Below are positions 1-64,000 of a stretch of 64,000 bases of DNA, in pieces. The DNA lies in the NCBI RefSeq assembly GCF_037042905.1, contig NC_087245.1, positions 19,408,001 through 19,472,000 of the forward strand, in the 5' to 3' direction. The position numbers and the translations under genes are program-made. Positions within the stretch are counted from its first letter, which is position 1. Each line of letters starts with the position of its first letter. Under the pieces are notes generated by a model that ran no database searches, had not been told where the DNA came from, and worked only from the letters and a program-made list of their open reading frames with translations. The DNA comes from Lytechinus pictus. Its lineage: Eukaryota.

Positions 1-39
1 TGTTTTCAGTAGTAGGTTTAGAAGGTGGGCCAGGTACAT
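1..39 (-). CDS. Partial exon, start of an FN3 domain (DVPGPPSKPTTEN)
   Basis: Acceptor ttttctatacag at 41-40; typical FN3 start DVPGPP; cut by the window edge. Confidence 0.85.
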   Translation of the reverse strand, partial: MYLAHLLNLLLKT

Positions 40-242
40 CTGTATAGAAAAAAGGAAAATTACATATTTTCTCAAATTTTATGAAATAAATATGGACATA
101 TGTTCATTATTGTTTTTGTGTGAGCGTCAGTCAGAATATGGGAATATGACACCCAGGTCGACCAAGGGAAATATCGAAAAATAAATGAATTAAACCAAAA
201 AATGTTGTATCCCATCAATGTGGATGCAAGAACCAAACTCAC

Positions 243-542
243 CATAAGGTGCCTTGGCCATTTTGTTGTCCGAGGGTTCACTGAAAGGACCAGTTCCAGC
301 AAGATTAATGGCTGCAACCCTAAATTGGTATTCCTTCTTCTCACTCAAGTTTGTCACAGTAGTTGTTGTCTCAGTAACCACGGTTTTGATAGCCTTTGTC
401 CACTTTCCAGTCTTCTCCTTCTTTTCGATGGTATAACCAGTGATTGGACTGCCACCATCAGATTCTGGTACAGTCCAGGTTAGTTCCATCTCTGTCTTAT
501 CAACAGAAGTGATGTCTGGCTTTCCAGGTGCAGAGGGAACAT
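243..542 (-). CDS. Exon, FN3 domain
   Basis: DVPSAPGKP..LTWTVPESDGGSPITGY..YQFRVAAINLAGTGPFSEPS; AG/GTGAGT boundaries; 300 bp, phase 1-1. Confidence 0.95.
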
Positions 543-829
543 CTGGAGATGAGGATGTTTAGAAGTTATAATCATTCAATAAATGGGAACCAATATTGAG
601 AAAAAAAATACAAAAATTGGAACAAAAATATTAAGTACATTTGCCTTAAAGGCTTTCACAAAAAATATTGATTAGCATCAAGTTAATCAGAAGGTAAATG
701 ATGCAATAAGGATATGCACTGATTGTTTTCTATCCTTTCTAGATTAAGAGCAATGTTAAAAAAGGAATGAGCGACGGTATAGCATGAAATCACATGATTT
801 CCAAAATCTGCAACAGAACTAAGACTCAC

Positions 830-1132
830 CAAATGGCAGCTTGGCCTTCTGCAGATCGGATGGCTCACTAGCAGGTCCGGGACCTGCTAAGTTCTCAGCA
901 ATGATTCTGAACTGGTACTCGGAACCCTCAGTCAAACCAGTTACTGTGAGCGTCGTCTCAGTAACTGTCTCCTTTGTGACACGGACCCATCGAGATGAAG
1001 TCTTCTCTTTGCGTTCTACAATGTATCCAGTAATTGGGCTACCACCATCTGATTCAGGAGGAGTCCAAGTGATTGTCATCTTGGTGATGTTGTACTCAGT
1101 GACCTGTGGCTTACCTGGGGCTCCAGGGGCAT
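830..1132 (-). CDS. Exon, FN3 domain
   Basis: DAPGAPGKP..WTPPESDGGSPITGY..YQFRIIAENLAG; 303 bp, phase 1-1. Confidence 0.95.
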
Positions 1133-1377
1133 CTATAAATGGACCAGAATAATGATCTTTACATAATTCTGTTTGTTGAAGCATAGTACAAAGCTTAGAT
1201 TAAAACACTTTGAATGAATGCATTCTAGTGATGCTTCTTGTGTGTCACAGTGGAGTGAAATTCTGTTTTCATGCTTGCAATTAAAAAACGATTATGATAT
1301 CCATACTCATTATTGATTTATTTATTTTACCAGGAACTTGAAGAATAATGATTTTGATTTACTGTTTTCATACTTAC

Positions 1378-1680
1378 CAAATGGTAGCTTCGCTGTGAAG
1401 GTATCAGAAACAGGGCTTGGTTTTCCAACTCCTGCAGCATTCTCTGCAGACACCCTGAACTGATATTGTCCACCATCTGTCAGATCAGAGACAGTGAAGG
1501 TAAGTTCAGTGACTTTATCACTGTTACATTTGACCCAGCGACCCCTGGAGACATCACAACGCTCAATGATATACCCAGTGACGGGCGAGCCACCGTCATC
1601 CCCTGGAGGGGTCCAGGATACTGTGATGGTAGTTTTGTTGATGTTCTCACAGGATGGTTTTTCAGGAGCTCCTGGCACAT
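1378..1680 (-). CDS. Exon, FN3 domain
   Basis: DVPGAPEKP..WTPPGDDGGSPVTGY..YQFRVSAENAAG; 303 bp, phase 1-1. Confidence 0.95.
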
Positions 1681-2055
1681 CTACAGGATTAAGACACAGA
1701 GGATGCAAAGGAGGTAATGACCAACAATAGGTATATCAGAACTGTATGGTTCTGTAATTCAACCATTCATATGTTGTGATCTTACATTGATTGTCAAACC
1801 TCACTTAAAATATATAAATAATTATACCCAAAATATTTATGATTCAAAATTATATCAACATTATAGGTGAGCTTGTATATTCATATTTGCAAGACTATGT
1901 ATTTGTTCAAATGCTTTAGTGATTCATCAAGTCACTATCAGAGGAATACATTTCTAGTAAACTCTACAAGAACACTTATTTTCATGAAGAATAATCAGCT
2001 TTAATCTATCAAGTAGCAGGGCTCTTGGGCTATTATTACTGTTCTTTTGTCTTAC

Positions 2056-2358
2056 CATAAGGAGCCTTAGCCTTGGTAGGTGTTGATGGCTCACTTGGCT
2101 TGCTTGTACCAGCCTTGTTAATGGCATACACTCTAAACTCATAGCTGGTTCCTTCAATCAAGTCCTTGGCACGGAAGGTCAGTTCAGTGACAGGTTCTTT
2201 AGTGATCTTCACCCATCGTGTCTTATCTGCTTCTTTCCTTTCAATGATGTAGCCAGTGATCTCGCTGCCACCGTTGAAGTCAGGTGGGGTCCATGTTATT
2301 GTCATCTCTGTATGAATGACATCTGATGTCTCTGGTTTGCCTGGAGCATGTGGTACGT
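2056..2358 (-). CDS. Exon, FN3 domain
   Basis: DVPHAPGKP..WTPPDFNGGSEITGY..YEFRVYAINKAG; 303 bp, phase 1-1. Confidence 0.95.
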
Positions 2359-2397
2359 CTGAATGAAAAAAAAAAAAAGGAATCGTTGATTTTTCAA

Positions 2398-3792
2398 CCC
2401 TATCTTAACTGGGCTATTTCGGACCGGTATATACTGGGGGGGTCAATTTGACCCCCCCCCCCTCAGATCTCGACCGCTGATTGCACGATTAACGCAAAAA
2501 TTTGCACACGCGTAGAGCCGGATGTAAACTACAAGACTGTATAAAAAATTTTTTTAAATATTAATTGTTTATATTTTTTATTAATTAATTTTGCAAATAA
2601 GCGTATGAAATTTGCCCTAAATTTGGGTTTTTGTGTATGTTTTTGCCTTTAACTCAATTTATATAGCTAGAAGAAAGCTAATTTTTGGTGGGAGTATCAA
2701 TTATTACATTTCTAACAAATATCTTCAAAAAAACTTGCAAAAATATGATTAACCTCTTATGTATTTTATTGTTTTTTAATTCTTATGTATTTCTTTGTTT
2801 TTTCAAACCTTTATTTTTTATTGTTTTTTCCGATGAACTTTGTCAGGGACCCTTTTGCGATCATAAATAGCATAAAATAAATCCATTAAAACCACCATCT
2901 CCCAAAGTTTCTAAAACCTGGGGGAAAGATCATTTGTTCACTCATCCTCCAAGTTATGGAATAGCCTCCCTAAAAACGTTAAACAGTGCTTGACCTCTGA
3001 AACTTTCAAACAATACCTTAAAACATTTCTCTTCTATTCTTCTTACTTTCCTTTATAATTTCCTAAAAAGTGCCTTGAGCACTATACAGAGTGGATTTGG
3101 TGCAATATAAGTCTAATTATTACTATCATTATTATCTCCTGTGGTTTTCACACAGTGAAAACAAAAGAAAAAAAATGTGAGAAAGAGGGAGGAAATGAGG
3201 AACTAGAAAATAAAAGTATAAAGAGGGAGGACTGGGGCAAGGAACTCTAAAATCCCCTTATCTTTCTATCAAAATATCCTGGCATCACCCCTGATGTCAG
3301 GTAAATATCTTTAACGATAATAATGACAATATGTATTCTTGATATATGCAATGTAAATAGTGTTGATTTTATTGTTTTTTTAATTCTTATGTATTTCTTT
3401 GTTTTTTCAAACCTTTATTTTTTATTGTTTTTTCCGATGAACTTTGTCAGGGACCCTTTTGCGATCATAAATAGCATAAAATAAATCCATTAAAACCAAC
3501 AAAAGTGAAAATAATGATACATTTATGATTTTTGGTTGAGAAACACAATTTGCATTGACTTTGTACACGGAATCACGTTTTTGAGCAATTTCGGGTCTGA
3601 CATGCACTTACAAAATGTTGCGTAATTTCGGAACCACGTACCCGGGCGTCGCAAATTTGGTCTAAAAAGATGCGCAAGACTTGAAAGTAAAAAGTCAGTG
3701 AGCGGTGCGGTAAAAAAATTTGGCGCGACGGCGTAGTGAGGAATTTGTTGAGGGGGGGGGGGGTCAAATTGACCCCCCCAGTTTAATAAGGG
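2398..3792. mobile_element. Non-autonomous piggyBac-like DNA element (MITE), interrupted by a 475-bp insertion
   Basis: Termini CCCTATCTTAACTGGG / CCCAGTTTAATAAGGG with subterminal GGGGGGGTCAATTTGACCCCCCC palindromes at both ends; flanks TCAA and TTAC are each one base from TTAA. Confidence 0.7.
2892..3366 (+). repeat. 475-bp near-identical copy of intronic segment 5125-5599
   Basis: Runs from ccaccatctcccaaag to aaatagtgttga with only a few substitutions; flanked by a direct duplication of about 130 bp of MITE sequence (2763-2894 and 3366-3498). Confidence 0.95.
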
Positions 3793-4080
3793 TTACGTGA
3801 TGAAAATGATAAGCTACATATACATGTATGTATCCATACATTAATTGCATGTCCCAATGTATCAATTTGTCAATGAAATGTCATTTTTCTTAAGTGTTTT
3901 TTTATTGATAAATGGTATTAATATGCCAAATGATACATAGCAACCTGGTGAAAGATGTTAAGTTAATTTTTACTTTTAGATTACTATTTCACTTCCAAAA
4001 AACCTTTCCTTTTCATGATTGATATCATCACCTTCACTTATCCAATGAAAGGTTATCCATTTGACAGAAACCTGACTTAC

Positions 4081-4377
4081 CAAACTGATACTTAGCAGTA
4101 ACTGGTTCTGAGGTAGTAATTGGTTCACTGGTTCCCAACTCGTTCCTGGCACTGACACGGAACAGGTACTCATTACCTTCCACAAGCTTAGGAACCCTGC
4201 TGGTAAGTTCAGATGTGGAGTCAACCTTGGTCCACGTGTTTCTTTTCATGTCCCGCTTTTCAATGATGAAATCAATGACTGGACTGCCGCCGTCATCCTC
4301 TGGTGCAGTCCAAACCAGCGTTACAGATTCAGGCGTGGTCTCTGTTATGGACAGGTTGGTTGGTGGTTGTGGTTTAT
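4081..4377 (-). CDS. Exon, first FN3 domain of the run
   Basis: DKPQPPTNL..LVWTAPEDDGGSPVIDF..YLFRVSARNELG; 297 bp, phase 1-1. Confidence 0.95.
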
Positions 4378-4637
4378 CTAGTAAGTTCGGAAATAAATTA
4401 ACATTGTGTTAAGCAATATAGAAATTGAAAAAAGGATACAATGTGAATTTATTAGGAATATTTTTATAATGAAACATTTTTAAAAACCACCCTTGGCTTT
4501 CAATGCACATCAATGTGTTTTCTTTGTAATCAAGTCAATTATTTGACATTTTCTCATCTAGTCTGACAGATTTTCATCATTTTTTGATAAATAGTTAAGA
4601 TATCAATAACATATCAATAAAATAAATGAAATCTTAC

Positions 4638-4931
4638 CAAGGACTATAATGGCAATGATTGCAGTATCTGTTCCTAAGTCATTGGCTGCAGTCAGTGTGT
4701 AGGTTCCAAGATCTGACCTCTCTGTCTTGTCAATGGTCAGTCTGATCGAAGCCTTGGGTCCTTTTCCTGCTTCGATCTTGAATCTCTTGGTGGATTCGAT
4801 TGGTGTCTCGCCCTTTGACCATGTTGTCACAGCAGCAGGTGAACCAGTGACTGTTGCTTCGATAGCGATCTTTGTGCCAGCCTTGACGCTAATATTTGTC
4901 AGTTTAGGATCCACATTGATCTTTGGAGGAG
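4638..4931 (-). CDS. Exon, Ig I-set domain starting PPKINVD (MyBP-C C5-like position)
   Basis: APPKINVDPKL..VTGSPAAVTTWSK..DLGTYTLTAANDLG; 294 bp, phase 1-1. Confidence 0.95.
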
Positions 4932-5124
4932 CTGTAAAAGGTGGCATTAGAAAGAAGAAAAAAAGAATGAAAAATGTTTTAATGCATGTATGTTTGAGGG
5001 CAGAGGTGAAACTGGTATGTCACATATCTAAAACGTCCACGTTTCAAATAAGAGAAGCATCAAATTCGTAGGTTAACATTGAAAAATACATATACGTCAG
5101 GCAGGGGGCGGGAGGGGGTGTTGG

Positions 5125-5368
5125 CCACCATCTCCCAAAGTTTCTAAAACCTGGGGGAAAGATCAATTGTTCACTCATCCTCCAAGTTATGGAATAGCCT
5201 CCCTAAAAACGTTAAACAGTGCTTGACCTCTGAAACTTTCAAACAATACCTTAAAACATTTCTCTTCTATTCTTCTTACTTTCCTTTATAATTTCCTAAA
5301 AAGTGCCTTGAGCACTATACAGAGTGGATTTGGTGCAATATAAGTCTAATTATTACTATTATTATTAT
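5125..5368 (+). mobile_element. 5'-truncated LINE (L2/CR1 group) 3' end; second copy at about 2892-3135
   Basis: Translates as KLWNSLPKNVKQCLTSETFKQYLKTFLF, the typical ORF2 C-terminal motif, followed by a short 3' UTR and an (ATT)n tail. Confidence 0.7.
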
Positions 5369-5604
5369 CTCCTGCGGTTTTCACACAGTGAAAACAAAAG
5401 AAAAAAAATGTGAGAAAGAGGGAGGAAATGAGGAACTAGAAAATAAAAGTATAAAGAGGGAGGACTGGGGAAAGGAACTCTAAAATCCCCTTATCTTTCT
5501 ATCAAAATATCCTGGCATCACCCCTGATGTCAGGTAAATATCTTTAACGATAATAATGACAATATGTATTCTTGATATATGCAATGTAAATAGTGTTGAC
5601 TTAC

Positions 5605-5874
5605 CTGATACTTTCAGGTTGCAATCACACTTCTGATCTCCAGCATTGAAGCTGTAGACTGCATCGTCATCAAAGTCAACCTTTTTGATGATCAGTTTAT
5701 GCTTCTTGCCATCTTTGACGATCTTGACATTGTCACCTGGCATGATCTTCTTGCCATCTTTGAGCCAGAACACATCCTCTGTGTCCTTGGAAAGTTCAAC
5801 TTCAAAGGTGATTTCATCACCAGGGATGGCAGATTGCTCCGTCGGTAGAGGCGCGAGGAACTCGACTGGTTTCT
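5605..5874 (-). CDS. Exon, Ig I-set domain
   Basis: EKPVEFLAPLP..FEVELSK..WLKDG..DDAVYSF; 270 bp, phase 1-1. Confidence 0.95.
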
Positions 5875-6268
5875 CTGTAAACGGCGATTTGGATAGTAAA
5901 TGGTTAAACATTTCTGCCAATTGAAAAGTTTAACTGTCACAAACTCAATAACGGGCCATTCAAAGATGACCCTACAAACATATCAGAGGTTGATATAAAA
6001 AGTTACTGTAACAGTAACTGTTACATTATATCTCAAAGATAAATTAATAATAACACACAGACCAGTTTTCCACAGGAATACTTTCAATCTGGTTTCAGAG
6101 AAATCATGGTCAACCTGGTCAAAACCTGATGCAAATTAGGATTGTACACTGTTATCCATCACAGGGGTGATAAGAATGAACATAAAAATCAGGATTGCTG
6201 GAAGAGGGTGTATTAAAGGGAACATATGAACCCTCCTTCCAGAATAGGACTTACATACACACCTGATG

Positions 6269-6551
6269 TGTTTCATAAAGCTTTTTGTTAACTTCCCATG
6301 ATTGGTTTATACGACTGGAATATTAAGTACCAAAATGTATTTAATTCTTAATTTTTTGTAAAGAAAGTAAGGAAATTCATTATTGTAGCCAATAAAACCC
6401 TTTGTACCCACAATGTATTATGATTAAAAAATGACAAGGAACCCCACCTAGATTGAAGATTGTTCGTAAAGAGATGCATAATTCTACAAACAGCTTTATT
6501 AAACAAGTTATAGAGCTTTATTAAACAAGTTCTAGAGCTTTATTAATAACC
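6269..6551. mobile_element. Degenerate MITE with triplicated right end
   Basis: Inverted pair tgtttcataaagct..g / cagctttattaaaca; the right end recurs as three ~22-bp tandem copies (agctttattaaacaagttatag). Confidence 0.35.
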
Positions 6552-7256
6552 CATAGGTAGCGTGTTCTTTGTAAATGGAATGCAATATTTGATTTATGTT
6601 GGATGTTAAAAAAAATATATTCAGCTATCTTTCATCGCATAGTATCCATGCTTGATGTAAATATGACATTTCATGGTCTGCAACCGTGGCAATAGTGGCA
6701 AAAACACCCAACAAAAATAACACAAAACACATAAAACTATCTACTGGTCTAAAGCAAAATAAAATAACTAGCATATAGGAAGCAGCTAATATGATAAACT
6801 ACACACAATTGTAAACTTTACATTGTATATTAAACTGTTGTGTACAGGATGAGTATGACAGTTGATAGCAATGTACAGATGAGAGGACAATAAATAATAT
6901 TTACAAACACAACAAGCCAGCTGAAGTCTTCTCTTCTGTTGCATTATAGCATAAAAGGTTTCTCCTCCATTTTTCGGTCGAGGTAATTTTTTTCTGTACC
7001 TGCAATATATAAGTATACATGTATGCATGTATACATATATAAGTATACATGCACAAACAATAGCAATGGGGCAAGAAGTGCTGTCTCAGGAAGCAGGTCG
7101 ACTACTGATTTCTTGAGTTAGAGAAAAATACAGTCCGTTATTTTTCTGGGATTCACTTAAATCAAAAGATATTTTTTTGTAATTCTACAAAGCGCAGAAG
7201 CATCTTCATCTATGCTAAGCATTATTACATGCGGCCACTCTCCATTTCCTGTGTAC

Positions 7257-7529
7257 CTTCCACGAAAAGTTCAGCTATGGTTTCGTGTTCTCCAATACGG
7301 CAAGTAAACTCTCCTGCATCTTCCACCGACACATCCTTCACAATCAAGGAATGCCGTCGGCCTTTGCGCTTTATGGAAAACTTGGATTCATCTTCAACAA
7401 TCTTTTTGCCCTTGTGCAACCAAGCAACATCTGCGGTCTCCACGTCGGTCTCGCATTCAAAGACTATTTCGCTGGATCCTTCTTCAATCTTAACGTCTTT
7501 GAGGGTATGGGATATGGTGGGTATGTGCT
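7257..7529 (-). CDS. Exon, Ig I-set domain
   Basis: EHIPTISHTLKD..FECET..WLHKG..DAGEFTC; 273 bp, phase 1-1. Confidence 0.93.
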
Positions 7530-8208
7530 CTATCAAGGCGAGGGGTGAGATGAGCAAAATGCAAGTGGAAGTGATGATTGGGAGATAATCATATCAAATA
7601 GAAATGTTTGGTTGTGCAGTGGGTATTGGAGGTGTGTAATAATAATAATTAACAGCTGGGGGAAAACTTGTATATTTTATAGGAAAACATAAAATAAGGA
7701 ATAAATCAATTTGGGGTATTAAGTATTAAGGATTCACTCCAAATTCTATAATGTTTGTAACTATGAATACATCTCATGAGTTATAATTTTCTTTTATAAG
7801 AGTTTTGGGTCCGTTGAACAAAGAAACAAAAAGAATGAGTTTCAAAACATACTACTATATGAAAATCAGTAATAAAGAGACTCATCAATATACTTTATAA
7901 AAAAAGACATAATAACATTAAAGCAGTGTGATATTGATATTAAATTCTTATTCTTTTTTCTGCTTTTAAGTGCATCATTTATTCTATTTGCGAACAATCA
8001 ACATAGAACAGACCCAATGATAATGAAAGGAAATAATAATGAGATGAGATATTGGGCAATGATTTTCTCACCATCATGGTGTGCATAATAACCCTTTGGG
8101 AAATGTGAATTTCAAAGAGTGAACGAATGTGCAATGGAGAGAGATTGTGGACAGTCAGGTCAGGGAGTACAGGCATAAAGAAGAGAAGCAATTAAAATTA
8201 GTACTTAC

Positions 8209-8478
8209 CAGTTACAGTGAGGGAAGCTAATGATGTTTTATCCTTTGTCTTGCACGTGAATTCTGCATTGTCAGATACATCGGTTGATTTGATCTTAAGA
8301 CCGCGTTTCTTTCCACTGACAACAAACTCATACTTCTCGTCATCTGGTTTGATCTCCTCACCGTTCTTCAGCCAGGTGACCTCTGCATTCTCATCTGAGA
8401 TCTCACAGGTGAAGACAGCAGACTCATCCTCGACGGCTTGGAAGGGTTGTATTTCAGACAGGAACTCGATGGGGGCAG
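8209..8478 (-). CDS. Exon, Ig I-set domain
   Basis: APIEFLSEI..FTCEIS..WLKNG..DNAEFTC; 270 bp, phase 1-1. Confidence 0.95.
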
Positions 8479-9268
8479 CTAAATTATAATGGATTTGTAA
8501 TGAGGATAATGATGATGATGATATTAATACAGAGTGGCTATTCACAAAATTCTAGGTGAACGTAACAGATCAAGAAAGAAACAAGAAAAGTGCAAGAGGG
8601 GGTGTAACGTTCACAGCTACAAACATAAAACAAAATAGAGTCACATGTACAGTATGTAAGAATGTTGTAAGTTATTGTAGCCATCATTTAAAATAACTGA
8701 TATTAAATGGATATAAAAGGTTGAATATATTATTTAGACTGTTAAATTAATGCATTTAAAGTTTTTGAAAATTGAAACTCATTATAGGTATTACTTCCTT
8801 TAAATTACAAACAAATATTATAGAAATTGTGAAAACATATATCTTACAAATATGATATTAGTATTTCAGAATTACTACATAGTGTAGTATGCAGTCGAGT
8901 CGATTCCACAAGGCTGATAGATAATGTATTCAATGGATATGCTCTAACATGGTCTAAAATCAATTGGTCCAATTCACTCATTAAAAAAACTGATGTGGTC
9001 TGATACATTTTGTACACAACAAATTTTTCTAATTTCTTACTTTGATTTTAATTACACCAAATAGTAATTAGATCAACTGACCAATTAAATAAAGTGATCC
9101 TTAGACTAGCTAGCAATTAACAAACCAAGTGTCAGTGAGAAATGAAATATGGAGCATACAGATTTTATCTCGGTAAGAAAGACAGTCTTGTCTGGAAATT
9201 ATACAAGGTTTTGAATCAAGCGAGCACAAACCTTAAATACTATTACACATCAATGTGTTGTAACTTAC

Positions 9269-9529
9269 GCTCGACAGCAAGCACAGCCACTGTTGATTCG
9301 TCTCCCACTACGCAAGTATACTCTCCCTCGTCCTCCGGTATTGTCTCGAAGATGGTCAAACGGCGCTTCTTCCCCTTGGATTCCATGAGGTACTTTGGCA
9401 TCTTGGTGATCTCTTTGCCATTCTTCATCCATTTCACAGGAGCCTTCTCATTGTCCACCTCACATTCCAGGACCACAGTGGTCTCAAGGGGTGTGGTGGT
9501 GTCCTCCAAGGGTTTGATGATAGATGGTA
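9269..9529 (-). CDS. Exon, Ig I-set domain
   Basis: VPSIIKPLED..LECEV..WMKNG..DEGEYTC; 261 bp, phase 1-1. Confidence 0.95.
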
Positions 9530-9891
9530 CTGTGATAATACAAATCAATGCAATTCACAATAATGTCAATGATACTGCAACAAACACTTTTGCAAGGCTG
9601 TATGTCACACATATCCAATAAACACACCCCTGCAAAAAATATGTAAAATGCTCACTATACACCTCAACGATACCCTTTGTAACTGAGGAATACCCCATTT
9701 CCAATACTACTTCATGCTCTTTGATTTTACTCAAGTCTATTCATTTGTGCACCTTATTCCATTGAGAGCAAATCAGAAAGCTGATTCATACAAATGTCTG
9801 TATTTTGAAATTTTTATCACCAACAAACACTTATCTATGTCCATATATGTATATATATATATATATATATATTTGGCAACTCTTGTATTAA

Positions 9892-10106
9892 ATATGTTGT
9901 GAAAGAAATAAATGAAGAGAACAATGGAAGGCATAGCTAAAATAAAGGTTCCCCAGAGCTATCTGCCTTTTGTAAATATTGGTGATGCCGAAAAATTCCC
10001 GCATAGACAATTTTCGGCATTTTTCCAAAGGGCATATAGCTCTGGGGAACCTTGATTTAAGCTCAGCCTTCCCATTGTTCTCTTCGTTATTTCTTTCACA
10101 ACATAT
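9892..10106. mobile_element. Fold-back (palindromic) MITE-like element between (TA)n tracts
   Basis: atatgttgtgaaagaaata..gaagagaacaatggaaggc..aaggttccccagagctat pairs with atagctctggggaacctt..gccttcccattgttctcttc..tatttctttcacaacatat. Confidence 0.75.
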
Positions 10107-10699
10107 ATGTATATATATATATACAAACAAGTAGAAATTAGTGTAACTTCGTGCACTACAGATCTGTTTTGTGGGAACAGCAAGGACAATGCTCCAACTA
10201 TTCAGGTACAAAGTGAAGTGATTTAGTGTAGGTTATACAAGATCATTTATGGGAAGTTTATGAAAGATTGTGACTAAAGAGGCATGACCTGTACACAATG
10301 GAGAGGTTTATATATATATATATATATATACAGCCAGAATAGAGGAAATTTTGGTTTACTTGTTCATTTGATAAGTTCTTGAATAGACACGAATTCATAT
10401 AATTCTTATTTTAAAGATGTAAAATGAATAAAGACAGATTTACCCAATTAAGTTTTATTAACAAAGTATTTTATAATCAATCAGTGATTGTATTAGTAAA
10501 GCGCTTCTGATTTCAATTATTTGTCCACTTTTGAAACTAAGATGACACACATCAATGAAAACCATAAAGAACAGAAAGAAATGAATACTCCTCATTTTAT
10601 GTATAGAATAATGTAATCTGTTTCAATTGCCAATGACTATATTTTTAATTGAGATAAAAAAAAGATGAGAGTTTTGATACATATACCCAGTTGTTTTAC

Positions 10700-10975
10700 C
10701 TTTGACATTGACATTGGCTGCAGTTTGGTTGTCTCCAACCTTGCATGTGAACTCAGCGTTATCATCCTTGACAACATCATGAATAATGAGACGTCTCTTG
10801 CGTCCATCACTGACCACCTCATACTTCTTACTGGCCAGCTCCTCGGGTGTTATGGGCTGACCGTCCTTAAGCCAGGTGGCCTCGGTTTTCGGGTGGGAGA
10901 CCTCACACTCTAGCACGGCAGTCTCGGCAAATTCAGGAGCTATGACTTCCGCTAGAGGCTTCATTATCTCAGAAG
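10700..10975 (-). CDS. Exon, Ig I-set domain
   Basis: SEIMKPLAEV..LECEVS..WLKDG..DNAEFTC; 276 bp, phase 1-1. Confidence 0.95.
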
Positions 10976-11438
10976 CTAAAACATCAAGAAAAAACAGTAA
11001 TCATTCAATATGACAGAAACCTTTAGAGCAATGTGTGGACATGATTCATCTCTTATGAATACAGAGTTCATAGTTAAAGGACGACACAACAATACACACA
11101 TTGCTTAATTTCAAGCTATAGTCATTCACTTATTTGAGCTGAATTTAACTTCACAATATTGAGCTAATGATTACTTTAGGTGGAATATACAGGAAAACGT
11201 GCTTCAGACTTCCCTAGTTTTCATTCTGAAGTCATCTACTTCTTTACAAATACACAAATATTTTCAGATTGTCTGCTTACTACTTTCCCATTTTCATTTC
11301 GTATTTCTAACAATAGTACAAATCCCAAATACCAATGTATGTGTTTATTTCAAGGCACGATTTTCAAGGTTTGTTAAAGAACTATGAAACAAAATATATC
11401 ACAGAAAGACTGTTGAGATAGAAACATGTTCTCATTAC

Positions 11439-11702
11439 CTTTAACGTCAAGTGTAGCTGAGGACTCTTTGTCACCCACCACACAGCGGAAGTTCCCTGCA
11501 TCTTCTGGACGAACATCATGGAGAACCAACTTCCTCTTCTTTCCATCATCAATGACCTCTACCTTTGGTCCCATTGTGACAGGCGTGTCATCCTTATACC
11601 ACTGGCAAGGAACAAGCTCGTTGGAAAGCTCACATTCAAGGACAATAGTTTCATCATACTCGGCGGCAGATGTGTTATTGAGTGGTTTGACAAACTCGGC
11701 AG
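11439..11702 (-). CDS. Exon, Ig I-set domain
   Basis: AEFVKPLNN..LECELS..WYKDD..DAGNFRC; 264 bp, phase 1-1. Confidence 0.95.
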
Positions 11703-12264
11703 CTGTGGTATGTAGTTGGCACATTGGAAGCGGGGCAAATTTTGGTTAGAGATTTTTGGTTAGTGAAATGGAATAAACTTTATATTTAATTTGATACTGA
11801 CATAACTTATTTCTGGTAATTATCATATTCTCAGATATTTGGTGCCCCATTGCTTCCTTGATCTACCATAGTGGATAAAATGGATGACCAGGTAGCATGA
11901 TGAAGTATATCTAAGACATTGCACTACATGGATAGTGGGAACAATTGAATGATTTCTATCTGTAGACATCGCTCTATATGGATATGAATAAATGCAATTA
12001 ATAAATCATTCTTGCTTTTCATATAAGGAATGAAAAATTCCAATTAATGATATGGGATGAAAAATAAAGCAAACAAATATAAGGACTAACCAGAGACAGC
12101 CAAACTCAGCAAGCAATGATTATAGGTTTTTTATTTACATAAAGGAAGGGCGTGGATAATAAAGAACTACTGAAATAAATAAAACAATCCCTTTTTGTCT
12201 TGAATTACTTCGAGAATAACTCTAAGCATAATAATCACGATGATGATCGTGTTGCATGCACATA

Positions 12265-12436
12265 GTGGAGGTGCCGTGACCGAGTGGCTATACATGTAAA
12301 GTCCGAGGTTCGACCCCCAGCACCTATGCCCGTGAGCAAGGCATTTAATCTCCATTGCTCTTTTATCCTGCTTTCAAATAAATGGAAATGCTATGTGCGT
12401 TATTGGTAACGTGGTGTGCACTTGTAAAAAAAAAAG
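12265..12436 (+). mobile_element. tRNA-derived SINE, degenerate or internally deleted
   Basis: A-box-like GTGACCGAGTGG, B-box GGTTCGACCCC, a ccgtgagcaaggcatt core and an A-rich tail. Confidence 0.6.
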
Positions 12437-12457
12437 AATGGGATATACAATATATAT

Positions 12458-14560
12458 ATTTCTAACAACTCCTTTCTATATGGAGGGACTAGCATGGTAT
12501 CCATGTCTACCAACCCCTTTTAAAATGGAGGGACTAGCACAGATATCAATTTCTAACAACCCCTTTCAAAATGGAGAGACTAGCACGGATATCCATATCT
12601 ATCAACCCCTTTCAAAATGGAGAGACTAGCATGGGTGTCCATTTCTAACATCCCCTTTCAAAATGGAGAGACTAGCATGGGTGTCCATTTCTAACAACCC
12701 CATTCAAAATGGAGAGACTAGCATGGATATCCATTTCTAAAAACCCCATTCAAAATGGAGAGACTAGCATGGGTATCCATTTCTAAAAACCCCTTTAAAA
12801 AATGAAGAGTCAAGCATGGGTATCAATTTTTAACAACCCCTTTCAAAATGGAGAGAGTAGTATGGATATTAATTGCTAATAACTCCTTCTAAATTGGAGA
12901 GACTAGCATGGGTGTCCATTTCGAACAACCCCATTCAAAATGGAGAGACTAGCATGGATATCCATTTCTAAAAACCCCTTTCGAAATGAAGATACTAGCA
13001 TGGATATCCATTTCTACCAACCCCTTTCAAAATGGAGAGTCTAGCATGGGTATCAATTTCTACCAACCCCTTCCAAAATGGAGAGACTAGCATGTATATC
13101 CATTTCTACCAACCCCTTTCAAAATGGAGAGTCTAGCACGGGTATCAATTTCTAACTTCCCCTTTCAAAATGGAGAGACTAGCATGGATATCGATTTCTA
13201 AAAAACCCATTCAAAATGGAGAGACTAGCATGGGTATCAATTTCTAAACCCTTTTCAAAATGGAGAGTCTAGCATGGGTATCAATTTCTAACAACCCCTT
13301 TCAAAATGGAGAGACTAGCATGGATATTCATTTTTAACAACCCCTTTCAAAATGGACACACTAGCATGGATATTCATTTTTAACAACCTCTTTCAAAATG
13401 GACACACTAGTATGGGTATCCATTTTTTACAACCCCTTTCAAAATATAAAGACTAGCATGGATATCCATTTTCTAAAAACCCCATTCAAAATGGAGAGTC
13501 TAGCATGGGTATCAATTTCAACAACCCGTTTCAAAATGAAGAGTCTAGCATGGGTATCCATTCATAAACCCCTTTCAAAATGGAGAGTCTAGCATGGGTA
13601 TCAATTTTTAACATCCCCTTTCAAAATGGAGAGACTAGCATGGATATCCATTTCTAAAAACCCAATTCAAAATGGAGAGACAAGCATGGGTATCAATTTC
13701 TAACTCCCCCTTTCAAAATGGAGAGACTAGTATGGATATCGATTTCTAACAACCCCTTTCAAAATGGAGAGACTAGCACGGATATCCATATCTATCAACC
13801 CCTTTCAAAATGGAGAGTCTAGCATGGGTATCAATTTCTAACTTCCCCTTTCAAAATGGAGAGACTAGCATGGATATCGATTTCTAAAAACTCCATTCAA
13901 AATGGAGAGACTAGCATGGATATCGATTTCTAAAAACCCCATTCAAAATGGAGAGTCTAGCATGGGTATCAATTTCTAACTTCCCCTTTCAAAATGGAGA
14001 AACTAGTATGGATATCGATTTCTAACAACCCCTTCCAAAATGGAGAGACTAGCACGGATATCCATATCTATCAACCCCTTTCAAAATGGAGAGACTAGTA
14101 TGGATATCGATTTCTAACAACTCCTCTCAGACTGGAGAGACTAGCATGGATATCCATTTCTAAAAACCCCTTTCAAAATGGAGAGACTAGCATGGGTATC
14201 AATTTTTAACATCCCCTTTTAAAATGGAGAGACTAGCATGGATATCCATTTCTAAAAACCCCTTTCGAAATGGAGAGACTAGCATGGGTATCAATTTCTA
14301 ACAACCCCTTTTAAAATGGAGAGACTAGCACGGATATCCATTTCTAAAAACCCCTTTTAAAATGGAGAGACAAGCATGGGTATCAATTTCTAAACCCCTT
14401 TCAAAATGGAGAGAATAGCACGGATATCCATTTCTAACAACCCCTTTCAAAATAGAGAGACTAATAGAGTATCCATTTCTGCCAACCCCTTTCAAATTGG
14501 AGAAACTAGCATGGATATCCATTTTTAACAACCCCTTTCAAAATCGAGAGGCTAGTATGA
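12458..14560. repeat. Intronic minisatellite, 46-bp unit, about 45 copies
   Basis: Consensus TCAAAATGGAGAGACTAGCATGG(A/G)TATC(C/A)ATTTCTAACAACCCCTT, repeated head-to-tail with no spacers. Confidence 0.95.
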
Positions 14561-16374
14561 AAGGCATCACAAGGTCAGAAGGGAGAGGCTGGAAATGGTC
14601 ATCTCTATTTATCGCATCTAAAATGGGGAAAATTAGCATGAAAGATCTATTCATTTTATCCCTGAAAAAATTAAAAGGTTGTGCACTCAAGACTATCAAA
14701 ACCCCGGTCAATATAGAGATGTTCAACATTCATGACAAAACACCGCCTCAAAATGAGAGGCGAGCACAAACATGAACAAATGACATCATGCAGATGACCA
14801 TGCAGTCATGGTGGGATAAATCAAACAAAAATTATTTAAGAAGACTATTATAATTTGTAGATAATTGGTTAAAACTGAAAATCAGTGTATGGTTTGTTTG
14901 TGAATATAAATCAAATCATCAAAACGTTTAATAGAATGTGGTGTATTTTTATACTTGAGCAAGAAAAAAACGTTTACATTTATCCAAAAATAAATCAAAA
15001 GACCTTGATTTCGTAATACAATTCTTGAAAATTGATAATAAAATTGATTTTACATTATGGTCAGTAAAGTCCATTGCACAATATGTTACATGATAAATTC
15101 AAGCATTTTTTACTACATGCACGCAATTTGCACCGTTGTGACATCACCGTCACTCCTTTGCATAATTCGTGAGAGATTGGAATACCACACTGTACTCAGC
15201 ATAAAAAAATTAATCACTGTGTTTCTCTTTCCAAGTTATCATAAACTCCATTGTAAGACTTAATTTTTCTTGGGATCTCACTTGCAGTTCTACTCATTAA
15301 TCCTTATTCTTCCCTGGTCTTCATGGTTCAGTGCAGTAAATACTTTGTAATCATTGAATTCCCACCCATGGACTATGCTCTTTTGCACGTTTTAAGAAAA
15401 AAAGAAGTCAACACGCAAGCTTCTCATGGTAATGAATGTTTGGGAACCGTGTATTATGAAACGCAAAAATTATTCAGGTTTGTGTAACATGGCCATGTTC
15501 ATATTTGCAAGAGAAATATATATTGAATAGGTAAACAAACATGGGACATTGACATTCATAAGCACTGATAACATTCAAGGATCCAAACTTGGGAAAGTTC
15601 TTTGCAATAAGAGAAGAAACATATTTTCAATTTCTTCAAAGATGTAGTAAAAATTGTTAATTATTCTTAAAGAAAATGGTTAATTTGTTTACTAAAATTT
15701 GGGGCAATGTTTAGCTTCTTTCTAATTTCAACGCAAATGACTTTATTCTATTTGTTGCAATTCTAACCCTTGTGAAATGAAAGCCAAAAATTATTATTAT
15801 CAAATCATGCTTCCAGAAAATTTACAATTAATATATTTTCACCATACTTGCTAAATGTTTATCACTACACATTTCCATATTGGTAATTCATCACAACAAG
15901 GATGGTACACAGAAATTGTCATTTGTATAATTTCTGAATTTAATGAAAACCATCCATCGCCCAGAATGATTCTTACCATAAATACAAAATATCACTCTAT
16001 CAAATATGTGTAGTGCCTGTCTGGTAAGCCAGTTTTAAATGGTTGTTAATCATAAAAATAGCATAGGTTCAAGATCTAAGTATAGACATTTTTGTTCTGA
16101 TTAAAAATCCCATTGCTTCCTGTTTTGTCATGCAATGCTTGAGTAGTTCCAGGAAGCAATGGTAGCTTAACTGCATGTTTGCAGTTGACCTCCTGCACGT
16201 GCTTTTGGGTAAAAAAAATCAATTCATGCAGAAGTGAGATTTTGTTACACACAGCGCACTTTTCTCATTACATTTTGACAAATGGGACCAACATTATCAC
16301 ATATAGTGTAGAGTGCAATGGAGTTGTGCCAACTGGGAGTTAGAGGACAGAACAAAAGTAGGGTTGATATCCAC

Positions 16375-16632
16375 CTTGGACTTTAAGGTCGGCTTTTTGT
16401 GTCTTGTCACCAATCTTGATGGTATACTGGCCACTATCTTGTGGAGCTGTGTCTTGGATGGTCAGAGAGAGACGACGACCATCACGTTTGACTTGGAACT
16501 TTTCATCTGGGGTGATCTCCTTGCCATCCTTCATCCAAATAATGTCTTCATCTTTGACATCACCAGATACATCACACTCAAATTTGGCAGCAATTTTCTC
16601 TGGCACCTTGGCATCAGCCAAAGGAGTAACAT
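16375..16632 (-). CDS. Exon, Ig I-set domain
   Basis: DVTPLADAKV..FECDVS..WMKDG..DSGQYTI; 258 bp, phase 1-1. Confidence 0.92.
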
Positions 16633-18393
16633 CTGTTTGAAAAGGAGTTTGTGGATTGTTATTCCTCATAAAGAATCATGTAAATTATCTTTTAAGCATG
16701 TTTTTACAAACCTTAATGTCCCTGATTATGAAGTGATCAATTATTGTTACGTTGATAATGAATTAGCTTTATATAATCGTCTTTCTCTTATTACATGTAC
16801 AATTGGCACAATAACTCAATGATAATTCACATTACATGTCAAAACTCAGGAAACATAGGATATTAGTCTACCATTTAAGATTCATCATCATATCATTTAT
16901 TGTAAAGACCTGCAGAACAATTAAATGACTCATATCAAGATAAGCAATGAAAAGTTAACGTCACAATGAATACTTACCAGATAATAGCAAGTTAAAAGGG
17001 GAACAGCAAACATATGTTCCAAAGGAGACACAAAATATATGAATGAACTATTGAAATCAAAGTGAACTTCTAAATATAAATTGTCATTCCACTGGCTTAC
17101 TACAAGGGGTATACCACACAAAAGAGGATAAATTCTACCAATTCTAACGAAGTTCTACCAAATTCTAGACATCATAAAGGACATGGGATAATTTTGTTAT
17201 AAGGAAACTTTTTCCTCAGACTAATCTTGTTAAGATGAAATGCATAAGGCATAAATGTATAAAATGCATAAATAAAGTTTACACAGTATGCATATTTTAA
17301 ATATCAGTAGGATATGCTTCTAATCATGCAATGACCTAAAGTAAAATGACATAAAAACGATCATCACATATTTCTCAAAGCAAAATGTTAATACAAAATA
17401 CTACAATAAATAATGTTACATGGAACACACAGTTGATCATGAGGTTTTAACAAAAGATGACTGACATTTTACTTACCTATATCATTTCAAATATATTTTT
17501 GGCATTAAAAACGTTTAATGATATATTTTAAGTCTCTGCATATTTCATACCAAGCTTATGTGAATTGACATGAGTAAATGTATCATATTTTGCTTAAGGC
17601 AATAAAAAAACCATGCTTTACATAAAAAGCACATTTTAGAAACATCATAATAAACTAAACAGTGTTAACATGTATAGTAATGTTTTTGAGTGGAATTAAT
17701 TTCAATTTGTATCCATAAGTATATTATATGTTTTAGTGAACAGTATCAATGGAAAACAATGCCAGACACAAAATTATCTCACCAGGACCCATGAAGACAA
17801 ATCTTTGTGACTTATTGTACAGCTCATTTGTACGATCAATTAAAAATTATTTTATATGCAATCAGTTGTTAAAAATAAATTTCTATGTGTTTTCTATAGG
17901 GCCTGGTAGCTATTACTTAAAATAAACAATCAGTGGATCCATACATTCTAACAGGAAATTCTCCTTCATAGATGATATCATGCAGACGTAAATGAAATGA
18001 ATTAGACAAAAAGAGATGAAAGGCGATAATGTATCAAGCATATTATTAGTTCAAAATCAAATGACATATGATATCACATGATATAATCTATACCTTACTA
18101 CTAATAAGTTAGAAGACAGCAATTTTAAAAACATTTAGAGCATTTACCAATGAAGGATACAAGATAAACGACATATAAATGAACAATTCTCTCATTATTA
18201 AAGTAAAACTGAGATGTTGAGTACATAAGATCATGGATATTACTTAACAATAAATGGAATGATTATGATTGCAAACCTAGTGTATTTTCTGTGTAATTAT
18301 AATGTCGTGAAATTATTTATATTTCGGCAAACTCAAGTGATTTCATGAAATATCCGATCATGAATGAGTGACTCATAATATAATCGACGATAC

Positions 18394-18678
18394 CTTCTCC
18401 TTCAGCAATAAGAGTTTCCAGTTCTTTTGGCGCCTGGAGATCAATTTCAGCACCAGCTTCAACCTTTGGTGTAGCAATGGGCAAGACAACCTCTTCTTTA
18501 ACCTCTTCAGGTTCGGTCTTTATAGGTTCCTCTTCTTCTAGGGGTTTACAAAGAAGCATCTCTTCCCTGCTCTCTTTGATGCTACTTGGTTCCTCAGCAG
18601 CTGCCAATGTGGTATCGTCCGATAACTTGGTAGCGATGTCCAACAAAGATCTGAACATCTCGGCCTGGGACATTCGCT
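18394..18678 (-). CDS. Exon, acidic low-complexity linker
   Basis: ERMSQAEMFRSLLD..EEPIKTEPEEVKEE..IAEGE; acceptor ctcactag, donor gtatcg; 285 bp, phase 1-1. Confidence 0.75.
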
Positions 18679-18882
18679 CTAGTGAGCGAAAAATTATGTT
18701 TGAAAGTTTTACAGTGAGATACATCTCACAAAGACATCGTTATATTCCAAGGGGTGATGAAAGGTCCGGAGGTGAAAGCTCGTGATGATCGTGTAACAGA
18801 GGTGATTAAAAGCGAGTGCCGATGATGAGAAGAAGTGCGAGATACACATATTGTGCAATAGAGGAAGATAGAAGCTACTCAC

Positions 18883-18957
18883 CTTTTTCTCGTGGTAAAG
18901 TGAAGATGAATGACGAGGGCGGGGTTGTTGAAGTGCGAGGAAGGACAGATGGGATGA
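18883..18957 (-). CDS. Candidate 75-bp cassette exon (IPSVLPRTSTTPPSSFIFTLPREK)
   Basis: Perfect donor AAG|GTGAGT, acceptor ccttttaag, open in phase 1-1, GC higher than the surrounding intron. Confidence 0.35.
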
Positions 18958-20087
18958 CTTAAAAGGGTCCAATGTTATCATGATTTTGACCCAGACAGTC
19001 AAAACAGTTGATGCATTATTTTTTCAACGAAAACGAAATCTACTATCTGGGAATGTGGATACTAGTTATTACAGTGTACAAAAATTAGACAAGAACCACA
19101 ACGTTGATGTCTACCACAATCTCAAATGAGAAATTTTGGTGAAATAATTCCAATTCACATGCTCGCATATTGAACCTCGAAATTATCAAGATAAACTGGT
19201 TTGTATGGAAATCAATTGGTCCATCGTAAGACTTGTAATCAAATAAAGTGATGTTTTGAATTTGCCACAACACATAGCATATTGACATACAATCTATTTA
19301 TTTGAAGGAAACACAAATTAAACACAAGATAAAATAATGTTGTTACAATATTAATACCTTACTGTTGTTATGTATGCAAAATAACAAAGAAATGAATATG
19401 GACTTAGTACTAGTACAGAGAATATTGAATTATTTATTTTGACAATATACAAATACAATGAATGGGATGATAAAAATGATTGAACAGCCAATGACTGTGC
19501 ACAATGTGTTCAGGGATTGATATGGGAAGAAAATGTAAATCAATTGAATCTGATGGATTATTATGATGAAAAATAACAGGAAATGTAATTGAAATGAAAG
19601 AGAAAATAACATGATAAAAAAACTCTCACATAATTTCAAGAAATATTAAATCAACAAAATAAGATAATACTACTTAATACATACATGATAAAACTTGAAT
19701 TATAAGCATTAAGTGTGAATAAAACAACGCTATTTTAGGCATTTTAGGTTAGAACACTCTTTATGTTACTGATCATGTTACAAATTGCACTGAATACAAT
19801 CTTAGCATAAGCTACCATAACATTTACACATGTATCATAAATGTACAGTTATGAAAACTGCCATGACATTGAACTTATAATTCATCATGCATATATATAG
19901 ACCAAACCCACACAAAGATATATGAATTTCACATAAACCATGAAAGCTCCAAAGATGATTTTTTATTTTTTTTAAGCATTTTAATGGACTATGTAACTTG
20001 TTCCATTCCTAAATGTCTAGCCACTAGCCGCATGCAATTATGAATTAATCAAATTACAAAAGAAGCACATGAAGATGCAGAACTTAC

Positions 20088-20208
20088 CACTTTCTTCCGG
20101 TTTCCCTCTTCCCATGACCATCGGAGCTTGCGCCATCTCAAGAGCAGCCAGTTCCAGGGATTCAAGTTGTTCAGGAATCTCTGGTTCCTCCATGACTGTT
20201 TCCAGTTC
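20088..20208 (-). CDS. Exon, acidic linker (ELETVMEEPEIPEQLESLELAALEMAQAPMVMGRGKPEES)
   Basis: Not in the ORF track; acceptor ttttttcctcag, donor gtaagt; 121 bp, phase 0-1, matching its neighbours. Confidence 0.9.
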
Positions 20209-20542
20209 CTGAGGAAAAAATGTACACCTTAATTAGTTCTATTTCTCTGGATTAAACCAAAAGAATATGTACAAATTATGTCATTATGTCATTTATGTCA
20301 AGGGAGCAACATTCACACTTACTAGCCTTATAGATACTGAATACTATCACTGTTGTAGCCAGGTATGGGAATTATTTGGTCCAATATCATCAGAGATAAT
20401 ACATATAGTGAGTAAATCATCTAATTGAAAGTCTGAGTTCAATAAAAACAGATATCATGAAAGTCTGATCCGAGTCTTGTGTACATCACTTCTTTGAGAT
20501 GACTACTAACTAAACATAACAAATCACACTAAATAATCTAAC

Positions 20543-20714
20543 CGTTGGTTGCTCCGCCCTTTGTTTCATCGCTTGGAGGTGTTTGAGGATTGCACGGAAG
20601 TCATAGATGCCATGTTTCTTGAGAACTGTCTCATAGTCTTTGGGTTGAATATCTTTGAGGATTTCCTCAATGTCTATCTCTCCTTCCTCACTAATCTCTC
20701 CCTCTGATGCACGT
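20543..20714 (-). CDS. Exon, single MyBP-C-type tri-helix bundle motif (IDIEEILKDIQPKDYETVLKKHGIYDFRAILKHLQAMK)
   Basis: Not in the ORF track; 172 bp, phase 2-0; aligns by eye with the cardiac MyBP-C M-domain motif as I recall it ([34 protein letters not shown]). Confidence 0.9.
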
Positions 20715-21014
20715 CTGGAAATTTAAAGAAAAGATGGAAAGGCATATGCAGTTTCATGTTTCCTTTTGTATTATCGTATGCAGCTAAAACTGTTATTGTG
20801 TATGTTACAAAAGAAAGTAAAACACTCACATAAATAATATTTTATAAAATATCACAATTAGGACTGAGATATATGGGGACTATCCAAATACCATAAAACA
20901 CAACAAATCGCCCCATTGAGTATTAGTACTTATTTACATATCGGGTAATTTTTGCTTTATGACTTCATGGGCATCAACAAAAGCATGAACATTATAATTT
21001 ATTTGCATGCTTAC

Positions 21015-21300
21015 GCTTTGAGAGACATCTTTCTCTTCATGATCTCTTCAGGAGGTCTTGGGGTCACCATCATGGAAACAGCCTGCTTTACTTCTCCGGA
21101 CTCATTCTTGGCAATCACCATATACTTTCCAGCATCCTTGGGTGTTACCTCATGGAAAATGATCTTGTGTTCTCGGGTGGCTTCATCAAACTGGTAAGTG
21201 ACGTCAGAGTTTTCTGGCGTGATTTCCTTCCAGTCTTTGGTAAACTTTATTTCAGGTACAGGGTAACCCGTGACGACATACCGGAATACAGCAGACATAC
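21015..21300 (-). CDS. Exon, body of the Ig domain preceding the THB (C1-like) plus basic linker
   Basis: GMSAVFRYVVTGYPVPEIKFTKDWK..EHKIIF..DAGKYMV..KRKMSLK; 286 bp, phase 1-2. Confidence 0.93.
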
Positions 21301-21744
21301 CTGTGTAGAAGGACAGAATTAAAATGATTAAAAAATTTATCATACTTTTGATATTAGCACGTGCTCACAGTCCCCACATTCTAAACTTCGGTGAATCAAC
21401 TAAATTGATGGAAAAAAGTGCATCAACAAAAATGAATTTCCACAGAGTAATACTTTTTAATGTCAAGAAGATTCAATATATCATCATTGTTCATATCCTT
21501 AAAAGTGTCATAATTATACATGGATACTTTGCCACCAGAAAATTTGGCCAAATTGGACCTGTAAATTTGTTGAATATTTATACACATACACACACAAACA
21601 TCCTCACACACAAATACATATTTATTATTATTTTTGATATTATTATTATACATGTGTGTGTGTGAAATCTATGAAAAATGTTACATGTCGTATCTATAAA
21701 CCTACATGCTTGCCTTTCAAGAAAAGAAATATCAGGTATCTTAC

Positions 21745-22068
21745 CCTCTTGTGTGTCTACAGCTTTTGGTTTAGTAGTAAATACAGGTGGCTTCAAGGCT
21801 TGGACACTCAGATTGAAGGGGACATCAATGTTATCTACCAGGACAGAATATTTTCCTGCATCAGATGGTGACAGATCCTCAATCAATAGGGTCGAAACAA
21901 GCCCCTCATTGATGATCTTGTGGCGTTTGTCCTTTCTCACGATTTGACCACCCTTCTTCCACTTGATATCTGCCTTAGCTGCATCGCCAGAAAGCTCGCA
22001 GACAAACGTAGCGGTCTGTTTTTCACGAGAGTCTACGTCTTCGGGAGGCTTGGTGATCTTAATGGTTT
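21745..22068 (-). CDS. Exon, Ig domain plus first strands of the next Ig
   Basis: TIKITKPPED..FVCELS..WKKGG..DAGKYSV..KPPVFTTKPKAVDTQE; 324 bp, phase 1-1. Confidence 0.93.
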
Positions 22069-25000
22069 CTATGCAAAAATAAACAAGTGTATTGAGTTAA
22101 AGCCTGTCCAGGAGAAAATGAATGAATGCAATTTCACATTACATGCTATCCACAAAAGCATAGCAATCTCGTCATGATATTCAATAATCATCTGGAGTAA
22201 AAAATACAGTCTTCCTGTCAATATAGATGTTAGAATACTTTCCAACCAAAATTAAAAGTGCAGAAATACTATTTTCTAAACATGATACATTGATGAAGCA
22301 AAGAAACCCTATGCGTAAACATTTCATATCCCATGTTTATACATATATGTAGCTTCAATAATTTAATGTGGCTCATTCAGTGCTTGAATGTAATTCAGTA
22401 ATGCTATATTCTCTAATGAAAAAATTGTAAGTATTGGGAGATAATAAATTCTTATTCCATGCCTTACATTTTTTTCCTGTGACATTAATTCCTTCCCAAG
22501 GTTGACTTGACATAGAAGTAACATATACTTGTATCATTAAAAGTTTATATAATAAGGTCTTCAGTAGCTTATGAAATTGAAATATAACACCATTTTCTTA
22601 CATGCTTTAGGATATACGTAATGTCTTAAAATTAATGAAATTAAAAAAATTCCATTAATCAATTAATCAAATTGAATAATTCATAGATTGCTTAATCACT
22701 AATATAACATTTGTTGAACAAGTCAATTGAATGTAACAATTACCTTTGACAGTGAAATTTATATGAGTGAGATAAGCAGTATCCAGCAGAAAATACAAAT
22801 ACACAAAAGCATTTAATTGATTAGCAATTAATTGAAATACATAAGTGATAAGATAATAGAGTCAATAAGGTTTTAATGAATGTTAGTGCGAGAAAGGTCA
22901 GGTTTGTTAATAATCATGCAATGTAATATAGGCCCTACTATTAAATCGCATTTACAGAAAGTTATCATGTCAGTTTATATATATATTTTCAAATAGTCAG
23001 ATCTTGATTCGACTGATCGTCTCTTAGAATGTGAGCTGCTGGAGTTGTGCTGATAGGTGACGGGTAGGTAGATGAATTTTCCAGTTTCCAATAACAGAAC
23101 TTCAAACAACATAATATAGTGCTTTATTATGATATTGAAAATAGAATAGATTTGCCAAATCATACCACAAGAACTTTAATTCTACTGATGGCTTGATCAG
23201 GCTGGTAATTGATAAATAAATTATGAAAAGAATAGCCTAAATTATTATTTTTTTTAAATCAGATTGGCATAAGACCCTGGTGGAAGTTTACTGAAAAATG
23301 AAATACAGATAACTGTAAGCTAGCGTAATATCCAGGATCTTTGTTGAAAACCATTATATGTAGGGATTTGAGACAAGGGAAAATCAAATTATGAAGGAAG
23401 TTGGATAAAGCTCTACGGGTTGAGGGAAGGATAGCATTCACTTTCTTGATAGGTGTTCTAAAATCATAAGCCCATGATTGTCTGTGGGGGTAGGTATGGG
23501 TGTATAGGGATATGATTCGTCATTTCATATCCATAACAGTTTGCTAAACATATAAATATCATATCATAATCGTGACATAAGAACACAAGCTTAATGCAGA
23601 CATGTTTGTTTTGCAGCAATATTGTCAAACCGCTGTCAATTACTTTATATCCTTTGGTAACTTTCGATGAGAACAAAAATGCTCCACATCTTACGAAAGT
23701 ATGAATAGCATCATCATCAATCAGTATTTTCTCAGAGATAGGGTACAACATTATTTAGGAACGAAATGTTAAAATCAAAACCGTTTAAGCAAATTAACTG
23801 TAAGTACCTTATAAAAGGGTTATTCAAACCTGAAATTGTGAAATTCAGCATATTTTCATATCCCCTGCAAGCCAAATATTAATATCATTAATATACAGAA
23901 GGGCAATACCCTAAAATATATCGTTCGACCCCCTATATGGGGGACCTTCATGAAATTTTCTGTCTCTGATTTCTGGTTCTTTGGACAGTCTGTAATGCCC
24001 TCAAATGACCACGACTTGGTCAGTTTAAGAAGTGAAGCAAGACTTGAGAAAAATGGAGGTCGGACGTACAAAAATGTTGATTATTTTATGGAATTGCCCA
24101 GAAGCAGAGTTAGGAAATTGCCCCTCAAAGCAGTAGAAAGCTAGATATAACTATCCTTGCCTAAATAATTACATGTTTATATTAGCATAAAAAGCAACAT
24201 AGGCAAGAAATTTTAGCTTTTTTGACAGAACATATCAGCATAATTGGACATAATTATTTCATTAATCAGACAAAATATACAAAAATTATGTTGTAGATTA
24301 GCACTGTTATGGACCAGCTCAGATATGCTGCAGTAAACAGCAACTTTCTTTTCCAAAATTGAAAATAGCTCCAAAATCATTTCAAAAGTACAAATATATG
24401 ACATCGGTTGACTATGGGTGTATAGACATCTGCGAGCATTCAATGATAGAATATACTGGACATTTTGTAAGGTGAAGCTGAAGGATTTTAATTTATTGAA
24501 AATCAGAAGTAAATTCAAACTTTTACTGGCAACATTAAGAAAAAGGTGAATAAAAAAAAAACAAAAAATATTATGCAAGTAGTGCTCTGCATTATATCTG
24601 AGCATGGTCGATTAAACATATACAATATAACACCAAGTAGTACCTGTGTTAACAAATATGTATTCATTACGTTGATTTAGTATGGCGTTTTTTTAAATAG
24701 CTTGACATTCAACATGTACTATCGAATGAAGAAATACTTGTACGTAAAAACAGACTTAGCTTTGTAATATTTTTATTTGAAATAGAATCACAGAGTGCAC
24801 AATTATGGATCTATGTAAATATCTATTGACAGATACCAACTGCAAAAGTGTGAAATGAATCCAATTTAATTGATGTATGATCATGAAGAGTATACAGGGT
24901 GACTGGATTTTCCCATTATATTCAGAGCCCATATATTGAGTAGAACATTGCATGAAGAAGTAGGTGACTTGAGCACTTTGAATTTAAAGAGATTTTCATT

Positions 25001-25809
25001 TTCGTGACGATTAACTTGTTTCAGTGAAAAAAAATCCAAAAGTTATTTTTTAAAGATTCTTTAAAGAATAAGATTTTTCACTTTGACCTTGTATTCTAAT
25101 CTAAAAATATTTTTTACTGCAGAATGATAGATACATAAATTATTAACCAAATGAAGGGAACACTCTCAATCACTGATTTGAGGCTACCATTGTTTTTATT
25201 GCTCTGGTATTGACTTATAGAGTGTCTGATGAAATTTCCTGCAATGTGCAATGACAAAAAAGGTACCAGAATAATTCAGTTCCAAATAAGAAATTGATAT
25301 TGATGAAATTTCATTATTTCGGAAGGTACAGGTACTCAAACGTCTGCACAAAAAACAGTATTACGCCAAGAGCTTCATATATTGGCATTTATAAAAGCAT
25401 AAGGTTTTGATAGACTAGGAGCTGTAACATCTATAGAAATAATCAATTATACAAGGTCGGGTGAAGTTTCTTTGTACATGGTTTGTTTAGACTGACAACT
25501 ACAATGAATTGTAGAATTGATTATTTCTTATATTTTCAGGTACCAGGCTCGACTTTATAAATGAGTACGGACCATTAAGAAGCAGCGTGTTGTAATACTG
25601 TGCTAAATGGCAATGCAGTGACATACATGTAAAGAAGATCCCATAGATATATTAGAATGTTAGCGAATATTTCTCAAATAATCTAAACACGTTATTGATG
25701 TCAATGAACACATACAAGTAAAGTATAAACACAGCTGAAAGCAACGAGCAATCATTAGTTTGTAACCGCCACCAGTTTGCGTATTTATACTATGGCAAGA
25801 GTATGTCAC

Positions 25810-26076
25810 CTCTAAGGATGAGGTCGGCAGTTGTCCTCTTGTCTCTTAGCACACACGTGTACGTTGTCTCATCATCTTCAATGATATCGTCGATAATCAG
25901 CCGTCTGATCCTTCCGTCTGTCTCTATCTTGTATTTGTCCGATGGCACAACTTCTTTGTCACCTTTAAGCCAGACGACCTTGGCCCAAGGTTCACTGACC
26001 TCACATTGGAACATGGCGTCACCCGTCAGGCGAGCATATAATTTTGTAAGGGGTGAAAGGACTTCCAATGGGAGCT
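25810..26076 (-). CDS. Exon, Ig I-set domain
   Basis: LPLEVLSPL..FQCEVS..WLKGD..DETTYTC; 267 bp, phase 1-1. Confidence 0.93.
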
Positions 26077-26551
26077 CTGGATTGACATTTAGGAGAGAAC
26101 TTATTTGCTAAAGCATGCAAAGTATCATCTTTGGTAAAAAGATTCATTATTTATAATAAATTTGATTATTTGTAATGCTAAATAGCAGAGAAATTTTAGT
26201 ATTTGATTGGCAGATCGAACGAAGCCAACGACTATTTTAAAGTAATTCAATGATGCTATGGTTAGATACTGTTCTCATGGTAGTTAACATAACTCATAAT
26301 GCTTTCTTTAAGCCTATGAATGTGTTTCAGAAAAGAGTTATCATAAGAAATAAAAAAGAAATATTCAATCACAATCTGCAAAACAAAATTGAGGAGAATA
26401 TATCTCCTTTCACTTCTTTTCATAAATGACAATACAAACAACGTTGAATTATCAAATCCCACTTTGTGCCCCAAATGAGAAAGAAAGTAAACACAGTAAA
26501 TCTGAATAGAAATTACAACAAAATAGCAAGTATTTAGAGCTACAACCCTAC

Positions 26552-26818
26552 CTTCAACTGTCAAATTCATTGTTGAGGTATCTCGAGGAAGTTGGCAGGT
26601 GTATTCCGCAGCATCCTCTGGACTGATATTCTTGATCCTCAATTTCTTGCGGCGACCTTCGTCTTTGACTTCATACTTGTCGAGGGACACATCGATAGGT
26701 TCGCCATTTTTGAGCCATGTGAAGTCAGTCTTAGAATTGCTCACCTCACAGATGAGCTCGGCAGTTTCCCTTTCGGTAATAGTCAGTGGTTTTAACTCTC
26801 CCACAATCTTGGCCGGGA
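26552..26818 (-). CDS. Exon, Ig I-set domain
   Basis: PAKIVGELKP..LICEVS..WLKNG..DAAEYTC; 267 bp, phase 1-1. Confidence 0.95.
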
Positions 26819-27200
26819 CTGTGAAGAGAATAAATAAGGATTAAGTAGAATTTAATACACTCAAAGTGAATAAATATTTCAATACTCTTTGTTATTGTAA
26901 AAATAGTGCACATCATAGCTCTGTTTGCAATGTACAATATCAGCATCGCCTTACAAAGGCTTTTTGTAATGAAATGTTAGCATGTGTCCATATTGTTGAT
27001 TTGACAAAGGTGGATGGATACATATATTTATAATTCATGATTGTTAATAGATTATTCATATCAATGGTTTAAGGCAATATTTATATCTTGATAAATGGAG
27101 GTACATCCAGGCCAGCATGTTGAAATTCGATATTTTGTTTATGTATTGTATTATCATTTGTTTTTACTGTTCAATGAGAAATGAAAAAAAATTAAAAGAA

Positions 27201-28852
27201 ACTAGAATTTTAATTCGTCATGAGGACGAATTAGGTGATCTGTCTCTGATTTCATGATCACGAAGAAAATCAGCATGTTTATTGAGATCAATATGATCAT
27301 CATGATGAAAACTGAACTTCTCTTACGAAAAGAATGTGTTGAATACTCTTGAAAAAGAGGGAAATGAGAAAGTTGTGTGAAAAAGTGTAGGTCATACACA
27401 TATTGTACATGTACATATTGTACATTACAAGGGATTTTAATCTCTTTTATTGTCCAATGCTTTATTTTATATACATTGTAATGGTCATAAGGACCATTTG
27501 TGAAATGTTGAAAAGAAAAAGAAAAAAATTTCATGTTCACCCCTGGGCTCGAACCGTGGACCTTAAGGACGCAAGTCTGAATACCAATTGAGCTACACTG
27601 TTTCCCATAGATTTTACACATAAGCAAATTAAGAGGATCTGAAATCCAATTTCGCAAGTGAAATACGGGCATGATCCCGGCATCTGATTGGAAAATAAAG
27701 ACCACATTACCAATAGCTTAGAATCTCAGCTACAACATACTGAAAGCTCAAAGAAAACCGACACGAAAAAGTGGAGATATGGCTCACGAAATAGACAAAT
27801 GTAGAATCCAGTTTTGAGAAAAAGACATTTCCCATAGAGATTACACGCAAAATGAGCAAAAATGACATGCCTCTTTAAATCACAAGTTTTTAGGATGATC
27901 CGTTCCTTAAAATGTAAAAAAAAAGACAGAACATTAGAAAGAGAATGTCCTCAGCTACAACATAGAAGAAACTGAGCGAAAATTGACTAATATTTACGGA
28001 GTTAGTGTCAAATTTGCATAATTATGATGACGTCATAAGGAGCAAAATGGAAATTTTGAGTTCCAACGCCATTTTGATGACGTCATGATAAAATTAAGGG
28101 TCAAATGTGGCATGAAATCATATCTCCCATCCATACTCTATTTGAATATGAAAAAAAATTGGGGGTCAACGGACTTCCTGAAGAGCTGTAATGAATTTTG
28201 TATAGGCATGTTTTTGCACATATATTGTCCATGGTTAGTGCGCGCGCGCATGCTGCAAACTTTGATAGAGGCTAATTCCGTTACTACTTGTCGTAAAAGG
28301 TTGATCAAGGTATCAAATTATTCAGAATTATATTATCGATGCATTTGTATGAAAAAAATTGCGATTCTATGTTGTATAGTGCCGTTACGCGCAAAAACGC
28401 GTGCGTAACCGTGCGCGTGCGCAAATTTTTGAAATTTTTAAAATGACCTGATTCATACTATACTTTGATCAAAAAGTGATTTTGAGCATTTTAAAATTTT
28501 GACGCACGCGTCGTGACATTTACATGGCTTTTGATGACATGGGCAGTTGACCCTTGACCTGAAGTTAATGTGATGTAAATATTGTTGATTTTTGATAATT
28601 GATAATGAAGATATGATTGATAATGTGAATTTACAAAATGGCGTCTAGATGACGTTATGATGACCTTTTGACCTTGTTTCATACAGGTGACATGATAAGT
28701 CCCCATATCTGATGATATTTTGAAGAAAATTGTAGCTGTAGATTTTGAGATTTTATGGTCACAAGAAAAGGGCGGAAAAATAAAAATAAATAAATAAAAA
28801 AGAAAATTTGTACGAAATTAATAGTTGATCTGTCGATTGACAGATCACCTTA
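27201..28852 (-). mobile_element. Non-autonomous Helentron/DINE-1-like (HINE) element
   Basis: On the minus strand: 5' subterminal repeat AGGTGATCTGTC with adjacent inverted copy GACAGATCA, a (TTTA)-type microsatellite, 3' subterminal repeat GACAGATCACCTAA, hairpin AATTCGTC-CTCAT-GACGAATT, then terminal CTAG followed by a T-run. Confidence 0.65.
27520..27600 (-). pseudogene. tRNA-like Pol III cassette inside the Helentron-like element
   Basis: cagtgTAGCTCAATTGGtattcagacttgcgtccttaaggtccacGGTTCGAGCCCaggggtgaacatgaaaTTTTTTT: A box, B box and T-run terminator; no clean acceptor stem. Confidence 0.55.
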
Positions 28853-29034
28853 TTATGGTATTTTGATGACCACAAAACTAATTTGATTACAAAGTTATTT
28901 GCAATGCAATATAAATGCACTGAAATTCTTTAATCGTAAAAAATACTTTGTATTGGACTATCGCTGGCCTTCCTGTTTACGGAATCGTGGAAAAGGTTTT
29001 AAAAACATGTTATTAAGGTTTAGCCATAACTTAC

Positions 29035-29298
29035 TTTGGACATCAAGGGATGCAGCGGTTTTAGTCTTTGGAAGCTGGCATGTATATCTAGCGCCATCAA
29101 CGGGGACAGCATCTTTGATCACAAGAATTCTCTTGGTACCATCTTCCTTCAGCTCGTACTTGTCACCTGACTTCAGAACCTTGCCATGTTTGACCCATTC
29201 AACAACTGCATTTTCGTCATTGACTTCACACATGAGTTCGCATGTGTCTCCCTTGAAGCCCTTAGAAGGTTTGAGATCCTCTGTGAATTTCCATTCCT
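29035..29298 (-). CDS. Exon, Ig I-set domain
   Basis: EWKFTEDLKP..LMCEVN..WVKHG..DGARYTC; 264 bp, phase 1-1. Confidence 0.95.
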
Positions 29299-29901
29299 CT
29301 GCAATATAAAAATTCACAATAGCATTGTGAGTTATCTGTCATTCTTGAAACATTATAAAGGAGCCATTGGCGGGAGTATTTTGGTGGACACGTGGTGCCT
29401 GGAAACAGATTCTTTGAAATGTATTTTAGGTTTGTTCAAATTTTTGGTTGCTTGTCACAATGTCTATATCTGCTAGTTCAATAATCTTTTCTTTAACATC
29501 GATTTTAGGGAGGACAGAGTGATAAGAATATGTCAAATAACCATTTCTAAAACAAGAAGCAAGTAAATACCATAAAAAACAAAGATCGTACTGGCATTCA
29601 ATGTAATTCCCCCCCTCCCCCCCAAAAAATTAAATAAAAATGCTTTTAAGTTCTACATAGAACGAGAGGTAACTGAAATTTTTTAAACTAGTTTAGACAG
29701 GATTAAGATATGAAAACCAAATTTAGTCCATGAAATCTTTCAAATATCTCAATCCTACCCATCAACTTTCCAGGTCAAAGCAATTTTTAGTCTTATTTTA
29801 AAGGTTGCTAAACACTCTTGTCTCATGAAAAAATAGCTTATCTTAATCCGGTCATAAAACTTTTCAGTCGTTCCTTGTTTAAAACTTTTTACATAACCTA
29901 C

Positions 29902-30058
29902 CTGGTTTAAATTTCTTTTCAGGGACCGCCTCAACGGGAGCAGACTCTACTGGTGCAGCTTCAACAGGTTCAATGACCGATGCTTCAACAATTTCAGATG
30001 GTGCCTCTTCTGAAACTTTAAGGGTGACCTCAGTTTCTACCTCCTGAGAAGCAAGCTG
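29902..30058 (-). CDS. Exon, E/V/A/P-rich linker (QLASQEVETEVTLKVSEEAPSEIVEASVIEPVEAAPVESAPVEAVPEKKFKP)
   Basis: Not in the ORF track; NAGNAG acceptor tagCAG, donor gtaggt; 157 bp, phase 0-1. Confidence 0.9.
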
Positions 30059-30845
30059 CTATACAGAAAAAGGTACAGTGAATTAACAGACGTATCCATA
30101 TTAAAATTGGCATCTTTTGTCTCATTGGGTTTTCAAAACATTGATTCATTTTCTTTTGTCTCCTATCAAGATCAGACAAGAGACAATATTAAGTAATAAA
30201 ATATTTCAACTTCAAAGAAAGAAGACATTGCAATGCTGTTGATTTATGTTATTTTATGTTGAGAAAGCAAATGTTACAAAGAGTAAATAATTTGATCAAA
30301 CAAACATGTCACGTTCTTAAAGTAGCACTTAATATCCTAATGTTATGTGATTTCAAAGTGAAATGAATTACTAAGAAAGAAAGAAATGTGTTTTCTTGTT
30401 ATCTCTGCTTTTCAAAATAAGTTTCTTCCATTGCCCCCCAGTACTGCATATTGTTTTTTTCCACTCTTTTAGCTCACTATAATTTGTCAAAATAAGAACT
30501 ATTTCATGAAATGAGGAAAGACACACCAGGTGCTAAAACCGTTGGAAGTTACTGGAAACTTTTGACATTTATTTTCTTAAGTTAAAAGGTAAGATGAGTG
30601 AGAGTAAACGAATGACTACCAAAATTACTTTGGTATTAAGTAGTACATGAAAATGATTCTGGAATAAAGGTAATAATAAGGGCAAAATTTGATACACGAA
30701 CACATTGACATATAATTAACAAGAAAAAAATATCAAGAAAAGCTAAGAGTGATGCTTCCTGTTCTAAATATAAACAATGTTGAAAAGTATTCAATTTCAG
30801 TGTCTCCAAATAGCAATTCCATGAAAAAGGCAAGATACCAATTAC

Positions 30846-33800
30846 CTTTGCAGTTTCCTCTGCTTTGCGCTTCTCTACTGCATCAATATGTTTCCGAATA
30901 AGCTTCATTTGGATGATACCCTTTTTCCTCAAAATCTTTTCATAATCTTTAGGTTCAACGTTCTTTAAAAGCTCAAAGACTTCTTCTGCTTCCTTTTCTT
31001 CTTTGGTCAAAGGCTTCTTCTTTTCGGGCATCTTTACCTCAACAGCCTCTTCTTTGTCTTCAGGTTTCTTTTTCATGATCTTAACCTCAGCCTTTTCCTC
31101 CTCCTCTGGTTTTTTAGGAGCGATCTCAAATTCTACTTCAGTGGGAGCCGCTTCCTCTGGTTTAGATGGTTCAATAGTAACAACTGTTTCCTCTGGTGCT
31201 GCTTCTGTTGGTTTGTCAAGAGTGATCTCCATTTCTTCCAGAGTTGCTTCTTCGGCCTTACGTTTTTCAACCATCTCGATGTGTTTCTTGATGACTTTAG
31301 TCTGTATGACACCTTTCTTCCTCAAAACCTTTTCATACTGCTCGGGTTGTACATCCTTAAGAAGTTTAAAGACTTCTTCTGCTTCCTTTTCTTCTTTGGT
31401 CAGAGGCTTCTTCTTTTCGGGTACCTTTACCTCAACAACCTCTTCTGTGTCTTCTGGTTTCTTCTTCATGATCTTAATCTCAACTTTTTCCTCCTCCTCT
31501 GGTTTCTTAGGAGCGATCTTAATTTGAACTTCAGTGGGAGCCGCTTCCTCTGGTTTAGATGGTTCAATAGTAACAACTCTCTCCTCTGGTGCTGCTTCTG
31601 TTGGTTTGTCCAGAGTGATCTCTATTTCTTCCAGAGTTGCTTCTTTGGCCTTACGTTTTTCAACAATCTCGATGTGTTTCTTGATGACTTTAGTCTGTAT
31701 GACACCTTTCTTCCTCAAAACCTTTTCATACTGCTCGGGTTGTACATCCTTAAGAAGTTCAAAGACTTCTTCAGCTTCCTTTTCTTCTTTGGTCAAAGGC
31801 TTCTTCTTTTCGGGTACCTTTACCTCAACAACCTCTTCTGTGTCTTCTGGTTTCTTCTTCATGATCTTAACTTCGACCTTTTCCTCCTCCTCTGGTTTCT
31901 TAGGAGCGATCTTACTTTCTACTTCAGTGAGAGCTGCTTCCTCTGGTTTAGATGGTTCAATGGTAACAACTGTTTCTTCTGGTGCTGCTTCTGTTGGTTT
32001 GTCAAGAGTGATCTCCATTTCTTCCAGAGTTGCTTCTTCGGCCTTACGTTTTTCAACCATCTCGATGTGTTTCTTGATGACCTTAGTCTGGATGACGCCT
32101 TTCTTTCTCAAAACCTTCTCATACTGCTCGGGTTGTACATCCTTAAGAAGTTCAAAGACTTCTTCAGCTTCCTTTTCTTCTTTGGTCAAAGGCTTCTTCT
32201 TTTCGGGTACCTTTACCTCAACAACCTCTTCTGTGTCTTCTGGTTTCTTCTTCATGATCTTAATCTCAACTTTTTCCTCCTCCTCTGGTTTCTTAGGAGC
32301 GATCTTAATTTCTACTTCAGTGAGAGCTGCTTCCTCTGGTTTAGATGGTTCAATGGTAACAACTGTTTCTTCTGGTGCTGCTTCTGTTGGTTTGTCAAGA
32401 GTGATCTCCATTTCTTCCAGAGTTGCTTCTTCGGCCTTACGTTTTTCAACCATCTCGATGTGTTTCTTGATGACTTTAGTCTGTATGACGCCTTTCTTCC
32501 TCAAAACCTTTTCATACTGCTCGGGTTGTACATCCTTAAGAAGTTCAAAGACTTCTTCAGCTTCCTTTTCTTCTTTGGTCAAAGGCTTCTTCTTTTCGGG
32601 TACCTTTACCTCAACAACCTCTTCTGTGTCTTCTGGTTTCTTCTTCATGATCTTAATCTCAACTTTTTCCTCCTCCTCTGGTTTCTTAGGAGCGATCTTA
32701 ATTTCTACTTCAGTGAGAGCTGCTTCCTCTGGTTTAGATGGTTCAATGGTAACAACTGTTTCTTCTGGTGCTGCTTCTGTTGGTTTGTCAAGAGTGATCT
32801 CCATTTCTTCCAGAGTTGCTTCTTCGGCCTTACGTTTTTCAACCATCTCGATGTGTTTCTTGATGACCTTAGTCTGGATGACGCCTTTCTTTCTCAAAAC
32901 CTTCTCATACTGCTCGGGTTGTACATCCTTAAGAAGTTCAAAGACTTCTTCAGCTTCCTTTTCTTCTTTGGTCAAAGGCTTCTTCTTTTCGGGTACCTTT
33001 ACCTCAACAACCTCTTCTGTGTCTTCTGGTTTCTTCTTCATGATCTTAACCTCGACCTTTTCCTCCTCCTCTGGTTTCTTAGGAGCGATCTTAATTTCTA
33101 CTTCAGTGAGAGCTGCTTCCTCTGGTTTAGATGGTTCAATGGTAACAACTGTTTCTTCTGGTGCTGCTTCTGTTGGTTTGTCAAGAGTGATCTCCATTTC
33201 TTCCAGAGTTGCTTCTTCGGCCTTTCGTTTTTCAACCATCTCGATGTGTTTCTTGATGACCTTAGTCTGGATGAGGCCTTGCTTTCTCAAAACCTTCTCA
33301 TACTGCTCGGGTTGTACATCCTTAAGAAGTTCAAAGACTTCTTCAGCTTCCTTTTCTTCTTTGGTCAAAGGCTTCTTCTTTTCGGGTACCTTTACCTCAA
33401 CAACCTCTTCTGTGTCTTCTGGTTTCTTCTTCATAATCTTAATCTCAACTTTTTCCTCCTCCTCTGGTTTCTTAGGAGCGATCTTAATTTGTACTTCAGT
33501 GGGAGCCGCTTCCTCTGGTTTAGATGGTTCAATAGTAACAACTGTCTCCTCTGGTGCTGCTTCTGTTGGTTTGTCCAGAGTGATCTCCATTTCTTCAAGA
33601 GTTGCTTCTTCGGCCTTACGTTTTTCAACAATCTCGATGTGTTTCTTGATGACTTTAGTCTGTATGACACCTTTCTTCCTCAAAACCTTTTCATACTGCT
33701 CGGGTTGTACATCCTTAAGAAGTTCAAAGACTTCTACAGCTTCCTTTTCTTCTTTGGTCAAAGGCTTCTTCTTTTCGGGTACCTTTACCTCAACAACCTC

Positions 33801-36800
33801 TTCTGTGTCTTCTGGTTTCTTCTTCATGATCTTAACCTCGACCTTTTCCTCCTCCTCTGGTTTCTTAGGAGCGATCTTAATTTCTACTTCAGTGAGAGCT
33901 GCTTCCTCTGGTTTAGATGGTTCAATAGTTACAACTGTTTCTTCTGGTGCTGCTTCTGTTGGTTTGTCAAGAGTGATCTCCATTTCTTCCAGAGTTGCTT
34001 CTTCGGCCTTACGTTTTTCAACCATCTCGATGTGTTTCTTGATGACTTTAGTCTGTATGACGCCTTTCTTCCTCAAAACCTTTTCATACTGCTCGGGTTG
34101 TACATCCTTAAGAAGTTCAAAGACTTCTTCTGCTTCCTTTTCTTCTTTGGTCAAAGGCTTCTTCTTTTCGGGTACCTTTACCTCAACAACCTCTTCTGTG
34201 TCTTCTGGTTTCTTCTTCATGATCTTAATCTCAACTTTTTCCTCCTCCTCTGGTTTCTTAGGAGCGATCTTAATTTCTACTTCAGTGAGAGCTGCTTCCT
34301 CTGGTTTAGATGGTTCAATGGTAACAACTGTTTCTTCTGGTGCTGCTTCTGTTGGTTTGTCAAGAGTGATCTCCATTTCTTCCAGAGTTGCTTCTTCGGC
34401 CTTACGTTTTTCAACCATCTCGATGTGTTTCTTGATGACCTTAGTCTGGATGACGCCTTTCTTTCTCAAAACCTTCTCATACTGCTCGGGTTGTACATCC
34501 TTAAGAAGTTCAAAGACTTCTTCAGCTTCCTTTTCTTCTTTGGTCAAAGGCTTCTTCTTTTCGGGTACCTTTACCTCAACAACCTCTTCTGTGTCTTCTG
34601 GTTTCTTCTTCATGATCTTAACCTCGACCTTTTCCTCCTCCTCTGGTTTCTTAGGAGCGATCTTAATTTGTACTTCAGTGGGAGCCGCTTCCTCTGGTTT
34701 AGATGGTTCAATAGTAACAACTGTTTCTTCTGGTGCTGCTTCTGTTGGTTTGTCAAGAGTGATCTCCATTTCTTCCAGAGTTGCTTCTTCGGCCTTACGT
34801 TTTTCAACCATCTCGATGTGTTTCTTGATGACTTTAGTCTGTATGACACCTTTCTTCCTCAAAACCTTTTCATACTGCTCGGGTTGTACATCCTTAAGAA
34901 GTTCAAAGACTTCTTCTGCTTCCTTTTCTTCTTTGGTCAAAGGCTTCTTCTTTTCGGGTACCTTTACCTCAACAACCTCTTCTGTGTCTTCTGGTTTCTT
35001 CTTCATGATCTTAATCTCAACTTTTTCCTCCTCCTCTGGTTTCTTAGGAGCGATCTTAATTTCTACTTCAGTGAGAGCTGCTTCCTCTGGTTTAGATGGT
35101 TCAATGGTAACAACTGTTTCTTCTGGTGCTGCTTCTGTTGGTTTGTCAAGAGTGATCTCCATTTCTTCCAGAGTTGCTTCTTCGGCCTTACGTTTTTCAA
35201 CCATCTCGATGTGTTTCTTGATGACCTTAGTCTGGATGACGCCTTTCTTTCTCAAAACCTTCTCATACTGCTCGGGTTGTACATCCTTAAGAAGTTCAAA
35301 GACTTCTTCAGCTTCCTTTTCTTCTTTGGTCAAAGGCTTCTTCTTTTCGGGTACCTTTACCTCAACAACCTCTTCTGTGTCTTCTGGTTTCTTCTTCATG
35401 ATCTTAACCTCGACCTTTTCCTCCTCCTCTGGTTTCTTAGGAGCGATCTTAATTTGTACTTCAGTGGGAGCCGCTTCCTCTGGTTTAGATGGTTCAATAG
35501 TAACAACTGTTTCTTCTGGTGCTGCTTCTGTTGGTTTGTCAAGAGTGATCTCCATTTCTTCCAGAGTTGCTTCTTCGGCCTTACGTTTTTCAACCATCTC
35601 GATGTGTTTCTTGATGACTTTAGTCTGTATGACACCTTTCTTCCTCAAAACCTTTTCATACTGCTCGGGTTGTACATCCTTAAGAAGTTCAAAGACTTCT
35701 ACAGCTTCCTTTTCTTCTTTGGTCAAAGGCTTCTTCTTTTCGGGTATCTTTACCTCAACAACCTCTTCTGTGTCTTCTGGTTTCTTCTTCATGATCTTAA
35801 CCTCGACCTTTTCCTCCTCCTCTGGTTTCTTAGGAGCGATCTTAATTTCTACTTCAGTGAGAGCTGATTCCTCTGGTTTAGATGGTTCAATAGTTACAAC
35901 TGTTTCTTCTGGTGCTGCTTCTGTTGGTTTGTCAAGAGTGATCTCCATTTCTTCCAGAGCTGCTTCTTCGGCCTTACGTTTTTCAACCATCTCGATGTGT
36001 TTCTTGATGACTTTAGTCTGTATGACGCCTTTCTTCCTCAAAACCTTTTCATACTGCTCGGGTTGTGCATCCTTAAGAAGTTCAAAGACTTCTTCAGCTT
36101 CCTTTTCTTCTTTGGTCAAAGGCTTCTTCTTTTCGGGTACCTTTACCTCAACAACCTCTTCTGTGTCTTCTGGTTTCTTCTTCATGATCTTAATCTCAAC
36201 TTTTTCCTCCTCCTCTGGTTTCTTAGGAGCGATCTTAATTTCTACTTCAGTGAGAGCTGCTTCCTCTGGTTTAGATGGTTCAATGGTAACAACTGTTTCT
36301 TCTGGTGCTGCTTCTGTTGGTTTGTCAAGAGTGATTTCCATTTCTTCCAGAGTTGCTTCTTCGGCCTTACGTTTTTCAACCATCTCGATGTGTTTCTTGA
36401 TGACCTTAGTCTGGATGACGCCTTTCTTTCTCAAAACCTTCTCATACTGCTCGGGTTGTACATCCTTAAGAAGTTCAAAGACTTCTTCAGCTTCCTTTTC
36501 TTCTTTGGTCAAAGGCTTCTTCTTTTCGGGTACCTTTACCTCAACAACCTCTTCTGTGTCTTCTGGTTTCTTCTTCATGATCTTAACCTCGACCTTTTCC
36601 TCCTCCTCTGGTTTCTTAGGAGCGATCTTAATTTCTACTTCAGTGAGAGCTGCTTCCTCTGGTTTAGATGGTTCAATAGTTACAACTGTTTCTTGTGGTG
36701 CTGCTTCTGTTGGTTTGTCAAGAGTGATCTCCATTTCTTCCAGAGTTGCTTCTTCGGCCTTACGTTTTTCAACCATCTCGATGTGTTTCTTGATGACTTT

Positions 36801-38738
36801 AGTCTGTATGACGCCTTTCTTCCTCAAAACCTTTTCATACTGCTCGGGTTGTACATCCTTAAGAAGTTCAAAGACTTCTTCAGCTTCCTTTTCTTCTTTG
36901 GTCAAAGGCTTCTTCTTTTCGGGTACCTTTACCTCAACAACCTCTTCTGTGTCTTCTGGTTTCTTCTTCATGATCTTAATCTCAACTTTTTCCTCCTCCT
37001 CTGGTTTCTTAGGAGCGATCTTAATTTGTACTTCAGTGGGAGCCGCTTCCTCTGGTTTAGATGGTTCAATAGTAACAACTGTCTCCTCTGGTGCTGCTTC
37101 TGTTGGTTTGTCCAGAGTGATCTCCATTTCTTCCAGAGTTGCTTCTTCTGTCTTACGTTTCTCAACCATCTCGATGTGTTTCTTGATGATCTTAGTCTGG
37201 ATGACGCCTTTCTTCCTCAATACCTTTTCATACTGCTCGGGTTGTACATCCTTAAGAAGTTCAAAGACTTCTTCTGCTTCCTTTTCTTCTTTGGTCAGAG
37301 GCTTTTTCTTTTCGGGTACCTTCACCTCAACAGCCTCTTCTTTTTCTTCTGGTTTCTTTTTCATGATCTTAACCTCGACCTTTTCCTCCTCCTCTGGTTT
37401 CTTAGGAGCGATCTTAACTTGTACTTCAGTTGGAGCTGCTTCCTCTGGTTTAGATGGTTCAATGGTAACAACTGTTTCTTCTGGTGCTGCTTCTGTTGGT
37501 TTGTCAAGAGTGATCTCCATTTCTTCCAGAGTTGCTTCTTCGGCCTTACGTTTTTCAACCATCTCGATGTGTTTCTTGATGACCTTAGTCTGGATGACGC
37601 CTTTCTTTCTCAAAACCTTCTCATACTGCTCGGGTTGTACATCCTTAAGAAGTTCAAAGACTTCTTCTGCTTCCTTTTCTTCTTTGGTCAGAGGCTTCTT
37701 CTTTTCGGGTACCTTTACCTCAACAACCTCTTCTGTGTCTTCTGGTTTCTTCTTCATGATCTCAACCTCGACTTTTTCTTCCTCCTCTGGTTTCTTAGGA
37801 GCGATCTTAATTTCTACTTCAGTGAGAGCTGCTTCCTCTGGTTTAGATGGTTCAATGGTAACAACTGTTTCTTCTGGTGCTGCTTCTGTTGGTTTGTCAA
37901 GAGTGATCTCCATTTCTTCCAGAGTTGCTTCTTCAGCCTTACGTTTCTCAACCATCTCGATGTGTTTCTTGATGATCTTAGTCTGGATGACGCCTTTCTT
38001 CCTCAAAACCTTTTCATACTGCTCGGGTTGTACATCCTTAAGAAGTTCAAAGACTTCTTCTGCTTCCTTTTCTTCTTTGGTCAGAGGTTTCTTCTTTTCA
38101 GGCACCTTTACCTCAACAGCCTCTTCTTTTTCTTCTGGTTTCTTTTTCATGATCTTAACCTCGACCTTTTCCTCCTCCTCTGGTTTCTTAGGAGCGATCT
38201 TAATTTGTACTTTAGTGGGAGCCGCTTCCTCTGGTTTAGATGGTTCAATAGTAACAACTGTCTCCTCTGGTGCTGCTTCTGTTGGTTTGTCCAGAGTGAT
38301 CTCCATTTCTTCCAGAGTTGCTTCTTCGGCCTTACGTTTCTCAACCATCTCGATGTGTTTCTTGATGACCTTAGTCTGGATGACGCCTTTCTTTCTCAAA
38401 ACCTTTTCATACTGCTCGGGTTGTACATCCTTAAGAAGTTCAAAGACTTCTTCTGCTTCCTTTTCTTCTTTGGTCAGAGGCTTCTTCTTTTCGGGTACCT
38501 TTACCTCAACAGCTTCTTCTTTTTCTTCTGGTTTCTTTTTCATGATCTTAATCTCGACCTTTTCCTCCTCCTCAGGTTTCTTAGGAGCGATCTTAATTTG
38601 TACTTCAGAGGGAGCCGCTTCTTCTGGTTTAGATGGTTCAATAGTAACAACTTCGACAGTTGAAGTTGTGTCTCCTACCGGCATCTGATCTGTAGTTATT
38701 TCAAGAGAGATTTCCATTTCTTCTGGTAGCTTTCCATC
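30846..38738 (-). CDS. Giant exon A: 7,893 bp, 20 tandem 393-bp (131-aa) units, each a THB motif plus PEVK-like spacer
   Basis: Uninterrupted ORF; acceptor ttctgatttcag|GAT, donor AAG|gtaatt; phase 0-0; unit core EEVFELLKDVQPEQYEKVLRKKGVIQTKVIKKHIEMVEK. Confidence 0.93.
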
Positions 38739-40829
38739 CTGAAATCAGAATCGATGAAATTCGAATTTTACCATTGATGGTATAATGCGAACTTCATGCT
38801 CTCAAACGGCTGAAAAACTCAAATTTTGGTTGAACGCAAGCGTTGCCAACCTTATCATGCGAAGTGCTCTTCATGCGAAGTTCCGATATGTACACCATGC
38901 ATAAAGCTTCAGCACGGAAACGAAAATGTAAGCAAGCTGATAGGAAGACCCATTTTCAGCCCATTTTTCCACGCTCACTTGGCACTTCGGACATTTATAC
39001 CCTTCTAATGCTCATGAGTGTCTATTAGAAATAACGGGTTGAAGATGCCAGTCCCATCCGCAATAAAATAAAAGAAACAGCAACTCTTCTGGTCCATGCA
39101 TTAGTGAAATGAACATGCTGAATATCAGAGAATTGTATTAATTATTCTTTCCAAGTATTGATTTTTCACAAGCGAAATGTGGTGCATCAATAAAAAAATA
39201 CCTACGTTCATATCAGGTAGAATAAAAGAAAAATACCATGCCATCAAAATAATTGTATATTGTGGACAAACCTTGTACTGCAGCAAATGATATGCTTTTT
39301 ATAAATATGTGGAATAGAAGCGGCATTGTCATTTTAGTGACCGTATCGAAATAAAGGAATGTGCTTATCATCAAAGCAAAACTTGTGAAGGGATTAAAAA
39401 TAAGTTGTGTCTGATTATTCATCTTAAACATATACATATGAGTTGTACTGATGAAAGGAAATCCAAATTTTAATGACTATTTATGACAGAATTTTCAAGT
39501 CAATGATTCAAGAAACCCATATCAGCTAAAAAACGACGTATTATAAATCCAAAGATACCTCAATTAGGTTTCAAGGATCATGTATGACTGAATATTATTT
39601 TTCTAAAAATGGGTGGTACTGACTGCTGAATATCAGTTTCTTCCACTGTACAATGAATGGCAAATTGTGTCTGTGCTTGTCAAAGACGGAATTATGTATG
39701 TGCATAATATCAAGTTTGCATCTGAATTGAAACTTGCTCAATATCTTCGAAGCATGAGGTTCAAGCACATATTATGTAAAAGGAAGTCGTGAGATTTATC
39801 CGCAATCTTTCATTTTGCATTATTAATGGTGTCCAATGTGTTTAGTATGTTGGTAAACAAAGTCCAATCTTACACGGTATTTTCAAAATAATGGTGATCA
39901 TTTATGCCAAGGTTACATTCAAACTATGATCGGATGAAGTGTAGGGAATATGAAATTTATTGTCACTGAATTATTATTTCTTTCTCAAGAAGTATATATA
40001 GAGATATACTTGTATAACTGAAATTACCTGAATAATATAATTAATATGAGTCAAATTTCATCGTCCCAGTAGAAAATGAAGACAAGCAAGAGAAAAAAGA
40101 CAGAAGTAAAAATAGCTATCCATTCATGATGCTGATAAAATGATGCAAATAAATGTACTAATCGCATGCTCCAAACTGTTTAACCCACATCTGAGGGATT
40201 ATAGGCTGAAGTCAACAGATTTCAGTGTGCACCTTGTAAAACTTGAGAATCCATTAACCAAAATAAATTACAAAACTAGTATCTGATTCAGAAGGATTTA
40301 ATGTGGTGGAAAGAACATCCGTGTGACAAGGCTGCAAAAGGTCAATCTTTAATATCTTCAAAAATGCTTGGCAACAAGGCAACAGCAATTAATATGTTAC
40401 ATATCCAACCCTTGCTGAAAGATATCTCGACCTTCCGCAGCAAAATATTTTCCCTGACATATCATTTTCTTGTACTCTTCGTTAATGAGCGAATCTGCTG
40501 CTCGTTTGCCTTGCCCATACTATGCTATAATTCGTTCATATTTAAGAGGCCATGATAATATCATCTGTAAGTTATTTGAACAGCATCTTATAATGTGGAA
40601 ACTCTGTTCCTTGCACTCTCCACTGGAAGGTCTTTTGGTCGAAAGCCTATTTTGACTTTTTATTTTTGTTTCAATTTCTTTTTTCTAAGACAAAATAAAG
40701 GTTACTTCTTTCTCTTACTGAGAAAAATGTGTTGTCCGTTATTTAACTTTTTGAAAAACTTGGGAGTTTGTTCTAGGGAATTCTTCACTCATTTTGAGAG
40801 CCAAGAAATGCGTAAATTTAAGACTTTAA

Positions 40830-41325
40830 AGGGAAAGTTCACCCTGACAAAAAGTTTATTGTAGAAATAACAGAAAAAATGATAAAGAATATTGCCGAAG
40901 GCTTGAAAAAAAATCCATCAAAGAATAAAAAAAAAGTTATTAGAATTTTAATCTTACGATTTGTGACGTCATATGCGAACAGCTTTCCTACATATGGTAT
41001 GGAAAAATTCATTGAAATGTCATTTTCTCAAAAAATTGAAAATGGTTTTCTCTATAAGTTCAGCATATCAATAGACAAAACATATTTCACACCCATTCTT
41101 AAAAGGAAAACAAAAATAAGTCACCACAAACCATTAAAAAATTGAAATTTATGCATTTTATATTACATAAAAAATGTGGCATCTGCTCGTTTATTACCTC
41201 ACGAATCCCAAACTTAAAATTTTAATAAATTTCTTAATATTGAATGGATTTTCCTCAAGCGTTTACCAATATTTTTTTTTTCTGCTATTTTTACAACAAA
41301 CTTTTCTCCAGGGTGAACTTCCCCT
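40830..41325. mobile_element. MITE with TTAA target duplication (Kolobok/T2-type)
   Basis: TTAA|AGGGAAAGTTCACCCTG ... CAGGGTGAACTTCCCCT|TTAA. Confidence 0.8.
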
Positions 41326-41821
41326 TTAATGAACAGCTCCATAGTTTTTTTTTTCAGTAGTATTCTTCGTAATTATCCTGGTTGTAATCCTTCTACTGTC
41401 TCACAATTGGCTAGATTATAATAATTTCACTTCTATGTCAGTGATTCAATTGTTTGGGCAGTGGTGTATCTTGGGCCCAGGGCATGGGGGCTGCAGTAGC
41501 GTTAAAAACTATCTTGAGCATGATAACAATTGAATATTTTAGAAAATATTTTAAATCCCCGTGTCTGCCAGATATGATTCTAGTAAAAAAAAAATCCCCT
41601 TTAAATCAGAAAGTGAAGCAAGCGACTGACAACAGTTTTTGGTTCAATAGGTGCGTTGACACAAGCCATCCATAGCATTTGACAAATGAGAAACAGGCAA
41701 CTTTAAACAAACCTTAATATTCATATCTAGAGAATCTACATGCTTGGTCAATGAATCTATTTAAACCACATTTTCTTCAAACAAGATTATTTATCATGGC
41801 CTTTTTACAATATAACAATGC

Positions 41822-42240
41822 TATATAACAAATATATGACACCTAGATACATCCTTGTCATTTGATTGGTTGCTCGATATCGATCATTCAGCCCATTTTA
41901 CAATGACGTCATCAACCGTGCAATTTTAGATTCATTCAAAGTGCAATTTTGGATCCATACGATTTTGTCCATTGCACGCGCGCACCCAGACTGCAGGCAC
42001 CACTCGTTTTTGCAGCACGCACAATCAAAAGACCGAGCTCGCACTGCATGAGCATATTTTGCAACGAAATATACATATTTCATAAGAAAAAGAATCTATT
42101 TCTAGGTGTCATATAAACCAAATAATGAATATTTTTTTCATTCGGTGGAAGATGAAATGAATGATCCATGGGTCATTTCATCTTTCACCTCATGAAGTAT
42201 TCTGTTCATTGCACTCATAAACATTTATGATTTGTATAAT
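41822..42240. mobile_element. Probable non-autonomous element with internal inverted repeats (family uncertain)
   Basis: tatatgacacctaga pairs with tctaggtgtcatata about 270 bp away; right-hand hairpin ggtggaagatgaaatga / tcatttcatctttcacc; CpG-rich core. Confidence 0.45.
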
Positions 42241-42297
42241 GTCAGAATTAACTATCACTGCGAATGAGATAACTTTCCACAAGGCAATAGTTTTTAA

Positions 42298-42845
42298 AGG
42301 GGAATGAAACCTTTGGAATAAGCAGGCTTGTGTCGAAACAGAAAAATCAAAGAAAATTTGAGAAAAAACGGACAAATAATAAGAAAGTCATGAGCATTTG
42401 AATATTGCAATCACTAATGCCATAGAGATCCTCCAATTGGCAATGCGACAAGGATGTGTGATGTCACATGTGAACAACTTTCCCTTTGATGGACTATATA
42501 TACTCCCAAAATGTCTCTTTTTGTTTTTTCTTATGGTGATACAAACTCTTTATCCATGATTAATTATTTAAAAATCTGTATTACATGCCCTCCTATAGAA
42601 AGAACACATGATCTACTGATAGTAAAATATATACTAAAGCTATGGTTAGAGTTGTTCACAAGTGACATCACACATCTTTGTCGCATTGCCCATGTGAGGA
42701 TCTCCATAGCATTAGTGATCGCAATATTCAAATGGTCATGACTTTCTCATTATTCATCCGATTTTTCTCAAACTTTCGTTGATCTGTTTCTTAGATTTTT
42801 TCTGTTTTCACACAAGCTATCTTATTCCAAAAGTTTCATTTTCCT
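42298..42845. mobile_element. Long-TIR MITE with TTAA target duplication (Kolobok/T2-type)
   Basis: TTAA|AGGGGAATGAAACCTTTGGAATAAG ... CTTATTCCAAAAGTTTCATTTTCCT|TTAA; inverted arms of about 180 bp. Confidence 0.8.
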
Positions 42846-43078
42846 TTAACTATCACCGCGAATAAGATAGCTTTCCATAAGGCGATAGTTTTCATTCTTT
42901 CACATGAAATGGAAGAGAGAAAAGGAGAGAAACAGCCATGATAAAAGTGAATTTTCTTTCTTCAATATGGATAAAATGACATATTGTGTTCATCAATCAT
43001 ATCAATAGAAGTTAGGAAATATTGAAAATATGGAAATAATTCTAACTGAATATTACATGAGTAGTCAGCAAGCCTTAC

Positions 43079-46000
43079 CTTTGTTTTTTTAATGATGTGT
43101 TGAATAGTAGATTGGTCATCTTCAAATTTCAAAAATACATCGGCAGAATCAGATTTGTATGCAGCAGATTCTTCTTCTTTCTTACGTGCCTCAACAATAT
43201 CAATATGTTGCCTAATGACTTTGTACTGTGTGATGCCTTTCTTACATAAAACGTTTTCATATTCAACAGGTTCAACATTCTTCAGAAGTTGGTAGATTTC
43301 TTCCTCATCCTGTTCTTCCTTAGTCATTGGTTTCTTCTTCTCTCCCGGCATTGTGATTTCAAGGGAGACTTCTCCCATAAGTGCTTCCTCTGGTTTAGTA
43401 GGAGCTATTTCAAGAGTGATTTCAGTTGGTTCAACTTCTTCTGGCTTGACACCCACAATGGTTACAGCCGTCTCCTCAGTAATAACCTCGGTTGGCTGTA
43501 CAGTCACTTCCTCCATCTCGGCCAAGACAGCCTCCTCAGCAAGTTGTTTTGTAACCCTCTCAATATGTTGCCTAATGGTTTTGTACTGTATGATGCCCTT
43601 TTTCCGTAGAACCTTTTCATATTCAACAGGTTCAACATTCTTCAGAAGTTGGTAGATTTCTTCCTCCTCCTCTTCTTCCTTAGTCATAGGTTTCTTTTTC
43701 TCTACTGGCATTTTGATTTCAAGGGATACTTCTCCCGGCACTGCTTCCTTTGGTTTAGTAGGAGCTATTTCAAGAGTGATTTCAGTTGGTTCAACTTCTT
43801 CTGGCTTGACACCAACAATGGTTACAGCCGTCTCCTCAGTAATAACCTCGGTTGGCTGTACAGTCACTTCCTCCATCTCGGCCAAGACAGCCTCCTCAGC
43901 AAGTTGTTTTGTTACCCTCTCAATATGTTGCCTAATGGCTTTGTACTGTATGATGCCCTTTTTACGTAGAACCTTTTCATATTCAACAGGTTCAATATTC
44001 TTCAGAAGTTGGTAGATTTCTTCCTCCTCCTCTTCTTCCTTAGTCATAGGTTTCTTTTTCTCTACTGGCATTTTGATTTCAAGGGATACTTCTCCCGGCA
44101 CTGCTTCCTTTGGTTTAGTAGGAGCTATTTCAAGAGTGATTTCAGTTGGTTCAACTTCTTCTGGCTTGACACCAACTATGGTTACAGCCGTCTCCTCAGT
44201 AATAACCTCGGTTGGCTGTACAGTCACTTCCTCCATCTGGGCCAAGACAGCCTCATCAGCAAGTTGTTTTGTTACCCTTTCAATATGTTGCCTAATGGCT
44301 TTGTACTGTATAATGCCCTTTTTACGTAGAACCTTTTCATATTCAACAGGTTCAACATTCTTCAGAATTTGGTAGATTTCTTCCTGTTCCTCTTCTTCCT
44401 TAGTCATTGGTTTCTTTTTCTCTACTGGCATTTTGATTTCAAGGGAGACTTCTCCCGGCACTGCTTCCTCTGGTTTAGTAGGAGCTATTTCAAGAGTGAT
44501 TTCAGTTGGTTCAACTTCTTCTGGCTTGACACCAACAATGGTTACAGCCGTCTCCTCAGTAATAACCTCGGTTGGCTGTACAGTCACTTCCTCCATCTCA
44601 GCCAAGACAGCCTCCTCAGCAAGTTGTTTTGTAACCCTCTCAATATGTTGCCTAATGGCTTTGTACTGTATGATGCCCTTTTTACGTAGAACCTTTTCAT
44701 ATTCAACAGGTTCAACATTCTTCAGAAGTTGGTAGATTTCTTCCTCCTCCTCTTCTTCCTTAGTCATATGTTTCTTTTTCTCTTCCGGCATTTTGATTTC
44801 AAGGGAGACTTCTCCCATCACTGCTTCCTTTGATTTAGTAGGAGCTATTTCAAGAGTGATTTCAGTTGGTTCAACTTCTTCTGGCTTGACACCAACAATG
44901 GTTACAGCCGTCTCCTCAGTAATAACCTCGGTTGGCTGTACAGTCACTTCCTCCATCTCGGCCAAGACAGCCTCCTCAGCAAGTTGTTTTGTTACCCTTT
45001 CAATATGTTGCCTAATGGCTTTGTACTGTATGATGCCCTTTTTACGTAGAACCTTTTCATATTCAACAGGTTCAACATTCTTCAGAAGTTGGTAGATTTC
45101 TTCCTGTTCCTCTTCTTCCTTAGTCATAGGTTTCTTTTTCTCTACTGGCATTTTCATTTCAAGGGAGACTTCTCCAGGCACTGCTTCCTCTGGTTTAGTA
45201 GGAGCTATTTCAAGAGTGATTTCAGTTGGTTCAACTTCTTCTGGCTTGACACCAACAATGGTTACAGCCGTCTCCTCAGTAATAACCTCGGTTGGCTGTA
45301 CAGTCACTTCCTCCATCTCGGCCAAGACAGCCTCCTCAGCAAGTTGTTTTGTTACCCTCTCAATATGTTGCCTAATGGCTTTGTACTGTATGATGCCCTT
45401 TTTACGTAGAACCTTTTCATATTCAACAGGTTCAACATTCTTCAGAAGTTGGTTGATTTCTTCCTCCTCCTCTTCTTCCTTAGTCATAGGTTTCTTCTTC
45501 TCTACCGGTATTTTGATTTCAAGGGAGACTTCTCCTGGCACTGCTTCCTCTGGTTTAGTAGGAGCTATTTCAAGAGTGATTTCAGTTGGTTCAACTTCTT
45601 CTGGCTTGACACCAACAATGGTTACAGCCGTCTCCTCAGTAATAACCTCGGTTGGCTGTACAGTCACTTCCTCCATCTCGGCCAAGACAGCCTCCTCAGC
45701 AAGTTGTTTTGTTACCCTTTCAATATGTTGCCTAATGGCTTTGTACTGTATGATGCCCTTTTTACGTAGAACCTTTTCATATTCAACAGGTTCAACATTC
45801 TTCAGAAGTTGGTAGATTTCTTCCTGTTTCTCTTCTTCCTTAGTCATAGGTTTCTTTTTCTCTTCCGGCATTTTGATTTCAAGGGAGACTTCTTCCGGTA
45901 CTGCTTCCTCTGGTTTAGTAGGAGCTATTTTAAGAGTGATTTCAGTTGGTTCAACTTCTTCTGGCTTGACACCAACAATGGTTACAGCCGTCTCCTCAGT

Positions 46001-49000
46001 AATAACCTCGGTTGGCTGTACAGTCACTTCCTCCATCTCGGCCAAGACAGCCTCCTCAGCAAGTTGTTTTGTAACCCTTTCAATATGTTGCCTAATGGCT
46101 TTGTACTGTATGATGCCCTTTTTACGTAGAACCTTTTCATATTCAACAGGTTCAACATTCTTCAGAAGTTGGCAGATTTCTTCCTCCTCCTCTTCTTCCT
46201 TAGTCATAGGTTTCTTCTTCTCTACTGGCATTTTGATTTCAAGGGAGACTTCTCCCGGCACTGCTTCCTCTAGTTTAGTAGGAGCTATTTCAAGAGTGAT
46301 TTCAGTTGGTTCAACTTCTTCTGGCTTGACACCAACAATGGTTACAGCCGTCTCCTCAGTAATAACCTCGGTTGGCTGTACAGTCACTTCCTCCATCTCG
46401 GCCAAGACAGCCTCCTCAGCAAGTTGTTTTGTAACCCTTTCAATATGTTGCCTAATGGCTTTGTACTGTATGATGCCCTTTTTACGTAGAACCTTTTCAT
46501 ATTCAACAGGTTCAACATTCTTCAGAAGTTGGTAGATTTCTTCCTGTTCCTCTTCTTCCTTAGTCATAGGTTTCTTCTTCTCTACTGGCATTTTGATTTC
46601 AAGGGAGACTTCTCCCGGCACTGCTTCCTCTGGTTTAGTAGGAGCTATTTCAAGAGTGATTTCAGTTGGTTCAACTTCTTCTGGCTTGACACCAACAATG
46701 GTTACAGCCATCTCCTCAGTAATAACCTCGGTTGGCTGTACAGTCACTTCCTCCATCTCGGCCAAGACAGCCTCCTCAGCAAGTTGTTTTGTAACCCTCT
46801 CAATATGTTGCCTAATGGCTTTGTACTGTATGATGCCCTTTTTACGTAGAACCTTTTCATATTCAACAGGTTCAACATTCTTCAGAAGTTGGTAGATTTC
46901 TTCCTCCTCCTCTTCTTCCTTAGTCATAGGTTTCTTCTTCTCTACCGGCATTTTGATTTCAAGGGAGACTTCTCCCGGCACTGCTTCCTCTGGTTTTGTA
47001 GGAGCTATTTCAAGAGTGATTTCAGTTGGTTCAACTTCTTCTGGCTTGACACCAACAATGGTTACAGCCGTCTCCTCAGTAATAACCTCGGTTGGCTGTA
47101 CAGTCACTTCCTCCATCTCGGCCAAGACAGCCTCCTCAGCAAGTTGTTTTGTAACCCTCTCAATATGTTGCCTAATGGCTTTGTACTGTATGATGCCCTT
47201 TTTACGTAGAACCTTTTCATATTCAACAGGTTCAACATTCTTCAGAAGTTGGTAGATTTCTTCCTCCTCCTCTTCTTCCTTAGTCATAGGTTTCTTCTTC
47301 TCTACCGGCATTTTGATTTCAAGGGAGACTTCTCCCGGCACTGCTTCCTCTGGTTTTGTAGGAGCTATTTCAAGAGTGATTTCAGTTGGTTCAACTTCTT
47401 CTGGCTTGACACCAACAATGATTACAGCCGTCTCCTCAGTAATAACCTCGGTTGGCTGTACAGTCACTTCCTCCATCTCAGCCAAGACAGCCTCCTCAGC
47501 AAGTTGTTTTGTAACCCTCTCAATATGTTGCCTAATGGCTTTGTACTGTATGATGCCCTTTTTACGTAGAACCTTTTCATATTCAACAGGTTCAACATTC
47601 TTCAGAAGTTGGTAGATTTCTTCCTCCTCCTCTTCTTCCTTAGTCATAGGTTTCTTCTTCTCTACTGGCATTTTGATTTCAAGGGAGACTTCTCCTGGCA
47701 CTGCTTCCTCTAGTTTAGTAGGAGCTATTTCAAGAGTGATTTCAGTTGGTTCAACTTCTTCTGGCTTGACACCAACAATGGTTACAGCCGTCTCCTCAGT
47801 AATAACCTCGGTTGGCTGTACAGTCACTTCCTCCATCTCGGCCAAGACAGCCTCCTCAGCAAGTTGTTTTGTAACCCTTTCAATATGTTGCCTAATGGCT
47901 TTGTACTGTATGATACCCTTTTTACGTAGAACCTTTTCATATTCAACAGGTTCAACATTCTTCAGAAGTTGGTAGATTTCTTCCTCCTCCTCTTCTTCCT
48001 TAGTCATAGGTTTCTTCTTCTCTACTGGCATTTTGATTTCAAGGGAGACTTCTCCCGGCACTGCTTCCTCTAGTTTAGTAGGAGCTATTTCAAGAGTGAT
48101 TTCAGTTGGTTCAACTTCTTCTGGCTTGACACCAACAATGGTTACAGCCGTCTCCTCAGTAATAACCTCGGTTGGCTGTACAGTCACTTCCTCCATCTCG
48201 GCCAAGACAGCCTCCTCAGCAAGTTGTTTTGTAACCCTTTCAATATGTTGCCTAATGGCTTTGTACTGTATGATGCCCTTTTTACGTAGAACCTTTTCAT
48301 ATTCAACAGGTTCAACATTCTTCAGAAGTTGGTAGATTTCTTCCTGTTCCTCTTCTTCCTTAGTCATAGGTTTCTTCTTCTCTACTGGCATTTTGATTTC
48401 AAGGGAGACTTCTCCCGGCACTGCTTCCTCTGGTTTAGTAGGAGCTATTTCAAGAGTGATTTCAGTTGGTTCAACTTCTTCTGGCTTGACACCAACAATG
48501 GTTACAGCCATCTCCTCAGTAATAACCTTGGTTGGCTGTACAGTCACTTCCTCCATCTCGGCCAAGACAGCCTCCTCAGCAAGTTGTTTTGTAACCCTTT
48601 CAATATGTTGCCTAATGGCTTTGTACTGTATGATGCCCTTTTTACGTAGAACCTTTTCATACTCAACAGGTTCAACATTCTTCAGAAGTTGGTAGATTTC
48701 TTCCTCCTCCTCTTCTTCCTTAGTCATAGGTTTCTTCTTCTCTACTGGCATTTTGATTTCAAGGGAGACTTCTCCCATCACTGCTTCCTCTGGTTTTATA
48801 GTAGGAGTTATTTCAAGAGTGATTTCAGTTGGTTCAACTTCTTCTGGCTTGACACCAACAATGGTTACAGCCGTCTCCTCAGTAATAACCTCGGTTGGCT
48901 GTACAGTCACTTCCTCCAACTCGGCCAAGACAGCCTCCTCAGCAAGTTGTTTTGTAACCCTTTCAATATGTTGCCTAATGGCTTTGTACTGTATGATGCC

Positions 49001-52000
49001 CTTTTTACGTAGAACCTTTTCATATTCAACAGGTTCAACATTCTTCAGAAGTTGGTAGATTTCCCCCTTCTCCTCTTCTTCCTTAGTCATAGGTTTCTTC
49101 TTCTCTACTGGCATTTTGATTTCAAGGGAGACTTCTCCCGGCACTGCTTCCTCTACTTTAGTAGGAGCTATTTCAAGAGTGATTTCAGTTGGTTCAACTT
49201 CTTCTGGCTTGACACCAGCAATGGTTACAGCCGTCTCCTCAGTAATAACCTCGGTTGGCTGTACAGTCACTTCCTCCATCTCGGCCAAGACAGCCTCCTC
49301 AGCAAGTTGTTTTGTAACCCTCTCAATATGTTGCCTAATGGCTTTGTACTGTATGATGCCCTTTTTACGTAGAACCTTTTCATATTCAACAGGTTCAACA
49401 TTCTTCAGAAGTTGGTAGATTTCTTCCTCCTCCTCTTCTTCCTTAGTCATAGGTTTCTTCTTCTCTACCGGCATTTTGATTTCAAGGGAGACTTCTCCCG
49501 GCACTGCTTCCTCTGGTTTTGTAGGAGCTATTTCAAGAGTGATTTCAGTTGGTTCAACTTCTTCTGGCTTGACACCAACAATGGTTACAGCCGTCTCCTC
49601 AGTAATAACCTCGGTTGGCTGTACAGTCACTTCCTCCATCTCGGCCAAGACAGCCTCCTCAGCAAGTTGTTTTGTAACCCTCTCAATATGTTGCCTAATG
49701 GCTTTGTACTGTATGATGCCCTTTTTACGTAGAACCTTTTCATATTCAACAGGTTCAACATTCTTCAGAAGTTGGTAGATTTCTTCCTCCTCCTCTTCTT
49801 CCTTAGTCATAGGTTTCTTCTTCTCTACTGGCATTTTGATTTCAAGGGAGACTTCTCCTGGCACTGCTTCCTCTAGTTTAGTAGGAGCTATTTCAAGAGT
49901 GATTTCAGTTGGTTCAACTTCTTCTGGCTTGACACCAACAATGGTTACAGCCGTCTCCTCAGTAATAACCTCGGTTGGCTGTACAGTCACTTCCTCCATC
50001 TCGGCCAAGACAGCCTCCTCAGCAAGTTGTTTTGTAACCCTTTCAATATGTTGCCTAATGGCTTTGTACTGTATGATGCCCTTTTTACGTAGAACCTTTT
50101 CATATTCAACAGGTTCAACATTCTTCAGAAGTTGGTAGATTTCTTCCTCCTCCTCTTCTTCCTTAGTCATAGGTTTCTTCTTCTCTACTGGCATTTTGAT
50201 TTCAAGGGAGACTTCTCCCGGCACTGCTTCCTCTAGTTTAGTAGGAGCTATTTCAAGAGTGATTTCAGTTGGTTCAACTTCTTCTGGCTTGACACCAACA
50301 ATGGTTACAGCCGTCTCCTCAGTAATAACCTCGGTTGGCTGTACAGTCACTTCCTCCATCTCGGCCAAGACAGCCTCCTCAGCAAGTTGTTTTGTAACCC
50401 TTTCAATATGTTGCCTAATGGCTTTGTACTGTATGATGCCCTTTTTACGTAGAACCTTTTCATATTCAACAGGTTCAACATTCTTCAGAAGTTGGTAGAT
50501 TTCTTCCTGTTCCTCTTCTTCCTTAGTCATAGGTTTCTTCTTCTCTACTGGCATTTTGATTTCAAGGGAGACTTCTCCCGGCACTGCTTCCTCTGGTTTA
50601 GTAGGAGCTATTTCAAGAGTGATTTCAGTTGGTTCAACTTCTTCTGGCTTGACACCAACAATGGTTACAGCCATCTCCTCAGTAATAACCTCGGTTGGCT
50701 GTACAGTCACTTCCTCCATCTCGGCCAAGACAGCCTCCTCAGTAAGTTGTTTTGTAACCCTCTCAATATGTTGCCTAATGGCTTTGTACTGTATGATGCC
50801 CTTTTTACGTAGAACCTTTTCATATTCAACAGGTTCAACATTCTTCAGAAGTTGGTAGATTTCTTCCTCCTCCTCTTCTTCCTTAGTCATAGGTTTCTTC
50901 TTCTCTACTGGCATTTTGATTTCAAGGGAGACTTCTCCCGGCACTGCTTCCTCTGGTTTAGTAGGAGCTATTTCAAGAGTGATTTCAGTTGGTTTTACTT
51001 CTTCTGGCTTAACACCAACAATGGTTACAGCCGTCTCCTGAGTAATGATCTCGGTTGGCTGTATAGTCACTTCCTCCATCTCGGCCAAGACAGCCTCCTC
51101 AGCAAGTTGTTTTGTAACCCTTTCAATATGTTGCCTAATGGCTTTGTACTGTATGATGCCCTTTTTACGTAGAACCTTTTCATACTCAACAGGTTCAACA
51201 TTCTTCAGAAGTTGGTAGATTTCTTCCTCCTCCTCTTCTTCCTTAGTCATAGGTTTCTTCTTCTCTACTGGCATTTTGATTTCAAGGGAGACTTCTCCTG
51301 GCACTGCTTCCTCTAGTTTAGTAGGAGCTATTTCAAGAGTGATTTCAGTTGGTTCAACTTCTTCTGGCTTGACACCAACAATGGTTACAGCCGTCTCCTC
51401 AGTAATAACCTCTGTTGGCTGTACAGTCACTTCCTCCATCTCGGCCAAGACAGCCTCCTCAGCAAGTTGTTTTGTAACCCTTTCAATATGTTGCCTAATG
51501 GCTTTGTACTGTATGATGCCCTTTTTACGTAGAACCTTTTCATATTCAACAGGTTCAACATTCTTCAGAAGTTGGTAGATTTCTTCCTCCTCCTCTTCTT
51601 CCTTAGTCATAGGTTTCTTCTTCTCTACTGGCATTTTGATTTCAAGGGAGACTTCTCCCGGCACTGCTTCCTCTAGTTTAGTAGGAGCTATTTCAAGAGT
51701 GATTTCAGTTGGTTCAACTTCTTCTGGCTTGACACCAACAATGGTTACAGCCGTCTCCTCAGTAATAACCTCGGTTGGCTGTACAGTCACTTCCTCCATC
51801 TCGGCCAAGACAGCCTCCTCAGCAAGTTGTTTTGTAACCCTTTCAATATGTTGCCTAATGGCTTTGTACTGTATGATGCCCTTTTTACGTAGAACCTTTT
51901 CATATTCAACAGGTTCAACATTCTTCAGAAGTTGGTAGATTTCTTCCTGTTCCTCTTCTTCCTTAGTCATAGGTTTCTTCTTCTCTACTGGCATTTTGAT

Positions 52001-53845
52001 TTCAAGGGAGACTTCTCCCGGCACTGCTTCCTCTGGTTTAGTAGGAGCTATTTCAAGAGTGATTTCAGTTGGTTCAACTTCTTCTGGCTTGACACCAACA
52101 ATGGTTACAGCCATCTCCTCAGTAATAACCTCGGTTGGCTGTACAGTCACTTCCTCCATCTCGGCCAAGACAGCCTCCTCAGTAAGTTGTTTTGTAACCC
52201 TCTCAATATGTTGCCTAATGGCTTTGTACTGTATGATGCCCTTTTTACGTAGAACCTTTTCATATTCAACAGGTTCAACATTCTTCAGAAGTTGGTAGAT
52301 TTCTTCCTCCTCCTCTTCTTCCTTAGTCATAGGTTTCTTCTTCTCTACTGGCATTTTGATTTCAAGGGAGACTTCTCCCGGCACTGCTTCCTCTGGTTTA
52401 GTAGGAGCTATTTCAAGAGTGATTTCAGTTGGTTTTACTTCTTCTGGCTTAACACCAACAATGGTTACAGCCGTCTCCTGAGTAATGATCTCGGTTGGCT
52501 GTATAGTCACTTCCTCCATCTCGGCCAAGACAGCCTCCTCAGCAAGTTGTTTTGTAACCCTTTCAATATGTTGCCTAATGGCTTTGTACTGTATGATGCC
52601 CTTTTTACGTAGAACCTTTTCATACTCAACAGGTTCAACATTCTTCAGAAGTTGGTAGATTTCTTCCTCCTCCTCTTCTTCCTTAGTCATAGGTTTCTTC
52701 TTCTCTACTGGCATTTTGATTTCAAGGGAGACTTCTCCCATCACTGCTTCCTCTGGTTTTATAGTAGGAGCTATTTCAAGAGTGATTTCAGTTGGTTCAA
52801 CTTCTTCTGGCTTGACACCAACAATGGTTACAGCCGTCTCCTCAGTAATAACCTCGGTTAGCTGTACAGTCACTTCCTCCAACTCGGCCAAGACAGCCTC
52901 CTGAGCAAGTTGTTTTGTAACCCTTTCAATATGTTGCCTAATGGCTTTGTACTGTATGATGCCCTTTTTACGTAGAACCTTTTCATATTCAACAGGTTCA
53001 ACATTCTTCAGAAGTTGGTAGATTTCTTCCTTCTCCTCTTCTTCCTTAGTCATAGGTTTCTTCTTCTCTACTGGCATTTTGATTTCAAGGGAGACTTCTC
53101 CCGGCACTGCTTCCTCTACTTTAGTAGGAGCTATTTCAAGAGTGATTTCAGTTGGTTCAACTTCTTCTGGCTTGACACCAGCAATGGTTACAGCCGTCTC
53201 CTCAGTAATAACCTCGGTTGGCTGTACAGTCACTTCCTCCATCTCGGCCAAGACAGCCTCCTCAGCAAGTTGTTTTGTAACCCTTTCAATATGTTGCCTA
53301 ATGGCTTTGTACTGTATGATGCCCTTTTTACGTAGAACCTTTTCATATTCAACAGGTTCAACATTCTTCAGAAGTTGGTAGATTTCTTCCTCCTCCTCTT
53401 CTTCCTTAGTCATAGGTTTCTTCTTCTCTACCGGCATTTTGATTTGAAGGGAGACTTCTCCCGGCACTGCTTCCTCTACTTTAGTAGGAGCTATTTCAAG
53501 AGTGATTTCAGTTGGTTCAACTTCTTCTGGCTTGACACCAACAATGGTTACAGCCGTCTCCTCAGTAATAACCTCGGTTGGCTGTACAGTCACTTCCTCC
53601 ATCTTGGCCAAGACAGCCTCCTCAGCAAGTTGTTTTGTAACCCTTTCAATATGTTGCCTAATGGCTTTGTACTGAATGATGCCCTTTTTACGTAGAACCT
53701 TTTCATAATCAACAGGTTCAACATTCTTCAGAAGTTGGTAGATTTCTTCCTCCTCCTGTTCTTCCTTAGTCATAGGTTTCTTCTTCTCTTCTGGCAGTTT
53801 GATTTCAAGAGAGAATTGCTCAGCAAATTCAGTATCAGGTTTTCC
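43079..53845 (-). CDS. Giant exon B: 10,767 bp, 30 tandem 360-bp (120-aa) units, each a THB motif plus E/V/T/P-rich spacer
   Basis: Uninterrupted ORF; acceptor tttttacag|GGA, donor AAG|gtaagg; phase 0-0; unit core EEIYQLLKNVEPVEYEKVLRKKGIIQYKAIRQHIERVTK. Confidence 0.93.
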
Positions 53846-56277
53846 CTGTAAAAACAGAAGGCAATGACAGTTATCTTGCCCACTTTTATTAAAAAAGGCA
53901 GAACAATCCTGATTGGAAGCCATGCCGAAACCATGCTGCAGATGACTTACAGATTTCAATCCAGAAAGAGAAAAATACCATTCAGACATAGCTAAAGTAA
54001 AATGTGACATTGAAAATAATTGATGCAAATAAGCAAGAATATCATAATCCAGTCCTCAACATCTCTTTCCTTTATTTCCAAGAATATCTGACATCTTTGA
54101 CGCAAATACCTGTCAGGGTCTCAGAAAAGCTGTGAGTAAAAAGATGTTTTGAGATGTGTTTCTGAAATATCTCATTCACTCACTGAAAACATAATTAACA
54201 TTCTGAAAAAAAACCATTCCTCATAAGTACGACTCTGTCTTGCTAATGAAGTCATGCTTAACTCCTTGCCCCCATCAAAGGGATTCTTGGAGAAAATATG
54301 CAACGGTTCAAGAGCATGACAGAGTTTAAAAATCCATTTAACAAGGTGGATTGCAAAGCCTGCCTTACAACTGAAGGTGTGAGTTCAGCCACGGCCATTC
54401 TGGCAACACAGAATCATGCTAAAACTCACTGAGAAAGCATGTAATATCAGCAATAACAACATTACTTTACCTTGCATTGATGACATTACAAGTGGCATCG
54501 AATCCTTACTGAAATATATATCGATCTACTTGTCAAAAAATAGTTACTTTACCTTTCTTGAATTCCAGAATAGCTGACTGAAAAAAACCACATTCTCTAT
54601 AATTTTTAGAAATTAGTCAACATAATGTATGAATAAAAATAAGGAATCTTAGACAGAAGAAATCGGAAATGGTATGTGTACAGTCTATATTAATCTTTAT
54701 TAGGTTCTGTAAATCTGATTCTGTAAATCTATTTATTCATGTTTTTAAAGTTTAATTCTTTGTTTGATAACATGAATGAGTATCTGTTTCAACACATGTT
54801 ATTTAAAAGATATTACGTGTAATAACTATAATGTCTGAGGCCCAGTCCCACTAGCGTTTCAGAAGATTTGCAAAGTTTTAGGCCTACATTTGATGAACAT
54901 CAGCAACATTCATGAAACATGCTTGTTTGAATGGCAGAAACCCACCCACGTACACAATAAACCGTGAAGACACGGTTTTTTCTGTTCCCAGGATTTTTGA
55001 GCTGTAAAACATGTTTGGGTGCGGATGACATCGTATAATTCACATTATTGAACCTTTATTACATACTGCTTTAGACAAGCTTAAGGGCCATATATCATAG
55101 TGTATTAAATGGGGAAATTATACTTCAGCCTCTCATGTTGTTCGAGAAATATTATTATTTAGAAAATGGTAGATTTATGATTTAAGATTAAGATATTTTA
55201 GCGTAAGGAAGACAAAGCATGCTTTTCCCATCAGTTGTATGTTATTTCATTGAATGAATCTTCTTATGTTGTGTTTTAGTGAGAGCATAAGCCTAGCTGA
55301 TGTAATTTCAAAATGAAACTTCGCAATGAGAATAAAACCACTTTGTGACAAATTTTATAACCATATATATAAATATTCAATCCTTTTAGAAGCTATTTAC
55401 CACTTGTCAAATCATCCAGATAGCAGTATGTAAATAATGACAAGAAAGAAAATGAAAGCTTCAAAACCTAAAGTGACACTTGGCTGCGGCAATGAAGCAA
55501 AAATAACAAGATGAATGTAGGTGCATCAATAAAACACAGTGGGGGCAAAGGCCATAACTATCCACTTGTAATATGCTGGCAAAGAATGTAACAAACTCAA
55601 ATAAGAACCTATTACGAGCTTGTCGTCAATGAGACCGATTTATGAATGAACTGCGAATTATCGCATATTTACCCATAGGTACATCAGTCTTGATGACAAG
55701 CAAATATCACAGAAGCCAAGAAATAGAAAATATTATGCCTCATTCACATGCACGCCATGATAGAATGAAAGAAATCTTGAAATAATTCAAGCATATATCA
55801 AGGCCATAATAAGAAGTGCATATCCAGTACCAAGCAAAAATAATAGTACATGCGTGAGAGCATGGTACACGGTATCCATAAAAATCATTACTAAATTGTT
55901 GACTTAAATAAGAGTTCTCATATTGTGTATATTAATTCCCTTATTGCTTAGGAATCATATTGTGCTACATCTAATTTTTTTTCTGAATGTTGAGTATATA
56001 TTAAACACATAGAAGACATTTTCTGCATAAGTTTGGTTTTAATTCACCAATTGAAAATTGTGTTTCACATACACTATTGACAAAGTTTTTAAATCTAATC
56101 AGACACATATCTTCTATATACAGTAATTGTTGGTATATTAATGAATACCACAGACAAGATAATTTGTAATAAGACAGACAAGGATAAGACAGACAAGGAA
56201 AGAGTAATTACTGATCTATTTTTATTTAATTGACATAAAAACAGTGGACGAGCATGACGGGGAAACATAAAACTTAC

Positions 56278-56497
56278 CTCCAACTGAGCCTCAACTTCTG
56301 TCCTATGTCTTTCTTCCTCCTCAGCCTTCTTCGTCTTCACCATTTCAATGTGCTTCCGGATGACCTTGAAGTCGATGATGCCATGCTTTCGAAGGATCTT
56401 CTCATAGTCTTTTGGCTCCTCATCCTTAAGCAGTTCGTAGATTTCGATATCGGCCTTGGATTCAACCACCTCAGGCTTCTTCTCTTCTGGTTGTGGT
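56278..56497 (-). CDS. Exon, single THB motif (DIEIYELLKDEEPKDYEKILRKHGIIDFKVIRKHIEMVK)
   Basis: 220 bp, phase 2-0; acceptor aattacag, donor gtaagt. Confidence 0.93.
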
Positions 56498-57021
56498 CTG
56501 TAATTCAAGATGTATTCAAATCAAATGATTAACAATTACTTTTTTAAGCAGGATATCTCTCAAATGGTATAGCAATTTTTTGTTGGGCATGTGACCCAAA
56601 TGAAATCAGTAAATCAATGCTACTATGATGTCATGTAGCTTCAGAAAGATCAGAAGTATGACTTCTAGACCAACAATTTCGTCACTGTGACCTTTTGCCT
56701 CTTGGGCTTACAATTGTTAAAAATATTTGTGAAAGTTATATTGATGGTAACTTAAACACTTAGTCTGTTTACATCAATTTAAACATAAATTGAGAAAGTC
56801 ATGTTACAAATGATTGTCTTGAAAGTATAACTTTTGTCCATGAAAAGTTTGCTTGTGTGCACATTATTTCACCATTAGCATTGTGAATTTTATCAACAGA
56901 AATGCAACAAGAACCACACGAATCTATCTAACTCTGCGTTTCCATCAATACCAATGTATTCTCAAAGAAATGCAGGTACATCAATTTATCTTTTGTCAAA
57001 CTTTTACCCAACCTGACTCAC

Positions 57022-57304
57022 TTTTTAAGTTTAGCCTGCGCTGCTTCCGGTTCTTCCTTAGGTTTCTCTTTGACCACGAGAGTAACCGTCAGCTTAGCCT
57101 CTCCATGTGGGTTGGTCAGTTTGCAGACGTACTTGCCAGCATCAGTCATCTTGGCAGATGTGATGGTGAAGATGGTCTCGCCAGTTGTCTCTTCCGATTC
57201 GATGATGTACTGGGTACTAGGTTTGATAGCTTTCCAACCTTTATTCCATGTTAGTGTCGGGTAGGGGAATCCCTCAATCGTAAACCTGAAAGTCGCATCT
57301 TCGC
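57022..57304 (-). CDS. Exon, body of the Ig domain preceding the THB (C1-like)
   Basis: GEDATFRFTIEGFPYPTLTWNKGWK..DAGKYVCKLTNPHGEA; 283 bp, phase 1-2. Confidence 0.95.
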
Positions 57305-57827
57305 CTACAAATACAGGTATAAATAAGATATAAGTATGTATACAATAATGCACATTTAATGGCATGCTTGTTACAACTACGCTATTTTACTGCAGTTGTG
57401 GTTAAAGAAAAATTCAAAACAAAATCACAGCATTTTATTTAAGTTAAAACTGTATACATATGAATATCATATTTGTATGTAAAAATCATCAATAAACATA
57501 GTTTGGCATGAAGATAAATGATTTCATGAGTATTACATCTATCAAACTCAATGCTATGAACACTGATTCTAAGCATCATGTCCACAGGATTTAAAGGTTT
57601 GCAATGTATTGCAAAGTGGCAAATGGATAATTCAGGTAAATTGCATAAACACTACGTATTAAAGAATGCGAAATCACCAATCAGATGTTAGATTCGAATT
57701 CGAGTTGAATTTGCGATGGAAACAAACCATCGTAATAAAGAGTATATGTAAAAAGATACATATTTTTTGTCCTTGAATTATGAGTTATAAAAAAGTTAAG
57801 GTTGTACAAAATAGTTTGAAAGCTTAC

Positions 57828-57893
57828 CTTCTGTCACTTCGAGTGTGATAGAAGTCTCTGAGAAAGATGGCTTGGTAGGCTTGGGTTTCTCAA
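57828..57893 (-). CDS. Small exon, linker plus first strands of the Ig domain (EKPKPTKPSFSETSITLEVTE)
   Basis: Not in the ORF track; acceptor tttccag, donor gtaagc; 66 bp, phase 1-1; supplies the missing PxF A-strand. Confidence 0.85.
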
Positions 57894-60084
57894 CTGGAAA
57901 TGATCATTTATTGAAATACATTAGATTCCTATATCAGTACGTAGAGTTTAGACTCAACAAGTTAATGCTTAAATGCATTCTACACAAATTCCCAAGTATT
58001 TTCCATGTATAGTGTGTTTGTAGGGAGAACTAATTATTTTAATACCCAAGAAAATGTAACAAATAAAGAGAATCATGGGGTTATTGGTTTCATTCAAATT
58101 GGAAAGTTACTTCTTCATTTTAATTACCATTCTCTGATGAGGCCATTTGATTCAATATCAAATGGGGATGCATGTGTATTAGTTTGACTTAATATAAACT
58201 ATGCCCATCCCAAAATAAATGTCACAACACATATATAAAACTTCTGATGTGGAATTTGAAAACAGGGGTCAACATAAATCATGTACATTCATTATGAACA
58301 TCAAAACAAAAATTGAAGAAATGGTGACGGAACGATGCAAGACCTGTCAAGTTCGATAAATTAACCCTAAAATTAGTTGAGCTTGCTGTCCTATCTTGCT
58401 TTTTTATTTATCAAATATATCACCATAACATTTAACATGTGTTACACTACAATTCTATAATAAATGGTTAAATATACTAACAAAAAACAAGAAGAGAGAA
58501 TATTTGTGTATATCTTACACATAATATTCATGTATGTTTTAAAATGTATGTTTTATATACATATGTATGTAGATATTAATTTCAAATGTTATGTAATGAG
58601 ATAATGCCACATGCTCCTGTGTGTATTGAATTAGACATATTCTAGAATGGTTTGAAATTCTGATATGCTGAGTCAAAGCGAATCAATGCCTATGACCACT
58701 CCCCCCCCCTGGTTAACAATGTTCATTACTTCATGACACTTACCTACACACTCTGAGATCATTTAAGTGCTGATAACATAGTCACCATACTCATCAGAGT
58801 GCTCTACCAATATGTTTCAGAGAGTGCTATCAAATTCCATGGCATATGGAAATGTGTGCAACATACAATGCAGACTTTGAAATAAATTCAAAATGAACAC
58901 ATGCAAATTAAAGTACATATCTTTATTTCCATGAAAATAAAATCATCATGCATTTACTGGAAGCATGGAATCTACACTGACATTGGTACAAAGGTAAAAA
59001 TTAACTAAGGTTAATTGGAAGAGAGATGTGGGTCAGCCATCGTGAAATGAATACCAAGCTTTGATCGTGCAATCAGCTTTTGCTAAATCTACCATGATGA
59101 AAGCATATTCATGCAATTATCTCTCTAAAACCCCTAGACGATGCAAAAATTCATTCTTGGTCATAATGAACATCACATTATATTTAATTTTGTAATTTCT
59201 CCTAATTTGAGAAGAGTGAAATCAATTCGCAAGCACAAATACAAATTCATATATTTTTTTTTTAACTGAAGAGACAGTAAAATATTGGTGTGATGGGTTG
59301 TTGTGAATGATTTTCTTTATGAAGTGGAGAAAGGGCTGAAAATACTTTCAAATGCTATTGACCGCTACTGGATATATCATGATTGTGAAATCACATCCCA
59401 TTCCTATGATTTGAATAAACAGCATTTTTAATATTACACCAACTTTCCAAGATAATCAAACCATATTTGTTGTTTTCATTTAGAACTTAAATAGTAGAAA
59501 TGCCACAACCCAAGCACATAATGTTAAATCAGAATATGAATTTGAACACAAAAGGTAATATAGATCAGTAACATAAATGGTAAAGTGATATTGTTGTGGG
59601 CCTAATAAAAAACTTTGCATTTCCAGTTATTCTAAACCACTTATACTGTTTTTGGAGACATATGTAATATTCAAGAATGTAACAATACGAAGAAAGTGTA
59701 ATTTTGTAAACTAGTAAAAATTGATGATAATTTGAGAGCTGAAGAATCTTATTTTATCCTGAAAGTCTAATTAACAGGTAACTACCTAAATAAAGATGAA
59801 TCCAACACCAACATCAGAGCAGTGTAACTTATGGTGGTCATAACTGGGGGTTTCTAAAGAAAGAGACACTTTCAGTGGGTTATGCAGTGAAACAGGATTG
59901 TTGCCATGTCATTGTATGAGTTAATTTATCTTGTGAGTCATACTTGAAACTCCCAATCAGAAACTACCACAATACACTATAAATGAATTGGTCTTAAAAA
60001 TAGTGGAAAATGAAAGTCGGTTCATGCATGGATGATTGTGCAGAAGATGATGGTGGTGCAAAAGGGTTATTTGATGTGGCCTAC

Positions 60085-60251
60085 TCTTGACGGTCACTTT
60101 CGCGGACGAGATGTCCTCTCCGACGTCACTGACCGCCATGCATTCGTATTTGCCCTGGTCAGCAGGTTTGGCTTGGAGGATTTCAAGAGTGGCAACCCCA
60201 GCTTCATAAGTTTGTGTCTGGGTAGGTGTAGGCTCCAGGAGCTGGCCTTCC
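60085..60251 (-). CDS. Exon, C-terminal half of an Ig domain
   Basis: EGQLLEP..ATLEILQAKPADQGKYECMAVSDVGED; 167 bp, phase 2-1. Confidence 0.9.
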
Positions 60252-60324
60252 CTGTAGAGTAATGAATATCACCAGAGGAAACCATAAAAAAGCAGGCAAA
60301 ACAAAGCTTGAAAATATATTGATA

Positions 60325-60760
60325 TATGCTTTTCACACTGCATTTCCTTATTCCTTAACCCCGGACTATCCTTAACCCCATACTATCCTTTTATAATTTC
60401 ACACTGTCTTTCTTAACCCCATACTATTTGCTTAGCCAGGATTAATGCCTAACCCCAGACTATCGCACAGCTCATGAATATTAATGATTTTGCCACGCAG
60501 CGCGTGATTAACGTGCAATTTCGACTTCTGTGATTGGCTAATGCTTAGCTCCACTTTCCCTTAGCCTGGTTGGGTTTCAGATTGCAGCTCTTAGCACCGC
60601 AATTGCGATGTTAGCACTGCTATAAGATGGCTAACCCTGCATTTTAATAGGGCTGATAGTACCATCCTTTTTACTGTACTAGCCCACTTTGGTAAAACGT
60701 AGTGCAAAAGCGAAGTGGACTAAGCTTAACCCCGTAAATATCTGTAGTGTGAAAAACATA
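60325..60760. mobile_element. MITE, PIF/Harbinger-like TIRs
   Basis: tatgcttttcacactgca ... tgtagtgtgaaaaacata; internal ttaacccc.actat repeats. Confidence 0.6.
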
Positions 60761-60991
60761 GGCCTACTACAAACTGTCAAAGTCTCACATGATGAAATGT
60801 CATCTTAAATTGTGGTCTAATTTCATTAGACTAGATAAGACCAAGCTTGGTTAAAGATCCGCAAGGTAAGGTCAAACAGTAAATATACAAATCAAAATAA
60901 TTCCCAGTTTTAACCAATCCAAAATATGAATACCAGTCAAATCACTGATATCTAGATTAACTTTTGTATTTATACAATGAGATGAACTTAC

Positions 60992-61068
60992 TTGTACCAC
61001 TCAACATCTGGTGTAGGTTCTCCAGTCACAGTACAGGTTAGCAGGACAGAGGCCCCAGACTTCACAGT
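60992..61068 (-). CDS. Exon, N-terminal half of an Ig domain (TVKSGASVLLTCTVTGEPTPDVEWY)
   Basis: Not in the ORF track; 77 bp, phase 0-2; joins the next exon as WYK-EG. Confidence 0.92.
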
Positions 61069-61761
61069 CTGTGTAAAAATATTGGTGACCAAAGTTACAT
61101 AATAATATTTTTAAAATAATATATTCTGGCCTGTACACAATGGAGGGACACAATTATCCCACGCTATTCCCATTTCTTTTTCATTTTATTATTTGATAAG
61201 ATATACAGTGTGTGATACTATTAGTTTCCTCATTTGCATACCCCCTAAAATGTGCATATTACTATTTGTTATGCTTTTATTTTTTTCTCTACTTGTGCAA
61301 CAAAACTTACTATTTTTTTGGGTGGACTTCACCTGGTTAAAAAAAATGAAATTAACTCTCTCGCTTTTCATATCATACAGCAATTCCTTTTTAATATTGC
61401 TGTCAGTATATATTTTCAATATGACAATACGCAAAACCATGATTGACGTGTACTAAATGAGAAGTACACTTAACTTTTTCATTTTTTGGGGTAATTTTGA
61501 TAAGTTCAATAAGTAGTACACTTGATATTTTCATCTCCGAGTCATTTTAATAAGTTAAATGAATGGAAAAAAACTAATATGATATGCAGGTCCAAAATAA
61601 TTGAATATGATTCATGTAACATCTTTCTGGAATGCTGGGACCTTGAAGATGAAACCAAGACATGAATAGAGCACATGAAATATCATGCTTTAAGCTATTA
61701 AAAACCACAAAATAAAAATTTCTTTTTCAGGTATTCTTGACAAGGTATCAAGGAGCCTCAC

Positions 61762-62894
61762 CTGGTCTTTCAATTTGTCCACAATGACAGGAGCTGCTTC
61801 TCTAATTTCTGCCTTCTCCAGAGGCATCTGCAGAGTAACAGCTTCCTCGGGTTTCACCTTCTCAACTCCTACATCTATCTGCACCTCCTGCATCTCCTCC
61901 GCTTGCTGTGGTTTGCCAACCTGAAGGATGACTTCCGACTCCTCAGGCTGTACCTCTATAGGAAGAACAATTTCGGCAGTTTGCCTTGGCTCTGTTACTT
62001 GGGGAGTGACTTCTGCAACAGTTACGACAGGTGTCTCATCAGGAACGGCCTCCTCAACTGGAACTTCCTTTGATTCGGGAGTGATTGCGGAGATACCAAC
62101 ATCAGGAACATCCTCGATGGGTTCTTGGGCTGGGAGAGTAACTTCTTCAGGCTTCTTGGTCACAGGTGCAATGGTTGCTTCCTGATCCTCTGAGACCTGA
62201 GGAGCCTTCTCCACATCGATGACTGCACTATCATCAGTGACAGGTTTCTTCCTCTTCAGGATGGCTCTACCTCTTTTTGGTGACTTGATCTCTTCATCCT
62301 CTTCCTCCACCGTGTCAAGGAATACACGCCTTTTATATTCAATATCAGGCTGATCCAGAGGTCGAACCTGAACTTTCAACTTTTTCTCTTTATCTTTCTT
62401 CTTCTTCTTCTTCTTTTTTTTCTCTTTCTTCTCTGGTTCAGACTCCTTTTCATCATCATGAGGCAATTCTGGTTCCAAAATTGGCTCTCCCTCTAAATCT
62501 TCCTCTGTAAGATCTTCATCTTCTTCTTCATCATCATCGTCATCAAACGGAGCACTTTCAGAAGGACCTTCATCAATTGTCACTGATACAGGCTCCTCTT
62601 CTGGCCTATCTTCATCATCAGGAGTGTCTTCAGGTCTGGGAGCTTCCACCGGAACCTCAGCAGCTGGTGGGATATCATGAGGGCGCTTCTCTTGAACATC
62701 TGGTCTTGCTTCCTCTGGAAGTGTTTTAGGAACCTCTGGTGCTTCAGGAGCTGGGATTTCAACTGTTACTTCAGGTAATTCCTCTGGTAGGGCTTCTTCA
62801 GTTGGAACTTCAGATTTGGGTACTTCTTCCTTAGGCGCAACAACAACCTCCACAGCTTCAACTGTTACAACTTCTTCAGCCGCTGGAGTTGTCT
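61762..62894 (-). CDS. Exon, non-repetitive PEVK-like disordered region, ending in the Ig A-strand APVIVDKLKDQ
   Basis: 1,133 bp, phase 1-0; acceptor ccttacag, donor CAG|gtgagg; rich in E/P/V/K/D. Confidence 0.9.
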
Positions 62895-63670
62895 CTGTAA
62901 GGTTGAAGAAAGTTGGTAGGCCCAAGAAGAGTGAAAATGAACATCCAGCAGTAGAATGAAGATGAACATTCAATGCCGTGCATCAATGCTTTGATGGCAG
63001 ACTTGGCAGGCAAAATGCGACTCTTCTAATGATCATGCAACTGTTCCGTGATGATGCAATGGAATGATACTAAAACTAAAACAAGGTGCTTCATGCCGGA
63101 AAAAAATCTTGACAGTCCTCTGTCACAAGCACAAATGATTTGACATTGATTTAACATTCTTGTTGAGAATTACCCTAGTCGCCTGGTCTTGATCATACTT
63201 GGAATGCAGATCATTTCGAGCTGTAGTGAGGTCTGTGATCAATACTATCTTTAAAATATCTCGGGAGTCCTCTTTCATCTTTCTGGAGATACTGCTGCCC
63301 CCTACTTCTCCCGTTTATAATCTCATTATGAGTCCTTTTAATATTTTGGTTTTTGTTCTTTACTTTGGAATATTGGATGCTGTCAAAATAGTTTGTTTAA
63401 TGTTAGTGGTATGTATCAAACATGTTTTTTTATATTTTAATGTATTGAAATATCTGACTTCAAAATTGAGAATTGAAATATTCGTGTTTATCATCGCCGT
63501 TTATGCTTAACTTTTTGGTGTCCTTGCATAAACTTGTTCGATCTTTGTTTTGTTATTATAATTTCATTTAATTACAATGGTTTTGTTTAACTTTTGTTTA
63601 ATAGATTCAGACAATTAAAAAAAAAATGGGACAATTTTTAAGATCTATTCACAAATAAAAATTCTGCTGT

Positions 63671-63965
63671 AATAATAATAATAGTCGGTTCTTGTGTAGC
63701 GCATAACACATTATAAATAACGTCTCTATGCGCTTCCAAAGGACTTGGATATTATTACCCTGGCTTTAGCCCCGCAGCCCTTTATAGCGCTGTGGCATTT
63801 CAAAGAATAAATTCCTGCCAGGTACCCATTCACCTCACCTGGGTTGAGTGCAGCACAATGTGGATAAATTTCTTGCTGAAGGAAACTACGCCATGGCTGG
63901 GATTTGAACCCACGACCCTCTGTTTCAAAGTCTGGAGACTAATCCACTGGGCCACAACGCTCCAC
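63671..63965 (-). mobile_element. Full-length tRNA-derived SINE with (ATT)n tail
   Basis: On the minus strand: A box TGGCCCAGTGG, B box GGTTCAAATCC, central ctcaacccaggtg..aatgggtacc segment (Nin/Deu-like), L2-like 3' end ending tattattattatt. Confidence 0.85.
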
Positions 63966-64000
63966 AGTAAAGGCAAAATATCACACTTGGGGGAGTAATC

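What the first reader, a model, noticed from the sequence alone, without database searches (positions are those of the whole stretch)
29902..56497. Both giant exons are phase 0-0 cassettes, so splicing could tune THB number and protein length
Seen: exon 56278-56497 ends in phase 0; exon B (10,767 bp) and exon A (7,893 bp) are both multiples of 3 with phase-0 ends; exon 29902-30058 starts in phase 0. Most other introns in the gene are phase 1. Skipping A, B or both keeps the frame, giving 1, 21, 31 or 51 THBs in this segment and changing length by up to 6,220 aa. By hand count the units also differ in charge (about -9 per A unit, about -13 per B unit). Inference: tissue-specific spring-length or valency isoforms, analogous to titin PEVK splicing but using two huge internal exons.
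Basis: partly seen in the sequence, partly recalled or inferred. Interest (0 to 1): 0.7.

Follow-up and report, generated by a model that had tools for sequence, protein, structure and literature searches.

The report
Optional giant exon in urchin titin
A giant muscle-spring (titin) gene, probably from a sea urchin, carries two huge exons with 30 and 20 copies of a small helical module that vertebrate titin is reported to have once; RNA data indicate, indirectly, that the larger exon is likely left out in some samples and kept in others, which would switch the protein between 21 and 51 modules.

Summary
Observation confirmed. Exons B (10,767 nt, 30 tri-helix bundles, THBs) and A (7,893 nt, 20 THBs) are stop-free phase 0-0 exons of a titin/connectin gene. 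The THB's best PDB match is vertebrate titin UN2A. Phase alone says little: 19 of 30 modelled exons in the window are symmetric, and phase 0 is inherited from the THB exon's donor. RNA says more. Both arrays are transcribed. In one run (X2) a 2,145-nt contig carries the start of exon A plus 1,976 upstream letters, exactly the length a simulation gives for U joined to A with B skipped; B joined to A gives 205. The upstream letters were not displayed, so this is inferred from length, in one run. Three raw-read runs of one study show B on the sense strand at about single-exon depth. So B is probably a cassette exon (21 versus 51 THBs). Skipping of A (1 or 31 THBs) has no support, and tissue specificity and function are untested. 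Cassette splicing of giant spring exons is known (Drosophila Sls, IGFN1, titin N2B/N2BA); a spring built from repeated N2A-type bundles was not found in eight paper searches. The scan's notes showed no look-alike on other DNA.

The parts
61762..62894 (-). Exon P, 1,133 nt, P/E/V/K-rich, phase 1-0; first full exon of the chain that the X2 contig length implies
60992..61068 (-). Ig half-exon, 77 nt, phase 0-2
60085..60251 (-). Ig half-exon, 167 nt, phase 2-1
57828..57893 (-). Exon W, 66 nt linker, phase 1-1 (acceptor chosen from the open frame and pyrimidine tract; the script's first choice was 57857)
57022..57304 (-). Exon V, I-set Ig domain, phase 1-2; counterpart of the Ig that precedes UN2A in vertebrate titin (35% identity over 79 aa to that Ig in P0044)
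   Evidence: X4 contig covers 57079-57303
56278..56497 (-). Exon U, single THB, phase 2-0; best PDB match titin UN2A (7NIP, E 7.8e-6)
43079..53845 (-). Giant exon B, phase 0-0, 3,589 aa, 30 THBs in 120/121-aa units (360 nt, 97.5% mean identity); probable cassette exon
30846..38738 (-). Giant exon A, phase 0-0, 2,631 aa, 20 THBs in 131-aa units (393 nt, 96.4% mean identity); repeat covered in 4 of 4 contig runs
29902..30058 (-). Exon D, linker, phase 0-1, tandem acceptor (30058/30055); spliced to 29298 in X1 and X2
29035..29298 (-). Exon E, I-set Ig, phase 1-1; spliced onward to the exon at 26818 in X2 (loose end)
20088..21300 (-). Second Ig(1-2)-THB(2-0)-linker(0-1) module (exons 21300-21015, 20714-20543, 20208-20088) with no giant insert; shows that the phase-0 slot is ancestral

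Best explanation
This is the N2A-like region of a titin/connectin gene in which a linker-plus-tri-helix-bundle unit has been amplified into two giant in-frame exons, and exon B (30 bundles, 3,589 aa) is likely an optional cassette that is skipped in some samples and kept in others, while exon A (20 bundles) appears to be kept. Shown: exon anatomy, phases, THB identity by sequence, transcription of both arrays. Inferred: U-to-A joining in run X2 (from contig length); B inclusion in mature RNA of X10-X12 (from sense reads with empty introns); origin of B and A by duplication of one linker-THB exon followed by internal tandem expansion (52% identity between units, shared THB-ending layout). Untested: the result would be a 21- versus 51-THB protein whose acidic, probably disordered linkers add about 0.8 um of contour when B is kept, tuning I-band spring length and the number of N2A-type binding sites per molecule between muscle types or stages.
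For:: X2 contig of 2,145 nt (depth 27) lies on an A unit at record 2065-2145; its 30-letter loose end maps to one place only, window 38680-38651 in A's unique 5' segment (26 of 30 letters; next best 21), in register at 19 x 393 nt. That puts A's acceptor at record position 1977, with 1,976 letters upstream. k=31 de Bruijn simulation: U-A plus a read-through branch at the donor at 69168 gives 1,976 (30+1133+77+167+66+283+220); U-B-A gives 205; pre-mRNA 4,545; U-A mixed with U-B-A gives 2. 1,310 of the 1,946 31-mers in B's last 1,976 nt are repeated, so a contig cannot run through them, and in X4 the B array collapses to one 390-nt circular contig. Of 18 exon-boundary lengths up to 2,700 that I listed, one matches, about 0.7% by chance. 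B is transcribed: about 18 reads, all first-mate-plus (RNA from the minus strand in the usual stranded libraries), in X10-X12, 0.14 per copy against 0.12-0.28 on single-copy exons, and 0 sense letters in 11 intron-only bins where about 11 reads were expected if B cover were nascent RNA. A repeat covered in 4 of 4 runs of 3 studies. THB; AlphaFold2 gives three helices, a low-confidence linker (pLDDT under 50 at 55-110) and three helices. Kinase exon downstream is closest to titin kinase (1TKI, E 6.5e-14).
Against: I fixed the W acceptor while already expecting about 1,976; with the script's first choice (57857) the sum is 1,940. No junction into or out of B, and no A-D junction, was listed. The single-copy depth rests on about 3 reads from one study. 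X2 carries organism label A and X10-X12 label B, so a difference between individuals or species is possible, although X4 (label A) holds the B repeat. The fold search found no THB structure (best Z 5.4).
Confidence: 0.72

Rival explanations
1. Both exons are constitutive; phase 0-0 is only inherited from the duplicated THB exon, and length varies through repeat copy number between alleles and species, not splicing.
For: Phase 0 is ancestral: same 1-2/2-0/0-1 layout in the second module; predicted read-through proteins of relatives leave the U and A sequences at the same codon boundaries (P0004, P0005, P0001, P0051). Units are 96-98% identical within an array and differ in length between species, as under concerted evolution. 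B depth per copy in X10-X12 is close to single-copy depth.
Against: The X2 contig cannot hold 1,976 letters of B (205 predicted) and matches U-A to the base.
Confidence: 0.12
2. One reading: A and B are independent cassettes, giving 1, 21, 31 and 51 THBs in different muscles.
For: All four forms keep the frame. In X2 the D contig begins exactly 2 letters upstream of the D acceptor, which the simulation gives when D has two upstream partners sharing only AG, such as U and A.
Against: A U-D join in X2 would break the long contig at the U donor (30 letters upstream of A instead of 1,976); B-D with A-D would give 5 letters, not 2. The A repeat is present in 4 of 4 runs laid. Contigs drop rare variants, so rare or tissue-restricted A skipping is not excluded.
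Confidence: 0.25
3. B is missing from the genome of the animals behind X2 (deletion allele or sister species), so U-A is their only form and no regulated splicing is involved.
For: Runs labelled organism A differ from the window by about 3-4% in exons (6 of 225, 6 of 159 letters); giant repeat exons are prone to deletion (general knowledge).
Against: X4, also labelled organism A, holds the B repeat at 3 differences in 175 letters. X2 holds 0.10 of the words of 52500-57400, more than U and V alone would be expected to give at that divergence (my estimate; I did not lay X2 on B).
Confidence: 0.1
4. The arrays are inflated or mis-joined by the assembler and the copy numbers are not real.
For: Units are near-identical; copy number was not checked against DNA reads.
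Against: Both frames stay open over 3,589 and 2,631 codons; 21 of 27 equal-length B units and 17 of 19 A units are distinct; another species has at least 7 tandem A-type units in one protein (P0050).
Confidence: 0.05

Closest known systems
Vertebrate titin N2A element (I80-UN2A-I81-I82-I83) and I-band splicing (N2A, N2BA, N2B)
   Same: Ig followed by a THB whose best PDB hit is UN2A (7NIP); Ig-FN3-kinase gene; I-band length set by splicing (PMC11687307 and PMC12198301, passages read).
   Different: Those passages describe one UN2A bundle; here 52 THBs lie in one gene, 50 of them in two exons, each joined to an acidic linker. Vertebrate PEVK is spread over many small exons (recalled, not checked). 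MARP, S100A1, calpain or actin binding was not tested here.
Drosophila Sallimus (Sls) PEVK exons 31 and 32
   Same: [quoted passage not shown] This is the closest working model.
   Different: B is twice as long, is a near-perfect tandem array, and alternates a folded bundle with each linker; the gene also holds the FN3 rod and kinase that flies place in Projectin.
IGFN1 and IGFN1_v1
   Same: Ig/FN3 muscle protein whose large disordered middle segment is spliced out in a short isoform (PMC7584501, passage read).
   Different: IGFN1 has 11 domains and no THB array in the passages read; that it has a THB at all is recalled from Pfam, not shown by a call.
Myosin-binding protein C M-domain tri-helix bundle (Pfam PF18362)
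   Same: Sequence match of U and of the repeat profile (9PFE, 2LHU).
   Different: Single copy in a 1,274-aa protein; weaker match than UN2A.

Membership tests
Titin/connectin | Tandem I-set Ig domains with interspersed P/E/V/K-rich unique sequence | tested here: met
   Pfam I-set in 4 of 4 Ig exons scanned; linkers 60% and 67% P+E+V+K
Titin/connectin | FN3-rich rod followed by a titin-type kinase | tested here: met
   fn3 69 bits on 1 exon scanned; FN3-like exons continue by translation for about 68 kb beyond the window start; kinase exon in L020 is closest to titin kinase. One transcript across all of it is inferred from the same-strand exon chain.
Titin/connectin | Spans Z-disc to thick filament and acts as the passive spring | not testable with these tools
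   needs antibodies or tags in muscle
Titin N2A element | Ig immediately followed by a UN2A-type tri-helix bundle | tested here: met
   V is I-set, 35% identical to the Ig before the bundle in P0044; U matches 7NIP at E 7.8e-6
Titin N2A element | Three-helix fold superimposable on UN2A | tested here: inconclusive
   Model has three helices per unit, mean pLDDT 60.8; VIA-align 2 listed no THB entry, best Z 5.4
Titin N2A element | Binds MARP/CARP, calpain 3, S100A1 or actin | not tested
   no binding computation or partner search was run
Cassette exon (B) | Frame-preserving, canonical splice sites | tested here: met
Cassette exon (B) | Skipping junction observed | tested here: inconclusive
   Indirect only: contig length fits U-A exactly in 1 of 4 contig runs laid; junction letters not seen
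Cassette exon (B) | Inclusion observed | tested here: met
   Sense reads in 3 of 3 raw runs (one study) and a collapsed repeat contig in X4; inclusion junctions themselves not listed
Cassette exon (A) | Skipping junction observed | tested here: inconclusive
   None listed; contigs show presence, not absence

The most novel reading that the evidence does not exclude
Sea-urchin titin has polymerised the N2A signalling bundle into its spring, and one splice choice over a 10.8-kb exon switches both spring length and the number of working N2A-type binding sites (21 versus 51, possibly also 1 or 31) between muscle types: a valency switch, not only a length switch, that makes the disputed N2A-actin or N2A-partner clamp testable in a naturally amplified form.
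Probability: 0.3. Interest if true: 0.78.

Novelty: new variant of a known kind. Interest (0 to 1): 0.58.

Why it matters
Titin stiffness is known to be tuned by splicing of disordered spring exons. Here the optional exon also carries 30 copies of the bundle that forms the core of vertebrate titin's N2A hub, whose role in binding actin and partners is still argued (PMC11687307, passages read). If B skipping holds, an echinoderm offers natural 21- and 51-copy versions of that module in one gene, shows that the N2A bundle predates chordates, and gives a case of a 10.8-kb internal exon being recognised or skipped as one unit.

Tried and rejected
Run search: no RNA holder listed on record; RNA status of X1-X7 is a guess, supported for X1 and X2 by a GT-AG joint. 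First lay (53600-64000): a dispersed repeat near 63.7-64.0 kb filled the joint and loose-end tables, and no U-donor junction was listed; depth on single-copy exons was about 3 reads. Second lay: no contig covers A's unique last unit (30846-30968) or the A-D intron in any of 4 runs; a hole proves nothing, since records are filtered and diverged introns may fall under 88%. Internal phase-0 donor-like site in 19 A units (score 2.1 against 2.5 for the true donor) as a ladder of isoforms: rejected for X2, whose contig runs unbroken over that position (30973-31079). Read-through tail after A (69 codons, hydrophobic stretch, AATAAA at 30573): not conserved in P0001 or P0051, and AATAAA is as frequent in the other introns. 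Protein searches for spliced isoforms: U against 129-2,000 aa found 0 of 187 candidates; B against 1,973-6,281 aa 0 of 4,146; A start found 3 of 7,990, none spanning a junction; the HMMER search gave 47 hits, of which I read 17, none spanning an echinoderm U junction (P0002 is an 18th). Two metagenome scans found nothing. Atlas: no usable hit. Fold search: no THB listed. Eight paper searches showed no description of THB arrays or of splicing in echinoderm titin; the library lacks most subscription papers (for example the amphioxus connectin paper, seen only as a reference) and no supplements were read.

Full report
Observation. B is 10,767 nt (3,589 aa) and A 7,893 nt (2,631 aa), both without a stop. 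B holds 30 THB motifs in 120/121-aa units, A holds 20 in 131-aa units; mean nucleotide identity between units is 97.5% and 96.4%; mean charge -11.9 and -8.2, modes -13 and -9. An exon-chaining script of my own, trained on coding stretches of this gene, recovered U, B and A exactly and D with a tandem acceptor 3 nt on. In the window 21 of 30 modelled introns are phase 1 and 6 are phase 0.

The gene. With 200 kb of flank the exon chain runs from Ig and P/E/V/K-rich exons upstream, through this region, into an FN3 rod and a kinase whose nearest solved structure is titin kinase. It is a titin/connectin; sea urchin is the reading of earlier AI notes and I did not establish the species. U matches Pfam THB above cut-off and titin UN2A best among PDB chains (7NIP, E 7.8e-6); a profile of the repeats gives the same top hit. 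The Ig before U is 35% identical to the Ig before the bundle in a vertebrate-type titin fragment. So V-U is the counterpart of I80-UN2A (inference from sequence and order). AlphaFold2 on a B stretch gives three helices, a linker under pLDDT 50 and three helices again; the fold search was inconclusive. In this genome PF18362 scored only inside this gene (4 matches, a lower bound).

Why phase alone is weak. A second Ig(1-2), THB(2-0), linker(0-1) module at 21300-20088 has the same phases and no insert. Predicted read-through proteins from relatives leave the U and A sequences at the same codon boundaries. A and B units are 52% identical and both exons end just after a THB, so they probably arose from one duplicated linker-THB exon that inherited phase 0. 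Seventeen further exons in the window are symmetric 1-1. Symmetry permits skipping but does not show it.

Both arrays are transcribed. On 53600-64000 three raw-read runs of one study put about 18 reads on B's first unit, all on one strand, about 0.14 per copy against 0.12-0.28 on single-copy exons (about 3 reads), with no sense letters in 11 intron-only bins. X4 holds a 390-nt circular contig, the collapsed 360-nt unit. On 28900-31230 the A repeat is covered in 4 of 4 contig runs of 3 studies, and X1 and X2 show the GT-AG join of D to the next exon.

Evidence that B is skipped. X2 has a 2,145-nt contig whose last 81 letters lie on an A unit; its loose end maps only to 38680-38651 in A's unique 5' segment (26 of 30) and in exact register. 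A's acceptor is then record position 1977, leaving 1,976 letters upstream. A k=31 simulation on the window's own sequence gives 205 for B-A, 4,545 for unspliced RNA, 2,597 for U-A without a branch (the start of my model), 2 for a mixture of U-A and U-B-A, and 1,976 for U-A when the donor at 69168 also reads through. That read-through is the alternative ending of note e1-8076198; its open frame is visible. One of 18 listed boundary lengths under 2,700 matches, about 0.7% by chance. Limits: the letters were not seen; one run; no indels assumed; I settled the W acceptor (57893, best pyrimidine tract and open frame) when I already expected this sum, and the script's first choice gives 1,940. The unbroken contig also implies that U-B, B-A and U-D joins are rare or absent in X2's graph.

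Exon A. Nothing supports skipping it. X2's D contig starts exactly 2 letters before the acceptor, as expected if D has two upstream partners sharing only AG. U-D is excluded in that run by the unbroken contig, B-D with A-D would give 5, and an internal A donor is excluded by a contig that crosses it. A retained intron, an unknown exon or a chance end remain. This is unexplained.

Mechanism. Most likely (0.72) B is a cassette that switches the protein between 21 and 51 THBs in this segment. At 0.35 nm per residue (figure quoted in PMC12063666) B's linkers add about 0.79 um of contour and A's 0.59 um. Spring function, muscle-type control and binding by the bundles are inferred from titin and Sls and are untested.

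Comparison and novelty. Papers seen as passages only: PMC12198301, PMC7584501, PMC11687307, PMC12063666; others only as search listings; no supplements read. Splicing out large spring exons is established for Sls exons 31/32, for IGFN1 and for vertebrate titin. A spring made of tandem N2A-type bundles, and splicing that changes their number, appeared in none of eight searches, which miss most subscription journals. A-type arrays with other unit lengths occur in at least two other sequence sets (P0001/P0002/P0050 and P0003/P0051). Verdict: new variant of a known kind, interest 0.58.

Noticed in passing
window 29902-31230: In X2 the contig upstream of A has depth 27 and the A repeat sums to roughly 370-590, but D and E contigs have 2.6-4.8; in X1 the repeat (45.5 over about 19 copies) matches D (2.5). 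Contig depth cannot rank parts of a gene, so this is only a lead towards an A-terminated, Novex-3-like message.
   Followed up: partly
window 30056-30060: Tandem acceptor at D (30058/30055); X2 uses 30058, and its contig begins exactly 2 letters upstream, hinting at a second upstream partner.
   Followed up: partly
window 20088-21300: Second single Ig-THB module in the same gene, so the protein has two N2A-like sites.
   Followed up: partly
L004-L011 (about 95,400-101,000, 107,200-117,800, 121,200-131,800 and 153,400-157,000 in window-extended coordinates): Four more giant open frames upstream in the same gene (1,952, 3,669, 3,571 and 1,238 codons); best-scoring boundaries suggest 1-1, 0-1, 1-1 and 2-0, but these are uncertain.
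   Followed up: partly
L002, donor at about 69168 in window-extended coordinates: 72-nt exon whose frame reads on into a hydrophobic tail; the X2 contig length fits a branch here, which agrees with note e1-8076198.
   Followed up: partly
window 12458-14559: Intronic 46-nt tandem array, 45.8 copies, 85% matches.
   Followed up: no
window 27186-28856: Dispersed 1.65-kb repeat with dozens of 86-90% copies on other contigs.
   Followed up: no
window 63670-63960 and 60190-60890: Highly covered dispersed repeats (the first looks like a tRNA-derived SINE by its loose ends; not tested).
   Followed up: no
window 40826-41329 and 42294-42849: Imperfect inverted repeats inside the B-A intron, probably small transposons; could affect RNA folding near A's acceptor.
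   Followed up: no
window 2892-3369 and 5125-5602: 478-nt intronic duplication at 99% identity.
   Followed up: no
proteins P0006 and P0007: Predicted short proteins from other animals that look like single-THB exons of the array type, possibly the unexpanded ancestral state.
   Followed up: no
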